From an uncultured Gammaproteobacteria bacterium (GTDB lineage Bacteria > Patescibacteriota > Microgenomatia > CAZETR01 > Amesbacteraceae), in NCBI GenBank assembly GCA_964543035.1, contig CAZIVL010000001.1:367736-431735 (forward strand): a stretch of DNA of 64,000 nucleotides, given 5' to 3'. Below are positions 1 to 64,000 of the stretch, one piece after another. Position numbers and translations under genes: made by a program. The stretch's first letter is position 1; each line of letters starts with the position of its first letter. Below the pieces are notes generated by a model. That model was not told the origin of the DNA and did not search any database. It worked only from the letters and a program-made list of their open reading frames with translations.

Positions 1-453
1 TCTGATACCAAAGCAATTTCAGAAGTCTCCCGAGTTCTCAAAAAAAATGGTCTTTTTTTTCTCACTGTTCCGAGCGATCGTTACAAAGAGACACTAGAAT
101 CCTATATCAAAAATCCCAAAGAATTTGCCTGGTATAACAGTCGAGTGATGCATTACAGATATCGAACTTTGGGTGAGTGGGAAAAGCTTTTGAAAAAAAA
201 CAGATTAAAGATCATCTCTCATCAATATTATTTCTCAAAAAAAATTATCCCCATCTGGTACAGGCTATTCAAAATGGCCGTGTTTCAGATCAGAGGACGT
301 GAGTTGTGGTCATATATTCGTGATTCAAAATTCAGCAAACTTATTCCCAAAGGAGTTGTTTTCTCAGTCGAAAAAATTATCTTACCTGTGTTAATTAACA
401 AATCTTTAGATTCAGATGGCACATGGCACTTTATCATCGCCCAAAAGAGTTAG
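1..453 (+). CDS. SAM-dependent methyltransferase, C-terminal part (5' end cut by window edge)
   Basis: Frame 1 is open from base 1 and runs into the listed ORF 145..453; 'VLKKNGLFFLTVP' is a typical class I methyltransferase post-motif segment. Confidence 0.5.
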   Translation, partial: SDTKAISEVSRVLKKNGLFFLTVPSDRYKETLESYIKNPKEFAWYNSRVMHYRYRTLGEWEKLLKKNRLKIISHQYYFSKKIIPIWYRLFKMAVFQIRGRELWSYIRDSKFSKLIPKGVVFSVEKIILPVLINKSLDSDGTWHFIIAQKS

Positions 454-1276
454 TCCAAAAACTTACACAAAAAAATACTATTTAGAAGATTGTAGTGGGT
501 ATGACTTGTTCAAAAAAACGAACGGGGATGCAATCGACGACAGACTGCAAAAAATTGTGACCCTTCTCCCAAACCTCAAGAATGCAAAAATTTTAGACAT
601 AGGCTGTGGCAGAGGAGAACTAGGTATATATTTGGCAAAAAAAGGAAACTATGTGCTGGGTATTGATTATTCAAAAAACGCGATAGATCTCGCAAAAAAA
701 GCTCTAAGTCTTCAGTCAGGATTTGTCAGGTCTAGATTGTCATTTCTTACACTAGATTTACATAACTTGGAGAGTCTGAAAAACAAATTTGATCTAATCG
801 TCTGCACTGAGGTTTGGGAGCACATCTACCCCGACGAGCAAGACGCCTTACTCAAGTCGGTTCGCACGTTACTTAAGCCTGGAGGATTTGTGTTCATTCA
901 CACTGCCCCATCCCGGTGGTTCAACGAGTTTACATATCCCCTTTGGTGTTACCCGGTCAGTAGTTTTATTGTAGGCATTTGGAATAGGTTGTACAAAAAA
1001 AGCTATGGCAACATTCCTCCGCCCGAAGAACTTAGACCTCATTATCATCAGCTTATGCACGTAGCTGAACCTGACTATTTTTCTTTCAGGGCGACGCTCT
1101 TAAAAAATGGCTTTACAGGTAGTATCAGATCCACCAACATCACAGTAAACAAGCCAATATTTTCATTCAAAGATACCTTGTACAATTTTTTGGTTTACTT
1201 ATCTCCTCTAAGCAACCTTTTTCCCTTAAACATATTTTGGGGCAATGACTTTTGGGTATTGGCAAAAATGATATGA
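416..1276 (+). CDS. class I SAM-dependent methyltransferase
   Basis: Glycine-rich SAM-binding motif 'ILDIGCGRGELG' followed by an acidic residue ('LGIDYS'). Confidence 0.7.
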   Translation: MAHGTLSSPKRVSPKTYTKKYYLEDCSGYDLFKKTNGDAIDDRLQKIVTLLPNLKNAKILDIGCGRGELGIYLAKKGNYVLGIDYSKNAIDLAKKALSLQSGFVRSRLSFLTLDLHNLESLKNKFDLIVCTEVWEHIYPDEQDALLKSVRTLLKPGGFVFIHTAPSRWFNEFTYPLWCYPVSSFIVGIWNRLYKKSYGNIPPPEELRPHYHQLMHVAEPDYFSFRATLLKNGFTGSIRSTNITVNKPIFSFKDTLYNFLVYLSPLSNLFPLNIFWGNDFWVLAKMI

Positions 1277-2388
1277 AAATTGCCATTTTTCACAACTTTC
1301 CCGCAGGTGGCGGTAAGCGCACAGTCTTCGAACAGGCAAAAGGATTGCTTGCTCGCGGCCATCAGGTAGAGGCCTTCGAGCTTACAAACACAGACTCAAG
1401 CTTTTGCGATCTCAGAAAGCTCAAGTGTCGAGTTGCAGTTTTTCCGTTCGAAAAGGAAAGTTTTCTACCAGGCTTTTTATCTCGTCTCCAAAAAGATTAT
1501 CAAAACTTTTTTGTTCTAAACCATGTTCACAAAAAAATTGCTACCCACATAAACAGCTCTGGGTTTGACGTAGCCCTAATTCACACCGACTTACACACAG
1601 AGTCCCCGTACATTTTGCAATATCTCAAGATTCCACATGTATATCATTGTCACGAGTTGCTTCGCATTGCTTACGAAAAAGAATATGCGTTTACAGAGTC
1701 GGTATCCTGGCCAAAGTATTGGTACGAGATGATTACTCGAAAGATCAGAAAGCAAATTGATCGCATAAATGCTCAAAGCGCAAAAAATATTATTACCAAC
1801 TCAGAATACACCAAAAAAAATATTCAAATGGCATACGGTCGGATCGCCAAAATCTGTTATTCCGGAGTGGATCCCAAGGTGTTTAGACCTATTGGCAAAA
1901 GGACAAAATCCATTTTATTTATGGGCCAAAAGAATTATGTAGGCGGCTACGATTTTGTAAATGAAATTATGGCTCATATACCAATAGAAATGGGTATTCA
2001 GCTAAAAAACTTTGGCTTCCCCAAAGGCCGTCCAGATACGAAAAATGATCTTTTGCTCGCCAGATCATATTCTCAAGCGCTGGCCACTTTATGTGTGTCA
2101 TATGGCGAGCCTTTTGGTCTCAAAGCTCTTGAGTCTATGTCATGTGGGACACCAGTGATGGCCACCCGCGAAGGAGGGTATCCAGACTCAATAGTGCCAG
2201 GCATTAACGGCTGGCTGTTCCCCAGAGATCCAAAAGTGTTTGCAAAACAGATAATCGCATTGGCAAACAACCCTTCAATATCAAATCGGATGGGTAGTAA
2301 CGCCAGAAATCATGTTCTCAAATCTTGGACCTGGGACCGGCATGTTGGGCAGTTAGAAAAAATACTCTTGGATGTCGCACATGTCTGA
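1273..2388 (+). CDS. glycosyltransferase family 4 (GT-B fold)
   Basis: 'MKIAIF' start and the C-terminal GT4 signature 'GEPFGLKALESMSCGTPVMATREGG'. Internal Met chosen over the 1252 ATG. Confidence 0.7.
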   Translation: MKIAIFHNFPAGGGKRTVFEQAKGLLARGHQVEAFELTNTDSSFCDLRKLKCRVAVFPFEKESFLPGFLSRLQKDYQNFFVLNHVHKKIATHINSSGFDVALIHTDLHTESPYILQYLKIPHVYHCHELLRIAYEKEYAFTESVSWPKYWYEMITRKIRKQIDRINAQSAKNIITNSEYTKKNIQMAYGRIAKICYSGVDPKVFRPIGKRTKSILFMGQKNYVGGYDFVNEIMAHIPIEMGIQLKNFGFPKGRPDTKNDLLLARSYSQALATLCVSYGEPFGLKALESMSCGTPVMATREGGYPDSIVPGINGWLFPRDPKVFAKQIIALANNPSISNRMGSNARNHVLKSWTWDRHVGQLEKILLDVAHV

Positions 2389-3127
2389 CGTTTCTACCAT
2401 CATTGTAAAATACAAAGCCGAAGCCGAATATCGCAAGTGTCTGGCCTCTATCCCAAAAAAACAAACTGAAATCATCACGATAGACAATAATAAGATCAAT
2501 AGGGGATACTCCCAAGGCAACAATCTGGGAGCAAGCATTTCAATTAAAAAGTATCTTTTCATTCTCAACCCGGACACAGTCCTTTTTTCAGACACCATAC
2601 AGCGGCTAGTCTCGTTTCTGGATACTCATCCAAAAGCGGCCATCGTAGCCCCTCTCTTACTGGATTCTAAAGGGACTGCCTATCCACTCCAGGGTACATC
2701 TGAGCTGACGCCCATATCTGCCATTTTTAGCTTGTCTTTTGTCTACAAGTTTTGGCCAAAAAATCCAGTGGCAAATCACTATTGGCTCAAAGGCTGGGAC
2801 AAAAAGTTCCCCAGATCAGTAGATGTAGTCCCAGGCACGGCATTTCTTATTAGAAGACAGGTATTTGAACAAGTAGGAGGTTTTGACGAAAAATTCTTTC
2901 TATATTTCGAAGAGTCTGATCTGTGCAAGCGAGTCAAAAGCTTGGGACACGAAATATGGATAGATCCCCAAGCTCGACTGATTCATCATTGGGCCCGAAG
3001 TACTAAAAAAGAAAACACCAAAGAAACATTTGTAAACAGCCGCAAATATTATTTCAGAAAGCATTTTGGAGCAGTGGGTGCTTTTTTAGTAGAAATGTTT
3101 TGCAATCCGAGGTCAGTGTTAAAATAA
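2372..3127 (+). CDS. glycosyltransferase family 2
   Basis: GT2-like N-terminal domain and DxD-like region 'FYFEESDLCKR'; 251 aa. Confidence 0.6.
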   Translation: MSHMSDVSTIIVKYKAEAEYRKCLASIPKKQTEIITIDNNKINRGYSQGNNLGASISIKKYLFILNPDTVLFSDTIQRLVSFLDTHPKAAIVAPLLLDSKGTAYPLQGTSELTPISAIFSLSFVYKFWPKNPVANHYWLKGWDKKFPRSVDVVPGTAFLIRRQVFEQVGGFDEKFFLYFEESDLCKRVKSLGHEIWIDPQARLIHHWARSTKKENTKETFVNSRKYYFRKHFGAVGAFLVEMFCNPRSVLK

Positions 3128-3131
3128 TCAT

Positions 3132-3878
3132 ATGTTGACTGGCGTCGTTTTGACACACAATTGCAAAAAAGACTTAGTGCGCTGTCTGGAATCATTGGAG
3201 TTTTGTGATGAGATCTTGGTAGTAGACGACGATTCTATAGATCAGACTCTGACACTCGCAAAAAAAACCAAAGCCAAAATAATTTCCCGGTCTCTGGATG
3301 GCGATTTTGCAGCTCAACGCAATTTTGCCCTCTCTCATGTCAAGTCTGGTTGGGTGCTATTTATTGATCCAGACGAAGTAGTCTCAAAAGAACTAGCCTC
3401 AGAAATAATTCAAAATACTAGATACGAGATACAAAATACAGCTTTTTATATTCCTCGCATAGATTACATGTGGGGACGACTTCTCCTGCATGGGGATTCA
3501 GGACTTACCAAATTAGTCAGACTAGGCAAACACGACGCGGGAAAGTGGGTTTATCCAGTACATGAGATCTGGAAGGCAGATGGACCCACTGGGGAGATCG
3601 GCTTACCCTTACTTCATTATCCTCACCCAACCCTTTATCTATTTTTGTCCGAGCTAAATTTTTATTCATCGATCAGGGCCAAACAGTTTTTAAGTGAAGG
3701 AAAAACTACCAATCTGGTCGAGATCATACTCGGTCCGCCTTGGCGATTTTTTGAAAATTATTTTCTCAAGCTTGGAATATTGGATGGTACAGCTGGACTT
3801 GTTCATGCCATGTGTATGGCGTTTTATATGTTTTTGGTCGCCGGCAAGCTATGGCTCATGTCACATTCGCGCTCCTAG
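3132..3878 (+). CDS. glycosyltransferase family 2 (LPS/core-type)
   Basis: 'ILVVDDDSIDQT' and 'FIDPDE' motifs of GT2 enzymes. Confidence 0.65.
   Translation: MLTGVVLTHNCKKDLVRCLESLEFCDEILVVDDDSIDQTLTLAKKTKAKIISRSLDGDFAAQRNFALSHVKSGWVLFIDPDEVVSKELASEIIQNTRYEIQNTAFYIPRIDYMWGRLLLHGDSGLTKLVRLGKHDAGKWVYPVHEIWKADGPTGEIGLPLLHYPHPTLYLFLSELNFYSSIRAKQFLSEGKTTNLVEIILGPPWRFFENYFLKLGILDGTAGLVHAMCMAFYMFLVAGKLWLMSHSRS
3411..3442. repeat. 7-bp-period tandem array, ATACNNN family (ATACTAG ATACGAG ATACAAA ATACAGC), in frame within the GT2 CDS
   Basis: Direct reading; encodes 'IQNTRYEIQNT'. Confidence 0.7.
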
Positions 3879-4942
3879 TCCTCTCGTTTATAGCCGGAAA
3901 TATATTCAAAGTAGGTGGTGTGTCTTTACTGGACTTTTCGGTGTTCATATTCTGGATATTTACCCTCAAAAAAAACCACTTCAGACTAACCTTGCCCAAA
4001 CCACATGTAATATTTATCTTTGTAGCCTTTTTGTCACTGCTGTTGGCAACTCGGTGGGGAGCCACCTCCCAGTTTATAGGTCTGCAATATTTAGTCAGAT
4101 TTGTGATTTATTCAAGCTTGCCTTTTTTTACAAAACCATTGTTTGAAAAAAGAAGCCTTCATCACCTCATATATTATTTAGGTTTAGTCACAGTTATTAT
4201 CGGTCTATCTCAGTACATATTAATGCCTGACGTCCGATTTCTTTCTGCTTGGAATTGGGATGACCACTATTTCAGAGTGATTGGCTCTTTTCTCGATCCC
4301 GGATTTACAGGTCTTTTGCTGGTACTATTTTTTACCTTTTACTTTTTCCACAGACACCGCTTTTTGACGATCCTCACTTTTATTACCATGGCCCTTACCT
4401 ATTCCCGCAGCTCATATCTGGCATTTTTAGTTGCAGTAGGAATTATGGCTTTTCAAAAAAAATCACTCATGTTTTTTGTCAAAGGGACCCTAATACTCAT
4501 TTTGACAATTGCAATTCTTCCTCGAGCCTCCCAGGGCGAGGGGGTAAAACTAGAAAGAACCAGTACCATCCAGGCCCGACTGATCAATTGGGGTCAGTCT
4601 ATCCAGATTTTTTCAGACCATCCAGTTTTGGGAGTGGGGTTCAACACATATCGTTATGCGCAGAAAGATTATGGTTTTCTAGAAGAAAAAAACTGGCTAC
4701 AAAATCACGCCGGCGCAGGAGCCGACTCCTCTCTCTTATTTGTCGCTGCAACGACCGGAGTAGTAGGATTGTTTTTTTACTTCGGCTATCTGAAATCTCT
4801 ATACATGATACTTAATACAAAATACATGATACCCATACTAGTACACTCCTTCTTCCTCAATTCCCTTTTTTATCCAGCCACAATGTTATTGATAGCAATA
4901 TTAATCATGGTTGGTAATTCACAAGAATCTCCTTCTTTATAG
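3851..4942 (+). CDS. O-antigen ligase/polymerase-like polytopic membrane protein
   Basis: Multiple hydrophobic segments; position in the glycan cluster; Wzy_C-like loop region. Start at internal ATG 3851. Confidence 0.45.
   Translation: MAHVTFALLVLSFIAGNIFKVGGVSLLDFSVFIFWIFTLKKNHFRLTLPKPHVIFIFVAFLSLLLATRWGATSQFIGLQYLVRFVIYSSLPFFTKPLFEKRSLHHLIYYLGLVTVIIGLSQYILMPDVRFLSAWNWDDHYFRVIGSFLDPGFTGLLLVLFFTFYFFHRHRFLTILTFITMALTYSRSSYLAFLVAVGIMAFQKKSLMFFVKGTLILILTIAILPRASQGEGVKLERTSTIQARLINWGQSIQIFSDHPVLGVGFNTYRYAQKDYGFLEEKNWLQNHAGAGADSSLLFVAATTGVVGLFFYFGYLKSLYMILNTKYMIPILVHSFFLNSLFYPATMLLIAILIMVGNSQESPSL
4801..4842. repeat. 7-bp-period tandem array, ATACNNN family (about 6 units: ATACATG ATACTTA ATACAAA ATACATG ATACCCA TACTAGT)
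   Basis: Direct reading; in frame in the ligase-like CDS ('LYMILNTKYMIPILV'). Confidence 0.7.
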
Positions 4943-5618
4943 AATTGGTCGCCAGATCTTGGGCTTCAACAATTATTTTATTCTCTCCAGCATTCAAATT
5001 TACATTGGTAGAAAAATTCCCTTCCGCATCTACTATTAGTAGTCTCTGATTTACAAATATTCTGGCTCCAGGGTCAGTTACTCCTTTTACCTCTACTCGG
5101 GCAGTCCCACCCGTGATTGTGGAGCCTTCAGCCGGAGCACTCACCTCAAGCTTGGGAGTCTTTTTTAGATACAAAATATTAAGTGTTTTAGATTTTTGAC
5201 TCAGGTTTCCTCCGGCATCTTTTGCTACAGCAACCAGCTTATTTTCTCCTTCTACTAGATTCACAGTCCCAAAGTGGAAAGTTCCATCCTCGGCTGCCAC
5301 CAGATTGCCTATCTCTTCCTCGCCTCGTGACAGGTAGACTGTCACCCCAGGTTCAGTCGTTCCGGTCACCACTTGGGTGGCACTATTTGTTGCAGGATAC
5401 GGGTTGTATAAAACTGGAGGAGGAGGGGGGATAAAGTCATTTTTGTCGACCGGTTTGTTTGCCGAGTTGATTTCAGCTAAGAATGCCGCCATTTTAACGA
5501 CTGTGGGGACACCCAAGATCACAACCATAATGATAAGTACCACGGTTCCGATTCCCAAAAGTGTCGCGGTTCTCACACTCCGTTTTTCTTCCAGTCTTTG
5601 CAGCCTCGATCTATACAT
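4905..5618 (-). CDS. membrane-anchored secreted protein with proline linker and tandem bacterial Ig-like domains
   Basis: N-terminal TM helix, a PPPPP linker, and a repeated 'VTGTTEPGVTVY / VKGVTDPGARIFV' beta-sandwich-like pattern. Confidence 0.45.
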   Translation of the reverse strand: MYRSRLQRLEEKRSVRTATLLGIGTVVLIIMVVILGVPTVVKMAAFLAEINSANKPVDKNDFIPPPPPVLYNPYPATNSATQVVTGTTEPGVTVYLSRGEEEIGNLVAAEDGTFHFGTVNLVEGENKLVAVAKDAGGNLSQKSKTLNILYLKKTPKLEVSAPAEGSTITGGTARVEVKGVTDPGARIFVNQRLLIVDAEGNFSTNVNLNAGENKIIVEAQDLATNSIKKEILVNYQP

Positions 5619-5646
5619 TCTGATGGTAAAATTGTACCACGATAGC

Positions 5647-5719
5647 GCCGAAGTAGCTCAAATGGTAGAGCGAGGCTTTCGTAAAGCTTAGGTAGTGGGT
5701 TCGATCCCCACCTTCGGCT
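5647..5719 (+). tRNA. tRNA-Thr (anticodon CGU)
   Basis: Manual cloverleaf: acceptor GCCGAAG/CTTCGGC, D-stem GCTC/GAGC, anticodon loop TTCGTAA, T-loop TTCGATC, 73 nt, no encoded CCA. Confidence 0.8.
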
Positions 5720-5764
5720 CATTGGTCCATTGTCTTTCCAAAGCCTTGTCTGTATAAATATGGG

Positions 5765-7996
5765 GTGACACAGCGAAGTCTTGTACTCATAATTGCGTCT
5801 CTTCTGATGGCCTCGAGCCTGTCAATGATACTCTCGCCCAAATTGTCTTCACTTGTATATCCTCTTTTTTCCACTCAAATTCCAGGAGTATCAGAAAGTT
5901 TAGTGTCCGCAAAATCATATGATTTGGTTGAATTTGGAGTTACTTTTGTATTGGGGTTATTTATTTCAATAACAAATATTTTTCTCTTCAAGAAAGTCGA
6001 ATCCAAAGAGCATCTTCTCAGCACTCTTTTAATCTCTGCAGGAGTAATCACATTTTTGCTTACAAAATTTGCTACATATTCCGGTCGGGCCGTGTTTGGT
6101 ATCGTAATAGTGGTCGAGTTGTTTATATTATTATTGGCTATTTTCTCTTCACGAAAAAAAATATCCTCACAACACGACAATCGTCTAGTACATTTGAGTC
6201 TGCTCAATGGGATATTTTTAGGTTTTTTTTGTTTGCTGGCAATAAAGCTGATTACACCCATCGTGATTATCCCATTATCAGCGTTGGTTCTTATCCCGAT
6301 AATAAATTTGTATTTTTCTTATACTTACTCTTCCTGGGCCAAGCAGATGGCTTTTTTTCCAGGATTCTTAGTTCCAGCCATCCTTTTATTTCCAACAGAT
6401 CTTTCTAAAATAGTCATATCAGGGGCAACTATTCTTTTGATTTGGGGATTATCAACATACTTAAAACGAACTATATTTCCCATACGGCTTTTATCTTCAT
6501 ATATATTGCCATCACTTTTAGTATTTCTTGCTGCATACAACCCCACATTTGTGATAGGTAATTTTGATTCGGTCGAAGAGGGTTTTTGGAGCGCCTGGGT
6601 CCAGAGGCTCTTACAAGGCGATGTTCTGTACAAAGATGTCATGGTATATCATCCTCCAGTATTTATTTGGGGGTTATATGTATTTGAAAAATTGGTTGGT
6701 GTATCACTGGTATCCCAAAGACTATTTATGCATCTACTTCAAGTAGCAGGAGCAATCATATATCTGTTTTTTATAAAAAGAATTATAAAAAGTCGAGGTC
6801 TGGTTATTCTTCTTATGCTTGTCTATTTCGGTCTTACTACAACCGCTGTAAAAAACAATGTAGAAATACGTGTTGGTCTGGGGCTACTTAGTCTATTGGC
6901 TATTTCTTATTCAAGATTTTCGACAGCCGGAGCTCTTGCAGCTATTTCACTATTTTCCAGTGTTGAAGTAGGCCTAGCCAGTATTGTCTCCGGTCTTGCG
7001 TTCAGCTTATTTCAGTCAAAAAACAGACTGAAGAGTGTTTTTTCTTGGAGTCTAGGTTTTGTCATCGGTAGCCTTCCAATATTGGCAATCTTGGCATGGC
7101 TTGGAAGTCTCGGTCATTTTATAAATCAAATCACTTTTTATGCATCTATTTTTTCCCAGGGGTATTTCAACTCTCCAGTAGATAGGGCTATTAGTTTGTC
7201 TTTCTTTCACTGGCATATATTTAATCAATTTTTTGGATCCCCGGCTATGTGGTATGAGCTAATAAAATTAGTCACATTTTCATCAGTTATATATGGCTTA
7301 TTGAAACTTTTTTTCAAAAAGGCCTTGTCAGAAGACAATCTAATACTGAGTACTGCCATTATGGCCGGCGTGCTTACAAGAGTCGCCCTGGGCAGATCAG
7401 ACTACTTACACTTACTGTTTCCTCTTTTAGTTGTAATTGCCTTGGTAGGGTATGGCATCGATAGACTAAATGATCAAAAGCCAAATCTTGCAGTTCTACT
7501 GACTACTATTTTAGTCATGGTTTTGGCCAGAGAAGGGATCAATTCGGCTTACCTAGAAAATCTCTCTTTCCGACTCCAAACTTACGGCTCTATTGTAGAT
7601 GAGTTTCATACCTACAAGACCCCAAGAGCCGTGGGCATCCAAAGAGATTCCAGAGTCACAGCCGACTCCGAAAATGAGCTAATTTCATACATTCAGTCCA
7701 ATACCACAGCCGCGGACTCAATATTTACCTACCCTTGGTATCCCGAGCTATATTTTATTACGGATAGAAAAAATGCCACATCAGTTGATACTCCTTATGC
7801 GTTTTATACCCCAGAACATCAAAAAAAAATTCTGTCCGATCTTTCAGAAAAAAAGCCAAAGTATGTCATCTACAACCCTGACATGAATTTTGGAGGCCTC
7901 TCAGTGGGCTCTTTGTCAGATGTAGACAATTACATAAAATCACACTACAAAGTGGTCAAACAGTTTGGAAAAAACCAAGTCTTAGAATCACAATAG
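5765..7996 (+). CDS. large polytopic membrane protein, possibly ArnT/PMT-like glycosyltransferase or YfhO-like
   Basis: 743 aa with more than 12 hydrophobic segments plus a C-terminal soluble domain; next to the GT cluster. Confidence 0.4.
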   Translation: MTQRSLVLIIASLLMASSLSMILSPKLSSLVYPLFSTQIPGVSESLVSAKSYDLVEFGVTFVLGLFISITNIFLFKKVESKEHLLSTLLISAGVITFLLTKFATYSGRAVFGIVIVVELFILLLAIFSSRKKISSQHDNRLVHLSLLNGIFLGFFCLLAIKLITPIVIIPLSALVLIPIINLYFSYTYSSWAKQMAFFPGFLVPAILLFPTDLSKIVISGATILLIWGLSTYLKRTIFPIRLLSSYILPSLLVFLAAYNPTFVIGNFDSVEEGFWSAWVQRLLQGDVLYKDVMVYHPPVFIWGLYVFEKLVGVSLVSQRLFMHLLQVAGAIIYLFFIKRIIKSRGLVILLMLVYFGLTTTAVKNNVEIRVGLGLLSLLAISYSRFSTAGALAAISLFSSVEVGLASIVSGLAFSLFQSKNRLKSVFSWSLGFVIGSLPILAILAWLGSLGHFINQITFYASIFSQGYFNSPVDRAISLSFFHWHIFNQFFGSPAMWYELIKLVTFSSVIYGLLKLFFKKALSEDNLILSTAIMAGVLTRVALGRSDYLHLLFPLLVVIALVGYGIDRLNDQKPNLAVLLTTILVMVLAREGINSAYLENLSFRLQTYGSIVDEFHTYKTPRAVGIQRDSRVTADSENELISYIQSNTTAADSIFTYPWYPELYFITDRKNATSVDTPYAFYTPEHQKKILSDLSEKKPKYVIYNPDMNFGGLSVGSLSDVDNYIKSHYKVVKQFGKNQVLESQ

Positions 7997-7998
7997 GT

Positions 7999-8823
7999 AT
8001 GGACAAGTTCTCCGCCACTTGGATATCTCACTCTTCACTCTCAGATTATCTGAAATGTCCCCGGGCCTACTATCTAAAAAACATGTGGAGAAACCCCGCC
8101 ACTGGTCACAAAGTCAGTGTCATGTCACCGGCTCTTGCCCTCGGTCAGTCAGTCCACGAAGTAGTTGAGTCTCTAAGTAGTCTTCCAGTTGAAAATAGAT
8201 TCGCAGAGGACTTACTAGAAAAGTTTGAAAAAAGTTGGGCAAAAGTTTCAGGATCCAAAGGCGGGTTTACAAGCCCAGACCAAGAACAGCAGACCAAGTC
8301 TCGAGGTGTTCAGATGCTTCAAAGAGTTATAAATAACCCGGGTCCGTTAAAAAACAAAACTATCAAGATCAGAGAAACTGTCCCATATTATTGGTTATCA
8401 GAAGAGGACAATATTATTTTGTGTGGCAAGATCGACTGGCTGGAGTATGTAGAGGCCACAGACTCGGTCAATATTATTGATTTCAAGACGGGCAAATATG
8501 ATGAAGATCCCGAGTCTCTTCAGCTCCCCATCTATTTTCTTTTGGCCGGACACACTCAGAGTAGACCTGTTTCAAAAGCGTATTACTGGTATCTCGACCG
8601 CGATGACGCTCCCAAAGAAGTTATCCCTCCGGATTTGGTCGAGTCAGAAAAAAAAGTCCTAAGTCTTGCCAAAAAAGTGTCACTCGCCCGTAAGCTCAAT
8701 CATTTTCAGTGTCCAAAACTTGGGGGTTGCAGATCGTGTGATTCATTGGAAAAAATTGTCTTGGGCAAGGCAACTCTGGTGGGGACAAATGATTTTGGTC
8801 AGGATGTGTATGTACTCGCTTAA
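7999..8823 (+). CDS. PD-(D/E)XK nuclease, RecB/Cas4-like, with C-terminal Cys cluster
   Basis: 'IIDFKTGK' (D/E-x-K), 'QLPIYFLL' (QxxxY) and C-terminal 'CPKLGGCRSC'. Confidence 0.6.
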   Translation: MDKFSATWISHSSLSDYLKCPRAYYLKNMWRNPATGHKVSVMSPALALGQSVHEVVESLSSLPVENRFAEDLLEKFEKSWAKVSGSKGGFTSPDQEQQTKSRGVQMLQRVINNPGPLKNKTIKIRETVPYYWLSEEDNIILCGKIDWLEYVEATDSVNIIDFKTGKYDEDPESLQLPIYFLLAGHTQSRPVSKAYYWYLDRDDAPKEVIPPDLVESEKKVLSLAKKVSLARKLNHFQCPKLGGCRSCDSLEKIVLGKATLVGTNDFGQDVYVLA

Positions 8824-9337
8824 AAGAAACCGCAGATCACGTGGTATCAGTATTTCCATAAGGCCCGGAGGCGAAGTCATAGTGACTGCCCATCCTCTCA
8901 TGCCAAAATATGCTATAGAGGCATTTGTGAGAACCAAACAAGATTGGATAGACAAGCATCGCCAAGTTCAGTTAACCAAAGCCCCACTTCTTACAAAGCT
9001 CGAAGAAAAAAAAGAATATCAGGTTCACAAGTCCAAAGCTCTTGCCCTTGCCCACGCTCGTCTCGAACACTTTAATCGTGTATACGGCTTCAAATACAAT
9101 TCAGTCTCAATAAGAAATACGGCATCCAGATGGGGGAGTTGTAGTAGGTCCGGAAATCTAAATTTTAGTTACAAGATTGCTCTTATTCCCCTTGTCCAAG
9201 CCGATTACATCATAGTCCACGAGCTGTGTCACCTAAAGGAGTTTAACCACTCTCAGAGATTTTGGGACTTAGTAGCCATTACCTATCCTGATCACAAAAA
9301 GATACGAAAGCTCCTTCGTGACACTAGCTTACAGTGA
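8804..9337 (+). CDS. YgjP/DUF45-like zinc metallohydrolase (HExxH)
   Basis: 'IIVHELCHLKEFNHS' HExxH motif near the C-terminus, DUF45-like length. Start set at the internal ATG, which overlaps the upstream nuclease gene end. Confidence 0.55.
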   Translation: MCMYSLKRNRRSRGISISIRPGGEVIVTAHPLMPKYAIEAFVRTKQDWIDKHRQVQLTKAPLLTKLEEKKEYQVHKSKALALAHARLEHFNRVYGFKYNSVSIRNTASRWGSCSRSGNLNFSYKIALIPLVQADYIIVHELCHLKEFNHSQRFWDLVAITYPDHKKIRKLLRDTSLQ

Positions 9338-9617
9338 CACCTATCATGTCAAAAGCCTTGTACCGGGCCCGCACCTCAGCTCTAAATTTGTCAGCTAGAT
9401 TACTCGAGTACTTTCCATGTCCGCCAGTCTCCATCTTTCCGCACAGCCATCTCTCGGTGTCTTCGACTATTCGCCTTACTTCTCGACCAATTTCATTGAA
9501 CTTTTCTTGGTTGGCCTCCTGATTTTTCAGATACGCCTCATGAATTTTATCAAATAGCTCAAACTCCTCTTTGTGTTTGACCAGCATGTCTTCAAATGCT
9601 TGTTTGTATCTAGTCAT
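9324..9617 (-). CDS. hypothetical small charged protein
   Basis: Intact ORF tightly packed with neighbours; no recognisable motif. Confidence 0.3.
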   Translation of the reverse strand: MTRYKQAFEDMLVKHKEEFELFDKIHEAYLKNQEANQEKFNEIGREVRRIVEDTERWLCGKMETGGHGKYSSNLADKFRAEVRARYKAFDMIGVTVS

Positions 9618-9976
9618 TTTGGCAAATATGCAAATAAATCGATCTTGTATCCGTCCGGGTCAGACACTACCGCATATCTTTGTCCCCAAAATGCGTCCCA
9701 GGGCTCAGTGACAGTCTTATGTCCTGCAGATTTTACTTTTTCAAATGTCTCATCCACCTCCTTGGGAGACTCATATAGCAGTGCAAACGCAGATGTTGTT
9801 CCCGGCCCTGGCTTTTGGTTACCATCTATCATGAGCCGCACTGCGCCTTCTTTTGAAATAGCCTCTAGGTGGTCCTCATCCGGTTTGTACTCCGGAAACT
9901 CAAATCCCAAAAGAGTGTAAAACTCCACAGTCTTAGTAAGGTTACTAGTTGTGACCCCCACCGCATCTAATCGCAT
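9614..9976 (-). CDS. VOC family protein (glyoxalase/bleomycin-resistance fold)
   Basis: 120 aa with a 'VGVTTSNL...FY..LGF' N-terminus and 'DPDGYKIDLF' C-terminus typical of VOC proteins. Confidence 0.55.
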   Translation of the reverse strand: MRLDAVGVTTSNLTKTVEFYTLLGFEFPEYKPDEDHLEAISKEGAVRLMIDGNQKPGPGTTSAFALLYESPKEVDETFEKVKSAGHKTVTEPWDAFWGQRYAVVSDPDGYKIDLFAYLPK

Positions 9977-10009
9977 AATCCTTAAATAATATCACCGGAT
10001 TCGACGAAA

Positions 10010-10813
10010 TCAACGTGATAAATCAACCAAATACTTGGCAAAAATAGGAGCGACGGTCTGGTTTGCCACCCTGTTTGGGTGAGAGTCCCAGAAGGCAAAC
10101 CGTTCATACTCTGGTTTCAGAAAACCATTTTCATCCGACAGTAGTCCAAAAAAATCAAATACATATATATTTTTCTTTCCATCCAGAAATTCATCAGACT
10201 TAAGCCAGTCAACCAATTGCGTAGCTCTTTTTGCATTATCTACGTTTGTTGTAGATTTTCGAGCCGGCGGGGGAGTCAGAAGTACAAATTTTTTGTTTGG
10301 ATATTTTTTTAGGCTTTCTCGAATTGCTTTGTAGTACTCGATGTCTTGCTGCAGCTGCTCTTCTGAGACGATTCTGGTGGTCGGATAACAGTTTTTAAAA
10401 GCAATTACGTCATAAGACAGTATTGAAGCCAGTGTTATGTCGCTCGGTTCCCTGGAAAATATTTCTGCATATTCTCTAGGACTGTTGTTACTAAGAGAAA
10501 TTTTGTAATCGGTCCCCGTTATTTGTCCTTTGTCGTCAGTCAGCCCTCTCAGGTGTGTCAGTTTAGAGAGTACCCCGCCCAATATAGGAGAGAGGTTATA
10601 GTTATGATCCCAAAATTCTATCTTGGCATCGATCTTTCGGATCTCATCTCTCACGTTTCCCTCGCGAATCAGGTTTCCTCCGGTAGAGTGGTGAATAAAT
10701 AGTATTTTTGAGTCTGCTGAAAAGTTGGCCTTTACTTGATTTTTCATCATAAAACTAGCGAGTGGCATCAAGCATGCCAATGCCAACATTATCTTATACA
10801 ATTTTAACAACAT
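10010..10813 (-). CDS. secreted hypothetical protein (possible hydrolase)
   Basis: N-terminal signal peptide 'MLALACLMPLASF'; no firm family call. Confidence 0.4.
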   Translation of the reverse strand: MLLKLYKIMLALACLMPLASFMMKNQVKANFSADSKILFIHHSTGGNLIREGNVRDEIRKIDAKIEFWDHNYNLSPILGGVLSKLTHLRGLTDDKGQITGTDYKISLSNNSPREYAEIFSREPSDITLASILSYDVIAFKNCYPTTRIVSEEQLQQDIEYYKAIRESLKKYPNKKFVLLTPPPARKSTTNVDNAKRATQLVDWLKSDEFLDGKKNIYVFDFFGLLSDENGFLKPEYERFAFWDSHPNRVANQTVAPIFAKYLVDLSR

Positions 10814-11264
10814 TAAAAAGTTGCCGAATAAGGTAAATCAGTCCCAAAAAAGTGAACAATTGGTTCAAAACTATGTTTACATAAGGGTTTGAGATGAGTT
10901 TATATGGATGATCGACTTTGATGTTCAGTCTCTTGTTGTTAAGTAGCGGCAAGCCTTGGGAAAAGATATCTACTAGGTTTGCAGCTATCATGCACGCCCA
11001 GCCATACCACCCTACATTATTTTGGATAGCCAGATACAGCACAAAACCTGTGATTAACACTCCAAAAGAGGTCATAAAAGCCAGAGTTACTTTGTCACGG
11101 CGAGACGCAAGAGGGGACTGAAACATGATCTTCATTTCTTGGGTAGGATGAGGAAACAAGTCTAGTACAAAGTGAGATAAAAAAGAGGCAGATATTCCCA
11201 AAACAGGGTTACTGGTCATCTGTGATATGACCAGACCAGCAATCACATGATTTTGAATCATCAT
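10794..11264 (-). CDS. membrane-bound metal-dependent hydrolase-like protein (YdjM/DUF457-like)
   Basis: Small polytopic membrane protein with a 'SHFVLD' His/Asp motif. Confidence 0.3.
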   Translation of the reverse strand: MMIQNHVIAGLVISQMTSNPVLGISASFLSHFVLDLFPHPTQEMKIMFQSPLASRRDKVTLAFMTSFGVLITGFVLYLAIQNNVGWYGWACMIAANLVDIFSQGLPLLNNKRLNIKVDHPYKLISNPYVNIVLNQLFTFLGLIYLIRQLFNVVKIV

Positions 11265-11351
11265 GGAGCGGGGTACGAGAATCGGACTCGCATCTCATCC
11301 TTGGGAAGGATGCATACTACCACTGTACTAACCCCGCAACGTAACACTATT

Positions 11352-11885
11352 TTACAACCTTCTGCACAATACTTTTAGTTTCAACCCGGGTTCGATAAGT
11401 CTGGGATTTGGGATCTCGTTGTTTGTCGCAATCTGTTGCCACTGAAACCCATCTCCACAAAACTGGACAGAGATATCCCACATCGTGTCACCTTTTTCTA
11501 CTGTGTATTCCACTGGTTTCTCCGGCTCCAGCTTTGGCAAAGTTATTTTCATACCTTTCACAAGCATAGAAGGATTGTTTCCTATTGTTTCTTTGTTTTG
11601 ATCATAGATCTTAGTCCAGGCATACCCATCGCCATATGCATCTTCAGCAATCTTCCAGAGACTGTCGCCAGCTTCGATAGTATATGCACCGTCTTGGACT
11701 TCTGTCGAAGTAGCAGAGATATTGTCTGAACTTGCCGTTTTATTTATGGACTTTATATAACCGCCTATGACGTAAGCGCTCAATATCAGGACCACAATCC
11801 CCAAAACAAACGTCATCTTGTCCTCATTTATACGAAAAATTCTCAAAACAGCTTCCATACTTGCATGTGCAAAATTTGACCTCAA
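11352..11885 (-). CDS. LysM peptidoglycan-binding domain protein (two LysM domains, N-terminal TM anchor)
   Basis: 'YTIEAGDSLWKIAEDAYGDG' and 'YTVEKGDTMWDIS' LysM motifs. Confidence 0.6.
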   Translation of the reverse strand: MRSNFAHASMEAVLRIFRINEDKMTFVLGIVVLILSAYVIGGYIKSINKTASSDNISATSTEVQDGAYTIEAGDSLWKIAEDAYGDGYAWTKIYDQNKETIGNNPSMLVKGMKITLPKLEPEKPVEYTVEKGDTMWDISVQFCGDGFQWQQIATNNEIPNPRLIEPGLKLKVLCRRL

Positions 11886-11965
11886 TATATTACCCTCTTG
11901 TCAAAAAAGCAATACATCGTGACATACACTCTCCGATTTGAGATAATAGTAAGTGGAACACCCGT

Positions 11966-12039
11966 GGGGTCGTAGCGCAGTTGGTTAGCGCGGCTCCCTG
12001 TCAAGGAGCAGGTCGCGGGTTCGAGTCCCGTCGGCCCCG
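11966..12039 (+). tRNA. tRNA-Asp (anticodon GUC)
   Basis: Manual cloverleaf: acceptor GGGGTCG/CGGCCCC (one G-U pair), anticodon stem GCTCC/GGAGC, loop CTGTCAA, T-loop TTCGAGT, 74 nt. Confidence 0.8.
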
Positions 12040-12042
12040 CAA

Positions 12043-12798
12043 ATGCCTGAAATTCTTCTCTCAAATATGGCCTTGTGGCCACTAGCTGGTCTACCACTGG
12101 AATACACAGGCTTAATAGCAAGAAGTCTGGGTTATGATGGGGTCGAACACATTCCCACAAAGGTCGGAAGACGACAGCTGGCAGACGGAAAAATCGGACC
12201 AGTTGCAAGAATAAAAGCGGCCCATGTCAGCTGGAGGTCAGAACCTTACGGCGAAAGTGGTCGTAAAAAGGTCTTGGAGTATCGGAAAACCCACGGACTT
12301 CAAAAAACAGTTGCTGGACTAATAACAATTGCTACTTTGCCACTGGCAGAAGAATCAGAAGAGTATTTGACCAGGTTACAAACTATCCTAGGTAATAAAC
12401 TACCAGTGATTTTATATTCAGACAAACTGGCTGACAAACACCCGAGTCAGATGCCATTCAAGGAAAAATCTGTTCAAATCACAACAGCAGCACTAGGCCA
12501 TCTTGGTGCGACCTCACTTCCGCATCTAGTAGATATACTACACGGATTGGATGTTCATCCCTGTTATGACACAGTACACAGCCATGACTTACAGGATCCA
12601 ATCAAAGCCTTTGTTCAAACTAATTCTCGAGAAGTTCATATTGGCGTAGATAGAATTGATACCCAGGAAGATCATGGTGACACTTCCGAATTAGAAGACT
12701 ATTTACTAGCCGAAAGATTTGTGGTCGAATCGGCAATTCCCAACTTCGCCAAACTAGCCAGGGTTGCGGCCTCGTTAAAAAATTCATTGCGCTCATGA
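12043..12798 (+). CDS. hypothetical protein (possible xylose-isomerase-like TIM barrel)
   Basis: 'GYDGVEH' N-terminal motif resembling sugar-phosphate isomerase/epimerase TIM barrels; weak. Confidence 0.3.
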   Translation: MPEILLSNMALWPLAGLPLEYTGLIARSLGYDGVEHIPTKVGRRQLADGKIGPVARIKAAHVSWRSEPYGESGRKKVLEYRKTHGLQKTVAGLITIATLPLAEESEEYLTRLQTILGNKLPVILYSDKLADKHPSQMPFKEKSVQITTAALGHLGATSLPHLVDILHGLDVHPCYDTVHSHDLQDPIKAFVQTNSREVHIGVDRIDTQEDHGDTSELEDYLLAERFVVESAIPNFAKLARVAASLKNSLRS

Positions 12799-13361
12799 AA
12801 AGAGTAATAATAATCGCAGGTCTCATGGGCAGTCCAAACGGCAATTGGAAGCCCTGGCTCATGGCAGAACTTGAGAAAAAGCAGATCCTGGCCGCCTCAG
12901 TCTACATGCCCGAGTTTGACAATCCTACTCCAGAAGGCTGGTCAGCCGAGCTTACACACCAAATAAATCTCAATCCTGAAGACGAAATATATCTAGTTGG
13001 CCACAGTCTGGGAGGTACGACGATCCTTCATTATCTCCAGTCTCAAAACGCCAAGCCTGTTTCCGGGGCTATTTTTGTGGGTAGTCCGTGTGGAGTCGTA
13101 AAAAATAACCGGATTGACAATTTTTTTACCAAGTCATTTGACTTTCAAAAAATCAGATCAAATTGCCATCAGTTCAGTGTCATCCACAGCGACAATGACC
13201 CATACGTCCCCGAAGAGCACGCTCATATATTGGCAAAGGAATTATCAGCTGACCTGACCATCGTCCCCAGAGCTGGTCACTTCAATACAGCCAGCGGCAG
13301 CTTCACCCTTCCAAAATGCCTAGATAGTTTAATGAAGATGACAACCCGATTAACTGAATGA
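12795..13361 (+). CDS. alpha/beta serine hydrolase, YdeN/RBBP9-like
   Basis: 'LVGHSLGG' nucleophile elbow, about 190 aa. Confidence 0.55.
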   Translation: MKRVIIIAGLMGSPNGNWKPWLMAELEKKQILAASVYMPEFDNPTPEGWSAELTHQINLNPEDEIYLVGHSLGGTTILHYLQSQNAKPVSGAIFVGSPCGVVKNNRIDNFFTKSFDFQKIRSNCHQFSVIHSDNDPYVPEEHAHILAKELSADLTIVPRAGHFNTASGSFTLPKCLDSLMKMTTRLTE

Positions 13362-13774
13362 ACAAAGAATATGCCTCTATCCGTGTCCTAGTGGTCCAAG
13401 ACGGCAAGGTCCTCGTCATCCATCGCCTAAATCATGGTGAGGAATACTGGGTTTTTCCTGGAGGTCATGTAGAAGAAGGGGAGTCGGCAGAAACTGCCGC
13501 CAGGAGAGAAATTCTCGAAGAAACAAGTCTAAGAGTCACCGAAATCTTACAAATCATTCCCTATCAACACCCCAAAAACAATGAGCTTCAAGCGGTAGTT
13601 GTGGCTCAAGTTGAACCAGGCACGCCCAGACTTGGCAATGGTAATGAGGTATTTACACCAGAGGACCAATACACACCCCAGTGGTTAGATCTGAAGACTG
13701 CATTGACGCTTACTAATATTCTTCCCTCCCCAGCCGCCAAAATCTTTCACGATCTTTTTGCTAAACTATCTTAA
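13358..13774 (+). CDS. NUDIX hydrolase
   Basis: Nudix box 'GGHVEEGESAETAARREILEETSL'. Confidence 0.75.
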   Translation: MNKEYASIRVLVVQDGKVLVIHRLNHGEEYWVFPGGHVEEGESAETAARREILEETSLRVTEILQIIPYQHPKNNELQAVVVAQVEPGTPRLGNGNEVFTPEDQYTPQWLDLKTALTLTNILPSPAAKIFHDLFAKLS

Positions 13775-14079
13775 TGCATCGGGGAATCAAAAAAGCTAGA
13801 CTCGACAAGGACAAAAATGGCGTAGACGACAGGCTGGATCTGATTACAAATATCTGTGCCGTCATTCTTCCCTTTACGACCCTAGATCAACTCTATTTGA
13901 TCTATGTCCAAAAGAAAACTGAGGGTGTATCTGCCACCACCTGGCTCCTTTATGGCATACTCAGTATCCCCTTGTTCGTATACTCTCTAAAGCGCAAAGA
14001 CAAGCCAATGATAGTTTTGAATGGGCTGTGGGTAATAATTGACCTTTCAGTCTGGATGGGTGTACTTTTGTACCGATGA
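13774..14079 (+). CDS. PQ-loop / SemiSWEET-like small membrane protein
   Basis: About 100 aa with 3 TM helices and a 'LPFTTLDQLYLIYVQKKTEGVS' PQ-loop-like motif. Confidence 0.4.
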   Translation: MHRGIKKARLDKDKNGVDDRLDLITNICAVILPFTTLDQLYLIYVQKKTEGVSATTWLLYGILSIPLFVYSLKRKDKPMIVLNGLWVIIDLSVWMGVLLYR

Positions 14080-15866
14080 AAACTAGTCGCAGCATGTCCA
14101 ATCTAGAGATCGCAAAGCTGTTGCGGTCAGTCTCAGCCGCTCTCGTCCTCTCAAATGCCAATAGATTTAGAGTTATTGCCTATGACAAAGCGGCCGACGC
14201 CATCGAGCACGCCAGCTCGGAGGTCAAAGATCTCTGGGACGACGGAAAGCTCAAGGATTTGGCAGGAGTTGGTGAAGGAATTGCTAGCTCTTTGGACGAA
14301 TTATTTTCGACTGGTCACATCAAGCATTTTGAAGAAATACTTGCTCCATTTCCAGAATCCGTCTTTGAGCTCATGGAAGTTCCGGGTATCGGTCCAAAAA
14401 ATGCTCTCAAATTTTCCAAAGCCTTTGGTATCACTCATGCCCACTCAGCCGTAAGTAAGCTCGAAAAAGCCGCCAAAAAAGGCGAGATTGCCAAGCTGGA
14501 AGGGTTTGGAGAGGACTCCCAGACCAGAATACTCCAGGGCATCACCGAATTATCTGGCCGGTCAAAGCGAATATTGTTGGACCAAGCCCATACTATCGCC
14601 GATTCGCTAATCGCCTACATGCAAAAAAATCCCCATGTCAAAAAAATTGATTATTTGGGCTCACTTAGGAGGCAAGCCAGCACCGTGGGAGATCTTGATT
14701 TCTCAGTCGCCACCGAACATCCAAAAGAAGTCATAGACCATTTCTGCAAGTATCCTCACAAATCTCGAGTTTTGGAAGCAGGAGAAAAGTCCGCCTCTCT
14801 AATACTTCCTGGGGATCATCAAGCCGATCTTATGGTCCAGCCTCCTGAAGCCTACGGATCACTCCTGCAGCACTTTACCGGATCCAAACATCACAATATT
14901 GCTCTGCGCGAGCTAGCTCTAAAAAAAGGTTTTTCTTTATCCGAGCACGGAATACGTCCACTAGGTCATGACGAGTCTGTAAAACCATACGACGATCCCA
15001 AATTGATAAAAATTCCGACCGAAGAAAAATTCTACAAATTCTTAGGACTCGACTGGATCCCGCCCGAGCTTCGGGAAGGCCGGGGTGAGATTGATGCTGC
15101 CAAAGCTCACACTCTCCCAAGATTGATCGAAGTAGGGGATATAAAAGGGGATCTCCAGCTCCATTGCAACTTCCCCATCGAGCCTAGTCACGATTTGGGA
15201 CAAGACCCGCCGGAAGAAATGGCCAAAATCGCCAAAACTCTAGGTTATGAATACATCGGACTGACCGATCACAATCCAAGCCTAGCCGGTCATACTGAAA
15301 AGCAGATTATTGATTTAGTAAAAAAGCGCTCAGAGGCCATCAGAAGCACCAAAGCCGGTGTCCACATCTTTGTCGGTCTCGAGATCGATATCCAGCCAGA
15401 TGGCAAATTGGCCCTTCCCGAGGCTGCTCTCGAGTATCTGGATTATGCTTGTGTATCCATACACAGCAGTTTCCGTCAGACCAGAGACCAGGCCACCACC
15501 CGTGTTCTTCGCGCTCTCGAGCACCCCAAAGTCAGGTTTCTTGCCCACCCGACCGGAAGACTATTGGGAGAGCGTGAAGGCGTAGAACTCGATTGGGATC
15601 AGATTTTTGATTTTTGTCTCAAGCATAATAAGTGGCTGGAGATCGATGGCTGGCCAAACCGTCTCGATCTTCCAGACGTGATTGCTCACGATGCGATCAA
15701 ACGAGGTATCAAACTAGTCGTAGACACGGACTCGCATGCAGCCGCTCAACTCCCCTTTATGAAATATGGCGTCTCAGTCGCCCGCCGTGCCTGGGCCACC
15801 CAAAAAGACATTATCAATACAAAGTCACTTCGAGAAATTCTCCCTCTTTTGTCATCCCGAGCGTAG
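14076..15866 (+). CDS. polX: DNA polymerase X family protein with C-terminal PHP domain
   Basis: HhH N-terminus, pol-beta-like palm ('GDLDFSVAT'), and a PHP domain ('GLTDHNP', 'HAAAQ'). Confidence 0.8.
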   Translation: MKTSRSMSNLEIAKLLRSVSAALVLSNANRFRVIAYDKAADAIEHASSEVKDLWDDGKLKDLAGVGEGIASSLDELFSTGHIKHFEEILAPFPESVFELMEVPGIGPKNALKFSKAFGITHAHSAVSKLEKAAKKGEIAKLEGFGEDSQTRILQGITELSGRSKRILLDQAHTIADSLIAYMQKNPHVKKIDYLGSLRRQASTVGDLDFSVATEHPKEVIDHFCKYPHKSRVLEAGEKSASLILPGDHQADLMVQPPEAYGSLLQHFTGSKHHNIALRELALKKGFSLSEHGIRPLGHDESVKPYDDPKLIKIPTEEKFYKFLGLDWIPPELREGRGEIDAAKAHTLPRLIEVGDIKGDLQLHCNFPIEPSHDLGQDPPEEMAKIAKTLGYEYIGLTDHNPSLAGHTEKQIIDLVKKRSEAIRSTKAGVHIFVGLEIDIQPDGKLALPEAALEYLDYACVSIHSSFRQTRDQATTRVLRALEHPKVRFLAHPTGRLLGEREGVELDWDQIFDFCLKHNKWLEIDGWPNRLDLPDVIAHDAIKRGIKLVVDTDSHAAAQLPFMKYGVSVARRAWATQKDIINTKSLREILPLLSSRA

Positions 15867-15908
15867 CCGAGGGATCCCTCCATTCCACTTCGTTCCAGTC
15901 GGGATGAC
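15851..15908. repeat. hairpin repeat family member R1 (GTCATCCCGA...TCGGGATGAC with inner ATCCC/GGGAT stem)
   Basis: Perfect 10-bp terminal inverted repeat; the polX stop codon TAG lies inside the element; it sits between convergent genes. Confidence 0.65.
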
Positions 15909-15909
15909 A

Positions 15910-17115
15910 TTACAACAAGAAAACGCCATCCTTGTATATTACTTTTTCACTTCCATCAGAAAGGATGGCCGTCACAGTCCTCTTGGTCGTACTGATCATA
16001 TCTGTGTGTACGCTCGAATCATTAAATCCCATTTCTTTCCATTGAGCAGGTTTAATTTTTGATGGATCACCATCGTAACTGTCTTGATATGCACTCCCCA
16101 GAGCAATGTGGGTATTTCCAAAAGGTCCTGAAATATTTTCATCAAATAGGGTTTCCGCCATAAATCGGTCTATTCTGGATAATCTCTTGTCAGTCAAAGA
16201 AAATTCCCCGATCTTGTCAGCATCTTTGGTGTCTATCATGGCTTTCAGCACGTCATAATTTTTATTAGCACTTGATTTGACGACTCGGCCATCTTTAAAT
16301 TCCAATCTTATCCCTTCAATCAGTGACCCATATCTATACAACGGCTGGTTAAATTCGATATATCCTTCCGTTCCTCGCCAGTCAGGACTGATAAATACCT
16401 CAAAAGAGGGGATATTTCGCCCCGATCCCCCCAGCCACTTTCTATGAGGACCAATTTTTATCTTCAGATCAACACCATCTCCCTCCACATGCAATTGAGA
16501 AACTGAGATACTGTTCAGCTTTGCTTTGATCTCATCATTTTTCTTTGTCACTTCTTTCCACTTGGCAATTGGGTCGGTTTCATCCAAAAAACAGGCTTTG
16601 ATTATCTGCTCCCAATACTCTGGGAGACTCATATTTGCTTCTTTTGCCATGGCCGGTGTACCAAAGAGAGCCAGAGTCCAGGTATATTTGCCATCATTTT
16701 CTTTCTTGTTTAGCCATTTTTTGATTGACCTGATTGCCTTTTGCCTTATCATAATTTTCTTCGGGTCCACTCCTTCAAGTTCGTGCAAATCAGTATCGGC
16801 AATGATCGTGATCGAGTGATCTATGGTGTCAGCCAGACCCTTGAGATATTTTTTGGGCTCAAATTTTAAGAATTCTTCATCAGCCAGCTCATATACCTCG
16901 CGCGACACATCATCAGGCAAATAGTTTGTAATATAGTGAGCCCTTGATCTAATCAATTGATTTCTGATTTCCACATATAGAGGTTTGGCGGCTTCATTTA
17001 TCGTAATCCGTACTACCTCACCAGGTCTTACGCCCTCGCCCGAGTTGAGGGCAAAGTTCACCAACACTTTCGCATACCGTTGCAAGATGACTTTACTTGG
17101 AGTAAAACTATTCAT
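15910..17115 (-). CDS. aminopeptidase, M29 (AmpS/PepS)-like
   Basis: About 400 aa with an M29-like N-terminus 'MNSFTPSKVILQRYAKVLVNFAL'. Internal Met chosen; the ORF could extend to 17223. Confidence 0.5.
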   Translation of the reverse strand: MNSFTPSKVILQRYAKVLVNFALNSGEGVRPGEVVRITINEAAKPLYVEIRNQLIRSRAHYITNYLPDDVSREVYELADEEFLKFEPKKYLKGLADTIDHSITIIADTDLHELEGVDPKKIMIRQKAIRSIKKWLNKKENDGKYTWTLALFGTPAMAKEANMSLPEYWEQIIKACFLDETDPIAKWKEVTKKNDEIKAKLNSISVSQLHVEGDGVDLKIKIGPHRKWLGGSGRNIPSFEVFISPDWRGTEGYIEFNQPLYRYGSLIEGIRLEFKDGRVVKSSANKNYDVLKAMIDTKDADKIGEFSLTDKRLSRIDRFMAETLFDENISGPFGNTHIALGSAYQDSYDGDPSKIKPAQWKEMGFNDSSVHTDMISTTKRTVTAILSDGSEKVIYKDGVFLL

Positions 17116-17673
17116 ATGGAATTGGTTTGGGTCATTATAGGTATAGGGGCAGTCGTAGTCTACTTCGTGATCGTCTACAACGATTTTGTTACTTCCAGAG
17201 CTCGCATTAGAGCTTCTATTCAAGAAATTGGCAATCAGCTCAAGCGTCAGACCGAGCTTCTGCCAAATTTGGAAACTTCAGCCAAGGCCTATCTCAAGCA
17301 CGAAAAAGATATCTTAAAGATGCTCTCAGATGCCAGGAAGATGACCGCCGCGGGTGAGGACGCATCTGAAAAGATCGCTCAGGTTCTGCCCAAGATCCAA
17401 GTAGTCGTGGAGAGCAATCCCGAGCTCAAGGGTGTAGATGTGATCACCAAGCTCATGGACGAGCTCAGGGACACTTCAGACAAGGTTATGTACAGTAGAA
17501 GGACTCTCATCGATCTCTCGGCCGACTACAATATCAAGCTGGCAACTTTCCCCACCAATCTTGTCGCCAAAGTCTTTGGCTTTACCCCCGAAAAGGGCTT
17601 AGATACTCCCACCTCAGGTGCTCATCTCACCGTTTCTGAATCAGACACTCACACTCCCAAGATTTCCCTGTAA
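17116..17673 (+). CDS. lemA: LemA family protein
   Basis: 'MELVWVIIGIGAVVVYFVIVYNDFV' TM start and 'LPNLETSAKAY' region; sits upstream of htpX. Confidence 0.7.
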   Translation: MELVWVIIGIGAVVVYFVIVYNDFVTSRARIRASIQEIGNQLKRQTELLPNLETSAKAYLKHEKDILKMLSDARKMTAAGEDASEKIAQVLPKIQVVVESNPELKGVDVITKLMDELRDTSDKVMYSRRTLIDLSADYNIKLATFPTNLVAKVFGFTPEKGLDTPTSGAHLTVSESDTHTPKISL

Positions 17674-17676
17674 TTC

Positions 17677-18603
17677 ATGCAAAACGTCTTTGAATCGGTC
17701 GAGGCAAACAAGCGCAAAAGCTGGCTAGTCATGATCCTCTTTACCTCTTTTGTCCTCGTATCCTCGTATTTTATCTCCCGGGGCCTGGCCTACTACTACG
17801 GCTACGAATCAACAGGTCTTGAGCTTACGGGCATGGCCTTTATTATCTCGGGGGCTATGAGCTTTGCCTCCTACTATTGGTCAGACAAGATAGTTTTAGG
17901 ACTCTCGGGCGCCAGGCCAGCGGATCGCAAAAAGGATTTTCATTTTTATACCGTGGCCGAAAATCTGAGTTTGGCAGCAGGGATCCCAGTGCCCAAGCTC
18001 TACGTGATCGAGGACACGGCTCTCAACGCCTTTGCCACCGGCCGGGATCCGGCTCATGCGGCAGTCTGTGCCACTACTGGACTTCTGTCTACCCTAAGTC
18101 GCACCGAGCTCGAAGGCGTAGTGGGCCACGAGCTATCCCATGTGGCAAATTATGACACCCGCCTCATGTCCATAGTCACTATCCTAGTTGGCCTCATCAC
18201 GCTCCTAGGAGACTGGTTTTTTAGAGCTACCTATTTTGGCGGCCGAGGGAGAGACCGAGAGGACAAAGGGTCCGGAGCCATATTATTGGTTATTGGCATC
18301 GTATTTGCCATGTTGTCCCCCATCATTGCCCAGCTGATTCAGCTGGCCATCAGTAGAAGAAGGGAGTACCTGGCCGATGCCACCTCAGTCCGCCTCACTC
18401 GCCAGCCCAGTGGTCTGATATCTGCTCTCAAAAAGCTGGGGGCCGACCGCGAGCCTCTGGAAGCAGCAAATAAAGCCACCGCTCATCTGTACATCACAAA
18501 TCCTCTCAAAAATCACCATGATGCTGTAGGCTGGTTTGCCAACCTCTTCAACACTCATCCCCCTCTAGAAGACCGCATCAAGACCCTGGAACAGATGGTT
18601 TAG
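17677..18603 (+). CDS. htpX: zinc metalloprotease HtpX (M48)
   Basis: 'VVGHELSHVANYD' HExxH motif, 4 TM segments, paired with LemA. Confidence 0.8.
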   Translation: MQNVFESVEANKRKSWLVMILFTSFVLVSSYFISRGLAYYYGYESTGLELTGMAFIISGAMSFASYYWSDKIVLGLSGARPADRKKDFHFYTVAENLSLAAGIPVPKLYVIEDTALNAFATGRDPAHAAVCATTGLLSTLSRTELEGVVGHELSHVANYDTRLMSIVTILVGLITLLGDWFFRATYFGGRGRDREDKGSGAILLVIGIVFAMLSPIIAQLIQLAISRRREYLADATSVRLTRQPSGLISALKKLGADREPLEAANKATAHLYITNPLKNHHDAVGWFANLFNTHPPLEDRIKTLEQMV

Positions 18604-18760
18604 TTTTCACGACTTATTACCACGAAAATTAGTCTCAAAACAAATAGGATATTTATATTTCTAAAATCTGCTATTTTCATAACAACTTATAGTCAACCTC
18701 TTAAAAAAATATAACTTTCTTGTCAGAAGCTTCAATAGGTTAATGACCCAGTTTGATATC

Positions 18761-18789
18761 TTGACACCACACCCTCTTTTTTCTATTAT
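18761..18789 (+). promoter_or_regulatory. sigma70-like promoter upstream of clpB (TTGACA-17-TATTAT)
   Basis: Exact consensus -35 and near-consensus -10 with 17-nt spacing, about 25 nt before the clpB start. Confidence 0.4.
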
Positions 18790-18814
18790 CACTCTCACTA
18801 ACTGACTGCCAAAT

Positions 18815-21382
18815 ATGGATCCAAATAAGCTAACTCACAAGTCCCAAGAGACCCTAGTCGCTGCCACCGAACTGGCAAAAAAGCGGTCTCACCCAGAAGT
18901 CACGTCCGCCCACCTACTCTTGGCCCTTTTGGCAGACTTTGACGGCGTCGTAGTCCAGCTTTTGCAAAAGATGGACGTGTCAATTTCTGATCTTGCCCAA
19001 AAAGTAGAAACATTTTTAGAAAAAGTTCCATCAGTTACGGGTCAAAGCGAAACCCAGATCGGATCAGATCTTCAAAAGGTGCTAAAGGCATCCTTTGAAG
19101 AAGCAAAATACTTAAAGGATGTGTATATTTCTCGGGAACACCTCTTTTTGGCACTCACAAGTGTCGAGTGTCAAGTTTCTCCTATCCTCAATTCTCTACC
19201 GATAAATAGGGCCAAAATGATAAAAGAACTAGCGTCTTTACGTGGTTCACAAAAGTCTGATTCGCCTGAAGCAGAAAGCACATACAACGTGCTAGAAAAG
19301 TACACAACCAACCTTACCAGTCAGGCGCGGGCTGGCAAGTTGGACCCCGTCATCGGCAGAAATGATGAAATCCGTCGAGTTATGCAAATTCTATCACGAA
19401 GGACCAAGAACAACCCAGTGTTGATAGGTGACCCCGGCGTTGGCAAGACCGCGATAGTCGAGGGTCTGGCCCAAAGGATCGCGGGAGGTGACGTCCCCGA
19501 GAGTTTGAAGGGGAGGGAGGTCCTATCTTTGGACTTGGCAGCCCTCCTGGCGGGTTCCAAATTTCGGGGTGAGTTTGAGGACCGCCTCAAGGCACTCCTC
19601 AAGTCTCTAGAAGAGGCGTCTGGACGCTATCTGTTGTTCATGGATGAGCTCCATACCCTAGTTGGAGCCGGGTCAGCAGAGGGGGCTACAGATGCGGCAA
19701 ACATCCTCAAGCCGGCTCTCGCCCGGGGAAGTTTACACGCCATTGGTGCCACTACTCTCAAAGAGTATCGCCAGTATATAGAAAAAGATGCAGCCCTCGA
19801 GCGCAGGTTCCAACCAGTCTTAGTAGGTGAGCCGACGCCCGAAGATACGGTTGCCATACTCCGGGGTCTCAAAGAGCGTTATGAGCTGCACCATGGGGTA
19901 AGGATCACCGACGATGCCGTCGTCTCAGCCGTAAATCTGTCTATTCGCTACATTCCAGATCGATTTTTGCCAGACAAAGCTATTGATCTGATCGACGAAG
20001 CTACCAGCTCCCTTCGTATGGATATAGACTCCAGACCTGCCGAACTAGACAATATGAGTAGAAAAGTAACTCAGATAGAAATCGAGCTAGCTGCCATGAA
20101 AAAGGAAAGTGAAAAGTCTGTGGAAAGTAGGAAAACTCAATTACAAAAAGAATTAGCGGATCTCAAGGAGTCTCTTTCCCAGTCAGAGCTGAAGTGGAGG
20201 ACCCAAAAAGAGCAGCTCAAATCCATCCAAGTCCTCAAAGAGCAGGCAGACGCAGCTCGTATCGAGCTAGAACGAGCAGAAAGAAACGTTGATCTAGAAA
20301 AAGCCGCCGAGCTCAAATACGGCAAGTTGCCTGAGCTGGAAAAACAGTTAAATGAGGCTCAAAAAAAGTGGGAAAAAGTTCCTCCCGAGGAAAAGATCTT
20401 AAGACTCGAGGTAACTCAAGAAGATATAGCCGAAGTGGTCGCCCGCTGGACAAATATTCCGGTTTCCAGGCTTATCTCGTCAGAAAAAAGTAAGCTCACT
20501 CACCTTGAGGACGAATTGCACAAAAGACTGGTCGGCCAGACAGAAGCCGTAACCCAGGTAGCCAATGCCATCCGCAGGAGTAGAGCTGGAGTGTCTGAAG
20601 AAGGCCGGCCCATTGCCAGCTTTATCTTTCTGGGCCCCACAGGTGTTGGTAAAACCGAGCTAGCCAGATCTCTGGCCGAGGTCCTGTTCAATGACGAAAA
20701 TGCCATGATCAGAATTGACCTATCCGAGTACCAAGAGAGTCATACGACAGCCCGTCTCATAGGTGCCCCTCCTGGGTACGTAGGTTACGACGAAGGTGGT
20801 CAGCTAACCGAGGCAGTTCGTAGAAGGCCATACTCGATTGTTCTTTTTGACGAGCTCGAAAAAGCCCATCCCAGTGTATTCAATCTATTTTTGCAGATCT
20901 TAGACGATGGCCGCCTGACCGATGGCCGTGGTAGAGTGGTCAATTTCAAAAACACGGTCATTATTATGACCTCAAATTTAGGATCAGATCTTATCCAAAA
21001 AGAAACAGATCAAAAGCAGCTCAACACCAAGCTAAATGAATTGTTGCGAAAGACCTTTAAGCCCGAGTTTTTAAATAGAGTCGACCAGACGATAGTCTTT
21101 GATCCCCTAGATCAAAAACAACTCGAAAGTATTGTCGACATCCAGCTTGAGCGAGTAGGCCGCAGGCTCAAAAAACAAAATCTACGTCTCGAAGTGACAT
21201 CTGATGCCAAGAAATTATTGGCCAAGATTGGTTTTGATCCCACTTTTGGTGCCAGACCCCTAAAAAGAGCTATCCAAGATCACGTTCTCGATGAACTAGC
21301 CCTCCAGATTATTGAGGGAAAGATTGAAGACGGCTCCACCGTCCACGTAGATGTCGCAAAAGATAAGATAGTGATAAAGTAA
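18815..21382 (+). CDS. clpB: ATP-dependent chaperone ClpB
   Basis: Two AAA+ modules (Walker A 'GDPGVGKT' and 'GPTGVGKT') with a long coiled-coil middle domain; 855 aa. Confidence 0.9.
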
Positions 21383-21581
21383 ATATATACGCCAAACCCA
21401 GAAGTCAGTACAATCGATGACCTGCTTAGTATAAGGGTAAAAAACTTCCCAGATCATCAGTTGCCAAAAACCACCACGACCATAACAGTAGTCCGAGTCT
21501 CAGAAGACGGCGAAAAAAAATTGAAAGTGACTCCACAGGGCGAAGTATTTTTAGAAACTCCGTGATAAACTTGAAGCTAAT

Positions 21582-21866
21582 ATGGACGTCGCGCATGTCG
21601 CAAAATTAGCAAATTTACCTCTTAAGCCCGGAGAAGAAGAAAAATTCTCCACCCAATTTGACGAAACCCTAAAGACCGTAAACCTCATCAACGAACTAGA
21701 TACTCAAAACACACCTCCTACTTCACAGGTCACAGGTCAAAAAAACAAAACCAGGCCAGACGTCATAGACAAGAGTCGTGTTCTCCCTGTTGTTACCGCT
21801 CTTTCAGGAGCAAAAAAAACCCGCCAAAATTATTTCGTCGTCCCCAATGTCTTCAATGCTCAATAA
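21582..21866 (+). CDS. gatC: Asp-tRNA(Asn)/Glu-tRNA(Gln) amidotransferase subunit C
   Basis: 94 aa, 'VAKLANLPLKPGEEEKF' GatC N-terminus, directly upstream of gatA. Confidence 0.65.
   Translation: MDVAHVAKLANLPLKPGEEEKFSTQFDETLKTVNLINELDTQNTPPTSQVTGQKNKTRPDVIDKSRVLPVVTALSGAKKTRQNYFVVPNVFNAQ
21706..21751. repeat. possible degenerate 7-bp-period array (CTCAAAA CACACCT CCTACTT CACAGGT CACAGGT CAAAAAA)
   Basis: Direct reading inside gatC; weaker than the other arrays. Confidence 0.3.
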
Positions 21867-23220
21867 ACACTCGTTGACTGAAGCCTTAGATGGCCTGAGG
21901 TCCAAAAAATTTAGTTCCAAAGAACTCGTTCAATCGTGTTTGGATGAGATAAAAAAATCCGATCCCCAAGTCCACGCCTTCCTACACATTAACGAAAACG
22001 CCATTGAGGAAGCGGAAAAATCCGACTTACAACCAACAACTAACAACTTATTACTCAATGGAATCCCAATCGCCGTAAAAGACAATTTTTTAACAGTCGG
22101 TATCCCTACCACAGCCAGTAGCAAGGTATTGGATGGTTACATGCCACATTACGAGTCCACAGTTACCCAAAGACTCAAAAATGCTGGAGCAATTATTTTG
22201 GGCAAGACAAACATGGACGCGTGGGCTCACGGCAGCTCGACCGAGACCTCAGATTACGGACCGACAAAAAATCCTCGAAACTTGGGACATTTGCCTGGTG
22301 GTTCTTCCGGAGGATCCGCAGCAGCTGTTGCCGCTGACATGTGCATAGCAAGCATTGGTTCTGAAACTGCAGGTAGTATTCGTCAGCCAGCGGCCTGGTG
22401 TGGAGTCGTAGGTTTCAAACCCACCTACGGCCGTGTTAGTCGCTACGGTGTCGTGGCTATGGCCAGTTCCACCGATTCTCCGGGACCGCTGACCAAAACA
22501 GTTGCCGATGCCGCTCTCCTTACCAGGATTATTGCCGGTTCTGATCCATACGATGCCACTACCTCAAATGTAGAAATACCAGATTACACACAACTCACAT
22601 CAGATAAGAAGCTGAGAATTGGTCTCCCCAAAGAATACCTAGAAGTAATGGAACCAAAAGCCCAAGAATTGGTGCTTGCAGCAGCAAAAAAAATGGAAAA
22701 ACTGGGCCACGAGGTCGTTGAAATGTCTCTTATCCATCCAAAGTATTCCATTGGTGTTTACACCATAGTCCAAAGAGGTGAGGTAAGTAGTAATCTTGCC
22801 CGCTACGATGGTATTCGATATGGTCAAGATCGCAGTGTCTTCGGTGACGAAGCCAAGCGAAGGATTATGCTGGGAACATTTGCCCTCTCGTCAGGTTATC
22901 ACGACCAGTACTACACCAAAGCTCAAAAAGTTCGCACTCTTATCATTAATGATTTCAAAAAAGCTTTTGAAAAGTTTGATCTACTGATAGATCCTGCTTC
23001 TCCAGGTCCAGCTCTGGCTCTGGGAGCCACGGCAGAAGACCCCATGTTTGGAGAAAATCAGGATATATTGGTCGAGCCATCCAGTATCGCCGGTCTTCCC
23101 GGCATCAGCGTACCATGTGGAAATGTAGGAGATTTACCGATCAGTTTTGGATTTATTGGCCCTCAGTTCAGTGAGAGTCTAATATTACAAGCCGCTCATC
23201 AGTATGAATCATCCCTTTAA
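21847..23220 (+). CDS. gatA: Glu-tRNA(Gln) amidotransferase subunit A (amidase)
   Basis: Amidase signature 'GGSSGGSAAAVA', 'KDN' and 'GKTNMDA'. Start at the internal ATG overlapping the gatC end. Confidence 0.85.
   Translation: MSSMLNKHSLTEALDGLRSKKFSSKELVQSCLDEIKKSDPQVHAFLHINENAIEEAEKSDLQPTTNNLLLNGIPIAVKDNFLTVGIPTTASSKVLDGYMPHYESTVTQRLKNAGAIILGKTNMDAWAHGSSTETSDYGPTKNPRNLGHLPGGSSGGSAAAVAADMCIASIGSETAGSIRQPAAWCGVVGFKPTYGRVSRYGVVAMASSTDSPGPLTKTVADAALLTRIIAGSDPYDATTSNVEIPDYTQLTSDKKLRIGLPKEYLEVMEPKAQELVLAAAKKMEKLGHEVVEMSLIHPKYSIGVYTIVQRGEVSSNLARYDGIRYGQDRSVFGDEAKRRIMLGTFALSSGYHDQYYTKAQKVRTLIINDFKKAFEKFDLLIDPASPGPALALGATAEDPMFGENQDILVEPSSIAGLPGISVPCGNVGDLPISFGFIGPQFSESLILQAAHQYESSL
22022..22052. 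repeat. 7-bp-period tandem array, ACAACNN family (ACAACCA ACAACTA ACAACTT), in frame in gatA
   Basis: Encodes 'DLQPTTNNLL' just before the conserved 'NGIPIAVKDN'. Confidence 0.7.
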
Positions 23221-24445
23221 AAAACTACTCGCCCACAAAAATTTCAAGCTTCTTTGGAGCTCGCAGCTTCTGTCTCAGCTGACTATCAATCTGGTCAACT
23301 TTTCTATCTTGAGCGCCATCTTTGAGCAGACCAGCTCGTCTATCGCCGTCTCTCTTCTTTGGGTCGCTTACTCTCTTCCAGCCCTATTTTTTGCTCCATT
23401 TTCTGGCAGCATCGTGGACGCTTTTAGTAGACGCAAGATGATGATCGTCACCAACTTTCTTCAGGCCGTCACCGTCTCTTTATATCTATTTGTCCCCGAA
23501 GGCAAGGTCTTTATTCTTTACGCCCTCGTCTTTATGTACTCCGCGTTAGACCAGCTTTATCTTCCCAGCCAGCAGGCGAGTCTGCCCAAGATTGTGGGCA
23601 AAGAGCTGTTGCCATCTGCCAATGGTTTATTCCTCATGACCCAGCAGGCCTCGTTTTTGGTCGGGTTTGGCTTAGGCGGCATCTTGCTGTCCATATTTAG
23701 CCGCGACGTCACGACTATTATTTCCACTGTTATGCTTCTTATAGCGACTCTGGCTGTATATATTCTTCCCAACGACTCGAAAAAATCTGATCCCGATGAA
23801 GAAAAAAATCTGGGCCGTTTTTGGGACGACTTCAAAGAAGGCTTTTCTTTTGTCAGAGGCCACCCGGTCGTGATGTTTCCCCTTCTTCTTATTGTCTTTA
23901 CCCAAGTGTTTATTACTATTATTGCCACCAATCTGCCCTCGTATACCAAAAATATTTTAGGCATGTCCATAAATCACGCCAGTATCACCCTCGTAGTTCC
24001 CGGAGCAGCCGGTGCCTTTTTGCTCACTTATTATCTCCACAAGATTCTCAAAAAAACCAGAAAAAAGGTCGTGATCCAAAACAGTCTATTACTAGGTGGC
24101 TTGTGCTTACTTGCTATGGCCGGTCTTCGTTATACCGAGCATCTGCGTCTCTTGTTTTCAATTACCGTCGCCATCGGCCTAGGAGTTTCGATCGCTGGTG
24201 TCATGGTTCCCGCCCAGACACTTCTGCAAGAGCACACCCCGACTTGGTTTAGAGGCAGGGTCTACAGTTCTCTCTCGTTTTTACTCATTGCTGCGACTTC
24301 AGTGCCTCTTATTGTCTCGGCTGCTATCACCGACGCCATTGGCATCTCCGGACTTTTTGTGACCCTGTCTGTATTATTGCTATCTATGTGTTATTTCATT
24401 TACAAAAGGAGTGATCATGTCTTGGCGCACGGTATTAGGATTTGA
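23204..24445 (+). CDS. MFS transporter
   Basis: 12 predicted TM helices and an MFS-like 'SGSIVDAFSRRKMM' loop. Confidence 0.6.
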   Translation: MNHPFKKLLAHKNFKLLWSSQLLSQLTINLVNFSILSAIFEQTSSSIAVSLLWVAYSLPALFFAPFSGSIVDAFSRRKMMIVTNFLQAVTVSLYLFVPEGKVFILYALVFMYSALDQLYLPSQQASLPKIVGKELLPSANGLFLMTQQASFLVGFGLGGILLSIFSRDVTTIISTVMLLIATLAVYILPNDSKKSDPDEEKNLGRFWDDFKEGFSFVRGHPVVMFPLLLIVFTQVFITIIATNLPSYTKNILGMSINHASITLVVPGAAGAFLLTYYLHKILKKTRKKVVIQNSLLLGGLCLLAMAGLRYTEHLRLLFSITVAIGLGVSIAGVMVPAQTLLQEHTPTWFRGRVYSSLSFLLIAATSVPLIVSAAITDAIGISGLFVTLSVLLLSMCYFIYKRSDHVLAHGIRI

Positions 24446-25649
24446 AGTCCATGTAGAGCTGGGTACCCAGTCCAAGATGTTTTGTGGTTGTCCAGCAGAG
24501 CATTTTGGCAGGCCGGCCAATACTCAGACTTGCCCAGTCTGTCTGGGACTGCCAGGCGCTCTCCCTGTTCCCAATGCCAGGGCTATCGAATGGTGTATCA
24601 AGCTCGGGCTCGCTCTCAACTGTCAGATCAACCTGTTTTCCAAATTTGATCGCAAAAATTATTTTTATCCCGATCTCCCCAAAGGCTATCAGATCAGCCA
24701 ATACGATCTACCATTTTGCTTTGATGGGTATCTAGATCTGCCGTCAGGAAAAAAGATTCGCATCAGAAGAGTTCACATGGAGGAAGATACCGGCAAGTTG
24801 TCCCATTCAGGCAGCGAGACTTTGGTGGACTTCAACAGATCTGGTGTTCCATTAGTTGAGATCGTCACCGAGCCCGATTTTGAAGATCCCGACACCGGCA
24901 CCGAGTTTCTCAAAGAAGTCCAGCAGATCATTCGCGCTCTCAAGATCTCGACTGCAGATATGGAAAAAGGCTCCATGCGCCTCGAAGCAAATATATCTGT
25001 TAGAAAAGAGGGTGGCCCGCTGCCTGATTACCGAGTCGAGGTAAAAAATGTGAATTCGTTTAGATTTATAAAAAAAGCCATCGAGTTTGAGACATCACGT
25101 CAAATCCAAATTCTAGAATCAGGTGCTAATCCGTCTCAAGAGACAAGAGGGTTCTCAGAAGCAAAAGGGGAGACGGTGTTGCAACGAAGCAAAGAAGACG
25201 CTCAGGATTACAGATATTTCCCCGAGCCAGATATTCCCCCGCTCGAATTTACCTCAGATCAGATCGAGACATGGCGAAGAGAGCTTCCTGCGCTTCCCGC
25301 ACAGCTTAGATCCGAGCTGTCCCAAAAATATAGCTTGCCTACCAACTATGTAAATCTCATCGTGGCCGATGAGACCATGTTGTCAGAATTTCTAAAAAAT
25401 CCGTCACTGGCTACAGCCAATGCTTTGGTCAACAAGCGCCCAGTCACTCAAACAATCTCAGTCACAGACGACCAAATATTAGAAGTCGCCAAAAAAGTGG
25501 TAGAAGCCAACCCCAAAGCCGTGGCAGATATCAAATCTGGCAAGACCCAAGTCATGGGCTTTCTCGTAGGCCAGGTCAAAAAAGACCTGGGCAATGTCGA
25601 CACAACAGCAGTCATAGGAGTATTATCAGATCAGATTAAAAATGACTAA
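24417..25649 (+). CDS. gatB: Asp/Glu-tRNA amidotransferase subunit B
   Basis: 'GFEVHVELGTQSKMFCGCP' GatB N-terminus; AAGGAG Shine-Dalgarno 8 nt upstream of the ATG at 24417. Confidence 0.85.
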   Translation: MSWRTVLGFEVHVELGTQSKMFCGCPAEHFGRPANTQTCPVCLGLPGALPVPNARAIEWCIKLGLALNCQINLFSKFDRKNYFYPDLPKGYQISQYDLPFCFDGYLDLPSGKKIRIRRVHMEEDTGKLSHSGSETLVDFNRSGVPLVEIVTEPDFEDPDTGTEFLKEVQQIIRALKISTADMEKGSMRLEANISVRKEGGPLPDYRVEVKNVNSFRFIKKAIEFETSRQIQILESGANPSQETRGFSEAKGETVLQRSKEDAQDYRYFPEPDIPPLEFTSDQIETWRRELPALPAQLRSELSQKYSLPTNYVNLIVADETMLSEFLKNPSLATANALVNKRPVTQTISVTDDQILEVAKKVVEANPKAVADIKSGKTQVMGFLVGQVKKDLGNVDTTAVIGVLSDQIKND

Positions 25650-25860
25650 TCCCACTCAACGCGTAACTGATGCCTATGCCGAAGTAGCAAAAGCGAAAGA
25701 GAGCGAGGGAAGTCTGTTATTGATACCTGCACTACCCACCAAAGAACAGTCAGCCGCCATTCTGGAAGCCATCGAAGCTGGTGCGAAACCAACGGAACTA
25801 ATTTACGCAATTCTCTGGGGAGTTGAATCCGTAGAGAATGGGTTGCCAAAGGACTTCTGA
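25642..25860 (+). CDS. hypothetical small protein
   Basis: ORF only. Confidence 0.25.
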   Translation: MTNPTQRVTDAYAEVAKAKESEGSLLLIPALPTKEQSAAILEAIEAGAKPTELIYAILWGVESVENGLPKDF

Positions 25861-25912
25861 TACCCTATCATTCTCTTTGAAACAGTCGTTGATCGACTGA
25901 AACAATAATTAT

Positions 25913-28900
25913 ATGTCTGCCAACTTTGTCCATCTTCACGTCCATTCCGAATACTCCCTTTTGGACGGCCTCTCCAAGATCAAAAAGCTCGTAAAAAAAG
26001 CCAAAGAACAAGAGATGAATTCACTGGCTCTCACCGACCACGGGGTCATGTACGGAACAATAGAATTTTACAAAGAGTGTACCAAAGAAGGGATCAAGCC
26101 TCTTATTGGTATGGAGGGCTACATAGTCAATCGTGATCTGCACGACAAATCTGGTAAAGGGGAAAACAATCATTTGCTGCTTCTGGCAAAAAATCACGAA
26201 GGTTACAAAAATCTCATGAAGCTGTCATCTATTGCCCAAGTAGAGGGCTTTTATTATCGTCCCCGTTTTGACAAAGAGACTCTAAAAAAGTATTCATCAG
26301 GTCTTATTGCCACCTCCACTTGTCCCAAAGGCGAAGTAGGCCAGCTTCTAATAGATGGCAACTATGAAGAAGCAAAAAAAGCCGTCGAGTGGTATGCCGA
26401 TCTGTTTGGTCCCGAAAATTATTATCTTGAGATCCAAAGGCATTTTTACCAAGATTATTTTGACTCAGTCAAAAACCAGCCCAAGATCTTGTCCAAGCTG
26501 CAAGACATGGTCAAGACCGAAAAAGTTTGGATAGATGGCATTGTGAAGCTCAGTCGTGAGCTGGGTCTGCCGCTCGTCGCCACCAATGATGCTCATTACA
26601 TAAACCAAACCGACGCCACCGCCCAAGACGCATTAGTCTGCATCTCAACTGGAAAAAATGTCTCCGACGTCGAGCGCATTCGCTACATCGACACCCCCAC
26701 TTTTTTTCTAAGAAGTGGCGAGGACATGCAAAATATTTTTCCAGATTATCCAGACGCCATTTCCAACACCCAAAAAGTAGCCGACTTATGTGATGTCCAG
26801 ATTGAACTCGGCAAGTGGCATTTTCCCAAGCTCGAGCTTCCCGAAGGCAAAGATGCTGCGACTACTCTCAAAGATTTGGTAGCAGAACGGATCGCAGACC
26901 ACTACCCAAAAGTAGATGCAGATTTACAAAAAAGAATCGATTTCGAATTGGACACAATTATCACCAAGGGTTATGCGCCATACTTTTTGCTCATGTCAGA
27001 TTTGGTCAACTGGTGTTCAGATAACGGCATTATAACTAACACCCGAGGTTCGGCAGCAGGCTCCGTAGTCTCATTTATTATTGGTATCACCACGGTGGAT
27101 CCCCTTCGTTATCTCTTACCATTTGAGCGTTTTCTCAATCCGTATCGCCCCAGTCCCCCCGATATCGATCTTGATATTGCAGACGATCGCCGGGAGGAAC
27201 TAATTGCCTATGTCACCCAAAAATTTGGCCGGGAAAAAGTAGCTCAGATTTGTACCTTTGGAAGGATGCTGGCCAGAGCTGCTGTCCGGGATATGACTCG
27301 CGTGCTTGGACATCCGTATGCAGTGGGCGACCGTCTGGCCAAAGTCATCCCTTTGGGAGCTCAAGGCTTCCCAATGACTATCGACAGGGCCCTCTATGAA
27401 TCACCTGAATTCAAAGTTCTTTATGACACCGACCCCACTTCCAAGCAGATCATAGATCTAGCCCGTGAGATAGAAGGCAACGCCAGGCATGCCTCGGTCC
27501 ATGCAGCGGGCACAGTGGTGTCACCCACTGATATGACCGATTTCACCCCCCTTCAACTCGAACCCAATGGAGAGAAGATTATTACTCAATACGAGATGCA
27601 CGCTTGTGAAGAAGTGGGTCTAGTCAAGTTTGACATCCTCGGTATTCGAAATCTCTCTATATTGGGGGCTGCTCGCGACATTATCGAAAAGCACAGAGGC
27701 ATAAAAGTAAATTTGCGAAAAATCCCCCTCGACGACAAAAAGACTTTTGCCATGCTTGCCCGAGGCGAGACCATGGGAGTTTTTCAAATGGGTGGCAGCG
27801 GCATGACCAAATGGATTAAAGAGCTCAGACCTACTCGAGTCGAGGATCTCATGATCATGATCGCTATTTTTAGACCAGGTCCCATGGCCAACATTCCGGA
27901 GTTTATTTCCAGAAAAAATGGCAAAAGCAAAGTCGAGTACATGCATCCTGCCATGGCCAAGTTTTTGGACAAGTCATACGGCATCTTGGTGTACCAAGAC
28001 GACGTGCTTTATACCGCCCTCGAGCTAGCCGGTTACAACTGGGATAGTGTGGACAAGTTCAGAAAAGCCATCGGGAAAAAGATCCCGGAGGAGATGGCCA
28101 AACAGCACGAGATTTTTGTAAAGGGTTGTCAAGAAACGTCCAAAATGACAGCCGAAGAAGCCGAAAAACTCTGGGAACTCTTCGTACCTTTCCAAGGCTA
28201 TGGGTTCAACAAGGCCCATGCTGCCTCATATGGAATTGTTTCTTACCAGACAGCGTATCTGAAAGCCAATTATCCCGTGGAATACATGACCGCTCTATTG
28301 ACGGCGGAATCAGGCAATACTGAAAAAATTGTGGAGGCCATTGATGAGTGCAAGCGCATGAAGATCAAAGTCCTGGCCCCGGATGTAAACAAGTCAGATA
28401 CCGATTTTACGATCGAGGACGGTACTAGTATTCGCTTTGGACTGTCAGCTATCAAAAATGTGGGCGATGTGGCCATCACCCTTATTTTGGATGCCCGCAA
28501 GGCAGGACCATTTACTTCACTTACTGATTTATGTCTACGAGTCGATGCTGGCAAGGTCAATCGCAAAGTCTTGGAGAGCCTTATCAAAGCCGGAGCCCTC
28601 GACTCTTTTGGCAAGAGATCTGCCATGCTAGCAGGCCTTGATAAGATCCGCGATCAAGGCATGTCTCTGAACAAAGCCAAGAGTCTGGGCCAGTTCAGTC
28701 TCTTTGGAGAGGAAGAGGGTCCAAAAGATACAGCAGACAATCTCCCCGATATCGAAGAGATCGAAAAAAAGCAAAAGCTAAATCTCGAAAAAGAATTATT
28801 GGGCTTTTATCTCACAGAGCATCCTCATTCCCAAGCCATAAGTGAAGCCCACGACTCAGGCCTCCCCACTCACCGCATTTCCGAGCTGTATTCGGGAGAT

Positions 28901-29479
28901 TATTCAGGAAAAATAGTCACCGTCGTAGGTGTGGTGGAATCTTGTCGCAATGTCGTGACCAAGGCCAAAGGTGAGGCCATGTGTTTTGCCAAGTTGACCG
29001 ATCTTTCCAAAGCCATTGAAGTGGTGGTCTTCCCCAAGACTTATGCCACGACCAATCTCTGTTGGCAGGTAGACAATCTGGTCATCGTCACCGGCCGGCT
29101 CGAAAATCGCTCTACCATAGAATCCGAGTCAGATGAAGAGGTCGAGCAGACCTATACTCTCATTGCCGATACAGCTGTCCAGTACACCGGCCCCGACACA
29201 GTATTGCCCAAGGCTCCCAACCGGGGGGGTCGGTCAGATATTTCATCCCAAAAACTAACAACTAACAACTTACAACCAACAACTATATCTATCACTATCC
29301 CCAAGGGTACTCCTCAGTCCAAGCTAGTAGCCCTCAACACTCTTCTTCAGTCAAACAAGGGCAGTCGTCCAGCCGAGCTAATTTTTGAAGGAGTCACCCC
29401 AGCCAAGATTTTGCCCCTCCCCTTCGGCCTCACCTGGTCTGAAAAATTAGAAAAAGATATCAAAGAGTTATTTATCTAA
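25913..29479 (+). CDS. dnaE: DNA polymerase III subunit alpha
   Basis: N-terminal PHP 'HLHVHSEYSLLDG', polymerase core and OB-fold; 1188 aa. Confidence 0.9.
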   Translation: MSANFVHLHVHSEYSLLDGLSKIKKLVKKAKEQEMNSLALTDHGVMYGTIEFYKECTKEGIKPLIGMEGYIVNRDLHDKSGKGENNHLLLLAKNHEGYKNLMKLSSIAQVEGFYYRPRFDKETLKKYSSGLIATSTCPKGEVGQLLIDGNYEEAKKAVEWYADLFGPENYYLEIQRHFYQDYFDSVKNQPKILSKLQDMVKTEKVWIDGIVKLSRELGLPLVATNDAHYINQTDATAQDALVCISTGKNVSDVERIRYIDTPTFFLRSGEDMQNIFPDYPDAISNTQKVADLCDVQIELGKWHFPKLELPEGKDAATTLKDLVAERIADHYPKVDADLQKRIDFELDTIITKGYAPYFLLMSDLVNWCSDNGIITNTRGSAAGSVVSFIIGITTVDPLRYLLPFERFLNPYRPSPPDIDLDIADDRREELIAYVTQKFGREKVAQICTFGRMLARAAVRDMTRVLGHPYAVGDRLAKVIPLGAQGFPMTIDRALYESPEFKVLYDTDPTSKQIIDLAREIEGNARHASVHAAGTVVSPTDMTDFTPLQLEPNGEKIITQYEMHACEEVGLVKFDILGIRNLSILGAARDIIEKHRGIKVNLRKIPLDDKKTFAMLARGETMGVFQMGGSGMTKWIKELRPTRVEDLMIMIAIFRPGPMANIPEFISRKNGKSKVEYMHPAMAKFLDKSYGILVYQDDVLYTALELAGYNWDSVDKFRKAIGKKIPEEMAKQHEIFVKGCQETSKMTAEEAEKLWELFVPFQGYGFNKAHAASYGIVSYQTAYLKANYPVEYMTALLTAESGNTEKIVEAIDECKRMKIKVLAPDVNKSDTDFTIEDGTSIRFGLSAIKNVGDVAITLILDARKAGPFTSLTDLCLRVDAGKVNRKVLESLIKAGALDSFGKRSAMLAGLDKIRDQGMSLNKAKSLGQFSLFGEEEGPKDTADNLPDIEEIEKKQKLNLEKELLGFYLTEHPHSQAISEAHDSGLPTHRISELYSGDYSGKIVTVVGVVESCRNVVTKAKGEAMCFAKLTDLSKAIEVVVFPKTYATTNLCWQVDNLVIVTGRLENRSTIESESDEEVEQTYTLIADTAVQYTGPDTVLPKAPNRGGRSDISSQKLTTNNLQPTTISITIPKGTPQSKLVALNTLLQSNKGSRPAELIFEGVTPAKILPLPFGLTWSEKLEKDIKELFI
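29251..29285. repeat. 7-bp-period tandem array, ACAACNN family, 5 units (AAAACTA ACAACTA ACAACTT ACAACCA ACAACTA), in frame in dnaE
   Basis: Encodes 'KLTTNNLQPTTI' in the C-terminal region. Confidence 0.75.
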
Positions 29480-29484
29480 GTCCC

Positions 29485-30378
29485 ATGTCAGAAGACCAAA
29501 TATCTGCCGAAAAACCCAAAGTGCCTCGACGCACCGCTCTCAGATTTGCGGGTTTGGCGGGTGCCGCAGCACTAAGTGCTTGGTGGCTTAAGGAAAACGT
29601 TATCGATCCCGATGATCAGCGTTTTCAGCTGATACCTCAATCGGACAAAATTGCTACCCAATCAGCACTTTCTAAAGTCGAGGATCGAATGGCCGAGATT
29701 AGTCAAGCGTACAAAGACAACTTTCCGGAACTAGCAGCAGAAGTGACAAAAGTTCCGAATGTTTTATTTAGAAATTCATTAGCGATCCAATTAGAATTTG
29801 CCGGAGTTACACCTGATCAAAATCATAGAATATCAGGTGTTTCCGGAACAGCAATTGGCCCCAACTTGATTGTTCTGGCCGATCATACTGTTTTTCCATC
29901 AGATAAAGTCAAATCCGAAAACAACCTCGGTGAATTGGTGGGTTTAGCTAGTTCAACTCCACAGTTGGTTAAAAAACATGCGGTACAGATACCAGCTAAT
30001 TCTTTTTCGATTCATCGACTACCAGAGCATGACCTAGTGATTATCAAATCGCACGCAAATCCATTTGTAGACAGTGAGGCATATCCTGTCGTTAATTCCG
30101 ATTGGAAACCTTACAAAGGTGATATGGTTCATGCTTTGAGTTTTCCAACCGAGGCCCAAGACAAATCTGTCTACGTTCCTCACAATTATCCAATACTTCA
30201 CATCAGAAGGAATATTTTTGTGTTGGATGGAATTGTTAGCGGCGGTTCAAGCGGGGCAGGGGTAGTAAATGACACAGGAGAGTTAGTTGGGGTAATCAAT
30301 GCCATTGGTGGTTCGGGGGCAAGGGCCACTCGGCTAGATCATTCCTTTACTACGCTTCTGGATCGGGCAAGGTCTTAG
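29485..30378 (+). CDS. trypsin-like (S1) serine protease with twin-arginine-like signal
   Basis: 'RRTALRFAGLAGAAALSAW' signal; 'LADHTV' His region; 'GGSSGAGVV' GDSGG-like serine motif. Confidence 0.45.
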   Translation: MSEDQISAEKPKVPRRTALRFAGLAGAAALSAWWLKENVIDPDDQRFQLIPQSDKIATQSALSKVEDRMAEISQAYKDNFPELAAEVTKVPNVLFRNSLAIQLEFAGVTPDQNHRISGVSGTAIGPNLIVLADHTVFPSDKVKSENNLGELVGLASSTPQLVKKHAVQIPANSFSIHRLPEHDLVIIKSHANPFVDSEAYPVVNSDWKPYKGDMVHALSFPTEAQDKSVYVPHNYPILHIRRNIFVLDGIVSGGSSGAGVVNDTGELVGVINAIGGSGARATRLDHSFTTLLDRARS

Positions 30379-30790
30379 TAGTTCTAGCCCAACGGTGTAC
30401 CGCCGCAAAGGCAAATACTCCCAGAGCCGTTCCCGCAGCCGTCGCTGCCAGCTGCTCTACTTGCACGGGTCTTCCGGAGTGCAATATTGGTTGAAGAACC
30501 CCTTCGGTGATCATTTCGGCACACACATACCCTCCCCACAGCATTCCAAATGAGGCCCGTCTCAGCCAAGTTGGGGCATGTACTCCTGCTTCTCGCTCAG
30601 TAACCCTGATTAACAAATCAATCAAAAAAGGCATGACGGCCGCTTCCCCAAAATGTTCTCCCAAGACCTTCAACCTTCCCAGACCATAAAGATTGGCAAA
30701 ATCCAGAAGTTCCAGTCTCCATTTGGTCAAAGCCGCTCCTGACACAGCCAAGCTTAGCTCAAACAATCTCAGGGCCCGTTCTCTGTCCAT
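30350..30790 (-). CDS. hypothetical Ala-rich protein
   Basis: Only long ORF in a roughly 440-nt segment; GC noticeably above its surroundings. Confidence 0.3.
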   Translation of the reverse strand: MDRERALRLFELSLAVSGAALTKWRLELLDFANLYGLGRLKVLGEHFGEAAVMPFLIDLLIRVTEREAGVHAPTWLRRASFGMLWGGYVCAEMITEGVLQPILHSGRPVQVEQLAATAAGTALGVFAFAAVHRWARTTKTLPDPEA

Positions 30791-30817
30791 AGCGCGGGAT
30801 TATACATAAATTCCCAT

Positions 30818-31012
30818 TTGACAAACATAGCTATAAGGACTAAAAAACAAGATATGAATCTGCCAAATGAGTCCATAGTCTTTTTTTTCATAGCTTTTGG
30901 CATAATCGGAGCCTACTATGGATTATTTGTAGAAGGCAGAAACCTAACCAAGGCTCTTAGAAAAGCAAGAGAACAAGGAGAGCAGATTGGGCCAAGAAAG
31001 ATTGAGAAATAG
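30818..31012 (+). CDS. hypothetical small membrane protein
   Basis: 64 aa with one TM segment. Confidence 0.3.
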   Translation: MTNIAIRTKKQDMNLPNESIVFFFIAFGIIGAYYGLFVEGRNLTKALRKAREQGEQIGPRKIEK

Positions 31013-31036
31013 GCCCAAGTAGGCTAAAATAAGGCC

Positions 31037-31360
31037 ATGACCAATATTGCAGTTGTAAAAGACACCACTTTCCACGTCGGCGACCTAATCAAGGTCCACT
31101 ACCGAGTCGTCGAAGGGGAAAAAGAGCGTATCCAGATCTTTGAAGGCTTGGTCATTGGTATCCGGGGCCGGGATGTAAACAAGACTATGACAGTGCGCAA
31201 GATCGCAGCCGGCGGCATCGGAGTCGAGCGTATTTACCCTCTGTCCTCTCCTTGGATATCCAAAATTGAAGTAAAAAAGACCGGACATGTCAGACGGGCC
31301 AAGCTCAAGTACGTCAGAAATCAGTCCACCAGACGTGTTGCCAGTATCACCCAGGGATAA
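31037..31360 (+). CDS. rplS: 50S ribosomal protein L19
   Basis: 'FHVGDLIKVHYRVVEGEKERIQIFEGLVI' is a classic bL19 sequence. Confidence 0.85.
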   Translation: MTNIAVVKDTTFHVGDLIKVHYRVVEGEKERIQIFEGLVIGIRGRDVNKTMTVRKIAAGGIGVERIYPLSSPWISKIEVKKTGHVRRAKLKYVRNQSTRRVASITQG

Positions 31361-31370
31361 TAATTTTTTT

Positions 31371-31407
31371 GTCATTCTGAGCGGAGCGTAGCGCAGTCGA
31401 AGAATCT
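31371..31407. repeat. hairpin repeat family member R2 (GTC-ATTCT-loop-AGAAT)
   Basis: Matches the family consensus 'GTCATxCTGAGCG...'; the stem has compensatory changes (ATTCT/AGAAT). Confidence 0.5.
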
Positions 31408-31423
31408 CTTGTAATATTGGTGG

Positions 31424-33094
31424 GTGTCGAAAAAAACAATTTTTTTGGGTTTAATCCTTGTTGCAGCCTTTTTTCTTCGCTTTTATGATCTCGGCCTCCT
31501 CCCAAACGGTCTGCATTGGGATGAGCAGGATACCGGCTACCAGGCCTTATCTCTTTTCAAAACTGGTCGTGATTACCACGGCGTGCCCTTGCCTCTCTTT
31601 CCTCACTCTTTTGCCGACTACCGCACCCCGGTCTTCATCTACTCAGCCGTCCCAGTCGTCGCCAAACTTGGTCTGACGGCCTTTTCCGTCCGTCTCCCAG
31701 CGCTCATCTGGGGATTAGTCGGAGTGGCAGCTATGTATACACTCGCCACTCTCATACTTAGAAATTCGAAGTTAGGATTTATATCTTCAGGACTTTTAGC
31801 ATTGTCACATTGGCATCTCCAGTATTCTAAAAAAAGCGTGGAGACGATTTCTCTTAGTACCTTGTTTTTGATCGGTCTGGCTTGCTTTTTCAAGGGTCTC
31901 AAAAAGCCGGTTTGGCTCATCTGGTCTGGGTTATTTTTTGGTCTAGCAACTGCAGCCTACAGTCCAGGCAAGCTCTTTGTCCCATTAATACTTTCTACTT
32001 TATTCGTTATACATTTTACAAATCTCAGGTCACACCTAAAACACTCGATTCTTGGAGCCCTAGCATTTTTAGTAATATTCGTCCCCGTATTTGCGGACGG
32101 ATTGTGGGGCAAGTCGGGGACTCGCTTTCATGATGTCTCAGTCTTTACCGATCCCACACTTGGAACTACCGTGGATTTCAAACGGCTTGAGTCAATCCTT
32201 TCCTCAGGCATACCCAGAACAGTAGGCTTGTCTCCCAGATTGATTGACAAAATACTTATAAACAAGCCCGAAGAAGCAGTATCAAAGATTGTGACCAATT
32301 ATTTCACGACCTTAGGCAGCGAGTATTTATTTATAAAAGGGGATTCAGAGCCCCGTCATTCTCCGAGCCAAGATAGGATTGGCATGCTCCAGGCCATCGA
32401 GCTCATCCCCTTTATCCTGGGTCTCGTAGTCCTACTCACAACCCACAACCTACAACTAAAAACTATATTATTTTGGCTTCTCCTCGCCCCTCTCCCGTCT
32501 GCTCTTACTCGTGACGGGGGCGGCCATGCGGCCCGGACTTTTATTCTCCTTCCCGCCCTTATTTTGATTCTCACCCTCGGCCATAAGTTTTTATATCAAA
32601 AATCCAAAATACTTTATACGTTATACCTAATACTTTATACAGTTAGCACTTTCTACATCTATGGCTATTACTTTACAGTCTACCGGACCGAGTCGGCCAA
32701 ACCTTTTCAGTATGGGTTCGACTGGGTCATTTCCAAAGCGGTAGCCGGGTCAGCCAGTTATGACAAAGTGTATGTAGACGGCAACCGTGACACACTCCTC
32801 ATGTCGTACCTGTTTTATCACCAACAAGATCCCGCCGCGTTCCAAAAAACCCTGCCTCTTCAGGATGAAGAAATTTTTCCCGGAGTAAGAGCCCTGAGAT
32901 TTGGAAATATTTATTTGCTAGCCCCAGGTAGTAGGCACTGGACCGATATTACCAACAGTCAGACCTACACTGGTCGCAATCTCATCATCTCAGCGGCTGA
33001 CCAGCCACTTCTGACCGACCAGATCAAGACTAAGCTTGATACCCTCATCTACCCGGACACCATGACCCCGGCCTACTACGTCTTTACAAAATAA
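31424..33094 (+). CDS. glycosyltransferase family 39/83 (ArnT/PMT-like), GTG start
   Basis: 'LRFYDLGLLPNGLHWDEQDTGYQA' N-terminal signature, more than 10 TM helices; reading starts at GTG 31424. Confidence 0.7.
   Translation: MSKKTIFLGLILVAAFFLRFYDLGLLPNGLHWDEQDTGYQALSLFKTGRDYHGVPLPLFPHSFADYRTPVFIYSAVPVVAKLGLTAFSVRLPALIWGLVGVAAMYTLATLILRNSKLGFISSGLLALSHWHLQYSKKSVETISLSTLFLIGLACFFKGLKKPVWLIWSGLFFGLATAAYSPGKLFVPLILSTLFVIHFTNLRSHLKHSILGALAFLVIFVPVFADGLWGKSGTRFHDVSVFTDPTLGTTVDFKRLESILSSGIPRTVGLSPRLIDKILINKPEEAVSKIVTNYFTTLGSEYLFIKGDSEPRHSPSQDRIGMLQAIELIPFILGLVVLLTTHNLQLKTILFWLLLAPLPSALTRDGGGHAARTFILLPALILILTLGHKFLYQKSKILYTLYLILYTVSTFYIYGYYFTVYRTESAKPFQYGFDWVISKAVAGSASYDKVYVDGNRDTLLMSYLFYHQQDPAAFQKTLPLQDEEIFPGVRALRFGNIYLLAPGSRHWTDITNSQTYTGRNLIISAADQPLLTDQIKTKLDTLIYPDTMTPAYYVFTK
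32431..32465. repeat. 7-bp-period tandem array, ACAACNN family (ACAACCC ACAACCT ACAACTA AAAACTA)
   Basis: In frame in the GT39 gene; encodes 'LLTTHNLQLKTI'. Confidence 0.7.
32609..32643. repeat. 7-bp-period tandem array, ATACNNN family, 5 units (ATACTTT ATACGTT ATACCTA ATACTTT ATACAGT)
   Basis: In frame in the same GT39 gene; encodes 'KILYTLYLILYT'. Confidence 0.7.
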
Positions 33095-33126
33095 AGACTC
33101 TTTGATACACTATAGGTCATAAGAAT

Positions 33127-33417
33127 ATGTTTGAAGCATTAAAAAATCGAATTTTCGGTACACCCCCTTTAACTCGAGATGAGGATGCCGATTTCTATAA
33201 AGAGTTAGGGGCTACCGTAACTTTAGTAAGGGAAGGCAAGGATGCTGCAGCTTCTAGGAATGTAGGTCAAGTAGAATGGGGTGGGTCTGTTGCGGTGGTT
33301 CCAGCTGAAAAAGTCCAAACATTCAAAACTGCAGTCTGGCAAGAACTTAATTTAAAAACCAAAAGAGAAGTAGCAGATGAGCAAGAAAAGGCAAGAAGAC
33401 AGTTCGAGACATTGTAA
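33127..33417 (+). CDS. hypothetical protein
   Basis: ORF only. Confidence 0.3.
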   Translation: MFEALKNRIFGTPPLTRDEDADFYKELGATVTLVREGKDAAASRNVGQVEWGGSVAVVPAEKVQTFKTAVWQELNLKTKREVADEQEKARRQFETL

Positions 33418-33418
33418 T

Positions 33419-35203
33419 CTACTCCGCCAGGAATCCATTCTGCTGCATCTCCCACAATCTTTTGTACAACCCTCCAGATTGTTTTATCAGCGTCCTGTGA
33501 GTCCCAGACTCAGCGATCGTTCCCCTGCGTAAGACTATTATGCGATCAGTCCGCATCACAGTAGACAGCCTGTGGGCAATCACGATACTAGTTCTGGGAT
33601 TTGTCGGATCTTTGGCCAAGTTCCAAAAAGCGTCCTGGATAGCCCCTTCCGACTCCGAGTCCAGAGAGCTGGTGGCCTCGTCAAATATGATTATCTTGGC
33701 TTTTTCGAGTAAGACCCTGGCAATGGCCAGTCTTTGCCTCTGTCCACCAGACAGCTTTATCCCTCTTTCTCCCACTTTGGTCTCCAGTCCCTCAGGCAGC
33801 GATTTTACAAACTTTTCCAGCATGGAAGCCCTCAGCGCTTCCCACACCTCTACTTCTGAAGCCTCCGGTTTGCCATACTTTATGTTGTAGCCAATGGTGT
33901 TATTAAACATGATGGGGTCTTGGGGGACGATCCCGATCAAGCTTCTCAGATAGCTTTTTTTCATATCTTTTACATTTATGCCATCTATCCGGATTTCTCC
34001 CTGAGTCGTGTCATACATGCGCATCAGCAGTTTCACAAGCGTCGTCTTTCCCGATCCCGATAGTCCGACCAGAGCCACCGATTCTCCAGGTCTGATAGAG
34101 AGACTCAGATTGCGAAATACCCGGGCTCTTGAGTGGTAAGAAAAAGACACATCATCTATTACTATCTCGCCTTTCAGATTTTCTATAGTTCGAGGAGTGG
34201 CCGGGTCCGCCACTGTGGATTTTTCCTCAAATATTTTAAACAGGTCTTGCAGATCGGTATATCTTTTTGCGATTGATCTGACATTCATTAGAACTGCAAT
34301 TAGCCTAGGAAAGACTGTTACAGAAAAACTGGCAATGAGGACAAAACTGGGCAAGTCTATTCGCCCGGCGGACAGGTCCCAGACAGCAACGAGTATAGTG
34401 CTAGCAATCGCGATATTTGCGTAGTTGCCGACTGTTAGATCAAAGAGTCTAAAGGTATTAAAATATTCTTGAGCCGATGTATCCCAAGCCCTCAGAGCCG
34501 CCAAAAAACGATTTTGCTCAAATTCTTCTTTGGCAAAATATTTGACAGTGTCAAAGTTTATAAAATTATCTATTCGCATGCCCGCGATTCGGTCGTCCCA
34601 TTGCGTCAGTCCCTTTCTTTTTATCATGTTGTACTTTATTAAAGGTCGCATCGTAACAGCAGAGACTATCAAGACTAGTAGTGTGATGGCCACATATTTT
34701 GGATCAGTTCCCCAAAAGGCATAGAGGAGAAATCCAAATCCGATCAATGTTCCAAACAGCTCTCGATTTATGATCTCAGTCAGATTAAACATCGCGTCTT
34801 CACCTCTTTTTGTCAGAGATATCAGACGCCCAGAGCTTTTTTCTGCGTGATAAGAAAAATCGAGTTCATGGATTTTTTTCAGTGCGTCCAGATTTACATC
34901 CACCAGAGTCCTCATAGCCGACCTGTCTCCTAGCATCTGCGAGATAATATGAAAAAAAGTCCCAAACAGAAGCACCGTTCCCATCCACAGAGCCAGCTTT
35001 ACGGCGCTGTCATAGTCATGACTGTTTACAGCCTGGACGATCCACTTTACAAAAAAGTTCTGCATGTTTTCGGCCGACCGAGCCAGTACCAAGGTGACCA
35101 TCCCGCTCAAAAACAAAGCCGGGTGGCGAAGTAAATAGCCGTAAAACGTTCCAAAGGTTTTTCTCATTACATTATTATTGCACTCAATCCGAAAAAAACT
35201 CAA
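33419..35203 (-). CDS. ABC transporter, fused permease/ATP-binding exporter (MsbA-like)
   Basis: 6 TM helices, then Walker A 'GLSGSGKTT', ABC signature 'LSGGQRQR' and Walker B 'IIIFDEATS'. Confidence 0.8.
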   Translation of the reverse strand: MSFFRIECNNNVMRKTFGTFYGYLLRHPALFLSGMVTLVLARSAENMQNFFVKWIVQAVNSHDYDSAVKLALWMGTVLLFGTFFHIISQMLGDRSAMRTLVDVNLDALKKIHELDFSYHAEKSSGRLISLTKRGEDAMFNLTEIINRELFGTLIGFGFLLYAFWGTDPKYVAITLLVLIVSAVTMRPLIKYNMIKRKGLTQWDDRIAGMRIDNFINFDTVKYFAKEEFEQNRFLAALRAWDTSAQEYFNTFRLFDLTVGNYANIAIASTILVAVWDLSAGRIDLPSFVLIASFSVTVFPRLIAVLMNVRSIAKRYTDLQDLFKIFEEKSTVADPATPRTIENLKGEIVIDDVSFSYHSRARVFRNLSLSIRPGESVALVGLSGSGKTTLVKLLMRMYDTTQGEIRIDGINVKDMKKSYLRSLIGIVPQDPIMFNNTIGYNIKYGKPEASEVEVWEALRASMLEKFVKSLPEGLETKVGERGIKLSGGQRQRLAIARVLLEKAKIIIFDEATSSLDSESEGAIQDAFWNLAKDPTNPRTSIVIAHRLSTVMRTDRIIVLRRGTIAESGTHRTLIKQSGGLYKRLWEMQQNGFLAE

Positions 35204-35484
35204 ACCCCTTCTATATTGCTATGCAGCCCACACACAAATCCTGGAACTTCGACAAGTGTGCTGCCAAATCCCAAAAAACCGCCGCGTTCGACTTTGACCT
35301 TAGCTGCGATGGGTCCGGGACAATCAACACTTGCCTCAGTTGCCGCTGCTAGATTTTGAGCTTCTTGATACATTTGCGTTAGACCGACTCCACTAAGTCC
35401 AAAAGTGTCAGAAATCCAAGGTGTAACCGGTTGTTGTCTCAATATCTTGATCCAAGGACAATGCTCACTGCAAAGTGGTGCCAT
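35200..35484 (-). CDS. hypothetical protein
   Basis: ORF with a 4-nt overlap to the ABC gene. Confidence 0.3.
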   Translation of the reverse strand: MAPLCSEHCPWIKILRQQPVTPWISDTFGLSGVGLTQMYQEAQNLAAATEASVDCPGPIAAKVKVERGGFLGFGSTLVEVPGFVCGLHSNIEGV

Positions 35485-35535
35485 TTCCAGACTCTAGACC
35501 TAGCACAAATGTTTGTCAACAGATTTCAAAAACTC

Positions 35536-35700
35536 TATATATCTTTGTGGGGCGGCGGGGGATCGCTCGCGAAGCGCAAGCCGCAGGCTTGAGCCTGGAA
35601 AATCACCTGGTCAAATAAATTTGACACATCTTCGATGGAAAAGGGTGCTGCTCTTAGATGAGCGTAGCGAGTCGCATCAAACTATACCAAGCTGAGCGGA
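35536..35700 (-). pseudogene. degenerate tRNA-Lys-like copy with three internal insertions (pseudo-tRNA or att-site scar)
   Basis: Shares 'tggggcgg.gggggatcg', 'aatcacc', 'aaaagggtgctgctct' and 'agctgagc' blocks with the adjacent tRNA-Lys, in the same order; lacks a pairing 5' acceptor strand. Confidence 0.35.
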
Positions 35701-35708
35701 TTTTTTAG

Positions 35709-35781
35709 TGGGGCGGCCGGGGATCGAACCCGGGACAATCACCTTAAAAGGGTGCTGCTCTACCGGCTGAGCTACCGCCCC
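35709..35781 (-). tRNA. tRNA-Lys (anticodon UUU)
   Basis: Reverse complement folds: acceptor GGGGCGG/CCGCCCC, D-stem GCTC/GAGC, anticodon loop CTTTTAA, T-arm CCGGG-TTCGATC-CCCGG. Confidence 0.8.
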
Positions 35782-35822
35782 AAGATTTTCTGAAACACCC
35801 AAATTTTACTACAATTGACTGA

Positions 35823-38132
35823 TTAACCCAACCCGAGTGGTCTTTTGCCAGACAGAAGCTTCCTGGCTTCCAGTATAACCACAAACAATCCCGCAGTTCC
35901 AAAACAGTACAAAAATGCAAAATTTGGTAGGGGAGTGATGTAGCCGGCGATCAAGGGGTGAATGACAAATGGGATGAGTGCCGCTGCTAGAAACGCCAGG
36001 TTTCCAAACATTTTCCAGGAGGAAAACACAGACCTGTGATTTATCCAGCAGTCAGTAAATATGACAAATTGCAGCAATATCATAGATGTAAACAGCACTC
36101 CGGAAGCCAGCCTACTTTCGAGTCCAAACGCCCAGGTGGAAGCAAAAGCCAGAAGAGACATTAGTAGTCCCACTGCTATCATGTACTTGGCCTCAGATCT
36201 ACCCAAGAACTGCTCTACGTTTCTGGGCAGTCCATACATGAGTCCCTGCACTTTGTCCGCAAATGCAAATGCTAGAGCCGGCAGACCATCCGTGACCAAG
36301 TTGATGTACAAGATCATAAACGGTGTCAGCATGGGTAGATCAAATAGAGCGGCGACAGTAATGTAGGCTACCTCACCCAGGTTGCAAGCCAGCAAAAACT
36401 TGATCGCTCCCACCAGGTTTGCAAATATATTTCTACCTTCTTCAATAGCATTGACCAGGGTCGCAAAATTGTCATCAGTTAGTATCATGTCCGCAGTCTG
36501 GCGGGCCACATCTGTCCCCAGCCTGCCCATAGCCACTCCCACGTCTGCTTGCTTGAGAGCCAGGACATCATTTACTCCGTCTCCTGTGACTGCCACCACT
36601 TCACCCATCTGTTGGTACAGTTTTACCAGTCTATATTTTTGTTCTGGCTCCGTCCTGGCAAATATTCGCACGCGGGGAAGTATGGCCAGCAGTTCCTCGT
36701 CCGAATAATCGTTCAGTTGAGCGCCCGTCAGGATATCCTCACCTTCGTGGATTATCCCCACTTCCCGGCCTATGGCCTCAGCCGTCAGCACATTGTCCCC
36801 TGTCACCATGACTGTTTTTATCCCAGCATGTTTGGTGGCCGCAATCGCGCCTTTTACTTCAGGTCTTACCGGGTCCGCAATCCCCACAAATCCCAAAAAT
36901 CGCAGCTTTCCGCTACCTTTTTTAGCAGCAAATGCGATCATCCGGTACCCCTGCTTGGCAAATTCCGAAAATTCTCTTTGGATCTTTTCTTTTTGGGTGA
37001 CAGTTTCCGATTTACACATGAAGAGGATCGACTCCGGCGATCCTTTCAGAAACACATATTTTTCAGATCCCTTGTGGACAGTCACTTCCATGGTCTTGGT
37101 CTTGGAGTCAAATGGTTTTACAGCCAATGTCTTCCATTCATCTCTGGTCTCAGATATGTTCCACCCCAGGTCCGCAGCCCAGTACAGAAGAGACCCTTCT
37201 GTGGGATCGCCAATGACATCAAATGTCCCGTGATCCACCTTGGTCACGACTGAAGCTGTCGAGCACAGTATTCCATTTAGAGCCATCAAGGACTCATCTT
37301 TTTTGGCCACACTCCAGACCTTTTTGACCCGCATATTATTGGTCGTCAGAGTCCCGGTCTTGTCAGTGGCAATGAGAGTCACAGCCCCCAGAGTCTCAAT
37401 AGCCGGCATTCTTCGCACGATGGCTTTCTTTCGAGCTAGTCTCTCCACACCCATGGCCAGAGTGATCGTCATAACCGAGGGCAAGCCCTCAGGGACTGCA
37501 GCTACAGCCAAAGACACAGCCAAGAGCAGTCCGTGTGGCAAAGGCTCTCCTTTCCAAAGAGTTATTGCCAGTATCGACACAGCCGCCAGCATTCCCAGTA
37601 AGCCCACTTGTCCGGTCAGTTTTGAGAGTTTTATTTGTAGGGGAGTCAGAGGATCTTTTATCTCGCCCAGTTTTTTGGCTATTCGGCCAAACTTTGTTTG
37701 GTCCCCTAGGCGAAGGACGGTCGCATACACTTGCCCTTTTGCCACGACTGTTCCCATGTATATTTCGTCATCATTTTTTTTGGCGACGGCCATGGACTCA
37801 CCTGTCAGGACTGACTCATCGAGTTCCAGGTTTGTGGATCCAGTCACCACGCAGTCAGCCGGCACCCGTCCTCCTTCTTCCAAAAATATCTTGTCACCGA
37901 TCGTAAGTTGTCTGCTATCTATCTCAGATTCCACCCCATCTCTGATCACCCTGACCATAAAGACCGACATTTTTCGCAGAGTAGCTAGAGCTTTTTCGGA
38001 CTTATATCCTTGATAAAAAGTGATGGCCGTATTCAGCATCACGATCCCGACTATCGCAATCGCATCAAACTGATCCCCAATCAGATAGCTGACAACCGCC
38101 GCCACCACCAGTAACCAGTTCAGTTTTCCCAT
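35823..38132 (-). CDS. cation-transporting P-type ATPase (type II, Ca2+/Mg2+-like)
   Basis: 'DKTGTLT' phosphorylation motif, 'TGDN' and 'GDGVNDVLALKQADVG' hinge. Confidence 0.85.
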   Translation of the reverse strand: MGKLNWLLVVAAVVSYLIGDQFDAIAIVGIVMLNTAITFYQGYKSEKALATLRKMSVFMVRVIRDGVESEIDSRQLTIGDKIFLEEGGRVPADCVVTGSTNLELDESVLTGESMAVAKKNDDEIYMGTVVAKGQVYATVLRLGDQTKFGRIAKKLGEIKDPLTPLQIKLSKLTGQVGLLGMLAAVSILAITLWKGEPLPHGLLLAVSLAVAAVPEGLPSVMTITLAMGVERLARKKAIVRRMPAIETLGAVTLIATDKTGTLTTNNMRVKKVWSVAKKDESLMALNGILCSTASVVTKVDHGTFDVIGDPTEGSLLYWAADLGWNISETRDEWKTLAVKPFDSKTKTMEVTVHKGSEKYVFLKGSPESILFMCKSETVTQKEKIQREFSEFAKQGYRMIAFAAKKGSGKLRFLGFVGIADPVRPEVKGAIAATKHAGIKTVMVTGDNVLTAEAIGREVGIIHEGEDILTGAQLNDYSDEELLAILPRVRIFARTEPEQKYRLVKLYQQMGEVVAVTGDGVNDVLALKQADVGVAMGRLGTDVARQTADMILTDDNFATLVNAIEEGRNIFANLVGAIKFLLACNLGEVAYITVAALFDLPMLTPFMILYINLVTDGLPALAFAFADKVQGLMYGLPRNVEQFLGRSEAKYMIAVGLLMSLLAFASTWAFGLESRLASGVLFTSMILLQFVIFTDCWINHRSVFSSWKMFGNLAFLAAALIPFVIHPLIAGYITPLPNFAFLYCFGTAGLFVVILEARKLLSGKRPLGLG

Positions 38133-39496
38133 CTATTTATCCTACCACTGCTGACCACCTTAATTTTTTTCATATTCTTGGGTTCGCGGATAAATCTTTT
38201 CAAGATCTTGTATGTATCCACATCAAATCGCCCAGAATTTTCTATCCACGCCTCTTCCCGGGCCTGGCCCAAGTAGCACCATTTATCAAACACATGCGCC
38301 TCATTATTTTCGTTTATGACGATCGGTCCACCAAACGGCCAATTGGCAATCTTATTTTCAGCGACCGCCATATCAAATCTTAAGTTGTAAAGTATGGGGT
38401 CCTCCTCACCAAGACATGCAGTGCACCGACCCAAATCAGCCTCAAAGCATGTCTTTCGCATCTTCTCGAGGCCAAGGAGCTTTGCGCACAGTCTTTGCTC
38501 CTTACACTTTTGTCTCATCCAGTCGGTGGCTTGACTGCGCGTCTTAAATACACCTACCGTTTTTTCATCCGGTCCCTCGCCTTCAGCAATCCTCATGGTT
38601 TTAAAGCCATTCTTGATTTCCAGTTCTACGAATACCAATTGATAGCTTTGCCTTAACATGCGGTTATGCAGAGGCTGAAGTTTTTTGATAAGCGACGCTT
38701 CTCTCAAAAAAGCTCCCAACTCTCCACTACACACTTCAGTCTCAATACTTGCCACCTCCGAAGACAGTCTCATCTCACGGGCATCGCGAAGCGAGGCAGA
38801 TAGATGAGATAGCACTCGGTCTTTGATATTTATACTTTTGCCCACATACAAAGGCATGCCACTTTCGCCGTAAAATATATAGACACCAGGTTCTGGTGGC
38901 AGTCTGTCTATATCTGATTGGGCTATTTTTTCTGGTGTAGATGGATGCAAAAGTAGGTCCCCCACGGTTTTTTCAAACAGGGTTGCACCCTTTTGTTTCT
39001 TGGCCTTTTTAAAAAAATTCCATATAGCCACTGCGTCGTCCAGAGCTCGATGTCTATTTTTTACCGTCAGGCCAAACCGGGCTGCCACCTCATCCAGATT
39101 ATGTCTATGGTATTCCGGATAGAGATGCCTAGAGAGTCTCACCGTACACAGCTGTCTGACTGTCAGTTTCTTTTGCAGCCTCCCAAACTCAGCTTTTACA
39201 AATCCATAGTCAAATCTGGCATTGTGAGCCACAAATACACAATCAGACATGAGTTCCTCGACCTCGTCTGCTATCTGGCGAAAAGTCGGAGCCCTCTCCA
39301 AGTCGCGTGTGGTGATGCCAGTCATTTGTGATATTTCCGGTGGCAGATATTGGTCTGGGTCCACAAGGCTCTGGTATTTGCTCGTGACTTTATTATTTTC
39401 GACTCGTATTAGTCCGATCTCGATTATCCTGTCCCGGGCACAGTTTCCGCCCGTAGTCTCGACATCAATAAAGGCAAATTTTTCCGGAAGATTCAT
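38120..39496 (-). CDS. fusion of DnaQ-like DEDDh 3'-5' exonuclease and GIY-YIG nuclease (Cho/UvrC-like)
   Basis: 'FAFIDVETTG' Exo I motif and 'FVAHNARFDYGF' Exo II/III; C-terminal 'GVYIFYGESGMPLYVGKS' GIY-YIG. Confidence 0.7.
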   Translation of the reverse strand: MNLPEKFAFIDVETTGGNCARDRIIEIGLIRVENNKVTSKYQSLVDPDQYLPPEISQMTGITTRDLERAPTFRQIADEVEELMSDCVFVAHNARFDYGFVKAEFGRLQKKLTVRQLCTVRLSRHLYPEYHRHNLDEVAARFGLTVKNRHRALDDAVAIWNFFKKAKKQKGATLFEKTVGDLLLHPSTPEKIAQSDIDRLPPEPGVYIFYGESGMPLYVGKSINIKDRVLSHLSASLRDAREMRLSSEVASIETEVCSGELGAFLREASLIKKLQPLHNRMLRQSYQLVFVELEIKNGFKTMRIAEGEGPDEKTVGVFKTRSQATDWMRQKCKEQRLCAKLLGLEKMRKTCFEADLGRCTACLGEEDPILYNLRFDMAVAENKIANWPFGGPIVINENNEAHVFDKWCYLGQAREEAWIENSGRFDVDTYKILKRFIREPKNMKKIKVVSSGRINRWEN

Positions 39497-39523
39497 ATAT
39501 TATTCGGATGATATCATGGTAAC

Positions 39524-40489
39524 ATGCAAAATTTTTGGGCGGCCATTTTGGCTTTTTTTGGACTGGCAAATACTGTCCAATCACCAGCCGGATCCATCCC
39601 GGTTACACCCACTCCTCACCCTTTTAGTATTACAGCTCTTTCGACAAGAACTTACGATTCAGATCTGGTCATCCAGTCCCAGGCTCGTACCACCAGCACT
39701 TTCACATCCCACATAGTCAGCTACGAGTCAGATGGTCTCAAGCAGTATGCACTTCTAAACAAACCGTCAGGTCAAATACCTGCAGGAGGTTGGCCAGTCG
39801 TCATCGTAAACCACGGATACATAGATCCCGATGTCTATTCCACTCCCAATTCGTATATCAACACGTCTGCCTATTTTGCCTCTGCCGGTTTCGTGGTCTT
39901 AAAGCCTGATTATCGGGGTCATGCAAATTCCGAAGGAGAAGCCGGATCTCTTACTTCGCGCATCAACTATGCAGTCGATGTCCTCAATCTGCTGGCGGCA
40001 GTCAAGAAGCAGGGTTACGTAAATGCCAGTCGTATCTATATGTACGGTCACTCCATGGGGGGAGATGTCACCTTGCGTGTCATCGAAGCCTGTCCTGCTT
40101 GTATAAAAGCAGCGAGCCTGTGGGCGCCGGCTGTCACAGATTGGCCAGAATCATTTATGTATTTTGCCAGGAGAAATCCCCAAGATACAGCTCGTATCCA
40201 AAGGCGCGAGAGATTTCAAAAAGATCTAGCAGAATTGTTCAAACCTGAGGATTATTCATCCGTTTCTACACTAGCAAACGTCCCCCTCGTGCAGATCCCA
40301 GTCAACATCCATCACGGGACCAATGACGAATCCGTGCCGTATGAGTGGGGGACCCAGCTCAAAGAAAAGTTAGAGGCGACAGAAAAAACAGTCAATTTTT
40401 ATGCATACCAAAATGCCGATCACGACATTTCCTCCCACTGGTCCACAGCCCTAAACCGCGACATCGAGCTGTTTAGATCTCATCCGTAG
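39524..40489 (+). CDS. secreted alpha/beta hydrolase (S9 peptidase/esterase-like)
   Basis: Signal peptide, 'YGHSMGG' nucleophile elbow and a C-terminal His motif. Confidence 0.55.
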   Translation: MQNFWAAILAFFGLANTVQSPAGSIPVTPTPHPFSITALSTRTYDSDLVIQSQARTTSTFTSHIVSYESDGLKQYALLNKPSGQIPAGGWPVVIVNHGYIDPDVYSTPNSYINTSAYFASAGFVVLKPDYRGHANSEGEAGSLTSRINYAVDVLNLLAAVKKQGYVNASRIYMYGHSMGGDVTLRVIEACPACIKAASLWAPAVTDWPESFMYFARRNPQDTARIQRRERFQKDLAELFKPEDYSSVSTLANVPLVQIPVNIHHGTNDESVPYEWGTQLKEKLEATEKTVNFYAYQNADHDISSHWSTALNRDIELFRSHP

Positions 40490-40838
40490 GCGGTGGTTTC
40501 AATGTTTCAGATCTTGAAGCGTATGCACCCAGAAGTCCGCCCAGCATCATATAGGTGACCAAGGCGGCTCCAATATCATCTCTTTGCAAGAGATACCCCT
40601 CTCTTATGGGTTTGGCAATGCACTCATACGCCAAATACAATCTTGCACACTCAGCCATAAATAGTAAAAACATTTCCAAAAAATCAGCTCTACCTTCGAG
40701 CTCGTGGTGGCCAAGTATTCGAACAGATCTAAAGGGCAAACATGCACCTTCAACAATCTCAGTAATCATCTTCGTCAAAAAAGGCATTATATAAGCTAAA
40801 ATTGCCAAATGCACAATCACGCCCCAGATGGGTATCAA
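40473..40838 (-). CDS. hypothetical membrane protein
   Basis: ORF only; overlaps both neighbours. Confidence 0.2.
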   Translation of the reverse strand: MIPIWGVIVHLAILAYIMPFLTKMITEIVEGACLPFRSVRILGHHELEGRADFLEMFLLFMAECARLYLAYECIAKPIREGYLLQRDDIGAALVTYMMLGGLLGAYASRSETLKPPPTDEI

Positions 40839-41291
40839 TGCGTCTTATGTCTTCCCGCCCAAGGCATCGAGAGTGATGTCACCATGATGAAACAAGCCGA
40901 TATTTTTTACAAAGATGACCTCGTCATTGCAGCCATCAACTCAAAGTTTATGGAGACCAATCCGGGACACATAATAATTTTTCCAGTAGCTCACTATGAA
41001 AATATCTACGATCTCCCAGATGAGGTGAGCGCCAGAGTAGCCCAGCTTGCCAGGCGTGTGGCTATTGCTCTAAAGGAGATCCGCAAATGTGATGGAGTGA
41101 CCACCCAGCAAAACAATGAGCCAGCCAGCGGCCAACATGCTTTTCATTATCACTTCCACATCTTTCCCAGGTGGTCAGGAGACAAACTATATTCAGGCTC
41201 ATCTGTCAGGGTCTCAGATCCTTCTGAGAGGATTCCTTATGCAGAAGCACTCAAGAACTATTTTCAATCAAATTCTCAACCTTCTCTTTAA
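40809..41291 (+). CDS. HIT family (histidine triad) hydrolase
   Basis: 'HAFHYHFHIFPR' HxHxHxx motif and N-terminal 'CVLC'. Confidence 0.7.
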   Translation: MHNHAPDGYQCVLCLPAQGIESDVTMMKQADIFYKDDLVIAAINSKFMETNPGHIIIFPVAHYENIYDLPDEVSARVAQLARRVAIALKEIRKCDGVTTQQNNEPASGQHAFHYHFHIFPRWSGDKLYSGSSVRVSDPSERIPYAEALKNYFQSNSQPSL

Positions 41292-41859
41292 ACCTCTCAA
41301 ATCCCTCAAACAAAAAAGCATTTATACCGACCTCGTGTGCGCCAGATAAAGCCTCAGGAGTATCGTCGGAATAGATTATTTCTTTTGGCCTAACCCCAGA
41401 AAGTTCCACTAGTCTTTCATAAATCCTTTTGTCTGGCTTCATAACCCCTGCTTCATAAGAAAATACGGGCACGTCAAAATGTTTCAAAAAACCAAATTTT
41501 GCATCCAGCTCTCGAACTCTCGTGACAAAGTTGTTAGAACAAATACATGTCTTAAATCCTCGAGTCCTTACACTCAGCAGATACTCGTGCACCTCAGAGT
41601 TCACCTCGTAACTATCACGTAGTAACTTAAATATTTCTTCGTTTCCGATCTCAATTCCTAGAGAGTCTTTTGCAAACTGCCAATACTCTTCTTCACTCAA
41701 CTTCCCAGACTTAAATGCTAGTATCTGTGGACATTTGTACAAAACCCAGTTTACTTGGGTTTCATCACTTACTTTCTTGGGTAAAGAAGCCTTAAATCTC
41801 TTAAAGCTCTCGCCAGTAAAATAAACTCCATCCAGATCAAATGTAATTGCTTTAATCAT
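41251..41859 (-). CDS. HAD-IA family hydrolase
   Basis: 'ITFDLDGV' motif I and a C-terminal 'SDD' motif. Confidence 0.7.
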   Translation of the reverse strand: MIKAITFDLDGVYFTGESFKRFKASLPKKVSDETQVNWVLYKCPQILAFKSGKLSEEEYWQFAKDSLGIEIGNEEIFKLLRDSYEVNSEVHEYLLSVRTRGFKTCICSNNFVTRVRELDAKFGFLKHFDVPVFSYEAGVMKPDKRIYERLVELSGVRPKEIIYSDDTPEALSGAHEVGINAFLFEGFERFKEKVENLIENSS

Positions 41860-41864
41860 TTTTT

Positions 41865-41883
41865 GTGACTCGATCGGGATTTG
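41865..41883. repeat. direct repeat of the tRNA-Glu 3' end (gtgactcgatcgggatttg), followed by a 'gagttacag' block also present in the tRNA
   Basis: 19/19 identical to 41939..41957 with 55 nt between the copies. Confidence 0.6.
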
Positions 41884-41939
41884 CTGTGTAACACGACCGC
41901 TTGCGGTCAGCAGAGTTACAGAGATAATGCTAGTTTTTG

Positions 41940-42013
41940 TGACTCGATCGGGATTTGAACCCGAGTTACAGGGATGAAAGCCCTGTGTCCTGACCAGGCT
42001 AGACGATCGAGCC
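41940..42013 (-). tRNA. tRNA-Glu (anticodon UUC)
   Basis: Reverse complement folds: acceptor GGCTCGA/TCGAGTC (one G-U), anticodon stem CAGGG/CCCTG, loop CTTTCAT, T-arm TCGGG-TTCAAAT-CCCGA. Confidence 0.75.
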
Positions 42014-42057
42014 GAACCCTACTATTTTATCAGTTTCTTTCCTAAACCCAAAAACTC

Positions 42058-42288
42058 TTATCTCCAGCCTTGGATGATACCATCGCTATATCGCCCTGAT
42101 CCTCCACCCATAGATGGCTCATCGTCGTACCAGTCGCCGACAGCACTGATCCTTGAGGACATATATTTGGCCTGAAAAGGCGGTTCAGGCGCAACTTCTT
42201 CTTCCTCTCTTCCAAGTAATTCTCTCAGAGCAGTCACGGTGTTTCCCCAAGCAATTGCAGTTTCAATTGGAAACAAAGCTTCAATCAC
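42058..42288 (-). CDS. hypothetical small acidic protein
   Basis: ORF; its N-terminus 'MIEALFPIE' resembles that of the next ORF. Confidence 0.3.
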   Translation of the reverse strand: MIEALFPIETAIAWGNTVTALRELLGREEEEVAPEPPFQAKYMSSRISAVGDWYDDEPSMGGGSGRYSDGIIQGWR

Positions 42289-42326
42289 AATGTTATTTTA
42301 CCAGTTTCAGACTCTTAATCCAAAAC

Positions 42327-42611
42327 TTATAAACTCCACGAGTTCTGAGTGTAATTCACAACTCGTTTATGTACGGGGGTAATTACACTCAAATGTTTTC
42401 TGCTAGCTTTGTCTTTTACAAAGTCTCCGTTCAGATGCACTAGTATCCATGCAGTATTTCCTTTCGTGTGTCTCACATCACCAAATACAATTCCGTCGCC
42501 ATTATCAAACATTACAAAGTCTCCTTTAACTGCCAGCATTTGGTCTAACTCAGGATCGAGCTCCGGTTCAAATTCTGGTTCAGGTTCTGGACCCCACAGA
42601 CTCTCGATCAT
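42327..42611 (-). CDS. hypothetical small protein with acidic EPEPEFEPELDPELD N-terminal tract and beta-rich C-terminal domain
   Basis: ORF; N-terminus 'MIESLWGPEPEPEFEPE'. Confidence 0.3.
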   Translation of the reverse strand: MIESLWGPEPEPEFEPELDPELDQMLAVKGDFVMFDNGDGIVFGDVRHTKGNTAWILVHLNGDFVKDKASRKHLSVITPVHKRVVNYTQNSWSL

Positions 42612-42649
42612 ATGGACGGAATATACTCGAATGCTGTACAGTAAATCAA

Positions 42650-43231
42650 ATGAGCAAGATTCCCATTATCCTCCTCTTTATCCTCCTCATTTCTGGCATT
42701 TTGGCCGTAGGCTACTTTTGGGTCAGATCTCTTATGAGCCAGAACCCCACTTATGCCCAAAAACTCGATCCCGGCACCTTTGCCTCTAGCTTAAGGCTGG
42801 TGCGCGAAGTGGACCCGGAGACCAAAAAACTCATTAGACAATATTATGTCTTGGATACCCAAAACAATTCTTCTACCGACTTTTTCAACTGCAAATACAC
42901 TCTAGTCTCCAAAGGTGACCAAAAAAAGTACGACGCTTTTTTCAAAGATTTTACCCTCAAAAATTGCAAAGTCTTTACCCAGGTCCAGCCCCATTATGAT
43001 TGCACCCTGACCAACAAGCTCAATGAATGGCTAAATTATGACAAGTCCAGAAATCGTGACAAATTCTTAAGTCACGCAACAGCCACCATCGCCATGTCCC
43101 GCTTTTTTGACAGCCAGACCACGACTGCCAATGCGTATCTTACCCAAAATGCTCTTTCTGACATCTACAGCGTAGACGTCACTTGCAAGCTAAAAAACGG
43201 CCGCGGCGTCTTCCACACTCAGACATTTTAG
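42650..43231 (+). CDS. hypothetical membrane-anchored protein
   Basis: N-terminal TM segment 'IPIILLFILLISGILAVGYFW'. Confidence 0.35.
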   Translation: MSKIPIILLFILLISGILAVGYFWVRSLMSQNPTYAQKLDPGTFASSLRLVREVDPETKKLIRQYYVLDTQNNSSTDFFNCKYTLVSKGDQKKYDAFFKDFTLKNCKVFTQVQPHYDCTLTNKLNEWLNYDKSRNRDKFLSHATATIAMSRFFDSQTTTANAYLTQNALSDIYSVDVTCKLKNGRGVFHTQTF

Positions 43232-43234
43232 TTT

Positions 43235-43960
43235 TTATTTCATGCACCAGACGGAGCCAACTGGGGCCCACTCCGAAACAGCAAATCCGCCGTCAAAAAA
43301 AGCCGAGGCCGAGCCACCATCCAGGTTGATAGCAGTCACTATCCCCACATCCATTTTGTCTGCCTGCTTGAGGACCAGTTCTGGTAGTTCTGATAGCTTT
43401 GGTCCATCCAGAGGGGAGTCGGGGTCATAAAACATCCCAAACAGTAGTTGGTCATCGTCAGTTAGAATTGCCACCGACCTTCGAGACGCCCCGTCATTTT
43501 TTAGACTCAGCCTCACAGGCTGACCTGCTTCCACGAGTACCGGACCAGTTTGCACTCCGTCTCGTACGATTTTTGGGTCCACACTTCGCGAGATACCTAC
43601 ATGACCATCTTGGTTCACGTATACATATCCATTAAAAAGAGGGTTTGGTCTCACATCTTTTATTTTTTTGAGCTCGGACACGACCAGACCCAAAGGATTG
43701 GCCTCAGTATCATAAAAACCCCCATTTATAGCCTTTTTACAGCTATAATTCACAACGAGTTCCCGAAAATCTTGTTTAGCGGAATAGTTGGGGATGAGGC
43801 TCAGTCTATCCGCGTCATGCACTAAAAACCACACAAAGTTCTCCCGTGCGGGAGCAGGGCTAATTGTATTTTCAGACAGCACTGCCGGGTTTGCCCCACC
43901 CAGTATCCAGCCAGTCAGGCTGGCCATGACAAAAGCAGTGATTTTTTGCAAAAACTCCAT
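43235..43960 (-). CDS. phosphodiester glycosidase family protein (NAGPA/DUF2233-like)
   Basis: 'AINGGFYD' and 'AINLDGGSAS' motifs plus an N-terminal signal/anchor. Confidence 0.55.
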   Translation of the reverse strand: MEFLQKITAFVMASLTGWILGGANPAVLSENTISPAPARENFVWFLVHDADRLSLIPNYSAKQDFRELVVNYSCKKAINGGFYDTEANPLGLVVSELKKIKDVRPNPLFNGYVYVNQDGHVGISRSVDPKIVRDGVQTGPVLVEAGQPVRLSLKNDGASRRSVAILTDDDQLLFGMFYDPDSPLDGPKLSELPELVLKQADKMDVGIVTAINLDGGSASAFFDGGFAVSEWAPVGSVWCMK

Positions 43961-43998
43961 GGGCTAAGTATACCCGAATAGTATATAGTGAATCCGCA

Positions 43999-44550
43999 AT
44001 GAGAATTCTTGGGATCGATCCGGGGACAGCTACCACTGGATTTGGAGTAATAGACGTATTAGGGCCTGACAAATACAAGCTTTTGGAGTTTGGATTGGTC
44101 GAGACCTCCAAAGAGCTCCCTCACGGCGAAAGGCTAGATATCATCTACAACAAGATTTCGATAATTGCCAAAAAACATACACCTGACGTCGTCTCTATCG
44201 AGAGATTATTTTTTGCTACCAATGCCGCCACAGCCATAGCAGTCGGCCAAGCCATAGGTGTCATCAAGCTGGCTCTTCATCACCACAGCTTACCCGTCTT
44301 CGATTACACTCCCATGCAGGTCAAATTATATGTAGGAGGCTCTGGCAAAGCAGATAAAAAAGTCATGAAAGCCAAGATCAAAAAGATGTTCAGGATCAAA
44401 GAGACCAAAGGTATGAAGACTCATTTTGACAACAGTGCAGATGGTATTGCCATCGCCATCTGCCACGCGATTAAGATAGACCCCGTTTTATCCGCTCAGG
44501 ATCGTAATAAGCCAAAAAGCGCAAAAAAGCCTGCCAAGAAGTCTTCTTGA
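43999..44550 (+). CDS. ruvC: crossover junction endodeoxyribonuclease RuvC (with Lys-rich C-terminal tail)
   Basis: 'MRILGIDPGTATTGFGVID' and 'IERLFF' RuvC motifs. Confidence 0.85.
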   Translation: MRILGIDPGTATTGFGVIDVLGPDKYKLLEFGLVETSKELPHGERLDIIYNKISIIAKKHTPDVVSIERLFFATNAATAIAVGQAIGVIKLALHHHSLPVFDYTPMQVKLYVGGSGKADKKVMKAKIKKMFRIKETKGMKTHFDNSADGIAIAICHAIKIDPVLSAQDRNKPKSAKKPAKKSS

Positions 44551-44908
44551 GCTCACTTAACACAGCCTCCCCAATTTCATGACTAGTCAGGATATCATCT
44601 TTGGTCAGAAGTATCCTCTCCACCCGACTCATAACCAATTCCACTACTTTTCGTGATTCAGACAGGCTCAGGTCTCGGCTTTCGCTCGCAGCTCTATAGA
44701 TGCCCAGATACAATCTAGCACGATCAAATAATTGTGTCTTGCCAGATTTCTTCAGAACGCGCTTCATAGACAAATCTGGAATTTCAGAGGTTGTAAACAC
44801 TTTCAAGCATTTCAGACATTTTCGTCTTCGCCATACTCCATGCAATCTAAAATTTGGTCTAGAATTGACCACTACTAGCTGAAGAGAACTGCAAAATGGA
44901 CATTCCAT
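44471..44908 (-). CDS. nrdR: transcriptional repressor NrdR
   Basis: 'MECPFCSS...VVNSRP...RRRKCLKCLKVFTTSE' zinc ribbon followed by an ATP-cone. Confidence 0.75.
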   Translation of the reverse strand: MECPFCSSLQLVVVNSRPNFRLHGVWRRRKCLKCLKVFTTSEIPDLSMKRVLKKSGKTQLFDRARLYLGIYRAASESRDLSLSESRKVVELVMSRVERILLTKDDILTSHEIGEAVLSELKKTSWQAFLRFLAYYDPERIKRGLS

Positions 44909-45014
44909 AGCAATATATTGACATAGAACACAAAATATTCAACATTCTTACTCTCAAATAATTGCCAAAAAGGCTAGATCTTGCGATGTACATCCGGCCT
45001 GCTGGCCATGAAAA

Positions 45015-45569
45015 TTGCATCTAATGAGTTGGTTATCAGGAGCAAAAATTACTGGCGAAGTTTTGAAAAAACACATTGTCATAGATCCATTCCATCCTAA
45101 CCAAATAAATCCCAATAGTTACGATTATCGACTCTCGCCAATTCTAAAACGTGTTTTGCCCAACAGTCATCTAGGAGCCACACCTGTCATTGATCCGAGG
45201 GTACTCACCAAATATGAGTCTATTTATATTCCTGATACTGGCTATCTACTTGAGCCACACCAGGCATATTTAGGTAGCACGGTCGAAAAGTTTGGCTCCA
45301 ATAAGTACGCAAGCTTAGTAACGGGCAAGAGTTCGGTCGGAAGACTCTTTATCCAAAATCACTGCTGTGCAGGCCTAATCGATCAAGGGTTCTTTGGCTC
45401 AATTACTCTGGAGATCACAGTTACCCATCCTGTCTTAATATTTCCAGAAATGCGATTTGGTCAGATCTACTGGTACAGAGTATTTGGTGATCCACTGCTC
45501 TATTCAGGTAAATACCAATCCCAATCTGAAGGTCTGGTGAGTCAAATATACAAAGATATTTACAAATGA
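45015..45569 (+). CDS. dcd: dCTP deaminase
   Basis: N-terminus 'ILKKHIVIDPFHPNQINPNSYDYRLS' typical of Dcd/dUTPase-fold enzymes. Confidence 0.75.
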   Translation: MHLMSWLSGAKITGEVLKKHIVIDPFHPNQINPNSYDYRLSPILKRVLPNSHLGATPVIDPRVLTKYESIYIPDTGYLLEPHQAYLGSTVEKFGSNKYASLVTGKSSVGRLFIQNHCCAGLIDQGFFGSITLEITVTHPVLIFPEMRFGQIYWYRVFGDPLLYSGKYQSQSEGLVSQIYKDIYK

Positions 45570-46117
45570 ATAGTGAAAAACCACTAAAAATAAGCTTCTA
45601 TGGCGAGTCAGGTTCTGGCAAAGGTTATGTTGCAGAGCATCTCAAAACAAATCTTGAATTATCTGGAACAAGTTCGGCAACTATAGATATAGCTACGCCC
45701 TTACACCACATTCAAGCAGCAGCTGCACATATTTTCAGATTGCCAGAACGGGGCCAAGATGGAGCCTTACTTCAATTTCTCGCCCACCACTTCGTTTCCC
45801 AAATGGCACGCTATTTCGACGACCAGCTCCATGCTCTCGAGACAGGGTCAAATCCCCCTGATGTGATAATCAATTCTGATTGTCGAAACAATATGTATAG
45901 CAGGCTAAAAGACTACGGTTTTTTATTTTTCCATATAGTTACTCCGCTTGAAGTTCGGATCCAAAGGTTGGCTAGAAGACAAGATATCACGGACTTTGAC
46001 CCAAACGTCTCAGTAAACAAGATTGATTCTATGGTGGCAGATTATGTTTTGATTAGTCCAGTAGATCTCGATGATCTTACCGTTTTGATTCAGGCTCTCG
46101 TAGACAAAAAGGTATAA
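45566..46117 (+). CDS. P-loop NTPase-like protein (putative nucleotide/nucleoside kinase)
   Basis: Atypical Walker A 'YGESGSGKGY'; next to dcd. Confidence 0.3.
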   Translation: MNSEKPLKISFYGESGSGKGYVAEHLKTNLELSGTSSATIDIATPLHHIQAAAAHIFRLPERGQDGALLQFLAHHFVSQMARYFDDQLHALETGSNPPDVIINSDCRNNMYSRLKDYGFLFFHIVTPLEVRIQRLARRQDITDFDPNVSVNKIDSMVADYVLISPVDLDDLTVLIQALVDKKV

Positions 46118-46125
46118 TTTGCGTA

Positions 46126-47583
46126 ATGTACAAAATTTTTACCACCATCTTTATATTCTTTTTTTTCAGTTATGTCCCAGCATTAGCTGTTGTTGATCCA
46201 CTGGCCGTTCCCAACAACAAGTATGGGGTCCATATCTTAGAGCCCGGGGAGATTACAGCCGCGGCCAAGCTGGTCAATTCGTCCGGCGGGGACTGGGGCT
46301 ATGTGACGATCCCGATTAGAAGTAACGACCGGGACAAAGAAAAATGGCGTGAATTTTTCAAAAATGCTGCCAACCATCACATTATCCCCATCCTTCGCAT
46401 CACCACCTTTCCTGACAAATCTTCTTGGACGGCCCCAACTGCCGGCGATCTAGTCGACTTTGCCAACTTCTTAGACGAGCTGCCCTGGCCCACCAAAAAC
46501 CGCTACATAATTATTTTCAACGAGCCCAATCATTCCCAAGAGTGGGGCGGATATCTCTCGCCACTAGAGTATGCCAATCTCTTGACCGAAAGCAGCCGCA
46601 TATTCAAAAGCCGTAGCGAGGACTTCTTTCTCATTTCAGCCGGACTGGATATGTCCGCCCCCCAGACCAAGACTTCGCTGGATGCTCTCTATTATATTCG
46701 CGAGCTCAATCGCTTGAGACCCGGGTGGTTCAACTCAGTCGACGGTCTCTCCTTTCACGCCTATCCCAATCCGGCTTTTTCTGCCTCTCCTTTATCCAAG
46801 ACCAGATATGGTCCCAAGAGTTACACCTACGAGCTAGATCTTCTTTACAAAGCCGGTCTTGAAAAGGACAAACCCATTTTTATTACCGAAACTGGGACCA
46901 TCCTCCAAAATGATTTTTACAAAACAGCCTTTACAACTGTTTGGACAGAATCAAACATTGTCGCCATCACCCCATTTTTGCTTTTTGCCGGTTCTCCCGA
47001 TTTTGAAAAGTTTTCTCTCCTGGACAAAAATCATCAGCCCAAAGACACTTACAAGCAGATAATGGCCCTTCCAAAGTCAGTGGGAAGTCCACTACTAGCC
47101 ATCATCGAGCCCACAAGTGTTTCCGCACAATCCTCGTCCAGTGTCATCCTGAGCGTAGCGAAGGATCCAGTACAAAATTTTATTGAAGCTTTAAAAAAAT
47201 TCTTTTCTATATTTAAGTCATCTCGCACCCTTTCAATCGGTGATGACTCGCTTGAGGTAGAAATCAGAGACACTCCCAAAGAAAGGGCTCAAGGCTTATC
47301 AGGTAGACCTCCTCTGGCTCCAGGCCACGGTATGCTATTTATTTTTGCTGGCCCCGGTATTCAACCATTTTGGATGAAAGACATGAAATTTGCTCTGGAC
47401 TTTGTCTGGATCAGGGGCGGTGTCGTAGTCGAGCTGACAGAAGATGTGCCACCACCCACCAAAGAAAATCCCATCCCCCAAGTGATTATTCCCAAAGAGC
47501 CAGTGGATCAAGTACTAGAGGTCGCGGCGGGGACCATTGAGAGTCTGGGTCTGCGACTCGGCGACTACGTCACCTTGAACTAG
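46126..47583 (+). CDS. secreted protein: glycoside-hydrolase-like TIM-barrel-like domain fused to C-terminal DUF192 domain
   Basis: Signal peptide; 'IIFNEPN' acid/base-like motif; C-terminal 'GLSGRPPLAPGHGMLFIF...FWMKDMKFALDFVW' DUF192 signature. Confidence 0.5.
   Translation: MYKIFTTIFIFFFFSYVPALAVVDPLAVPNNKYGVHILEPGEITAAAKLVNSSGGDWGYVTIPIRSNDRDKEKWREFFKNAANHHIIPILRITTFPDKSSWTAPTAGDLVDFANFLDELPWPTKNRYIIIFNEPNHSQEWGGYLSPLEYANLLTESSRIFKSRSEDFFLISAGLDMSAPQTKTSLDALYYIRELNRLRPGWFNSVDGLSFHAYPNPAFSASPLSKTRYGPKSYTYELDLLYKAGLEKDKPIFITETGTILQNDFYKTAFTTVWTESNIVAITPFLLFAGSPDFEKFSLLDKNHQPKDTYKQIMALPKSVGSPLLAIIEPTSVSAQSSSSVILSVAKDPVQNFIEALKKFFSIFKSSRTLSIGDDSLEVEIRDTPKERAQGLSGRPPLAPGHGMLFIFAGPGIQPFWMKDMKFALDFVWIRGGVVVELTEDVPPPTKENPIPQVIIPKEPVDQVLEVAAGTIESLGLRLGDYVTLN
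47143..47170. repeat. hairpin repeat family member R3 (GTC-ATCCT-GAGCGTAGCGA-AGGAT-CCAG), read through in frame
   Basis: Identical core to the R4/R5 members; lies in the linker between the two domains and encodes 'VILSVAKDPV'. Confidence 0.65.
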
Positions 47584-47692
47584 CTTTATTATCGCCCTAA
47601 TTACTTTTACCAGCACGTCCACTCTGTGTCTTAACGTCTCGATCTCGCGTAAGATCAATGTTTCTGGGGTCACAAGTTTATAATAGCACTGC

Positions 47693-48343
47693 ATGCAAAT
47701 AATTCACGGAGATAATCAGATCGCTTCCAGACAACTTTTTTTATCAAAAAAAGTCGAAGCTCAAAAAAAAGGTTTAAATATTGTTGACCTGGCAGGAGCA
47801 GACCTCACATTGCAAGATCTAAAAAATTCTCTCTCATCAACTACACTTCTAGGCGAGTCCAATGCGGTTTTTGTCGAAGGCTTTTTTGGCAGGCGCCCCA
47901 GCAATGAAAAAAAAGCCATTGCAGAGTTCATCAAATCCGATCCAAATACTCCGGTTATTTTTTGGGACGGCAAAGACATTTCCTCCCAACTGCTCTCTAT
48001 TCACCAATCGCTAATCACTAAACAGGATCTTCCCAAGCATCTATTTACTTTTATAGACAACTGGCAGCTTACTCTATATCACCAAGCCCTCAAATCTACA
48101 GATCCAGAGCCTATCATGGCTCTTTTGGCCAAGCGCATTCACGATCTAATTTTAGTCAAAGAAGGTCGTGGAAAATTTCCCAGCTGGCAAGCCTCAAAAC
48201 TAGAATTTCAAGCAAAAAAATACAGCCTCTCACAACTCACTACTTACAACCAACAACTTCTCGATATTGATTACAAAAACAAATCCGGAGATCTCCCTTA
48301 TGACCTGGCGGCAGCACTGGAGTTGTGGCTTCTAAAAATGTAA
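47693..48343 (+). CDS. hypothetical protein, possibly a short DNA polymerase III delta subunit (HolA)-like protein
   Basis: Weak N-terminal resemblance to HolA clamp-loader delta. Confidence 0.3.
   Translation: MQIIHGDNQIASRQLFLSKKVEAQKKGLNIVDLAGADLTLQDLKNSLSSTTLLGESNAVFVEGFFGRRPSNEKKAIAEFIKSDPNTPVIFWDGKDISSQLLSIHQSLITKQDLPKHLFTFIDNWQLTLYHQALKSTDPEPIMALLAKRIHDLILVKEGRGKFPSWQASKLEFQAKKYSLSQLTTYNQQLLDIDYKNKSGDLPYDLAAALELWLLKM
48225..48259. repeat. 7-bp-period tandem array, ACAACNN family (ACAACTC ACTACTT ACAACCA ACAACTT)
   Basis: Shares the exact 16-mer 'CTTACAACCAACAACT' with the dnaE and gatA arrays but is read in another codon phase ('LTTYNQQLL'). Confidence 0.7.
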
Positions 48344-48353
48344 ACTGGTCTCA

Positions 48354-50726
48354 ATGCCCAAACTCTTTGGTACTTCTGGTATCCGCGGGTCCTCCGAAGG
48401 ATTTTTTACAAATCAGTTTTGTCAGACTCTGGGAGAGGCATTTGGCAACTGGCTCAAGTCAAAAAATCGCGAAGGAGACGTGGCGATAGCGTATGACCCC
48501 AGAGACAGCAGTCCCAGGATCAAAGACGAATTTCTCAAAGGACTAGCGAGCACTGGCTACGAGATTTTAGACGAGGGCGTGATTCCCACTCCTGCATTGG
48601 CATATTTTGTAAACAAAAATCCCCATCTAGCAGGCGGGGTCATGATCACCGGTTCTCATATCACCTCAGATCTCAATGGTATCAAATTCTTTTTAGGTAG
48701 CGGCGAAATCCAAAAAACCCACGAAGTCGAAATCGAGAAAATAATCTCGTCTATTCCAATCACAAATCACCAATCACAAACAACCAACATCAAAGTTGAT
48801 TCCGCAGCTCGTGACTTATATCTCGATATGTTGGTGGGTCTTGCCAGTCTTCCCTACCCTGAGTGGACAGTCGCAGTAGATACAGCCAATGGTGCCCAGT
48901 CTGAGATCATCCGCCCGCTTTTTGAGAGACTCAGTCTCACGCTTGTGACGACCGGTGATTGTGACATCCAATCTCCTTATTTCGTTCCTCGTGATACCGA
49001 GGTTCAGACATCGACCGCTGACCTGCAAAAGCACGTTATCTCAAACAAAGCTGATTTAGGAGTAGCCTTCGATGCCGACGGCGACCGAGTAGTATTCATT
49101 GATCCTAAAGGCCAGTTTGTCCCGGGTGACTACTCATGCACACTGCTTGCTCGGGAGGATGATTCAGAAAAAATAGTTACCACAGTTAGTACGAGCTCGG
49201 TCGTGGATAGCATAGGCAAGCACATATTTCGCACTCCGGTGGGATCTCCATTTGTGACAGCCAAGATGCAAGAAGTCGGAGCCACTTTTGGCTTTGAGCC
49301 CAATGGTGGCAGTATCAGCTCAGATCTTCACTACAGTCGCGATGGGGGATCGACTTTTATTAAGCTTCTCAATCTCCTAAAAAAATCTGGCAAAAGCCTG
49401 GACGAACTGGTCTCCACCTTGCCCCACTACGCGATGTACAAAGACAAAATAGATTGCCCGGTCAACAAATATCAGCAGATTTACGATACTGTCTCGGAAA
49501 AATATTCAGATCACGAGCAAGACAAAACCGATGGCCTAAAGGTGTTTCTAAACAGTACAGACTGGCTGCTTTTCCGCGGATCTGGCAACGCTCCCGAGTT
49601 TAGAGTGATAGTCCAAGCTCACGCCGAAGCTACAGCCCGCGACCTCGCCCTCAAATCCCTAAAGCTCATAAAAAGCATAATCAATCCTAATAATGAAATA
49701 CAAAATACTAGATACAAGATACAAGATACATTAAATGTCCTGAGCTCCATCCGCCTCTTCCCCGACCAATGCGCTCAAGTCCTCTCAGATCAAGGGATTT
49801 TTCGGATCCCCAACATGTGTAGTCTGGTGGATAACATCGTAGTCTCTGGCATGGGCGGATCTGCCTTGGGTGGACGCATAATTGACGCTCTATCACGAAG
49901 GATTCTCAAAGTCCCTCTCTCCATCTCTACTCAATACAATTTGCCAAATTTTGTAAACTCAAAGTCACTGGTCATCATCTCGTCCTACTCAGGTGACACC
50001 CAGGAAACGGTCGAAAGTTTTCATGAAGCCAAAGCAAAAAATGCCCAGATTTTTGTCATTGCCACGGGGGGACAGCTGGCAAAGCTAGCAGCAGAATTCA
50101 ACGTCCCGATATATTTAGTAGATCCCATCCACAACCCCAGTGGTCAGCCGCGCCTAGGCTTAGGTTACAGCGTCATGTCCATGCTAGCTGTCCTCAACCG
50201 CTGTGGCCACATCAGAATTCCCCACAGTATCGACACTCTCCCCAGCTATCTAAAAGAGCACCAAGACGAAAGTCGGTTCGAAGCAGTTGCCCAAAAACTG
50301 AGTGGCAAGATCCCAATCTTGATATCCGGAGAGCATCTAGTAGGTAGTAGTCATGCCATAAAAAACATGTTCAACGAAAACAGCAAAACTTTTTGCGCAA
50401 GTTTCGACCTGCCTGAGGCCAATCATCATCTTCTAGAGGGCTTGCAATTTCCCAAGACCAATACAGACAATCTGGTGGCTGTCTTTGTAGGCTCACCTTA
50501 TTACAATCCTGAGCTAGGAAAGACCATCCTTGCCACAAAATCCGTGTTTGAAAAAAATCATATTCCAGTTGTAAATCTTGAGTTTGATTCTCCCAATCCT
50601 CTGACCGAAAGTCTGGAGTATCTCCAGGCAGGAGCTTTTATTTCATATTTCTTAGCTAGCCTCAATGGCGTTGACCCGGGCCCCATTCCCTATGTACACT
50701 GGTACAAGGATCAAATTAGTTTATGA
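48354..50726 (+). CDS. phosphomannomutase/phosphoglucomutase fused to phosphoglucose/phosphomannose isomerase (SIS domain)
   Basis: N-terminal 'FGTSGIRG' and 'TGSHITSD' PMM/PGM motifs over about 440 aa; C-terminal roughly 300 aa with a 'VVSGMGGSALGGRI' SIS/PGI-PMI motif. Confidence 0.6.
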   Translation: MPKLFGTSGIRGSSEGFFTNQFCQTLGEAFGNWLKSKNREGDVAIAYDPRDSSPRIKDEFLKGLASTGYEILDEGVIPTPALAYFVNKNPHLAGGVMITGSHITSDLNGIKFFLGSGEIQKTHEVEIEKIISSIPITNHQSQTTNIKVDSAARDLYLDMLVGLASLPYPEWTVAVDTANGAQSEIIRPLFERLSLTLVTTGDCDIQSPYFVPRDTEVQTSTADLQKHVISNKADLGVAFDADGDRVVFIDPKGQFVPGDYSCTLLAREDDSEKIVTTVSTSSVVDSIGKHIFRTPVGSPFVTAKMQEVGATFGFEPNGGSISSDLHYSRDGGSTFIKLLNLLKKSGKSLDELVSTLPHYAMYKDKIDCPVNKYQQIYDTVSEKYSDHEQDKTDGLKVFLNSTDWLLFRGSGNAPEFRVIVQAHAEATARDLALKSLKLIKSIINPNNEIQNTRYKIQDTLNVLSSIRLFPDQCAQVLSDQGIFRIPNMCSLVDNIVVSGMGGSALGGRIIDALSRRILKVPLSISTQYNLPNFVNSKSLVIISSYSGDTQETVESFHEAKAKNAQIFVIATGGQLAKLAAEFNVPIYLVDPIHNPSGQPRLGLGYSVMSMLAVLNRCGHIRIPHSIDTLPSYLKEHQDESRFEAVAQKLSGKIPILISGEHLVGSSHAIKNMFNENSKTFCASFDLPEANHHLLEGLQFPKTNTDNLVAVFVGSPYYNPELGKTILATKSVFEKNHIPVVNLEFDSPNPLTESLEYLQAGAFISYFLASLNGVDPGPIPYVHWYKDQISL
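48758..48792. repeat. 7-bp-period tandem array (AATCACA AATCACC AATCACA AACAACC AACATCA)
   Basis: In frame in the PMM domain; encodes 'ITNHQSQTTNI'. Confidence 0.65.
49698..49732. repeat. 7-bp-period tandem array, ATACNNN family, 5 units (ATACAAA ATACTAG ATACAAG ATACAAG ATACATT)
   Basis: At the PMM/PGI domain junction; encodes 'EIQNTRYKIQDT'. Confidence 0.75.
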
Positions 50727-53002
50727 AGTACGTAAAGTGGTTCAAAGAATTAAGTCGTGAGGATATTCCTATTGCCGGAGGCAAAGGAGCAAATCTGGGT
50801 GAGCTCACAGGCGCCGGTGTTCCAGTGCCCGATGGCTTTGTAGTTCTTTCAAATGCCTACTTTGATTTTCTCGATTACAACAAATTGCGTTTAGAGATCC
50901 ACAAGATTCTCAAGTCGCGTGATGCCGCCGATCCCGCCCAGCTAAAAACCGCTTCAGAGCAAATCCAAAAGCTTCTCAAAAAAGCCGAGATTCCCCCCGA
51001 GATAGCGCGCGAAGTCTTTGAGTCGTATCACAAATTGGGTAGCAAGACCCCAGTCGCTGTTCGCTCTTCTGCCACCGCAGAAGACTTGCCCGAGGCTTCA
51101 TTTGCCGGCCAGCAGGAGTCTTACCTAAATATCTTGGGAGACGCCAATGTGCTCCTCAAGGTCAAAGAATGCTGGATGTCTCTGTTTGGTCAAAGAAGTA
51201 TTTTTTACCGTGAGCAAAAACACTTTGATCATTTCAAGGTGGGTATCGCAGTCCCTGTCCAGACCATGGTCCAATCCGAAGTATCAGGCGTCATGTTTAC
51301 CACCGATCCGATTTCCCAAGACAAAAACAAAGTCGTAATTGAGGCCATCTATGGATTGGGTGACTATATCGTCCAAGGCGTCGTGACTCCTGACCATTAC
51401 GAAGTATCAAAAGCTGGTGAGAGTATTATCCAAAAACAGATTGCCCTCCAAGAAGTCGCCGAAGTCAGGACCACCCAGGGCGTAAAAGAGATAAAAATTC
51501 CTAAAAAAGAGGGTGAAAAACAAAAGATCTCCGATGCAAACATTGTTAAGTTGGCCCAAATTGGCAAAAAGATTCATCAGCATTATCTATTTCCCCAAGA
51601 CATCGAGTGGGCATATGCCAAAAACAAGCTCTATATCACCCAAGCCCGCCCCATCACCACACTATCCTCATCCTCACAAACTATCACACAACCCACTACT
51701 CACAATTTAACCGCGATACTCACAGGTGCCCCCGCTTCTCCCGGTCTCATCTCAGGCCCAGTAAAAATAATTGCCAATATAAAAAATATTGACCGCATCA
51801 AAGCCGGCGACATCATGGTTACCGATATGACCACCCCGGATTTTGTGCCAGCTATGAAAAGAGCTGGCGCCATCATTACCAATCGCGGTGGCCTGACTTC
51901 TCATGCGGCCATAGTTTCCCGTGAGCTCGGTGTTCCTTGCGTCGTAGGTACAAAAGATGCCACCCAAAAGCTAGTCGATGGCATGGTGGTAACTGTTGAT
52001 GGTGCCAAAGGCGAAATCTACAAAGGCGCAGTTTCAAGGCAATCCAAAAAGCTTTCCATGACTGAGAAACTGGAAAACTTGGCATCTGAAAAACTTCACA
52101 CTGCCACTAAGTTGTATGTCAATTTGGCCGAACCAGATCTTGCCAAAAAGATCTCCGCACACCACATCGATGGCGTAGGCCTGCTTCGGGCCGAGTTTAT
52201 GATCGCAGGCATTGGCGTCCACCCCAAAAAATTATTAGCAGAAGGAAAAGGCGAACAATTTATTTCCAAGCTCACAGAGCAGATAGCCACTTTTTGTGAA
52301 AGTTTTTCCCCGAGACCCGTCATTTACAGAGCCACCGATTTCAAGACCAATGAATATCGAGCCTTGAAGGGCGGAGAAGCCTACGAGCCAGAGGAATCAA
52401 ACCCAATGCTAGGTTTCAGAGGCGCCATCAGATACATCAAGAGTCCAGAGGTTTTTGCCCTGGAACTAGAAGCGATTAAGCGCGTAAGAAACAAACACAA
52501 TCTCAAAAATCTTTGGCTCATGATCCCATTTGTCTCGACGGTTTCAGAGCTTGTTGAGGTAAAAAAGATTGTCGCCGCCAGTGGTCTATATAGGAGTAGT
52601 AATTTCAAGCTCTTTATGATGGTCGAGATACCCTCAAACGTGATTCTGTTGGACGACTTTTTGGATGTGGGTATCGATGGTGTATCTATTGGCAGCAACG
52701 ATCTGACAATGTTAATCTTGGGTACAGATCGTGACAATTCTGAGGTCGCCTCGCAGTTTGACGAGAGAAACCCCGCCGTCATGTGGGCTCTCGAAAAGAC
52801 TGTCAGGACTTGTGCCAAAAGAGGTGTCATGTGCGGCATCTGCGGCCAAGCTCCTAGTGAGTATCCAGAGTTAGTCGAAAAATTGGTTGAGTGGGGAGTG
52901 ACCAGTATTTCAGTCAATCCCGATGCCATCGGTCGCACTCGCCAGATCATATTCAATGCTGAACATAGTCTTATTACTAAGAAATCTAAATCGTCATCCT
53001 GA
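50723..53002 (+). CDS. ppsA: phosphoenolpyruvate synthase (pyruvate, water dikinase)
   Basis: 'IAGGKGANLGEL' ATP-grasp N-terminus, 'GGLTSHAAIVSRELGVPCVVG' phospho-His domain and PEP-utilising C-terminus. Confidence 0.85.
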   Translation: MKYVKWFKELSREDIPIAGGKGANLGELTGAGVPVPDGFVVLSNAYFDFLDYNKLRLEIHKILKSRDAADPAQLKTASEQIQKLLKKAEIPPEIAREVFESYHKLGSKTPVAVRSSATAEDLPEASFAGQQESYLNILGDANVLLKVKECWMSLFGQRSIFYREQKHFDHFKVGIAVPVQTMVQSEVSGVMFTTDPISQDKNKVVIEAIYGLGDYIVQGVVTPDHYEVSKAGESIIQKQIALQEVAEVRTTQGVKEIKIPKKEGEKQKISDANIVKLAQIGKKIHQHYLFPQDIEWAYAKNKLYITQARPITTLSSSSQTITQPTTHNLTAILTGAPASPGLISGPVKIIANIKNIDRIKAGDIMVTDMTTPDFVPAMKRAGAIITNRGGLTSHAAIVSRELGVPCVVGTKDATQKLVDGMVVTVDGAKGEIYKGAVSRQSKKLSMTEKLENLASEKLHTATKLYVNLAEPDLAKKISAHHIDGVGLLRAEFMIAGIGVHPKKLLAEGKGEQFISKLTEQIATFCESFSPRPVIYRATDFKTNEYRALKGGEAYEPEESNPMLGFRGAIRYIKSPEVFALELEAIKRVRNKHNLKNLWLMIPFVSTVSELVEVKKIVAASGLYRSSNFKLFMMVEIPSNVILLDDFLDVGIDGVSIGSNDLTMLILGTDRDNSEVASQFDERNPAVMWALEKTVRTCAKRGVMCGICGQAPSEYPELVEKLVEWGVTSISVNPDAIGRTRQIIFNAEHSLITKKSKSSS
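51672..51710. repeat. degenerate 7-bp-period array, ACAACNN family (…ACAACCC ACTACTC ACAATTT)
   Basis: In the ppsA inter-domain linker; encodes 'QTITQPTTHNLTA'. Confidence 0.5.
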
Positions 53003-53055
53003 GGCGCACCGAAGGATCCAGGTTTCTCTGGATTCTTCACTACGTTCGGAATGAC
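52993..53055. repeat. hairpin repeat family member R4 (GTCATCCTGAGGCGCACCGAAGGATCCAG… ending …GGAATGAC)
   Basis: Contains the ppsA stop codon TGA; inner ATCCT/AGGAT stem, a second GGATCCAG/CTGGATTC stem, and imperfect terminal inverted repeats. Confidence 0.65.
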
Positions 53056-53071
53056 AATATAGACTATACAT

Positions 53072-54340
53072 ATGAAATTAAAGCAGCTTTACGCCAGAGA
53101 AATCATTGATTCCCGTTCGACTCCGACCGTAGAAGTCGTGGCTATACTGGATACAGGTGAGTTTGGCGTCGCCTCAGTGCCATCTGGCAGTTCCACCGGC
53201 AGTTACGAAGCCTTAGAGCTCCGAGACAATGACCCAAACAGATATTTAGGCAAAGGAGTCCTCAAATCAGTAGGTTTTGTAAACACAGACATAGCCCAAG
53301 CTCTAGTCGGAAAAGATTTTGAAAGTATCGGACAGTTGGACGATATTTTGATCAAACTAGATGGTACTCCCACCAAGTCTCGTCTAGGGGCAAATTCGAT
53401 CCTGGGTGTCTCCATGGCCGCGACCAAAGCCGCCGCCACCGCCGCCAAGTTACCTCTATATAAATATATTTCCCAACTCACAACCCAAAACCCACAACCT
53501 ACGACTAATTTATTCGTCCCCGTCCCCATTTTCAACATGATAAACGGCGGCAAGCATGGTGCTGGCAATTTGGATTTTCAGGAGTTCCATGTCATCCCCA
53601 GCCGGCTCAAATCATTTGCGTCCATGCTCGAAGTAGGCTGTGAGATATATCAGACTATAAAAAAACTTTTGGCCAGACGGGGTGCTATTCATAGCGTAGG
53701 TGACGAAGGTGGCTTTGCTCCCAATCTTTTTACTAATCTGGATGCTCTAGAGATTCTCAATGAATCTATTATGGAATGTCACAAAAAACCCACCATCGAT
53801 GTAGAGCTGGGCTTGGATATTGCGGCCAATAGTTTTTTCAAAGATGGCAAGTACATCATCAAAGATCGCAGTAGTCCCATGGACACGGCCGAATTTGTAG
53901 ATTATCTCAGAGATCTAAATAGCCAGTACCACTTGAGACTTCTCGAAGACCCCTTGCACGAAGATGATTGGAAAGGCTGGAGTCAGCTCACGAGTACTTT
54001 AGGCAGTGTGACGACTATTGTAGGCGACGATCTAATCGCAACCAACAAAGACAAAGTAAAAAAGGCTATCACCGAAAAAGCCTGTACCGGGGCCATTATC
54101 AAACCAAATCAGATCGGAACCGTCACCGAAACGATCGAAGTCGTAACCCAGGCGCGTACTGCCGGCTGGAAGATAGTCGTGTCCCATAGATCAGGTGAGA
54201 CCAACGACACATTTATCGCCGATTTTGCAGTCGGAGTCGGAGCCGATTATGCCAAGTTCGGCGCTCCCGCCCGCGGCGAACGTGTGGCCAAGTACAACAG
54301 GCTACTATCTATAGAATCTGAATTGTCTCAGCACCCTTAA
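53072..54340 (+). CDS. eno: enolase (phosphopyruvate hydratase)
   Basis: 'YAREIIDSRSTPTVEV' N-terminus, 'SHRSGETNDTFIADFAV' and C-terminal enolase signatures. Confidence 0.9.
   Translation: MKLKQLYAREIIDSRSTPTVEVVAILDTGEFGVASVPSGSSTGSYEALELRDNDPNRYLGKGVLKSVGFVNTDIAQALVGKDFESIGQLDDILIKLDGTPTKSRLGANSILGVSMAATKAAATAAKLPLYKYISQLTTQNPQPTTNLFVPVPIFNMINGGKHGAGNLDFQEFHVIPSRLKSFASMLEVGCEIYQTIKKLLARRGAIHSVGDEGGFAPNLFTNLDALEILNESIMECHKKPTIDVELGLDIAANSFFKDGKYIIKDRSSPMDTAEFVDYLRDLNSQYHLRLLEDPLHEDDWKGWSQLTSTLGSVTTIVGDDLIATNKDKVKKAITEKACTGAIIKPNQIGTVTETIEVVTQARTAGWKIVVSHRSGETNDTFIADFAVGVGADYAKFGAPARGERVAKYNRLLSIESELSQHP
53473..53507. repeat. 7-bp-period tandem array, ACAACNN family (…ACAACCC AAAACCC ACAACCT ACGACTA)
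   Basis: In frame in eno between 'LYKYIS' and 'VPVPIFNMINGG'; encodes 'QLTTQNPQPTTNL'. Confidence 0.7.
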
Positions 54341-54553
54341 CACCACACAAACAAACTTCTAAAAAATCGTCGTAGGCAGCTTCGCAACACACCAACTGCG
54401 ACTGAAAAAATTTTGTGGAAAGAATTACGAAACAATAAATTAGGGGTAAAATTCACAAGACAATATAGTATTGACGGCTATGTGCTTGATTTTTATTGTC
54501 AGAGCAAACGAAGAAGTGATAACCGATCTAGTGGAAACATTAAATATCATTAG
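54341..54553 (+). pseudogene. DUF559 (Vsr-like endonuclease domain) gene remnant, no start codon and truncated C-terminus
   Basis: Frame encodes 'KNRRRQLRNTPTATEKILWKELRNNKLGVKFTRQYSIDGYVLDFYC', the DUF559 N-terminal half. It opens right after the eno stop, has no Met, and diverges before the catalytic region. Confidence 0.5.
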
Positions 54554-54560
54554 AAACGAG

Positions 54561-54585
54561 ATCCCCTCTTAGAGTAAGAGGGGAT
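54561..54585. repeat. perfect 10-bp stem hairpin (ATCCCCTCTT-agagt-AAGAGGGGAT)
   Basis: Direct reading; immediately follows the DUF559 remnant; no U-run after it. Confidence 0.6.
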
Positions 54586-54616
54586 TATAGGGGTGTTATT
54601 GATGTAAACTATATTC

Positions 54617-56245
54617 ATGGCAAACAAACCAGTAGTCCTTACGATTCTCGACGGCTGGGGTATCACCCCTCCCAGCCCTGGCAATGCCATAGCCCAAGCC
54701 AAGACACCCAACATGACCTCCTTCTGGCAGGAGTACACCCACACTCAGCTCATCGCACACGGTGAGTCAGTAGGCCTTCCCAAAAGAGAGCCGGGAAATA
54801 CGGAGACCGGACATCTCAATCTGGGAGCCGGCCGCATCGCCTATCAAGATCTCCCCAGGATAAACATCTCGATTGCCGATGGCTCTTTTTTCCAAAACCC
54901 CGCACTTTTGGCCGCTACCAAACATGTGAGCGATCACAAAAGCAATCTTCACATCTTAAGCCTAGTCGGAGGCGGCGGAGTGCATTCTGATCTATCTCAC
55001 TTTTTTGCTCTCTTGCGACTTTGCCACGAACAAAATATGAAAAACGTTTATCTACACATATTTACCGATGGCCGTGATTCTCCTCCCACTTCTAGTTTGG
55101 ACTATATCAAGCAGCTTCAGGCGGTTATGGCTCGTGAGGGTGTAGGCAAGATCGCCTCTGTGTGTGGTCGGTTTTACGCCATGGACCGGGATTTTCGTTG
55201 GGATCGCACCCAAAAAGCCTACGAGGCCCTAACTGAAGGAAAAGGAAAGACAGCTCCCGATATCGAAACGGCCATCAAAGAAAGCTACAACCAGGATCTC
55301 ACCGATGAGTTTATCGAGCCGACTCTCATAGTAGACGCGGCCAAAAACCCAGTGACAAAAGTAAGTGACAATGATGCTGTGATTTTTGCCAATTTCAGAA
55401 TTGACAGGCCTCGCCAGCTCACCAAAGCCTTTGTTCTTCCAGATTTGGATGCCAAGGGCAACACCATCGATTTTGATCCATATGCCATCCAGTACACAAA
55501 AAAACATGTAGATGAAAAAGACAGTATCCGCCCAAAACCATTTACCAGAAACGTAGTTCTCAAGAATCTTTTTTTTGTCACTCTCACTGAATACGAAAAA
55601 GATCTTCCAGTGCACGCCGCCTTTCCCCCTCAAGTGATCCAAAACACGCTAGGAGAAACTATTGCCAATCACAGTGCAAAACAGCTACACATGTCCGAAA
55701 GCGAAAAAGAGCGTTTTGTAACCTATTATTTCAATGGCCTAAGAGAACAAAGTTTTCCCGGGGAGAACCGCCTCATTATCCCATCGCCCAAAGTGTCCAC
55801 TTACGACAAAAAGCCAGAGATGTCAGCCTTTGAGCTGACAGACCGCCTGATATCAGAAATTAAAAGTGGGACTTATGATTTTATAGTCGTAAATTATGCC
55901 AATGCGGACATGGTCGGTCACACGGGTAATATCAAAGCTACCATTCAGGCTTGTGAGACGGTAGACACCTGCTTGGGAAGACTCAAAGATGCTATTCTCA
56001 CCACAGACGGAGTACTGGTCATAACGGCCGATCATGGCAATGCCGAAGAGATGCTAAATCTAGCCACCAACACGACCGATACCGAGCACAATGCCAACCC
56101 TGTACCTCTAATAATCATTGGTAACCAATTCAAAAATGGTAAACAGTTGCCTCAAGGCATATTGGCAGATGTAGCCCCCACCGTGCTTCAACTTATGACC
56201 ATCCCCATTCCGTTCTCCATGTCCGGCCGCGACCTCCTGGCCTAG
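54617..56245 (+). CDS. gpmI: 2,3-bisphosphoglycerate-independent phosphoglycerate mutase
   Basis: 'PVVLTILDGWG', 'ADMVGHTGN' and 'ITADHGN' iPGM motifs. Confidence 0.9.
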   Translation: MANKPVVLTILDGWGITPPSPGNAIAQAKTPNMTSFWQEYTHTQLIAHGESVGLPKREPGNTETGHLNLGAGRIAYQDLPRINISIADGSFFQNPALLAATKHVSDHKSNLHILSLVGGGGVHSDLSHFFALLRLCHEQNMKNVYLHIFTDGRDSPPTSSLDYIKQLQAVMAREGVGKIASVCGRFYAMDRDFRWDRTQKAYEALTEGKGKTAPDIETAIKESYNQDLTDEFIEPTLIVDAAKNPVTKVSDNDAVIFANFRIDRPRQLTKAFVLPDLDAKGNTIDFDPYAIQYTKKHVDEKDSIRPKPFTRNVVLKNLFFVTLTEYEKDLPVHAAFPPQVIQNTLGETIANHSAKQLHMSESEKERFVTYYFNGLREQSFPGENRLIIPSPKVSTYDKKPEMSAFELTDRLISEIKSGTYDFIVVNYANADMVGHTGNIKATIQACETVDTCLGRLKDAILTTDGVLVITADHGNAEEMLNLATNTTDTEHNANPVPLIIIGNQFKNGKQLPQGILADVAPTVLQLMTIPIPFSMSGRDLLA

Positions 56246-56291
56246 CCCATAGTCTTGATATTCATTTTTTAGAAGCGTAAAATATCCATTT

Positions 56292-56564
56292 ATGATCTCA
56301 GAAGGACCTCGCAGGGGATGGGAACACCGCCAAGTACAAGCAATTGAGGCGGCTTTTGATGATGGAGCTCAAGCAGTTTATCCCATACCTGCACCTGTAT
56401 CATTAGAAAGTTTGCAAGAAATAAACGCAGAGGCACAAGCAAATGGCTTCGAGGTTATTGGACTAGTCCTTCCTGAAGTCGGACCACGTAGTGAGATAGG
56501 TCTAGTCTCAGGAGTGTCTTGGCGTATCGTCCACACAAATCCTAACCCAGATATACAAGAATAG
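56292..56564 (+). CDS. hypothetical protein
   Basis: ORF only. Confidence 0.3.
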   Translation: MISEGPRRGWEHRQVQAIEAAFDDGAQAVYPIPAPVSLESLQEINAEAQANGFEVIGLVLPEVGPRSEIGLVSGVSWRIVHTNPNPDIQE

Positions 56565-57189
56565 TAACCTCGCCCTTGATCTTCATTCCAGTTTGATATT
56601 CCTCAATACTTTCATGTATCTTGGTCAGCTCTTGCGCCACTACGATCTTGGCCTCGGGATATCTCTCTTTTATTTCCTCCAGAGTCTTTTGGGCTCTTTC
56701 GGGGGATTCATAAATAACATTCGTCATCTCAGGCAGCAGTTCCCATTTTTTGTTGAGAAATCCATGGAACACAAATTTGTTGGTAGGCAGTCCCGCGGCG
56801 GACAGTGCGGCAGCCGCCGCAAATGGTCCTGGTATAGGCGAGACCGTGACTGCCGCCTCACGAGCAGCCCGGACGACTTTGAATCCCGGATCAGATAGTA
56901 AGGGAGTCCCAGCATCTGATACCAAGGCTACATCACTTTCCTGCAGCGCCGTCAGTATTTTCGGGACGGTTTCCAGTTCATTAAAATCCCGGACCGATAT
57001 ATATTTCCTCTCAGGAATCTCCCCCGTCAGATTTGTCCCGTATCGCTCCTCCAGTATTTTGAGTAGGTTTCCCGTATGTCTCGTATCCTCACAAGCAATC
57101 ACCGGTGTGCTCAAAAGTATCTTGATCGCCCGTATAGATATATCTTCCAGGTTGCCAACAGGCGTTGCTACTACATATAATGTCCCCAT
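56542..57189 (-). CDS. rsmI: 16S rRNA (cytidine1402-2'-O)-methyltransferase RsmI (short form)
   Basis: 'LYVVATPVGNLEDISIRA...ACEDTRHT' tetrapyrrole-methylase-fold N-terminus. Confidence 0.7.
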   Translation of the reverse strand: MGTLYVVATPVGNLEDISIRAIKILLSTPVIACEDTRHTGNLLKILEERYGTNLTGEIPERKYISVRDFNELETVPKILTALQESDVALVSDAGTPLLSDPGFKVVRAAREAAVTVSPIPGPFAAAAALSAAGLPTNKFVFHGFLNKKWELLPEMTNVIYESPERAQKTLEEIKERYPEAKIVVAQELTKIHESIEEYQTGMKIKGEVTILVYLG

Positions 57190-57844
57190 GCTATCTCAGA
57201 TTATAAAGCCTTTTGAAGATATTCTCCTAAATCTTGCCCACACCATCCCCCTTGAGCTCTTTGTCCCCATTGGTTCTTTTGTAGAAGAAATCGTGGCTCC
57301 CATTCCCTCACCCCTGATTATGATTACCGCTGGATCCATTGCTTCCTTTCAGGGTCGCACCATTGCATCATTATTCGTTCTGTCGCTTTTGGGAGCCATT
57401 GGCAAGACCATAGGCGCCGTCATCCTCTATACACTTGCTGACAAAGGAGAAGATTTTGTCTTCAAACACTTTGGTAAATACCTGGGCTTCAGCCACAAAG
57501 ATGTGGAATCAATTGGTAAGCATTTCAATGGGGGAATCAAAGATGACCTGATTCTCTTGGGTATCAGAAGTTTGCCTATTATCCCAAGTGCTCCAGTCTC
57601 TTTGGTCTGCGGTGTGATCAAGATCAAGTTTCGCACCTTTGTGACCTCTACATTTGTAGGTACCATCATTCGCGACTCGTTGTTTTTATACTTCGGCTAC
57701 AGTGGACTGGCCAGCCTCAATGCCGTCGTTCATGGTGTAGAAGCCTTTGAATCAGTCATGCAGATCGTCATCTTCCTATCTCTTGGCATCCTCATCGGCT
57801 GGGCCTACTATCACCGCCACAAAAGATCAAAAGCAAAAAATTAA
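57188..57844 (+). CDS. DedA/TVP38 family membrane protein
   Basis: 'VEEIVAPIPSPLIMITAGSIA' DedA signature. Internal start chosen because the upstream 5' part of the ORF is antisense to rsmI. Confidence 0.65.
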   Translation: MLSQIIKPFEDILLNLAHTIPLELFVPIGSFVEEIVAPIPSPLIMITAGSIASFQGRTIASLFVLSLLGAIGKTIGAVILYTLADKGEDFVFKHFGKYLGFSHKDVESIGKHFNGGIKDDLILLGIRSLPIIPSAPVSLVCGVIKIKFRTFVTSTFVGTIIRDSLFLYFGYSGLASLNAVVHGVEAFESVMQIVIFLSLGILIGWAYYHRHKRSKAKN

Positions 57845-58476
57845 TTTATCGTTTGATATCTTCGTATTACCCCCACGACTTTCCCCTGTATTTTGACTTT
57901 TGTTACAAATATCGGGGACATGGTGGAGTTGGCTGGTTCCAGTCTGACCCGAGTCGCTTCTTTGAAATATCTTTTCAAAGTGGCAAAACCATTGTCTAGG
58001 AGGGCCACGACCACCTCACCATCGCGGGCTGTCTCTACTTGTTCGATTACTACATAGTCACGGTCAAATATCCCCGCCTCGATCATCGAGTCGCCTTTTA
58101 CTTGCAGTACAAAGCAACGTTTTTTGGATGACACCATAGTAGGAGGCACCGAAAACGTCGCATTGGGATCTGTAAATGGCTCGATCGGTTGGCCAGCCGC
58201 AATAAATCCTAGGACTGGTAGGTCGACCGCCGAGGCTGAAGACATTCTCTCAGCCGCATTCTTATCTAGTATCTCCATGCCGCGCACCGCGCCATCAAAT
58301 CTCTTGATCACGCCTTTTTTCTCCATCGCTTCCAGATGCTCGTGCACTGTAGCCAGAGAGGAGACGCCCAAAGCTTTAGCAATTTCCTGAAGCGTTGGGG
58401 AAAATCCGTGGGATTGGATATATTGAGCGACGAAGTCTAAAATCTGTCTTTGTCTGTTGTAAAGAACCACTGGCAT
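57841..58476 (-). CDS. lexA: LexA repressor
   Basis: N-terminal wHTH 'GFSPTLQEIAKALGVSS', the 'AAGQP' cleavage region, and the 'VKGDSMIEAGI' Ser/Lys-dyad protease domain. Confidence 0.85.
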   Translation of the reverse strand: MPVVLYNRQRQILDFVAQYIQSHGFSPTLQEIAKALGVSSLATVHEHLEAMEKKGVIKRFDGAVRGMEILDKNAAERMSSASAVDLPVLGFIAAGQPIEPFTDPNATFSVPPTMVSSKKRCFVLQVKGDSMIEAGIFDRDYVVIEQVETARDGEVVVALLDNGFATLKRYFKEATRVRLEPANSTMSPIFVTKVKIQGKVVGVIRRYQTIN

Positions 58477-58483
58477 ATGTACA

Positions 58484-58512
58484 ATATAATCCGAATGTTA
58501 CCCAAATGTCAA
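58484..58512 (-). promoter_or_regulatory. sigma70-like promoter for lexA (TTGACA-17-TTATAT on the minus strand)
   Basis: Exact -35 and a good -10 about 8 nt upstream of the lexA ATG. Confidence 0.35.
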
Positions 58513-58522
58513 CACGCAATTT

Positions 58523-58552
58523 GTCATCCTGAACGACAGTGAAGGATCCAGT
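58523..58552. repeat. hairpin repeat family member R5 (GTC-ATCCT-GAACGACAGTGA-AGGAT-CCAG) in the lexA/uvrB divergent intergenic region
   Basis: Same flanks and stem as R3/R4 with a different loop. Confidence 0.6.
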
Positions 58553-58561
58553 TCAAAAACT

Positions 58562-60619
58562 ATGTTTAAATTAAAATCCAACTTCAAACCTACAGGAGAT
58601 CAGCCGGAGGCCATTACCAAGATTGTCCAAAATCTTGCATCTGGTGTAGACAATCAGGTGCTTCTAGGAGTCACAGGTTCTGGCAAGACTTTCACCATGG
58701 CCAATGTCATTGAGGCGTATAAGAAGCCGACTCTGATTATTTCTCACAACAAGACTCTGGCCGCCCAGCTCTATCAGGAGTTCAAAGACTTTTTTCCAGA
58801 CAACGCCGTTTCCTATTTTGTCTCTTACTACGATTATTATCAGCCAGAAGCCTATATCGCCTCCTCAGACACATATATAGAGAAGGAAACCGACATCAAT
58901 GACGAGATAGACAAATTGCGCCTCGCTGCCACGACCAATCTTCTCACTCGTCCGGACACCATCGTCATCGCCTCAGTCTCATGTATTTATAATCTAGGCT
59001 CTCCGGTCGAGTACGGCAAGACTATTTTGGAGCTCAAAGAGGGTCTAAAAGTGGGTAGGGACCAGATCTTGATGCGCTTAAACGAGCTGCAGTACACCCG
59101 CTCTGACTACGACTTTCATCGGGGTACTTATCGCGCCCGCGGTGATCTAATAGATATTTTCCCAGCTTACGAAGACGTCTGTATCCGTATTCATTATCAA
59201 TTAAATAAGATCATTCGCCTGGAAAAACTGAACCCATTGACAGGCGATGTCATCCCGACCAAGACCGTAGGTCGCGCGGAGGGATCCCTCGACTACGCTC
59301 GGGATGACAATAAAAATATCACCATCTATCCAGCCAAGCACTATATAGCTGCCAAAGACAATATCGAAGGTGTGCTTAAGCAGATTTATGACGATATGAC
59401 CATCCAGTACCAGCATTTGATTGATACCAACAAGCCTCTAGAAGCCCATCGCATCAAGCAGCGCGTGACCTACGATATCGAAATGATAAGAGAGCTGGGT
59501 TATGTAAATGGCATCGAAAATTATTCTCGCTATTTTGACGGTCGCAAGCCCGGCGACGCTCCCTACTCACTCTTAGATTATTTCCCCAAGGACTATTTAC
59601 TCATAGTAGACGAGTCGCATATCACCGTGCCTCAAGTCCGCGGTATGTACAACGGAGATCAAGCTCGAAAGAAAAATCTCATAGACTACGGCTTCCGTCT
59701 CCCATCTGCTCTTGATAACAGGCCACTTCGGTTTGACGAATTTATGCGCCGGATGGGCAAAACTGTATATGTGTCCGCTACCCCGGACGAATGGGAAGTC
59801 TCCCAAAGTGCAGGCGAGGTAGTAGAGCAGCTAGTCCGCCCCACGGGTCTCGTAGATCCCGAGATTATTGTCCGCCCGACCAAAGGCCAGATCACAGATC
59901 TGGAGGCGGAGATTGAGAAGAGGGTCGCCAAGGGTCAACGAGTTCTGGTCACTACTCTCACCAAGCGTATGGCCGAAGATCTGGCCAACTATTTGTCCGA
60001 ACATAGTATCAAGGTTCATTATCTTCATGCAGATATTGACACTTTAGAGCGGCTAGATATCTTGTCAGATCTCAGATCCGGCACTTACGACGTAGTCGTA
60101 GGTATCAACCTTTTGCGTGAAGGCCTGGACCTTCCCGAAGTTTCACTGGTGGCGATTCTAGATGCTGATAAAGAAGGTTTCTTGAGATCTCGCACCTCCC
60201 TCGTTCAGACCATGGGTAGGGCTGCTCGTCATGTGGAAGGCCAGGTCATCATGTATGCCGACCGAGTGACCGACTCCATGCGCCATGCTATAGATGAAGT
60301 TAGTCGCAGGCGTGAGTATCAGATCAGTTACAACACCGAGCATGGCATCACCCCGACTTCTATCCAAAAAGCCATTCGCGAGCGGATTGTCGAAAAGTCT
60401 GAGGATTCTCCCATCAAGTTTGATCCCAAACAGATTATTCGCGGCAAGATCGTAGATGCTGCCGATGTGGATATGTCCAAAGTCGAGCAGCTGTTGCCCG
60501 CAGACATGACCAAGCTGATCAAGATCATGACCCGTCAGATGCACACTGCGGCCAAAAACCTAGATTTTGAGACAGCGGCAAAAATCCGCGACCGCCTGCA
60601 AGACATAAAGTCTCTCTAA
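58562..60619 (+). CDS. uvrB: excinuclease ABC subunit B
   Basis: 'GVTGSGKTFT' Walker A, beta-hairpin region, and a C-terminal UVR motif 'AAKIRDRLQDIKSL'. Confidence 0.9.
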   Translation: MFKLKSNFKPTGDQPEAITKIVQNLASGVDNQVLLGVTGSGKTFTMANVIEAYKKPTLIISHNKTLAAQLYQEFKDFFPDNAVSYFVSYYDYYQPEAYIASSDTYIEKETDINDEIDKLRLAATTNLLTRPDTIVIASVSCIYNLGSPVEYGKTILELKEGLKVGRDQILMRLNELQYTRSDYDFHRGTYRARGDLIDIFPAYEDVCIRIHYQLNKIIRLEKLNPLTGDVIPTKTVGRAEGSLDYARDDNKNITIYPAKHYIAAKDNIEGVLKQIYDDMTIQYQHLIDTNKPLEAHRIKQRVTYDIEMIRELGYVNGIENYSRYFDGRKPGDAPYSLLDYFPKDYLLIVDESHITVPQVRGMYNGDQARKKNLIDYGFRLPSALDNRPLRFDEFMRRMGKTVYVSATPDEWEVSQSAGEVVEQLVRPTGLVDPEIIVRPTKGQITDLEAEIEKRVAKGQRVLVTTLTKRMAEDLANYLSEHSIKVHYLHADIDTLERLDILSDLRSGTYDVVVGINLLREGLDLPEVSLVAILDADKEGFLRSRTSLVQTMGRAARHVEGQVIMYADRVTDSMRHAIDEVSRRREYQISYNTEHGITPTSIQKAIRERIVEKSEDSPIKFDPKQIIRGKIVDAADVDMSKVEQLLPADMTKLIKIMTRQMHTAAKNLDFETAAKIRDRLQDIKSL

Positions 60620-60627
60620 GACCTTGT

Positions 60628-61089
60628 CTAATTCACTTTCTTTGAAACACCCCTGTTAATCCAATGAGTCAGAGCACCGTCGATGCCGGCATATGCGGTA
60701 AAAGCTACGGCATACATTCGCATGTTTACAGAAAGCTCGGGATCAATATCAAGGCCAATAAACTTCAGCACATCAGGTCCAGCAAGAGCAGTTGCAATGC
60801 CGAGAACAGTTCTGACAATAGTAACTACCTCATTCAGGCTCATAGTCTGTGTTGTATCGTACTCGGATTTTTTACCCTTTTTAAATTGGTTATAAGTATC
60901 CCAACTAACTGGACTCAATGGTCCAGCAACAATGTATGCCGCAGAAAATACCGCTTTTCCGACAAATCCAATAACCTTAGCAGCAGGTAACAACCTATCT
61001 TCATAAAGACTTTTTGCGGATCTTGATGCGTCAGTCAAATCTTCCTCGATACCATCTCTTAACACCTCGCGAAAGTTTTTGTTCTGCAT
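60628..61089 (-). CDS. hypothetical protein
   Basis: ORF only; lies inside the segment bounded by the uvrB-end direct repeat. Confidence 0.3.
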   Translation of the reverse strand: MQNKNFREVLRDGIEEDLTDASRSAKSLYEDRLLPAAKVIGFVGKAVFSAAYIVAGPLSPVSWDTYNQFKKGKKSEYDTTQTMSLNEVVTIVRTVLGIATALAGPDVLKFIGLDIDPELSVNMRMYAVAFTAYAGIDGALTHWINRGVSKKVN

Positions 61090-61274
61090 GCGTGGATTCT
61101 AGCACCTAGCGTAATTCTTAGCATATCAATACTTTGATCCGTAAAAAATTATGATATACTACAAGACATCAAAAGTTTATAACCAGTTGTAAAGAATTTC
61201 CACACATAACTACAGATCACCCAGACTATATCAAAGCAGAAGGAGTGAGTTTTTTTGCGCAATTACGCGCTCTC

Positions 61275-61415
61275 ATGACCCGCGAGAAACAATGGAAAGG
61301 TGCAGGAAGCGAGAGCTGCATGTTTAAAGGACTTAAAGCTACTACTCGTGTGAGAAGTGGAAAATGTGGTGTTTGCAAAGTAATGGCAGACGTTCAATCA
61401 GTATCACAAACCTAA
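61275..61415 (+). CDS. possible 46-aa Cys-containing small protein (MTREKQWKGAGSESCMFKGLKATTRVRSGKCGVCKVMADVQSVSQT)
   Basis: Short ORF not in the supplied track; has a CxxC; speculative. Confidence 0.15.
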   Translation: MTREKQWKGAGSESCMFKGLKATTRVRSGKCGVCKVMADVQSVSQT

Positions 61416-61447
61416 AATAGTCTTCCCCTCATGAACAAAATCCAAAA

Positions 61448-61786
61448 TTATATAGCCCGGGATTTTAAATACATTGCAAGTGGTACTCCGAGAATGTTCG
61501 CTATACCTTCAAGCAAGTAAAGCGACAACACAGTTCTCGCAATTGTGTCCAATGTGTCATGTACTGGCCCTTCTGGAACCACAGACAGTACCGCAGCGGC
61601 AAAAAAACCCATAACAAGCGGTCTCAATTCACCCAACAACATTCCCAACACCAAATTTGTTGACTCCTTAGATGTGAGCTGTCTGCCTTGGGCTGCATTA
61701 AATACTGATATAGAAAAAACGCTGATCGGAACTAGCGATGCTCCTAGCATTGTGAGACCATTTGCTTCAGACCTATTCTGAGACAT
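61448..61786 (-). CDS. hypothetical small membrane protein
   Basis: ORF with two or three hydrophobic segments. Confidence 0.3.
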   Translation of the reverse strand: MSQNRSEANGLTMLGASLVPISVFSISVFNAAQGRQLTSKESTNLVLGMLLGELRPLVMGFFAAAVLSVVPEGPVHDTLDTIARTVLSLYLLEGIANILGVPLAMYLKSRAI

Positions 61787-61837
61787 TGTCCAATTTTATG
61801 GGTTGCTTTTAGAATTTTCAACACTCGTATGCACGAA

Positions 61838-61884
61838 GCTGCCAAAAAATCCGCGACCGCCTGCAAGACATCAAATCTTTGTAA
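61838..61884 (+). repeat. duplicated uvrB 3' end fragment (would encode AAKIRDRLQDIKSL* after a 1-nt frameshift)
   Basis: 28-nt exact match 'caaaaatccgcgaccgcctgcaagacat' to 60579..60606, with flanking similarity including the stop codon. Confidence 0.7.
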
Positions 61885-62124
61885 AAAGATCTTGACACGG
61901 TTTGCAAATCCTGGCATAAAAATCAGATGCTGGTTGAATCCCTCTTTCAAAAACCTCCGCAACCACCAGTTATAAGACAACCTGAAAGACCACTTCCGTC
62001 TGTTATAAGACCTCCTCATCAAACACAACAAGTCCACAAAAAACACGTACCCCAGACCGGAAAAAGAAACCCACGCGGGTCTTGAACAAAACCCGAAGAG
62101 TGTATACAATAGTAAGTCGATTGT

Positions 62125-64000
62125 ATGCCAGATTATATAAAGATTAGAGGAGCCAGGGAGCACAATCTCAAGGGAGTTGACCTCGATATCCCCAAGAACA
62201 AATTGGTAGTTTTCACCGGCCTTTCTGGGTCTGGCAAATCCAGCATGGCCTTTGACACCATCTACGCCGAAGGTCAGAGGCGTTACGTGGAGTCCCTATC
62301 TTCCTACGCTCGTCAATTTTTGGGGGTTATGGACAAGCCCGATGTGGATCAGATCGAAGGATTGTCTCCTGCTATCTCCATCGATCAAAAGTCTGTCTCT
62401 CACAATCCCAGATCGACTGTGGGTACTGTCACCGAGATCTATGACTACATGCGCTTACTCTTTGCCCGTATTGGTCATCCCCATTGTCCTATCTGTGGTC
62501 GTGAGATCTCCCAGCAGTCCGCCCAGCAGATAGTAGACAAGATTGTGGCAGTCGCCAAAGATGAGATCAAGCTGACCAAGTCAGTTCGCTTTCTTCTTTT
62601 GTCGCCCATCATCAGAGATCGCAAGGGTGAGTTCAGAGACCTCTTTGGGTCACTACGCCAAAAAGGCTTCACCCAAGTCAGAATCGACGGCAAGATCATA
62701 GATCTGACCGAAGATATATTGCTACTCAAAAATAACAAACACACGATCGAAGTAGTAGTCGACAGGTTGGTCATCGACAAAAATCTACTGACAACTGACA
62801 ACTCACAACTGCGAACTCGATTATTTGACTCCATCGAGCACGCCCTCAAGCTCTCCGAAGGCATAGTGATCCTTTCCAAAGTGACGGACAAGTCATTTGA
62901 TATGCCAGCCAGGCCTACCCAGATGGAGGATCAGCTTTTTTCTCAGCGTTTTGCCTGTCCAGTGGACAATATTTCCCTGCCTGAGATTGAGCCTCGGTTA
63001 TTTTCTTTCAACTCGCCTCATGGCGCTTGTCCCACCTGTACAGGACTGGGGACTCTTCTCAAGATCGATGACAAGTTGATCCTCAATCCCAATCTGACTA
63101 TCTCCGAAGGCGGCATCCTCCCATATGCCAATACATTTACTTACGACTCATGGTTTGCCCAAAAAGTCGGCAAGTTCATAGATTTGCGAAAGCCCATTAA
63201 AGATTTGCCCAAAGAGGATCTCAAAGATCTTTTGTATGGCAATGAGTATTTTGAGGGCGTGATCCCAAATCTGGAGCGTCGGTACCGCCAGACCGAGTCA
63301 GAATATATAAGAACCGAGATCGAAAAATATATGCGCAAAGAAGTTTGTCCCACGTGTTCTGGTCAGCGCCTCAAGCCCGAAGCCTTGGGTATTACGATCA
63401 ATGATCTGTCCATAGTCGATGTCACTACCAAATCGATTTTGGGAGCTCTCACTTTTGCCCGGGATCTTGATGGTCTCATAGGTTCCGAAAGTATCATCGG
63501 CAAACCCATTCTCAAGGAGATCAAAGAGCGCTTGGGCTTTTTGGTCTCAGTGGGCCTCGACTATCTCACCCTCGATCGCACCGCCACGACTCTGGCCGGA
63601 GGCGAGTCCCAGCGTATTCGTCTGGCCTCTCAGATTGGTTCCGGCCTATCAGGAGTCCTCTATGTCTTGGACGAGCCGTCAATAGGCCTTCACCAGCGCG
63701 ACAATCAGCGTCTGATCGACACCCTGCATCATCTGCGTGACTTGGGCAACTCAGTGGTTGTAGTCGAGCACGACTCCGAGATGATGCTTCAGTCCGATTA
63801 TCTGGTCGATTTTGGTCCCAAAGCCGGTGAGCACGGTGGCAAGATCGTTGCCGAAGGCACGCCCGCTGAAGTTGTGGCCAATCCCAAATCTTTGACAGGT
63901 CAATATCTCTCCGGCAAAAAATCTATCCATGTCACATCTCCAACTGAGAAACTGAATAACTGGGATACTGCAAAACTATTGATAAAAGGCGTCACCGAGC
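62125..64000 (+). CDS. uvrA: excinuclease ABC subunit A (3' end cut by window edge)
   Basis: 'MPDYIKIRGAREHNLKGVDLDIPKNKLVVFTGLSGSGKSS' N-terminus, zinc-finger 'CPTCSGQRL' and ABC signature 'LSGGESQR'; the frame stays open to base 64000. Confidence 0.85.
   Translation, partial: MPDYIKIRGAREHNLKGVDLDIPKNKLVVFTGLSGSGKSSMAFDTIYAEGQRRYVESLSSYARQFLGVMDKPDVDQIEGLSPAISIDQKSVSHNPRSTVGTVTEIYDYMRLLFARIGHPHCPICGREISQQSAQQIVDKIVAVAKDEIKLTKSVRFLLLSPIIRDRKGEFRDLFGSLRQKGFTQVRIDGKIIDLTEDILLLKNNKHTIEVVVDRLVIDKNLLTTDNSQLRTRLFDSIEHALKLSEGIVILSKVTDKSFDMPARPTQMEDQLFSQRFACPVDNISLPEIEPRLFSFNSPHGACPTCTGLGTLLKIDDKLILNPNLTISEGGILPYANTFTYDSWFAQKVGKFIDLRKPIKDLPKEDLKDLLYGNEYFEGVIPNLERRYRQTESEYIRTEIEKYMRKEVCPTCSGQRLKPEALGITINDLSIVDVTTKSILGALTFARDLDGLIGSESIIGKPILKEIKERLGFLVSVGLDYLTLDRTATTLAGGESQRIRLASQIGSGLSGVLYVLDEPSIGLHQRDNQRLIDTLHHLRDLGNSVVVVEHDSEMMLQSDYLVDFGPKAGEHGGKIVAEGTPAEVVANPKSLTGQYLSGKKSIHVTSPTEKLNNWDTAKLLIKGVTE
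62784..62818. repeat. 7-bp-period tandem array, ACAACNN family (TCTACTG ACAACTG ACAACTC ACAACTG CGAACTC), in frame in uvrA
   Basis: Encodes 'LLTTDNSQLRTRL'. Confidence 0.7.

Follow-up and report, generated by a model that had tools for sequence, protein, structure and literature searches.

Conserved ATACNNN heptad arrays as candidate strand-specific elements in envelope-glycan genes of an Amesbacteraceae genome

Short tandem arrays of a 7-nt unit, ATACNNN, recur inside several glycan genes of the genome studied here, which raises the question of whether they are unstable repeats tolerated in coding DNA or elements maintained at the nucleic-acid level. The bacterium is Candidatus Amesbacteria-like and belongs to the Candidate Phyla Radiation (CPR, Patescibacteria). 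To our knowledge, heptanucleotide repeats have no established function and are usually dismissed as slippage products. The initial annotation of the window (the whole 64,000-nt stretch of DNA that was analysed) described four such arrays within coding regions and proposed a general mechanism acting on 7-bp tandem units.

The four arrays are present in the genes named, within continuous ORFs with Pfam hits, and a fifth, decayed array was found in addition; all five are on the + strand, i.e. the sense strand of a glycan-pathway gene in every case. The first (3408-3442, +) lies in a family-2 glycosyltransferase (GT2) gene (ORF 3132-3878, +; Pfam Glycos_transf_2, PF00535, E=8e-15), reads ATTCAAA ATACTAG ATACGAG ATACAAA ATACAGC and encodes IQNTRYEIQNT. 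Its exact ATAC cores occupy 3415-3442 (4 units), and the ATTC unit ahead of them, at 3408, completes five heptads. The second (4801-4841, +; encoding YMILNTKYMIPIL) lies in an O-antigen-ligase-like Wzy_C gene (ORF 3851-4942, +; PF04932), whose span was also taken from 3812, while the ATG at 3851 agrees with the database protein P0241; five in-register units (4801-4835) are joined by a sixth ATAC at 4835, with the register off by -1. The GT39 membrane glycosyltransferase gene (ORF 31424-33094, +; PF13231; PMT_2) carries two ATAC arrays: the decayed one (31988-32019, +), reading ATACTTT CTACTTT ATTCGTT ATACATT TTAC with 3 of the 5 cores intact, and a second (32595-32643, +; encoding KILYTLYLILYT), in which the degenerate heptads ATCAAAA ATCCAAA are followed by five exact units (32609-32643). 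One ACAACNN array (32431-32463, +) lies in the same gene, in line with the reported co-occurrence of the two families. The last array (49698-49732, +), ATACAAA ATACTAG ATACAAG ATACAAG ATACATT, encodes EIQNTRYKIQDT in the linker of a phosphomannomutase fused to a bifunctional PGI/PMI isomerase (PMM-PGI; ORF 48354-50726, +; PF02878/9/80 (PGM_PMM I-III), PF01380 (SIS) and PF10432 (bact-PGI_C)), a fusion which is kept in Amesbacteria homologues. The peptides quoted for the arrays proved correct on translation. The string said to be common to the GT2 and PMM-PGI copies had to be shortened: a 15-mer, CAAAATACTAGATAC, occurs at both 3411 and 49701, whereas the 18-mer ATACAAAATACTAGATAC is found at 49698 only, since the GT2 gene reads ATTC... 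there.

In the unit, 4 of the 7 positions are fixed, each array contains 3-4 different NNN, and TRF reports 76-88% matches. The arrays lie 280-1340 nt inside their ORFs, far from gene starts. Chance does not account for them. An unbiased scan of the window for 4-mers that come back four or more times at one constant period, controlled by 20 dinucleotide shuffles, returned 6 arrays at period 7 (4 ATAC and 2 ACAAC-type) versus 0 in the shuffles; the other periods between 4 and 12 gave 0-1 arrays, so that the enrichment is confined to period 7. A search with (ATACNNN)4ATAC, allowing up to 3 mismatches, hit 5 places with 13 overlapping matches, every one on the + strand, against an expectation of 0.00 from 100 shuffles, and it was this search that revealed the fifth array. 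Among the matches listed, arrays of 3, 4, 5, 6 and 7 units were counted 3, 3, 34, 1 and 4 times, respectively, at CPR loci, and those of 3, 4 and 5 units 1, 1 and 6 times in the window and its relatives. The sizes of ATAC arrays cluster sharply at five heptads (~35 nt), unlike the length distribution of microsatellites. One or two degenerate heptads usually stand ahead of the array, and in the window clade a 21-nt super-period is apparent in 5 of 6 arrays, the NNN of unit 1 being equal to that of unit 4.

The arrays were also compared between strains and species. Three assemblies of the strain (the window and, from other samples, L001 and L209) carry identical arrays, including the PMM-PGI array in L001, with no copy-number difference, and orthologue alignments of 2-4 related lineages per gene revealed no such difference either. 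When column variability was assessed in orthologues of the Wzy (4 lineages), GT39 (3) and GT2 (2) genes, 0/56 ATAC core columns were variable, compared with 12/33 NNN columns (P=1.5e-6) and 1285/3052 columns (42%) in the rest of the genes (P=1.3e-13). The same was true of third-codon positions, with 0/18 variable inside cores versus 725/1018 (71%) elsewhere (P=2.8e-10). In the Wzy gene, five cores stay in register in 4 lineages (window, L208, L207 and L205/L206) at 65-74% nucleotide identity, and all substitutions fall in NNN. The GT39 array is identical to that of orthologue L124 over 33 nt, including 11 third-codon positions, although gene-wide third-position identity is 0.43, and orthologue L123 differs at two NNN positions only. 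The four ATAC cores of the GT2 array are kept in orthologue L207. These alignments show purifying selection acting on the nucleotides of the 4-nt core. As the ATAC signal is unchanged between related species even at silent positions, it looks like a selected nucleic-acid element, not an unstable repeat. The hypermutability implied by the initial annotation is not supported, given the constant copy number (three assemblies, 2-4 lineages), the unchanged protein length (see below) and cores that are invariant at synonymous sites; no length variation was seen among the three assemblies.

The decayed GT39 array retains 4 of 5 cores in L123 and none in L124, which shows gain or loss within the clade. 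Orthologue L205 of the GT2 gene has ATTC-core heptads, with indels, at the same spot, and the linker of the PMM-PGI orthologue L002 (72% amino-acid identity) contains a five-unit ATAC array of its own, whose NNN differ and whose position is offset by ~18 nt. Together with the repetition of the unit 1 spacer in unit 4, this drift and this switch to ATTC show that the arrays are partly the product of local duplication and turnover.

In the host proteins, every ATAC array falls on whichever loop, linker or helix is the most variable, in agreement with a placement at domain boundaries and loops. The GT2 array lies in the loop that has the highest entropy when 70 sequences are aligned, a loop no longer than in homologues; the Wzy array lies in a length-variable inter-helix loop, of which the window clade has the shortest version; the GT39 array covers a variable transmembrane helix, with no indel there in most of a 55-homologue alignment; and the PMM-PGI array, placed at the mutase/isomerase junction by the initial annotation, does lie in the hypervariable interdomain linker, which is of similar length in 44 homologues. 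None of the four proteins is thus lengthened at its array relative to 40-70 homologues, and on the evidence of these alignments the arrays are not insertions; a mobile-element origin is therefore not supported. The objection that the encoded residues might be ancestral does not hold, as they are confined to a clade with an amino-acid identity of about 64% or more and are not ancestral to the families, although the variable segments they occupy are ancestral and positionally homologous. The residues specified by NNN are hydrophilic where the array lies in a soluble linker and hydrophobic where it lies in a membrane segment, showing that the protein can make free use of the three spacer bases. 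The same DNA units (e.g. ATACTAG ATACAAG) recur in different codon phases of different genes, so the similarity is at the DNA/RNA level and not at the protein level.

The corresponding RNA is predicted to be almost unstructured. Windows of 50 nt on the four arrays have an MFE of 0 to -0.5 kcal/mol, as against gene means of -5.8 to -7.1, and array-centred windows belong to the least-structured 1.7-16% of windows in their own genes. Rfam covariance models at the gathering score, applied to the window and to ten dyad-bearing loci, identified only tRNAs.

Beyond the window, a scan of a genome collection showed that, among the matches listed, the five-heptad ATAC module is concentrated in CPR bacteria: heterogeneous short arrays were present in 18/25 of the CPR loci listed versus 15/95 of the non-CPR loci (OR 13.7, P=1.6e-7). 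The scan also recovered many perfect ATAC-containing heptamer microsatellites, (ATACxxx)n, from a wide range of phyla. In CPR intergenic regions, adjoining stop and start codons, the module often takes the form of a hairpin dyad, (GTATNNN)5-spacer-(ATACNNN)5, with the arms in the order GTAT then ATAC in 10/10 dyads among the matches listed. These dyads, imperfect palindromes of 60-95 nt directly after stop codons, form stable folds (z -4 to -9). When oriented dyads were folded both as sense and as antisense, the outcome did not favour RNA over DNA. With this layout the ATAC arm reads sense a few bases before the start codon (2-16 nt in other CPR loci). Single arrays inside ORFs are sense in ~15/16 independent cases (6 in the window clade and 9 in other CPR, with one antisense, in L090), a bias that could stem partly from gene co-orientation with replication, ~75% of the window coding sequence being on the + strand. 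All 6 ATAC arrays of the genome (about 6 per 74 kb, including L209 7846-7880) are in glycan genes, which make up ~20% of coding sequence, but they represent just 3 independent loci in this genome, and the association may be confounded by the lower G+C content and looser constraint of such genes. In other CPR, 6/9 hosts of in-ORF arrays are envelope or glycan genes, and similar arrays also occur in TsaD, MiaA, MiaB and MurB.

Based on these observations, we tentatively favour the view that ATACNNN arrays are selected, strand-specific cis-elements of defined size, superimposed on the least-constrained coding segments and recognised by a putative reader. The element would be read single-stranded, most likely on mRNA, by a candidate protein contacting ~4 bases every 7 nt, possibly an oligomerising or multi-domain RNA binder of the OB-fold cold-shock/S1 type or of the KH type. 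No cold-shock-domain signature was found in the window. The element might mark a set of transcripts for common post-transcriptional handling, every host here being an envelope-glycan gene. Within genes it would persist only where the protein tolerates the residues forced by ATAC (I, Y, T, N/D), and this would explain its position at linkers and loops. Almost nothing, as far as we know, has been established about gene regulation in CPR bacteria. The purifying selection that can be measured on a heptad array within essential and envelope genes, and the freezing of its silent sites from species to species, turn what was a composition oddity into a testable element, for which a 35-nt probe, a clear strand and orthologous controls are at hand. 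It would also mean for annotation that the Tyr/Ile/Thr/Asn-rich segments are dictated by a nucleic-acid signal and not by protein function.

The closest precedent is the TAACTGA heptamer, present in 2-6 forward copies within a few nt of start codons in marine Beggiatoaceae, Cyanobacteria and some Bacteroidetes, for which the suggested binders are S1, Csp (one CspB per heptamer) and CsrA (MacGregor 2015, PMC4679880). Both systems consist of short sets of tandem 7-nt units, the ATAC arms of CPR dyads likewise end, in the sense direction, a few nt before starts, and in-gene copies (few for TAACTGA) lie in peripheral, poorly conserved protein parts. For both, a reader binding ssRNA is proposed, and neither has an experimentally known function. 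On the other hand, the whole TAACTGA unit is identical from copy to copy, whereas ATACNNN has 4 of 7 bases fixed; the window arrays are not close to start codons; and forward TAACTGA has stops in all frames and therefore cannot sit sense inside genes, while ATACNNN runs sense through genes, at a fixed size of five and with silent-site conservation across species. Relative to the TAACTGA repeats, both the arrangement as hairpin dyads and the occurrence in CPR hosts are new.

An alternative, which we consider unlikely, is that the arrays are iterons of double-stranded DNA: a small cooperative protein, e.g. a ribbon-helix-helix dimer, would bind one per heptad and wrap the helix, with a role in transcription, nucleoid structure or segregation. 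The unbroken runs of 7-bp units, each with a conserved core and a free spacer, the direct and inverted blocks of the CPR dyads, and arms covering the 35 bp before start codons in divergent intergenic regions (L085 4231-4326 and L083 1094-1160) agree with this. Heptad operators are indeed known. The ribbon-helix-helix omega repressor of pSM19035 recognises 5'-WATCACW-3' in plasmid promoter and centromere regions, as several contiguous units per site in direct and inverted blocks, and a heptad operator, TTTTGAT, is likewise known for ToxR. Cooperative reading of the omega kind, with one protein per heptad, seems plausible for ATAC arrays by analogy. However, a duplex binder does not obviously need the sense orientation of the in-ORF arrays, and omega sites are not known to have strand polarity relative to genes. 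The window arrays share the contiguous heptads of omega sites but differ in core sequence; they lie in coding sequence distant from gene starts and not at a promoter or centromere, no sigma-70-like promoter was found over any of them, and neither an omega-like gene nor any RHH domain appeared among the window ORFs and their Pfam hits. Many different cores would, moreover, call for many binders.

Somewhat less probable is molecular drive without host function, whereby DNA uptake (DUS/USS-like), biased gene conversion or a mobile mini-element would spread copies that are tolerated in unconstrained segments only. Dispersal over coding and intergenic DNA, the great similarity of the GT2 and PMM-PGI arrays with their common 15-mer, and array gain and loss within the clade could be read in this way. 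Neisseria DUS, too, occur as inverted pairs after stop codons, where they act as terminators, and in-gene copies of Haemophilus USS are reported in poorly conserved segments, the only segments in which in-gene ATAC copies are found. The low density and the strong sense-strand bias are unexpected for uptake signals, and arrays of 35 bp in which 57% of the bases are fixed would be poorly suited to homologous conversion. REP/BIME-type elements are intergenic palindromes, resembling the CPR dyads as stable imperfect palindromes directly after stop codons, but not in the heptad arms with a fixed 4-nt core, the invariant GTAT-then-ATAC order or the single arms inside genes.

Neutral slippage, in which ordinary long simple-sequence repeats (LSSRs) arose in tolerant loops and are now decaying, appears improbable, and as a complete explanation it is strongly disfavoured. 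Heptanucleotides are the commonest long repeat class in prokaryotes and are attributed to polymerase slippage, according to the summary of Mrazek 2007 given in PMC4679880. The perfect (ATACxxx)n microsatellites of many phyla, the 21-nt super-period, the position drift in the PMM-PGI linker and the 4-aa length gain that coincides with an enolase ACAAC array relative to L002 also point that way. As far as that summary describes them, LSSRs resemble ATAC arrays in being of period 7, over-represented and found with many unit sequences in many phyla, but they are near-perfect, copy-variable and mostly intergenic, in contrast to intragenic core-plus-spacer arrays of fixed number under purifying selection. 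The ATAC arrays show the head-to-tail 7-nt excess of LSSRs (of which the cyanobacterial STRR are an example) but neither whole-unit identity nor copy-number variation, L001 and L209 being identical and five units being present in the orthologues examined. Decay should strike all seven positions equally, which is at odds with the contrast between core and NNN columns and with the intact silent core positions; the fixed number of five, the absence of length gain in four host proteins and the register held at 65-74% nucleotide identity speak against slippage as well.

It is very improbable that the arrays are contingency loci, in which surface-glycan genes would be turned on or off by gain or loss of a frame-shifting 7-bp unit. 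Envelope-glycan genes, to which all hosts belong, are classic phase-variation targets, but the tracts are imperfect, which suppresses slippage, they are situated mid-gene or towards the 3' end with all alleles in frame and no length variants in three strain assemblies and 2-4 lineages, PMM-PGI is a central metabolic enzyme, and TsaD, MiaA, MiaB and MurB carry similar arrays in other CPR. Least credible of all, and effectively refuted by the conserved synonymous sites (0/18 core positions changed versus 71% elsewhere), is protein-level selection for a 7-residue repeat, I-x-[ND]-T-x-Y-x, with DNA periodicity as a side effect, for although IQNTRYEIQNT resembles EIQNTRYKIQDT in an unrelated protein and ILNTKYMIP (window Wzy) resembles ILNTKYFIP (L085 GT4), the codon phase differs between genes that carry the same units, the same arrays are also found outside genes and the encoded segments are the least conserved of each family. 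The variable region of a diversity-generating retroelement was also considered and rejected: the ATAC adenines are invariant, variable positions take any base, and neither a second copy or template in the window nor an RT domain among its ORFs was found.

ATAC is not the only core. The cores ATAC, ATTC, ACAAC, AATC, AATT and TAGGT/ACCTA coexist in CPR genomes, and period-7 arrays with several cores, here and in other CPR, imply that something general about 7-nt units is involved. To this extent the general mechanism first proposed stands, but not as a mutational, hypervariable one. A model with a sequence-specific reader would then need several readers or a loosely specific one. We therefore regard as a doubtful, wider speculation an overlapping code of CPR bacteria, in which family-specific five-heptad arrays in mRNAs would define post-transcriptional regulons read by putative proteins with a 7-nt register, ATAC for envelope-glycan genes and ACAAC for a different, housekeeping set in this Amesbacteria clade; the arrays would lie at linkers and loops of coding sequence, or beside start codons as maskable hairpin dyads. 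A widespread cis-code of such a kind, if true, would be a useful entry point to CPR gene regulation.

Besides the one in the GT39 gene, ACAACNN-family arrays lie in GatA (22022-22054), DnaE (29251-29286), a HolA-like gene (48232-48257), enolase, exactly between the N and C domains (53473-53505), a UvrA-like gene (62777-62820) and PMM between domains I and II (48758-48780), all on the sense strand and all within variable loops or linkers. The PMM copy happens to read AATCACA AATCACC AATCACA, which is near the omega operator WATCACW.

All four tandem ATACNNN arrays (ATAC core, three-nucleotide spacer NNN) claimed by the initial annotation were recovered when the sites were read directly, and each of them lies on the + strand. 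They occupy the GT2 gene (3415-3442; four exact-core units, with an ATTC unit ahead of them at 3408), the Wzy gene (4801-4835; five exact-core units, and after them a sixth ATAC shifted out of register by one base), the GT39 gene (32609-32643; five exact-core units) and the PMM-PGI fusion gene (49698-49732; five exact-core units). A mismatch-tolerant search for the pattern (ATACNNN)4ATAC with up to three mismatches returned only these loci and a decayed array in the GT39 gene (31988-32019), all on the + strand, the expectation being 0.00. The exact-core scan of the window gave no arrays on the - strand, and no GTAT arm able to pair with the window arrays was found on either strand at up to three mismatches.

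Tandem Repeats Finder reported period 7 at the four ATAC places, with matches of 76-88%. A scan for any 4-mer with four or more copies at one period identified six period-7 arrays in the window, i.e. four of the ATAC and two of the ACAAC type, and 0-1 arrays at the other periods between 4 and 12. The same scan found no array in 20 dinucleotide shuffles, against the six period-7 arrays of the window, an enrichment far beyond chance. As had been proposed, every ATAC array is located inside a continuous ORF, and the earlier gene assignments agree with Pfam (Glycos_transf_2, Wzy_C, PMT_2, and PGM_PMM I-III with SIS/bact-PGI_C). One detail had to be corrected: the 18-mer supposedly common to the GT2 and PMM-PGI arrays is present in PMM-PGI only, and the exact string common to both is the 15-mer CAAAATACTAGATAC.

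For the PMM-PGI, GT39 and Wzy proteins, nearly all homologues belong to Candidatus Amesbacteria, the Microgenomates group and Patescibacteria, so the window derives from a bacterium of the Candidate Phyla Radiation (CPR). Exactly the same proteins are present on a 508-kb NCBI contig and in the Logan assemblies of SRR16481186 and SRR16481187. In protein alignments (44 homologues for PMM-PGI, 55 for GT39, 59 for Wzy and 70 for GT2) the segment under each ATAC array exists in all aligned homologues and is the most variable of its protein, or among the most variable. The PMM-PGI array, placed by the initial annotation at the mutase/isomerase junction, does overlie the PMM|PGI linker, which is hypervariable and of similar length throughout. 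The GT39 array falls on a variable transmembrane helix without indels in most sequences, the Wzy array on a length-variable inter-helix loop that is shortest in the window clade, and the GT2 array on a loop of ordinary length whose alignment entropy (2.92 bits) exceeds that of any other part of the protein. An origin by insertion or slippage was rejected, as none of the four alignments shows added length at the arrays. The spacer bases suit the type of segment they encode: soluble linkers have AAA, AAG, TAG and GAG as NNN, membrane segments TTT, GTT, CTA and ATG. All six ATAC arrays of the genome, including one in a further GT2 gene (7846-7880 of L209, another assembly of the window strain), are carried by envelope-glycan genes, a class that accounts for about 20% of the coding sequence. 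The fusion of PMM to a bifunctional PGI/PMI isomerase (48354-50726) is a single protein of ~790 residues conserved across the Amesbacteria homologues, its more distant matches being separate PMM proteins.

No length variation was seen within the strain, the arrays being identical in two further assemblies of it: L001, whose PMM-PGI gene is identical to that of the window, and L209, which is 100% identical to the window strain over 11.3 kb. The closest orthologues (L002, L123, L124 and L205-L208; amino-acid identity 64-82%) were compared as DNA. In the Wzy array the five ATAC cores are kept in register across four lineages sharing only 65-74% nucleotide identity and a third-position identity of 0.44-0.52, and all substitutions, including non-synonymous ones (M/K/Q, N/D, K/R, M/F), fall within NNN. 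The GT39 array of the window is identical to that of L124 over 33 nt (gene-wide third-position identity 0.43) and differs from that of L123 at two NNN positions, while the GT2 array is common to the window and L207. The linker of the L002 PMM-PGI orthologue contains a separate ATAC array of five units, whose NNN differ and whose position is shifted.

When the columns of the Wzy, GT39 and GT2 orthologue alignments were pooled, 0 of the 56 ATAC core columns were variable, as against 12 of 33 NNN columns (P=1.5e-6) and 1285 of 3052 remaining gene columns (core versus rest, P=1.3e-13). Among third-codon positions the corresponding counts were 0/18 within cores and 725/1018 elsewhere (P=2.8e-10). 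These counts show that the ATAC cores are under purifying selection, which acts at the level of nucleotides and not of the peptide. That identical DNA units (e.g. ATACTAG ATACAAG) are translated in codon phases that differ from gene to gene leads to the same conclusion.

Turnover was also seen: the decayed GT39 array is better kept in L123 and missing from L124, and the GT2 orthologue of L205 has ATTC-core heptads and indels. These heptads (L205 9575-9604) stand exactly at the site of the ATAC-core heptads of the window, and the change of core between ATAC and ATTC is concerted across units. The window's first ORF also contains ATTCNNN, a third core family (316-336, ATTCGTG ATTCAAA ATTCAGC). 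Units 1 and 4 have the same NNN in five of the six arrays of the window clade, and this super-period of 21 nt, i.e. seven residues, suggests that in-frame duplication contributed to the formation of the arrays.

The unit-count distribution of ATAC arrays peaks at five. Among the matches listed, the arrays of 25 CPR loci have three, four, five, six and seven units in 3, 3, 34, 1 and 4 cases, respectively, and those of the window and its relatives have three, four and five units in 1, 1 and 6 cases. The heptad immediately upstream is a degenerate copy (on average 2.25 of 4 core matches versus a background of 1.07), and the 3' end is sharp.

An exact-pattern scan of genomes, one per species, gave at least 120 loci. 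Among the matches listed, perfect heptamer microsatellites are spread over many phyla, and short arrays with heterogeneous NNN are present in 18 of 25 CPR loci versus 15 of 95 others (OR 13.7, P=1.6e-7). Other CPR hosts encode GT1, DUF2298, DegT (twice), MurB and GT2, and also MiaB, TsaD and MiaA. Single in-ORF arrays read in the sense direction in about 15 of 16 independent cases, among the matches listed and the window clade. The cores AATT, ACAAC, TAGGT/ACCTA, AATC and ATTC behave alike in CPR loci. A profile scan of metagenomes with PMM-PGI returned mostly distant PMM genes, with only 3-4 Microgenomates loci. In viral contigs, matches to (ATACNNN)4ATAC (L210-L289) come mainly from giant-virus MAGs and unassigned contigs; the pattern is frequent in IMG/VR contigs, and runs of successive matches in several of them point to long microsatellites.

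The usual arrangement of the arrays in Parcubacteria-type, Saccharibacteria and related genomes is a dyad, in which five GTATNNN units are followed, after a spacer of 3-90 nt, by five ATACNNN units. This arm order holds in 10 of 10 dyads among the matches listed. The dyads fold into long hairpins (z -4 to -9). Most of them lie between genes, their arms being 0-16 nt away from the adjoining stop or start codon; given the arm order and this adjacency, the ATAC arm is therefore sense-oriented directly before a start codon. In a GT4 glycosyltransferase of L085, a whole 89-nt dyad (2730-2818) is embedded in frame in the linker that joins the two Rossmann domains, where it encodes ...KVFSMKYKVSSIKKINNEFEILNTKYFIPNTS...; its peptide ILNTKYFIP is almost identical to ILNTKYMIP of the window Wzy array. 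The metagenome profile scan with PMM-PGI also brought to light dyads of heptads with complementary cores in unrelated high-GC contigs (L164, L168, L184, L187, L188, L190 and L195; G+C 0.64-0.70), e.g. GCTGANN...TCAGCNN, ATGGCTN...GCCATNN and AAGGNNN...CCTTNNN, and the arm-spacer-arm heptad hairpin therefore extends beyond CPR.

The ATAC array is a defined, strand-specific and selected nucleic-acid element, laid over coding sequence at tolerant positions. RNA windows of 50 nt centred on the four arrays have an MFE of 0 to -0.5 kcal/mol (gene means -5.8 to -7.1) and rank in the least-structured 1.7-16% of the windows of their own genes. We infer that the element is read single-stranded, most likely on mRNA, by a putative reader that would touch about four bases per 7 nt. 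A comparison of sense and antisense folding with G-U pairs, made in five oriented dyads only, split 3 versus 2.

The nearest described case is that of the TAACTGA heptamer sets of Beggiatoaceae, cyanobacteria and Bacteroidetes, which end directly before start codons. The readers put forward for those sets, without experiments, are ribosomal protein S1, cold-shock proteins (one CspB per heptamer) and CsrA (PMC4679880). The ATAC arms of the CPR dyads resemble these sets in that their heptamers stand just ahead of start codons. With modest confidence, we consider a TAACTGA-type mechanism with a reader of the S1/Csp/CsrA class the most likely one for the ATAC arrays. No cold-shock-protein gene signature was found within the window. 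A known RNA family was rejected, as an Rfam search of the window and ten dyad-bearing loci retrieved tRNAs only.

One of the two main alternatives is a heptad operator in duplex DNA bound by a cooperative small repressor, like that of omega of pSM19035; the other is a driven or selfish sequence. Phase variation, a protein-level repeat and pure slippage debris are contradicted by the conservation data. A diversity-generating retroelement was rejected (the ATAC adenines are invariant and no RT domain occurs among the window ORFs), as were an internal promoter (sigma-70-like sites overlap none of the window arrays) and an internal translation start (the ~20 codons that follow the PMM-PGI or GT39 arrays contain no in-frame ATG, GTG or TTG).

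Period-7 repeats as such are already well known in bacteria (Mrazek 2007, as summarised in PMC4679880). A search for literature linking heptanucleotide or heptad repeats to the CPR or Patescibacteria returned nothing relevant. Within the literature searched, what appears to be new is the core-plus-spacer design, the fixed size of five units, the placement on the sense strand of conserved genes, where silent sites are frozen, the hairpin dyad with its invariant order of GTAT then ATAC, and the concentration of the arrays in CPR.

The ACAAC family has different hosts (GatA, DnaE, a HolA-like protein, PMM, enolase and UvrA), again at linkers. Its enolase array (53473-53505) sits precisely at the junction of the N and C domains, and the site is four residues longer than in the L002 orthologue, which is devoid of the array; unlike the ATAC arrays, this array may have grown by insertion. 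In the loop between PMM domains I and II (48758-48780), the heptads AATCACA AATCACC AATCACA match the WATCACW heptad consensus of the omega repressor of pSM19035, which is probably a coincidence within the A/C-rich heptad family. The heptads ACTGACA ACTGACA ACTCACA ACTGCGA (62777-62820) are located in a UvrA-like ORF running off the window end and encode LLTTDNSQLRT, presumably an extra loop relative to E. coli UvrA.

Pfam at E<=1e-4 assigns no family to several sizeable window ORFs (5765-7996, 10010-11264, 12043-12798 and 42409-43231), one of which encodes 743 aa. About 75% of the coding sequence of the window is on the + strand. The GC skew is negative (C>G, + strand) across the whole window, also over the minus-strand genes at 33.4-39.5 kb. 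How skew, gene strand and replication direction relate to one another may be unusual here. A parB gene is located ~8 kb upstream of the window start (L209 1308-2132).

Follow-up and report, generated by a model that had tools for sequence, protein, structure and literature searches.

The window, a 64-kb stretch of DNA analysed as a whole, comes from a host that is a compact, tiny-genome CPR bacterium (Microgenomates). It holds six elements amounting to nine hairpin units, which are given below with their covariance-model matches.

15851–15876, plus strand: unit 1a, left arm of doublet E1, GTCATCCCGAGCGTAGCCGAGGGATC; match at 15849–15879, 39.4 bits, E = 2e-8; the TAG in its loop serves as the stop codon of polX.
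15881–15908, minus strand: unit 1b, degenerate right arm of E1, GTCATCCCGACTGGAACGAAGTGGAATG; match at 15870–15910 (minus), 24.9 bits, E = 1.6e-4; the stop codon of the M29 peptidase gene starts 1 nt past its end.
15851–15908, no strand assigned: the complete doublet E1 (58 nt), which takes up the gap separating the convergent polX and M29 peptidase genes.
31371–31406, plus strand: unit 2, single, with a long distal segment; 34.3 bits, E = 4.7e-7; it lies between rplS and a PMT_2 glycosyltransferase gene, in a spacer of 63 nt.
47143–47170, plus strand: unit 3 (element E3), single; 43.5 bits.
52993–53020, plus strand: unit 4a, left arm of doublet E4, GTCATCCTGAGGCGCACCGAAGGATCCAG; 35.7 bits; supplies the end of ppsA (...SSS-TGA).
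53028–53055, minus strand: unit 4b, right arm of E4, GTCATTCCGAACGTAGTGAAGAATCCAG; 36.8 bits; the enolase start lies 17 nt beyond it.
52993–53055, no strand assigned: the complete doublet E4 (63 nt), of an asymmetric subfamily.
58523–58550, plus strand: unit 5 (element E5), single; 43.8 bits, E = 1.3e-9; in the lexA/uvrB divergent spacer, with the uvrB ATG 11 nt downstream.
59249–59286, plus strand: unit 6a, left arm of doublet E6, inside uvrB; 18.2 bits, E = 0.01; long distal hairpin GACC-GTA-GGTC.
59283–59308, minus strand: unit 6b, right arm of E6, inside uvrB, GTCATCCCGAGCGTAGTCGAGGGATC; 40.3 bits, E = 1.1e-8; meets unit 6a at the centre GGGATCCC.
59249–59308, no strand assigned: the complete doublet E6 (60 nt), read in frame in uvrB as 20 codons (residues DVIPTKTVGRAEGSLDYARDD).

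The five copies reported in the first-pass annotation were all recovered at their positions with the sequence features described. However, a family of five was too small, as the in-frame uvrB doublet E6 had been overlooked, and the longer outer inverted repeats ascribed to E1 and E4 are in each case two inverted copies of a ~26-nt unit. The covariance model, which comprises 76 units and was run across the 64-kb window with filters off, yields exactly nine units at E ≤ 0.01, and the best match after them is 15 nt long with E = 0.15. The motif GTCATYCYGA has nine occurrences in the window, where shuffling predicts 0.69 (shuffle maximum 4), and each of them is inside an element. Only ORF-less forms, namely singlets and inverted doublets, are present. 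E1 is predicted to fold as a long DNA hairpin (z = -2.6), and the subfamily of E4 combines a left arm ATCCT/AGGAT with a right arm ATTCY/RGAAT around the centre GGATCCAGG-loop-CTGGATTC.

Two of the six elements lie wholly within coding sequence and two more supply stop codons. The terminal codons of polX (14076–15866), TCA TCC CGA GCG TAG, fall within E1 and those of ppsA (50723–53002), TCA TCC TGA, within E4, in agreement with the earlier reading that both genes take their last codons and stop from the element. The stop codon of the convergent M29 peptidase gene is at 15910–15912, and the placement of E1 between convergent genes and of E5 in the lexA/uvrB divergent region was likewise correct. 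E6 occupies a loop of the essential repair protein UvrB that varies widely in length among relatives. Unit 3 reads in frame as VILSVAKDP in an ORF (46126–47583) that encodes an N-terminal domain and a DUF192 domain, and it falls in the interdomain linker. That this unit is translated within a hydrolase-like/DUF192 ORF had been recognised, but the proposal that it created the fusion, with separate GH-like and DUF192 genes where it is absent, is refuted. The ~485-aa two-domain architecture is found in 120 of the 120 homologues listed (47–82% identity), about ten of which have an extra domain, and when 40 homologues were aligned, those at ≤59% identity had unrelated linkers without the element and both domains still joined. 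Unit 3 is an insertion into an already existing interdomain linker.

The unit consensus is (T)GTCAT-YCY-GA-(small distal hairpin, often C-GNA-G)-GA-RGR-ATC-C(AG), and the window units are written tGTCAT-CCT-GA-GCGTAGC-GA-AGG-ATC-CAG. All nine start with GTCAT and eight end with ATC, the exception being the degenerate arm at 15881–15908 (AATG); CAG follows in five and CCT in three. Across the 76-unit alignment, GTC, AT, AT and C are invariant. The 11–22-nt loop described earlier is itself structured, consisting of tandem G.A/A.G mismatches followed by a 2–4-bp distal stem with a G-N-A-type loop. Single-unit thermodynamic predictions are weak (z about -1 to +1), and the structural argument rests on covariation, which was assessed in 281 distinct units obtained with a search pattern that fixed the flanks and GA steps and left the two variable stem positions free. 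Stem pair 3 is C:G in 149 units, T:A in 111 and G:C in 11 (Fisher p = 3e-67), with eight non-Watson-Crick cases including four T:G wobbles, and stem pair 5 is C:G in 94 and T:A in 170 (p = 2e-60). Paired cells reach 95.9%, compared with 85% in shuffles and 12–48% with the partner slid, and there are 74 double-sided stem changes against 22.5 in shuffles. Loci picked by the pattern had GCGNAG fixed, which biases their loop statistics; the same covariation appears in the unbiased subset of 114 units from loci chosen independently of the repeat. Doublet arms often differ from each other by changes that are compensatory inside each arm, indicating that the local hairpins are the conserved feature. 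With hundreds of copies added, stem covariation is overwhelming and compensatory changes persist, and the secondary structure of the unit is under selection, as the co-varying stems of the first five copies had suggested. The distal tip GCGNAGC is a known, extraordinarily stable DNA mini-hairpin (PMC13037366), which we count in favour of DNA rather than RNA as the relevant molecule.

The family extends beyond this genome and phylum. A ~42-bit exact pattern was found in 108 stretches in IMG/VR, where many copies are carried by phage contigs, and in at least 120 stretches in genomes belonging to over 15 phyla, Patescibacteria among them. Within a locus, single units strongly tend to share one orientation. 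Copies vary in presence among relatives, a comparison that had been recommended in the first-pass annotation. In the closest relative (L001, UvrB 88% identical), E5 is absent and so is E6, the sequence being 48 nt shorter exactly there. In a second relative (L310), E4 is absent from the orthologous site, where ppsA ends ITRKSK*, E3 is intact at a protein identity of 75%, and four elements not in the window are present; in a third (L312), E3 is interrupted by a 27-nt insert. The 63-nt asymmetric design of E4 recurs in two doublets of L310 at unrelated sites. The empty and filled sites between close relatives indicate that the elements moved recently. Neither a target-site duplication nor a defined insertion mechanism is evident in the three filled/empty comparisons, whose flanks have diverged. 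To our knowledge, the filled and empty sites together with the conserved asymmetric 63-nt doublets provide the first comparative evidence of recent movement.

The only gene found bounded by these units encodes a GIY-YIG nuclease. In L197 and L200, two inverted units enclose a ~380–400-nt segment with a GIY-YIG ORF alone, and unit-ssn-unit cassettes were observed in these loci and in L170 and L317; ORF-less singlets and inverted doublets are far commoner. The cassette protein has ~90 aa and PF01541 as its sole domain. In a reverse test, 80 metagenome loci were chosen solely by a small GIY-YIG protein and unit termini were scored within 150 nt of the gene: 56 of the 80 had a terminus upstream, 61 downstream and 45 on both sides, and about eight had none. 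The GIY-YIG protein shares 47.8% identity (E 1e-16) with the gonococcal SsnA orthologue (N. gonorrhoeae), whose gene is flanked by six canonical NTS. Ssn proteins are GIY-YIG nucleases whose binding and cutting of NTS/SRM repeats is confined to the single-stranded DNA form (Chenal et al. 2025, PMC11893778); single-strand-only binding and upstream cleavage have been shown for enzymes of Neisseria and Wolbachia acting on their native repeats, and SsnA does not bind RNA of identical sequence (PMC11893778). The NTS, which overlaps the older Neisseria dRS3 repeat, is CGTCAT-TCCC-GCGMAVGC-GGGA-ATC-YRG, and its critical positions are the base triplet on the 5' side of the palindrome and the C that directly follows the palindrome (PMC11893778). 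Those positions are invariant in the 76-unit alignment, and both repeats have the oriented signature GTC, a palindrome AT...AT, then C-YRG.

The published SRM search sequence, HGTCWYN(0-2)YYVSBRHN(0-5)WNVSBRGN(0-2)RNCYNB, is a heuristic built from 29 genomes (PMC11893778). It matches the canonical NTS and the six gonococcal copies, none of the nine window units, and no site in 199 kb of the 80 loci chosen by their GIY-YIG protein. The GA step and distal hairpin make the units too long for the pattern; they thus represent a variant class outside that paper's operational definition. We conclude that the window elements very probably belong to a variant class of Ssn-related hairpin repeats (NTS/SRM family). 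An Ssn homologue was found neither in the 64-kb window nor in the relatives' syntenic fragments (tblastn; HMM from 85 Ssn-like proteins). A cognate enzyme is presumably encoded in this genome, or was at one time.

When single-stranded, a ~25–38-nt unit folds into a 5-bp stem (A-T-Y-C-Y/R-G-R-A-T) topped by the tandem G.A/A.G step and a short distal hairpin, usually of the C-GNA-G type. The whole structure is framed by the oriented, invariant 5' GTC and a 3' C, with C-A-G next in this lineage. By analogy with the characterised nucleases, single-domain Ssn nucleases of ~90 aa would recognise it solely as single-stranded DNA and nick a few nucleotides upstream, and a cognate Ssn presumably acts on the GA-type variant and is the putative mobiliser of the repeats. 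Doublets appear to spread as whole units in the manner of REPINs, with the surviving copies in this compact genome occupying tolerated places, namely gene 3' ends, where the stop codon is donated, short spacers, an interdomain linker and a hypervariable UvrB loop. More tentatively, and with appreciable doubt, an Ssn nuclease may copy the GA-type doublets in trans via a single-stranded DNA intermediate, which would make them non-autonomous mobile elements of a REPIN-like kind. If so, a transposition-like mechanism driven by a GIY-YIG enzyme would operate in most bacterial phyla and their phages and could reshape essential proteins without loss of the reading frame, as seen in UvrB. Chenal et al. 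(2025) raise IS-like behaviour as a hypothesis only (PMC11893778).

The same hairpins could instead be Ssn-recognised sites kept for the host's benefit, where cleavage of incoming or exposed single-stranded DNA modulates recombination or transformation near particular genes, as proposed in Neisseria. Loss of ssnA in N. meningitidis gives ~5-fold more transformation with NTS DNA, and not with NTS-mutated DNA (PMC11893778). The intact E3 hairpin in L310, retained although it is translated, and the co-orientation of single units are consistent with such a role. However, most sites differ in presence among close relatives, placement in stop codons, linkers and a variable loop looks opportunistic, phage contigs hold many copies, and no ssn gene was seen adjoining any window copy, so that we regard host service as unlikely.

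A structured RNA in the transcript (an intrinsic terminator, a stabiliser of mRNA 3' ends or a 5'-UTR regulator) is far less probable still. A terminator or mRNA-stability hairpin had been suggested earlier, and such a role would suit the position of E1 and E4 at gene ends and of E5 in a 5' UTR, as well as the sense orientation of all three single window units; stem covariation alone does not separate RNA from DNA. However, none of the units is followed by a T-run, and E5 has no terminator-like site. Only tRNAs reach an Rfam (15) gathering threshold in the window, and the units have no match at gathering or permissive thresholds, with microRNA-precursor and snoRNA noise below threshold only. 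In other genomes, single units lie either way relative to genes (115 same, 143 opposite). Doublets are strand-symmetric, so one arm of a transcript would carry U.C/C.U instead of G.A/A.G; two elements lie in coding sequences, and, as noted above, RNA is not bound by SsnA.

Least credible is either a classical REP/BIME (REPIN) moved by a RAYT (HUH Y1 transposase) or a MITE that descends from a DDE insertion sequence: the ~25-nt hairpin units, inverted doublets and singlets, intergenic bias, oriented 5' tetranucleotide-like tag, inverted ends and GCGNAGC tips shared with enterobacterial REPs (Nunvar 2010, Table 1, PMC2817692) would fit, but the sole gene bounded by units encodes the ~90-aa GIY-YIG nuclease and not a Y1 or DDE transposase, when all ORFs of 120 aa or longer in 229 loci bearing the repeat were clustered, phage structural proteins alone recurred, with no recurrent transposase and no DDE parent element, the 5' tag is GTCAT and not GTAG, and REPs are lineage-specific whereas this unit is near-identical over more than 15 phyla. 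The suggestions of a REP/MITE-like element and of a protein-binding site were both near the mark; REP/REPIN-like behaviour stands, but it is tied to a GIY-YIG (Ssn) nuclease.

As Ssn-related repeats, the elements resemble NTS/SRM in being oriented hairpins with 5' GTCAT, the AT...AT palindrome and C-YRG, in their tens to hundreds of dispersed copies and wide phylogenetic spread, and in the repeat-ssn-repeat cassettes with a ~90-aa single-domain GIY-YIG protein 48% identical to the gonococcal orthologue. Two of the six elements are wholly intragenic, in contrast to 2% of NTS inside genes in N. meningitidis (PMC11893778). They also differ in that the stem, broken by the tandem G.A/A.G step, bears a distal mini-hairpin that varies, inverted doublets are dominant, and the host is a CPR bacterium with no ssn gene found within the 64-kb window.

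With an inverted doublet as the apparent replicating unit and singlets as likely remnants, the family also recalls the REPIN concept, which reportedly goes back to Bertels and Rainey in 2011. Like REP/BIME and REPIN-RAYT systems, it has ~25-nt hairpin units, an oriented 5' tag, one small gene flanked by repeats and single-stranded DNA hairpin recognition, as well as the GCGNAGC tips of some REPs (PMC2817692). In contrast to REP/RAYT, a GIY-YIG nuclease takes the place of the HUH Y1 transposase and GTCAT that of GTAG, and the sequence is conserved across phyla instead of being private to one lineage. A further parallel is with the Rickettsia palindromic elements (RPEs), reportedly described by Ogata et al. 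in 2000 as selfish palindromes in frame in protein-coding genes; both are short palindromes inserted in frame at tolerated surface positions of conserved essential proteins. RPEs are longer, about 100–150 bp. Rickettsia is itself among the SRM-rich genera (PMC11893778).

The five sites described in the first-pass annotation contain a common unit, GTCAT-YCY-GA-[variable]-GA-RGR-ATC, mostly followed by CAG or CCT, but a family of five members is too small. The 10-mer GTCATYCYGA has 9 matches on both strands of the window against 0.69 expected, and those at 59249 and 59308 mark an additional element. This element, R1 and R4 each consist of two inverted units; the longer outer inverted repeats described for R1 and R4 are present, but they are in fact this doublet arrangement. 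R2, R3 and R5 have one unit apiece, and the window total is six elements (E1–E6) and nine units. Run over the whole window with filters off, a covariance model of 76 units recovered precisely these nine (E 1e-9 to 0.01), and further units occur in relatives and other genomes. A weak match at 63060-63074 (GTCATCGATCT) was taken as chance.

Repeat elements of the window and their gene context, from predicted ORFs and Pfam domains
E1 (R1), 15851-15908: occupies the gap between convergent polX and M29 aminopeptidase genes; polX C-terminus ...SSRA-TAG, the TAG lying within the hairpin tip
E2 (R2), 31371-31406: in the 63-nt spacer between rplS and a glycosyltransferase gene
E3 (R3), 47143-47170: translated as VILSVAKDP within the linker of a protein with two domains, DUF192 being the C-terminal one
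E4 (R4), 52993-53055: supplies the final residues of ppsA and its TGA stop; 17 nt from element end to enolase
E5 (R5), 58523-58550: in the lexA/uvrB divergent spacer; uvrB ATG 11 nt further on
E6, 59249-59308: exactly 60 nt, in frame within uvrB (DVIPTKTVGRAEGSLDYARDD)

The repeat is a real feature under strong structural selection. Units were gathered from ~300 loci with a pattern in which the flanks and both GA steps were fixed, whereas the inner segment and the two variable positions of the stem were free. Among 281 distinct units, stem pair 3 was C:G in 149, T:A in 111, G:C in 11 and A:T in 1 (Fisher p = 3e-67), with 8 non-Watson-Crick combinations (T:G = 4), and stem pair 5 was C:G in 94, T:A in 170 and others in 13 (p = 2e-60). 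The stem co-variation first seen in five copies therefore persists in a much larger set. In units from loci picked independently of the repeat, pairing was Watson-Crick in 113/114 and 112/114 at the two stem pairs. In the 76-unit alignment, 95.9% of cells were paired and double-sided changes numbered 74 versus 22.5 in shuffles, and sliding the 3' partner collapsed the pairing. The two arms of a doublet are frequently unlike (ATCCT/AGGAT versus ATTCT/AGAAT), and each keeps its own pairing at the cost of arm-to-arm complementarity, so the conserved object is the local hairpin. The inner segment forms its own hairpin of free sequence and length, for example GCGNAGC, ACGNAGT, GGACCCGCTTGCGGGTCC or GACC-GTA-GGTC; the most frequent tip, GCGNAGC, is the classic DNA mini-hairpin of extraordinary stability (PMC13037366). 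Under DNA parameters, single-unit folding energies were indistinguishable from shuffles, and energy was not used as evidence because the nearest-neighbour model gives G.A steps and GNA triloops no credit.

The first-pass placement of R1 between the convergent polX and aminopeptidase genes and of R5 in the lexA/uvrB divergent spacer agrees with the gene context, as does the provision of stop codons to polX and ppsA. However, its suggestion that R3 created the fusion of a hydrolase-like domain with DUF192 is ruled out, since the two-domain architecture of ~485 aa exists without the element. All 120 homologues listed, down to 47% identity, have it (about ten with an additional domain), and of 40 aligned only the closest three relatives (67–82% identity) carry the VIL...AKDP segment, the more distant ones having unrelated linkers. 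E3 entered a linker that was already there. In the 82%-identical relative (L312, ~3190-3300), a further insertion of 27 nt, a small hairpin in its own right (CCATCCCTACGGGATGCAATTAA...), is nested in frame within the E3 orthologue and interrupts it, so that the site reads VIMPSLRDAINVAKDP.

Comparison of filled with empty sites shows that the hairpins, inverted doublets above all, move, and that the window elements have done so recently. Synteny comparison found copies both present and absent between relatives. The UvrB of relative L001 is 88% identical and 48 nt shorter in its gene, exactly at E6, and the L001 lexA-uvrB spacer lacks E5. In relative L310 (GCA_964356705.1; DUF192 protein 75% identical, synteny over 12 kb), E3 is intact at the same codon positions and E4 is absent, the ppsA C-terminus reading ITRKSK* instead of ITKKSKSSS*. 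L310 is itself no stranger to the family: besides E3 it has four elements of its own, namely two doublets (2783 and 10990), a single unit from which enolase takes its ...SS-TGA end, and, on the minus strand, a unit at 3464. Alignment showed the window sites to be empty for the doublet at 2783 and for the unit at the enolase end; for the doublet at 10990 and the unit at 3464, absence from the window was inferred from the corresponding genes being free of units. One asymmetric design of 63–64 nt is common to window E4 and both L310 doublets, which occupy unrelated sites; this argues for copying of the doublet as a whole. No target-site duplication or target motif was readable in these filled/empty comparisons. 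The L310 ppsA-eno spacer (7497-7599), where E4 is absent, contains a different segment of ~80 nt, GC-rich and partly palindromic (GCACGCAGGCACTTGTGGACCGCACGCGCAGCGGGTCCGCGCG...) in an otherwise AT-rich genome.

In gene-dense genomes, the hairpins come to rewrite gene ends with new stop codons and C-termini, and also insert in frame in essential proteins such as UvrB. Repeat-derived peptides at protein termini or in loops (VILSEAKD, SSRA*, HPERSEGS, ...YARDD) matter for gene calling. Some database Ssn-like proteins (P0265 and P0307 among them) have N-terminal extensions that are translated flanking repeat, e.g. MCHSERSEES... and ...PVILSEAKNL..., showing that gene callers routinely read into units.

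The lexA-uvrB spacer is an insertion hotspot. Homologues of the window UvrB assign the organism to CPR/Patescibacteria, in Microgenomates close to Amesbacteria and Gottesmanbacteria; one protein, 100% identical, is from an NCBI contig of 508 kb. Across 60 relatives the UvrB loop is of hypervariable length. In other Microgenomates, this loop carries after PLTG a different in-frame palindrome of the type CCCCCTCTTA...TAAGAGGGGG...GGAGAGGGTGATA, with a second copy in the lexA-uvrB spacer (L314 3001-5082 and 2885-3000; L315 3001-5073 and 2890-3000); these are the slots of window E6 and E5. L001 has a 23S rRNA-intervening-sequence protein gene (PF05635) at 830-1201, inserted in its lexA-uvrB spacer at the place that E5 occupies in the window. 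A perfect 11-bp-stem hairpin resembling this second palindrome type (ATCCCCTCTTA-gag-TAAGAGGGGAT) lies at window 54561-54585 in the unusually long eno/iPGM spacer, and just upstream (54413-54553) is a truncated remnant of DUF559, a Vsr-like endonuclease (Pfam E 4.7e-8, profile positions 21-54 of 109).

The family extends far beyond this lineage. An exact pattern of ~42 bits, GTCATYCYGAGCGNAGN{1,2}GARGGATC, matched 108 stretches in IMG/VR viral contigs and at least 120 in GTDB contigs with one genome per species. The GTDB matches listed span more than 15 phyla, including Acidobacteriota, Chloroflexota, Gemmatimonadota, Planctomycetota, Omnitrophota, Verrucomicrobiota, Nitrospirota, Bacteroidota and Bacillota, along with several proteobacterial classes, Saccharibacteria and other Patescibacteria. 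The commonest arrangement is a (+,-) inverted pair of 60–150 nt end to end, and singlets are common too. Rfam in gathering mode found tRNAs alone in the whole window, and its permissive mode gave sub-threshold hairpin noise and no family over 63 kb of repeat-rich loci and the E5/E6 region. Full-text literature searches returned unrelated primer coincidences alone for the unit strings and nothing for in-frame palindromic elements in Patescibacteria. Single units had no consistent orientation bias relative to genes across two gene callers (same 150, opposite 138 with a longest-ORF caller; same 115, opposite 143 with a GC3-based caller). Single units inside one locus are strongly co-oriented, a pattern more in keeping with an effect of lineage or replication strand than with a role in the transcript, although the test is weak.

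The units accompany a small GIY-YIG gene. When ORFs of 120 aa or more from 229 loci with repeats were clustered, phage structural proteins were the only recurrent families, and no enzyme emerged because the relevant gene is shorter than 100 aa. This gene was found by inspecting ORFs between inverted units 300–2500 nt apart: in two loci (L197 and L200) the units enclose a segment of ~380–400 nt whose sole ORF encodes a GIY-YIG protein of ~90 aa. The decisive test was the reciprocal one, which started from metagenome loci picked by similarity to this protein alone (relatives in 583/600 candidate stretches, best 80 kept). A unit terminus lay within 150 nt upstream in 56/80, downstream in 61/80 and on both sides in 45/80, and only ~8/80 had none; such loci are typically arranged as unit(+) ... 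ORF ... unit(-). The protein belongs to a very large family (E <= 1e-10 in 7549/7563 candidates), its nearest solved structures are UPF0213 proteins (E 7e-8), and an NCBIfam scan assigned no family. The L197 protein is 47.8% identical (E 1e-16) to the Neisseria gonorrhoeae orthologue of SsnA, whose gene is flanked by six canonical NTS repeats within 600 nt, and a cyanobacterial plasmid homologue (55% identity) has GA-type units on its flanks. On a Planktothrix agardhii plasmid (NZ_LR882964.1 18256-19716), an Ssn-like gene lies amid eight GA-type pattern matches at six distinct sites; it is inside a defence island, with an MmeI-type restriction-modification gene on one side and drmA, the DISARM helicase gene, on the other. 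Ssn proteins encoded in GA-type cassettes include WP_083616022.1 of this plasmid and P0241 of Ca. Aquicultor. Some ssn cassettes are flanked by tandem 5' half-site arrays (GTCATYCTGA plus ~10 nt, period 19–30 nt) that run into a complete unit and are mirrored on both sides of the gene (L296 1187-1290; L283 1273-1340 and 1871-1940; also L252, L265 and L297); this is the region where Ssn reportedly cuts. No Ssn homologue was found in the window or the relatives' fragments. The sole GIY-YIG protein that ssn-directed searches returned from the window, at 38120-39496 (-), is a 458-aa protein with DnaQ-like 3'-5' exonuclease and GIY-YIG domains in a Cho/UvrC-like architecture, and is not an Ssn homologue.

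The closest known system is that of Neisseria, in which Ssn-related motifs (SRMs) flank ssnA, a single-domain GIY-YIG gene of 94 aa, and the repeat NTS is CGTCATTCCCGCGMAVGCGGGAATCYRG (Chenal et al. 2025, PMC11893778). SsnA binds NTS as ssDNA only and cuts a few nt upstream, and is inactive on dsDNA, RNA and the reverse strand; the critical positions flank the palindrome, three bases on its 5' side and the adjoining C on its 3' side (PMC11893778). The repeat-ssnA-repeat layout was called IS-like and likened to REP/RAYT, mobility not being demonstrated there (PMC11893778). The window units have the same oriented features, GTC, AT...AT, C and then YRG = CAG, whereas tandem G.A/A.G breaks their stem, which runs on into a distal hairpin that varies. 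Canonical NTS fits the published degenerate SRM pattern but 0/9 window units do, and the pattern had no match in 199 kb of GIY-YIG-picked loci, though 60/80 of these loci contain 160 GA-type units. In the published genome-wide census, 29% of ssn genes had no SRM close by. Given the interrupted stem and distal hairpin, we file the GA-type units as a variant class of the SRM kind. The best account of the repeat makes it a GA-step variant of Ssn-related ssDNA hairpin repeats, here as ORF-less singlets and REPIN-like doublets, and we infer that GA-type hairpins are cut by a cognate Ssn and that Ssn is the mobilising enzyme. A previously unannotated CPR repeat is thereby placed in the recently discovered Ssn/SRM system. 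The published motif misses a very large, phylum-spanning class of GA-step, mini-hairpin-tipped units. Present alongside thousands of Ssn-like genes and commonly in phage contigs, these units would be a further specificity class for Ssn enzymes, under development as site-specific ssDNA nucleases. The category is not new; what is added to it is a large class outside the published motif, comparative evidence for mobility, and in-frame remodelling of essential CPR proteins.

What the first reader, a model, noticed from the sequence alone, without database searches (positions are those of the whole stretch)
22022..62818. Heptanucleotide tandem arrays (ACAACNN family) embedded in frame inside conserved housekeeping genes
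At least eight arrays of 4-5 tandem 7-bp units with consensus ACAACNN lie inside CDS. They are in gatA (22022-22052), dnaE (29251-29285), the GT39 gene (32431-32465), the HolA-like ORF (48225-48259), the PMM domain (48758-48792, a variant AATCACA), ppsA (51672-51710, degenerate), eno (53473-53507) and uvrA (62784-62818). A weaker candidate lies in gatC (21706-21751). Three copies share the exact 16-mer CTTACAACCAACAACT. The period is 7, which is not a multiple of 3. The same DNA is read in different codon phases in different genes: L-Q-P-T-T in dnaE and gatA, Y-N-Q-Q-L in the HolA-like ORF. What is conserved is therefore a DNA element, not a peptide, yet none of the arrays interrupts a reading frame. 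In eno the array replaces the loop between the conserved LY..I and PVP..NGG blocks. This resembles the known behaviour of Rickettsia palindromic elements, which insert in frame into protein genes, and the heptameric STRR repeats of cyanobacteria. I do not know of a description for a low-GC small-genome bacterium like this one. Such arrays could be slippage-prone sites whose unit copy number modulates surface loops, or could mark a selfish mini-satellite.
Basis: partly seen in the sequence, partly recalled or inferred. Interest (0 to 1): 0.85.

Follow-up and report, generated by a model that had tools for sequence, protein, structure and literature searches.

The report
In-frame 7-bp repeat arrays in genes
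Short runs of a 7-base DNA repeat really do sit in frame inside essential genes of this ultra-small (CPR, Amesbacteria) bacterium and its relatives. They look like a tolerated by-product of a DNA repeat-making process that survives only in flexible protein linkers, not a purpose-built signal.

Summary
Only period 7 gives tandem arrays in this window: 8 arrays, against 0 for every other period from 3 to 12 and 0 in shuffles. Six ACAACNN arrays are solid (gatA, dnaE, GT39, HolA-like, eno, uvrA). Two are degenerate (PMM, ppsA). A second family, ATACNNN, adds four more.

The window is a Candidatus Amesbacteria (Microgenomates/CPR) genome with 45% GC. The same phenomenon runs through 80 related loci: 85 period-7 arrays against 10 or fewer for any other period. 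Unit families are genome-specific. About 63% of arrays lie inside ORFs. Some relatives carry inverted array pairs that form hairpins after genes.

Coding arrays sit in variable loops and inter-domain linkers. The same PpsA linker carries arrays of different families in about a dozen genomes. Most arrays do not lengthen the linker. Predicted in-frame stops are always mutated away, while out-of-frame stops are kept 84% of the time. The eno array decays by synonymous changes in close relatives.

Best reading: these are STRR-like heptanucleotide minisatellites made at the DNA level, filtered by selection on the protein, and then left to decay. That makes them a new variant of a known kind. The mechanism that spreads them between loci is unresolved.

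The parts
22022..22052 (+). ACAACNN array in gatA. Units: CCGACTT ACAACCA ACAACTA ACAACTT. Encodes SDLQPTTNNLL (aa 82-92).
   Evidence: Core score 18/20. TRF period 7. Aligns without a gap to S. aureus GatA 'ELQAKDQMDGKL', so it replaces a variable loop before the GIPxxxKD motif. Carries the shared 17-mer.
29251..29285 (+). ACAACNN array in dnaE. Units: AAAACTA ACAACTA ACAACTT ACAACCA ACAACTA. Encodes QKLTTNNLQPTTI (aa 1113-1125).
   Evidence: Core score 20/20. TRF score 52. Lies in a hypervariable linker of variable length between the OB-fold region and the conserved C-terminal segment. Carries the shared 17-mer.
32431..32465 (+). ACAACNN array in the PMT_2/GT39-like membrane protein. Encodes LLTTHNLQLKTI (aa 336-348).
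   Evidence: Core score 19/20. Lies downstream of the PMT_2 domain at aa 79-222. Its unit order resembles that of the eno array.
32599..32643 (+). ATACNNN array with T-rich variants (ATACTTT, ATACGTT, ATACCTA) in the same GT39-like gene. Encodes hydrophobic ILYTLYLILYT.
   Evidence: TRF period 7, 4.6 copies. Detected by the autocorrelation test. Peptide.
48225..48259 (+). ACAACNN array in the HolA-like ORF. Units: ACAACTC ACTACTT ACAACCA ACAACTT. Encodes SLSQLTTYNQQL (aa 178-189).
   Evidence: Core score 19/20. The orthologous site in L001 carries ACAACTT ACAACCT ACAACTT ACAACTT at the same length. Carries the shared 17-mer.
48758..48792 (+). Heptamer array AATCACA/AACAACC in the PMM-PGI fusion gene (aa 135-147), between PGM_PMM domains I and II.
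   Evidence: TRF period 7, 3.3 copies, 87% matches. L001 has a different heptamer family (ATACGTN-like) at the same site. In the AlphaFold model the segment is coil and a local pLDDT dip. The linker is hypervariable across 44 Amesbacteria orthologues.
49689..49739 (+). ATACNNN array (ATACAAG type) in the linker joining the PMM and PGI halves. Encodes NNEIQNTRYKIQDTLNV (aa 446-462).
   Evidence: TRF score 52. L001 has the same family at the same site. Residues 447-454 are the only segment of the AlphaFold model with pLDDT below 50.
51672..51710 (+). Degenerate ACAAC-like array in ppsA. Encodes SSQTITQPTTHNLT (aa 317-330), in the linker between PPDK_N and the mobile His domain.
   Evidence: Core score 15/20. 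The same linker holds arrays of other unit families in L001, L004, L013, L014, L019, L056, L065 and others, with no change in linker length.
53473..53507 (+). ACAACNN array in eno. Units: CCAACTC ACAACCC AAAACCC ACAACCT ACGACTA. Encodes SQLTTQNPQPTTN (aa 134-146).
   Evidence: Core score 18/20. Lies exactly between Enolase_N (4-133) and Enolase_C (148-420). It is 8 aa longer than 4yws and 4 aa longer than all other Amesbacteria. The orthologous array in L082 and L083 differs by synonymous changes.
62784..62818 (+). ACAACTG-type array in uvrA. Units: TCTACTG ACAACTG ACAACTC ACAACTG CGAACTC. Encodes LLTTDNSQLRT (aa 220-231).
   Evidence: Core score 18/20. The loop has the same length in other Amesbacteria and is 8 aa longer than B. 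stearothermophilus UvrA. The single in-frame TGA of the unit is replaced by TCA. The last 'unit' is the native conserved L-R-T codons.
3405..3441 (+). ATACNNN array in a GT2 glycosyltransferase ORF (3132-3878). Encodes IIQNTRYEIQNTA (aa 92-104), just after the GT2 domain.
   Evidence: TRF and autocorrelation detection. Pfam domain at aa 5-94. Peptide.
4801..4840 (+). ATACNNN array in a Wzy_C (O-antigen ligase-like) membrane protein ORF (3812-4942). Encodes LYMILNTKYMIPIL (aa 330-343).
   Evidence: TRF period 7, 4.6 copies. Lies after the Wzy_C domain at aa 185-324. Peptide.
21723..21739 (+). Short unrelated heptamer duplication (TCACAGG x 2.4) in gatC. At most a proto-array.
   Evidence: TRF score 34. 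gatC ORF 21582-21866. Not ACAAC-type.

Best explanation
These are heptanucleotide minisatellites. They are the Microgenomates counterpart of cyanobacterial STRRs and of the 'long simple sequence repeats' with 7-nt units that are over-represented in many bacteria. My proposal has four steps.

Step 1, origin (partly inferred). A DNA-level process writes short period-7 tandem arrays. The most likely process is replication slippage or template switching that re-anneals in a register of about 7 nt. The arrays belong to a few genome-specific unit families. That points to copying between arrays (ectopic template switching or conversion), seeded where native sequence already resembles the unit. One example is the conserved L-R-T codons CGAACT that end the uvrA array.

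Step 2, filter (largely shown). The genome is about 90-95% coding. The arrays that persist keep the frame, have lost their in-frame stop triplets, encode residues the host protein tolerates, and fall in loops or inter-domain linkers free in sequence but constrained in length. In soluble proteins the tolerated peptide is hydrophilic, T/N/Q/P. In membrane proteins it is hydrophobic, L/I/Y/T.

Step 3, fate (shown for eno). Once fixed, an array evolves like ordinary coding DNA. Synonymous substitutions erode its 7-nt periodicity and leave a fossil low-complexity linker peptide.

Step 4, function. No cis-acting function is required. The net effect is turnover of the linker sequence.
For: DNA-level origin:
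- The periodicity is 7 nt, which a 7-aa peptide repeat would not need.
- The same codons and a shared 17-mer occur in three genes. The probability of that is about 0.01 under random assembly of family units.
- Across 80 related loci the counts are 85 arrays at period 7 against 10, 8, 2, 1 and 1 at periods 8, 9, 10, 6 and 12.
- E. coli control: 0 arrays.
- Unit families are genome-specific: 41% of within-genome array pairs share a unit against 9% of between-genome pairs, permutation p < 0.001.
- The same families occur intergenically and in both orientations relative to genes in relatives.
- In L050 and L057, inverted arrays form dispersed hairpin elements of about 120 nt placed after stop codons.

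Selection filter:
- 34 of 93 arrays are intergenic or at ORF edges although about 95% of the sequence is ORF-covered.
- Of the stop triplets predicted from the consensus unit, 32 of 32 in-frame ones are lost, while 66 of 79 out-of-frame ones are kept.
- The actual orientation encodes the more hydrophilic peptide in 39 of 60 arrays, p = 0.016.
- Window arrays sit at Pfam domain boundaries or variable loops.
- In the AlphaFold model of the PMM-PGI fusion, the only segment with pLDDT below 50 is inside the ATAC array.
- The PpsA linker is a hot spot. At least 10 of the 66 linkers scored carry arrays of different families, and the window, L001 and L019 carry arrays at the same site too. The background rate is about 1 array per 15 kb.

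Decay:
- The eno array in the window, L082 and L083 has the same length, and ACA changes to ACT and ACG synonymously.
- A fossil peptide is shared by Woesebacteria L053, L059 and L065.

Literature:
- Heptanucleotide LSSRs and the polymerase-slippage idea of Mrazek et al. 2007, as summarised in PMC4679880 and PMC4692102.
Against: - Local slippage alone does not explain why one unit family occupies at least 8 unrelated genes. Nor does it explain how arrays overwrite a loop without changing its length. The inter-locus copying step is inferred and was not observed.
- All 13 arrays of this genome (12 in the window and one just upstream in L207) are on the + strand in + strand genes, although 27% of the window is minus-strand genes. 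The probability is roughly 0.02-0.03. This hints at a strand-specific process or function that I cannot explain.
- The first unit of most ACAAC arrays is (T)CCNACTN. That could be a boundary signature of a defined element.
- No population data were available to measure instability.
- Linkers without a detectable array show no residual lag-7 signal. Arrays are therefore either recent or quickly erased.
Confidence: 0.6

Rival explanations
1. A dedicated, lineage-specific machinery writes heptamer arrays from a short template into nicks or breaks and homogenises them in trans. It could be a reverse transcriptase or telomerase-like enzyme, a primase-polymerase, or a small mobile element with its own recombinase. 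The arrays would then be the footprints of an undescribed mobile or 'writer' system.
For: - Unit families are genome-specific.
- A 17-mer and a higher-order unit order are shared between arrays in different genes.
- Most ACAAC arrays start with the same first unit, (T)CCNACTN.
- L050 and L057 carry dispersed, conserved hairpin elements built from heptamer arrays.
- The same linker sites carry different families in different genomes.
- All arrays of this genome are on one strand.
Against: - No candidate enzyme was identified.
- ACAACNN arrays occur in metagenomic contigs spanning 25-71% GC, and heptamer repeats are widespread in unrelated bacteria (PMC4679880, PMC4692102). That argues for a general property of replication rather than a clade-specific machine.
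- There are no target-site duplications or defined termini beyond a weak 5' signature.
Confidence: 0.15
2. The arrays are functional cis-elements on DNA or mRNA. They could be binding sites for an abundant single-strand-binding or RNA-binding protein (S1-, Csp- or Hfq-like), or unstructured A/C-rich tracts that tune translation or co-translational folding at domain boundaries.
For: - The sense-strand arrays are completely unstructured A/C-rich RNA with MFE 0.
- They sit at domain boundaries, where translational pausing could help folding.
- All are on the sense strand in this genome.
- A regulatory role was proposed for TAACTGA heptamer repeats in Beggiatoaceae (PMC4679880).
Against: - The eno array loses its ACAAC motif through synonymous changes in close relatives while the peptide is kept.
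- In relatives the same families occur in both orientations relative to the gene.
- Orthologous sites carry unrelated unit sequences in different genomes.
- Most orthologues have no array at these sites.
Confidence: 0.1
3. Selection acts at the peptide level for a particular flexible linker motif (TTxNxQP), and the DNA similarity is convergent.
For: - All arrays encode circular permutations of the same hydrophilic 7-aa motif.
- They occupy linkers.
- The ancestral Amesbacterial eno loop already reads A-x-N-T-Q-P.
Against: - A peptide motif would impose 21-nt periodicity, not 7-nt.
- Identical codons and a shared 17-mer occur across genes.
- Intergenic and antisense arrays of the same families occur in relatives.
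- Other genomes use quite different peptides, such as LISNFEF and SKLEIRN, in the same linkers.
Confidence: 0.06
4. The arrays are contingency loci: slippage-prone repeats whose copy number switches or modulates the host proteins.
For: - They are tandem repeats inside genes.
- Some hosts are envelope glycosyltransferases or a Wzy-like protein.
Against: - A 7-nt unit means a change of one unit frameshifts.
- The hosts include essential genes: dnaE, eno, gatA and uvrA.
- The arrays are short (4-5 units) and imperfect.
- The orthologous eno arrays have identical length in three lineages.
- Independent assemblies are identical.
Confidence: 0.03

Closest known systems
Heptanucleotide long simple sequence repeats (LSSR 5-11) of prokaryotes (Mrazek, Guo and Shah 2007, as summarised in PMC4679880 and PMC4692102)
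   Same: Both are tandem arrays of 7-nt units that are over-represented relative to other unit lengths. A polymerase-slippage origin with a register of about 7 nt has been proposed for them. The arrays are short and vary between relatives.
   Different: [quoted passage not shown] Here the arrays are in a tiny CPR genome, most are inside conserved housekeeping genes, they are imperfect, and they are grouped into genome-specific families.
Cyanobacterial STRR (short tandemly repeated repetitive) heptamers, and the GGGAATC / GGGGAYT repeats of Xanthomonas and Nostoc (PMC4692102)
   Same: All have heptamer units, several families per genome and dispersed copies. Inverted pairs able to form hairpins occur in Xanthomonas, and here in L050, L057 and L014. 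Sequence and length vary widely between close relatives at conserved locations.
   Different: The unit sequences differ: those are G-rich and can form quadruplexes, while these are A/C- or A/T-rich and unstructured. Those are intergenic, while the window's arrays are all in coding sequence. The phylum is different.
TAACTGA direct repeats of Beggiatoaceae, Cyanobacteria and Bacteroidetes (PMC4679880)
   Same: Both are heptamer direct repeats of 2-6 copies. A minority of the TAACTGA repeats lie in ORFs in the stop-free orientation, encode a 7-aa repeat (LSVISYQ) and sit at the periphery of proteins. The uvrA unit, CAACTGA, differs from TAACTGA by one base.
   Different: The TAACTGA repeats lie mostly just upstream of start codons and are proposed to regulate translation. 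Here there is no association with start codons, and the arrays lie in internal linkers of essential enzymes.
Rickettsia palindromic elements (RPE) and other in-frame miniature insertions
   Same: Both are selfish or neutral repeated DNA tolerated in frame inside conserved protein genes, at surface-exposed and structurally permissive positions.
   Different: From my own knowledge, RPEs are palindromic elements of about 100-150 bp inserted as units. These arrays are 28-50 nt, non-palindromic (MFE 0), internally periodic, and usually do not lengthen the loop.
Borg tandem repeats that create intrinsically disordered regions (bioRxiv 10.1101/2022.05.18.492195)
   Same: Both are genome-specific, fast-evolving tandem DNA repeats that create low-complexity or disordered segments in proteins. 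Replication slippage was considered as the origin in both cases.
   Different: Within Borg ORFs all unit lengths are divisible by three, and repeat sequences are virtually unique to each locus. Here the unit is 7 nt and is shared by many loci.

Membership tests
Heptanucleotide LSSR / minisatellite | Head-to-tail iteration of a 7-nt unit | tested here: met
   TRF and lag-7 autocorrelation give 8 arrays at period 7 and 0 at other periods.
Heptanucleotide LSSR / minisatellite | Arrays longer or more frequent than chance allows for that genome's composition | tested here: met
   Dinucleotide shuffles and third-order Markov simulations give about 0 arrays at the thresholds used. The E. coli control gives 0.
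Heptanucleotide LSSR / minisatellite | Length variation by slipped-strand events | tested here: inconclusive
   The eno array has the same length in three lineages. Array presence, family and length differ between the window and L001. No within-population data were found.
Cyanobacterial STRR | Heptamer tandem arrays with several families dispersed in one genome | tested here: met
   Two families (ACAACNN and ATACNNN) with 12 arrays in 64 kb.
Cyanobacterial STRR | Canonical unit sequences (CCCCAGT, TTGGTCA, CAACAGT; recalled from my own knowledge) and occurrence in cyanobacteria | tested here: not met
   The units are ACAACNN and ATACNNN. The host is Candidatus Amesbacteria, a CPR lineage.
Cyanobacterial STRR | Predominantly intergenic location | tested here: not met
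   All window arrays are inside ORFs. Across the clade, 59 of 93 arrays are in ORFs.
Rickettsia palindromic element-like in-frame insertion | Palindromic element able to form a hairpin | tested here: not met
   Window arrays fold with MFE 0 kcal/mol. No heptamer-based inverted repeats were found in the window.
Rickettsia palindromic element-like in-frame insertion | Inserted in frame in conserved genes as a net insertion relative to orthologues | tested here: inconclusive
   The arrays are in frame. A net insertion is seen only for eno, +4 aa against Amesbacteria. There is no length change in gatA, uvrA, ppsA or HolA.
Phase-variable contingency locus | Near-perfect repeat tract with copy-number heterogeneity that switches expression | tested here: not met
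   The tracts are imperfect, 4-5 units long, and lie in essential genes. Independent assemblies are identical. Orthologous arrays have equal length.
REP / REPIN / MITE-like dispersed hairpin repeats | Dispersed copies of an element with inverted arms, typically after genes | tested here: not met
   Not met in the window. Met in relatives L050 and L057, where the two arms are inverted heptamer arrays with z scores of -3.8 to -6.7.
TAACTGA repeats (MacGregor 2015) | Unit TAACTGA, positioned a few nucleotides upstream of start codons | tested here: not met
   The units differ, and the window arrays lie inside ORFs rather than just upstream of start codons.

The most novel reading that the evidence does not exclude
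Microgenomates, and perhaps other bacteria rich in heptamer repeats, possess an undescribed templated mechanism that writes genome-specific 7-nt arrays into DNA and homogenises them between loci. It acts even inside essential genes. It overwrites linker-coding sequence without changing its length, and so acts as a built-in generator of new protein linker sequence.
Probability: 0.15. Interest if true: 0.85.

Novelty: new variant of a known kind. Interest (0 to 1): 0.5.

Why it matters
Tandem repeats whose unit is not a multiple of three are expected to be excluded from genes. In Borg ORFs, for example, every repeat unit length is divisible by three. Here period-7 arrays are the dominant repeat class of a whole CPR clade, and most of them sit inside genes, including dnaE, eno, gatA, uvrA and ppsA.

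This matters in three ways:
1. It shows that selection can domesticate, or at least tolerate, a DNA-level repeat process in extremely compact genomes. It gives a concrete source for the rapid turnover of inter-domain linkers.
2. It provides a natural map of the positions in conserved enzymes that tolerate sequence replacement, such as the two PpsA swivel linkers and the enolase domain linker.
3. It sharpens an old open question: why seven, and how do heptamer families spread within a genome? The coding context records frame, stops and time since insertion, so the process becomes measurable.

In practice, these arrays could also mislead gene callers, alignment trimming and low-complexity filters when they are applied to CPR genomes.

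Tried and rejected
- Strain polymorphism. The window's host proteins are singletons in their 90% clusters. The only enolase relatives (92-94% aa) have the same length. An identical Logan contig gave no variation. Copy-number polymorphism therefore could not be assessed.
- DnaE C-terminal homologue search. It returned only relatives at 56% identity or less. It shows a hypervariable linker but gives no fine-scale history.
- PMM-PGI homologue search. The nearest relative is L001 at 72%, and the rest are at 54% or less. It was useful for linker variability and for the AlphaFold alignment only.
- Metagenome scan for four ACAACNN units. It shows that the unit is not lineage-specific, but it did not give relatives of this genome.
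- Single-linkage clustering of consensus units. Nearly all units chained into one cluster, so it was uninformative. I replaced it with a within- versus between-genome pair test.
- Residual lag-7 signal in PpsA linkers with no detected array. None was found: 0.271 against 0.263-0.293 at neighbouring lags. The idea that every linker is a decayed array is not supported.
- Strand rule. Across the clade, same-family pairs are co-oriented 39 times and inverted 33 times, so there is no general strand bias. The + strand bias is seen only in this genome.
- Rfam and tRNA scans. Nothing overlaps the arrays.
- Inverted-repeat scan of the window. No heptamer hairpins were found.
- Mrazek et al. 2007. The paper could not be read directly and is cited through two papers that summarise it.
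- Literature searches combining heptanucleotide or heptamer terms with CPR, Patescibacteria or Microgenomates terms. No description of this phenomenon was found.

Full report
**1. What is there**

The window has 45% GC. Its best matches are Candidatus Amesbacteria (Microgenomates, CPR/Patescibacteria) metagenome-assembled genomes (MAGs). The closest locus, L001, is 90% identical in enolase.

I ran a lag-autocorrelation detector (28-nt window, at least 21 matches). It finds 8 arrays at period 7 and none at periods 3-6 or 8-12. Dinucleotide-preserving shuffles give essentially none. TRF independently reports 14 period-7 rows out of 32.

I then scored four ACAAC cores spaced 7 nt apart. Six sites score at least 18/20: gatA 22022, dnaE 29258, GT39-like 32438, HolA-like 48232, eno 53473 and uvrA 62784. 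Third-order Markov simulations give none at that level, and the minus strand has none.

The PMM (48766) and ppsA (51681) sites score 15/20, where chance gives about 0.3 per window. They are accepted mainly on comparative grounds. The gatC candidate is an unrelated 2.4-copy TCACAGG duplication.

A fifth member lies just upstream of the window, at L207 7839-7890.

Every array lies in an open frame of a gene whose identity Pfam confirms. An independent assembly is identical over the ppsA-eno region. The eno array recurs in two other samples. The arrays are therefore not assembly artefacts.

**2. The codon-phase argument**

A 7-nt repeat returns to the same frame every 21 nt. Any frame therefore yields the same 7-residue repeat, circularly permuted: ACA ACT NAC AAC TNA CAA CTN gives T-T-x-N-x-Q-L. 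The peptides in the eight genes are indeed all of the form (L/P)TTxNxQ. 'Read in different phases' therefore does not discriminate between a DNA-level and a peptide-level origin.

Four other observations do discriminate:
- The periodicity is 7 nt, which a peptide repeat does not require.
- The same codons recur, and a 17-mer, ACTTACAACCAACAACT, occurs in gatA, dnaE and HolA. The probability is about 0.01 if arrays were random assemblies of family units.
- Relatives carry arrays of the same kind in intergenic DNA and in antisense orientation.
- Stop codons show a specific pattern of removal (section 5).

**3. A clade-wide phenomenon**

In 80 loci (1.36 Mb) around eno from Microgenomates genomes, the detector finds 85 arrays at period 7. 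Periods 8, 9, 10, 6 and 12 give 10, 8, 2, 1 and 1. That is about 6-7 arrays per 100 kb, both in Amesbacteria and in other Microgenomates. One hundred kb of E. coli K-12 gives zero.

Each genome has its own unit families, such as GAAATTA, ATTGAAY, AAGTACT, TTTTGAA, CTAAGGG and ATACGTN. Two arrays from the same genome share a unit (at most 1 mismatch, any rotation or strand) in 41% of pairs. For arrays from different genomes the figure is 9% (permutation p < 0.001).

Of the 93 arrays (window plus loci), 59 lie inside long ORFs and 34 are intergenic or at ORF edges, although ORFs cover about 95% of the sequence. Arrays are therefore strongly enriched outside genes, but most of them are still inside genes.

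In L050 and L057, inverted arrays (AAAAGTC)n/(GACTTTT)n form conserved hairpin elements of about 120 nt. These are dispersed, sit right after stop codons and are followed by U-runs. In L014, two inverted arrays lie inside the ppsA coding sequence. The window has no such hairpins, and its arrays are unstructured (MFE 0).

**4. Where the coding arrays sit**

| Array | Position in the protein |
|---|---|
| eno | Exactly between Enolase_N and Enolase_C |
| ppsA | Between PPDK_N and the mobile His domain |
| PMM array 1 | Between PGM_PMM domains I and II |
| PMM array 2 | Joins the PMM and PGI halves of a fusion protein |
| dnaE | A C-terminal linker that varies from 0 to about 30 aa among relatives |
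| gatA, uvrA | Variable loops |

I built an AlphaFold2 model of the PMM-PGI fusion (mean pLDDT 90). Its only segment with pLDDT below 50 is residues 447-454, inside the ATAC array. The first array is a coil with a local dip in confidence.

The PpsA linker at about 43% of the protein carries arrays of different families in the window, L001, L004, L011, L012, L013, L014, L019, L056, L057, L065 and others. A second PpsA linker, at about 60%, carries arrays in L026, L052, L055 and L056. Given a background of about one array per 15 kb, a 60-nt linker occupied in 15-20% of genomes is roughly a 40-fold hot spot.

Linker length is the same with or without an array: 41-50 aa over the aligned stretch. 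The uvrA loop has the same length in other Amesbacteria. The gatA segment aligns without gaps to S. aureus GatA. Only eno shows a net gain, +4 aa against all other Amesbacteria and +8 aa against 4yws. The arrays therefore mostly overwrite loop sequence rather than insert into it.

**5. Signs of selection on the protein, not on the DNA motif**

Twenty-five of 60 coding arrays have a consensus unit that contains a stop triplet in the sense orientation. All 32 predicted in-frame stops are mutated, as they must be in an open frame. The same triplets out of frame are retained in 66 of 79 cases. In uvrA, for example, ACAACTG becomes ACAACTC exactly where TGA would fall in frame.

The orientation actually used encodes the more hydrophilic peptide in 39 of 60 arrays (p = 0.016). 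Within the ATAC family, soluble-protein linkers use A/G-rich variants (EIQNTRYKIQ). Membrane proteins use T-rich variants (ILYTLYLILYT, LYMILNTKYMI).

The eno array was compared across the window, L082 and L083 (78-83% nucleotide identity). Its length is constant, and its units diverge by synonymous changes (ACA, ACT, ACG) that destroy the ACAAC motif while keeping the peptide SQLTT(Q/H)N(P/S)QPTTN.

L001 (90% aa identity in enolase) has the ancestral short loop QLATNTQP, as do the other Amesbacteria. Woesebacteria L053, L059 and L065 share a fossil peptide from an AGTACAN array.

All of this argues against a conserved DNA or RNA signal and against phase variation.

**6. Turnover between close genomes**

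I compared the window with L001, which is about 74% identical at the DNA level.

| Site | Window | L001 |
|---|---|---|
| HolA | ACAAC array | ACAAC array, same length |
| PMM-PGI fusion linker | ATAC array | ATAC array |
| PMM site 1 | AATCACA | ATACGTN-like |
| ppsA | Degenerate ACAAC | CTTAGCA |
| eno | Array present | No array |

The same permissive sites are therefore re-used, and the family occupying a site can change.

**7. Mechanism**

Shown:
- The repeat arises at the DNA level.
- Unit families are genome-specific.
- Selection filters by frame, stops and residue type.
- Arrays are confined to permissive linkers.
- Arrays later decay.

Inferred:
- The generating step. The published hypothesis for heptamer excess is polymerase slippage, with about 7 nt being the length of DNA that interacts with the polymerase (Mrazek et al. 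2007, as cited).
- Copying between loci. Slippage explains growth of an array but not the presence of one unit family in at least 8 genes. I therefore infer copying between arrays (ectopic template switching or conversion), seeded by microhomology. The last 'unit' of the uvrA array is the native, conserved L-R-T codons CTG CGA ACT. The ancestral eno loop already contained ACAAAC..CAACC.
- Overwriting without length change. How arrays do this is unexplained. Possible routes are templated multi-nucleotide substitution by transient misalignment, or a gain of 21 nt followed by in-frame deletions.

Two further oddities remain. All 13 arrays of this genome are on the + strand in + strand genes (probability roughly 0.02-0.03). 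Most ACAAC arrays begin with (T)CCNACTN.

**8. Comparison with what is known**

Over-representation of heptanucleotide repeats in bacteria is established. Examples are the cyanobacterial STRRs, GGGAATC in Xanthomonas, GGGGAYT in Nostoc and TAACTGA in Beggiatoaceae. Inverted pairs and occasional copies inside ORFs have been described.

ACAACNN arrays themselves occur in many unrelated metagenomic contigs. There they are usually perfect, longer and non-coding.

I found no description of this phenomenon for CPR bacteria. Prior work also reports that repeats inside genes favour units that are multiples of three or, in Borgs, consist only of such units.

I therefore rate this a new variant of a known kind. 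It is not a member of STRR in the strict sense, because the units, the host and the location differ. It is not RPE-like in structure, and it is not a contingency locus.

**9. Verdict**

The best explanation is a DNA-level heptamer minisatellite that is filtered by selection on the protein and then decays (confidence about 0.6). A dedicated writer or mobile mechanism remains possible (about 0.15), and it is the reading that would make this important.

Interest is 0.5. The finding is surprising in its context and makes the 'why seven, how do they spread' question tractable, but it extends a known repeat class.

Noticed in passing
window 1-64000: GC skew is negative in every 2-kb bin, meaning C exceeds G on the + strand, which carries about 73% of the genes. 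This matches the unusual strand disparity reported for some Microgenomates (PMC7143001).
   Followed up: partly
window 48354-50726: A single 790-aa ORF fuses a phosphomannomutase/phosphoglucomutase (PGM_PMM domains I-III) to a SIS / bacterial-PGI isomerase. All 47 hits of roughly that length that I aligned are the fusion, and the named ones are Amesbacteria or Microgenomates-group. The other hits listed are shorter: about 440-475 aa PMM-only proteins, including named Shapirobacteria and Woesebacteria ones, plus truncated or isomerase-only forms. An ATAC-type heptamer array forms part of the fusion linker.
   Followed up: partly
L050 8600-8740, 11155-11295, 12000-12145; L057 11250-11380: Dispersed hairpin elements of about 120 nt whose two arms are inverted heptamer arrays, (AAAAGTC)n and (GACTTTT)n. 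They begin with AATTCAAAA, sit immediately after stop codons (for example after eno) and end in a U-run. They resemble REP elements or intrinsic terminators. Fold z scores are -3.8 to -6.7.
   Followed up: partly
L014 8669-8744: Two heptamer arrays in inverted orientation (CTAAGGG-type and CCTAGCA-type) lie back to back inside the PpsA linker coding sequence. They encode LSAKGQGLSAKE-NLAPSTQHLAP.
   Followed up: no
L053, L059 and L065, PpsA linker: Three Woesebacteria share the peptide IEKTKAVHST(Q/E)(D/N)KVQSE. It derives from an AGTACAN heptamer array that is still recognisable in L065 and decayed in the other two. It is a fossilised array.
   Followed up: partly
window 22022, 32431, 53473, 62784; L001 2652: The first, degenerate unit of most ACAAC arrays reads (T)CCNACTN: TCCGACTT, TCCTACTC, TCCCAACTC and ATCTACTG, with TCCT preceding the L001 array. 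This could be a boundary signature or a post hoc coincidence.
   Followed up: partly
window 63942-63977: A period-8/16 repeat, AACTGAGAAACTGAAA (2.2 copies), lies inside uvrA. It resembles the AACTGAA heptamer array of L002 (14799-14846).
   Followed up: no
window 21582-21866 and 21778-23220: The longest gatA ORF starts at GTG 21778 and overlaps gatC by 89 nt. The alignment to solved GatA structures begins near residue 27-32, so the true start is probably an internal ATG.
   Followed up: no
window 47693-48343: The 'HolA-like' ORF is only 216 aa. It has just a sub-threshold match to the C-terminal domain of DNA polymerase III delta (E = 5.7e-5, below Pfam's cut-off), so its identity is uncertain.
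   Followed up: no
L085-L164 (metagenome hits): Perfect ACAACTG, ACAACTA, ACAACTC, ACAACCA and ACAACGA arrays of up to about 24 units occur in contigs with GC from 25% to 71%. Heptamer arrays with this unit therefore arise in many unrelated organisms.
   Followed up: partly
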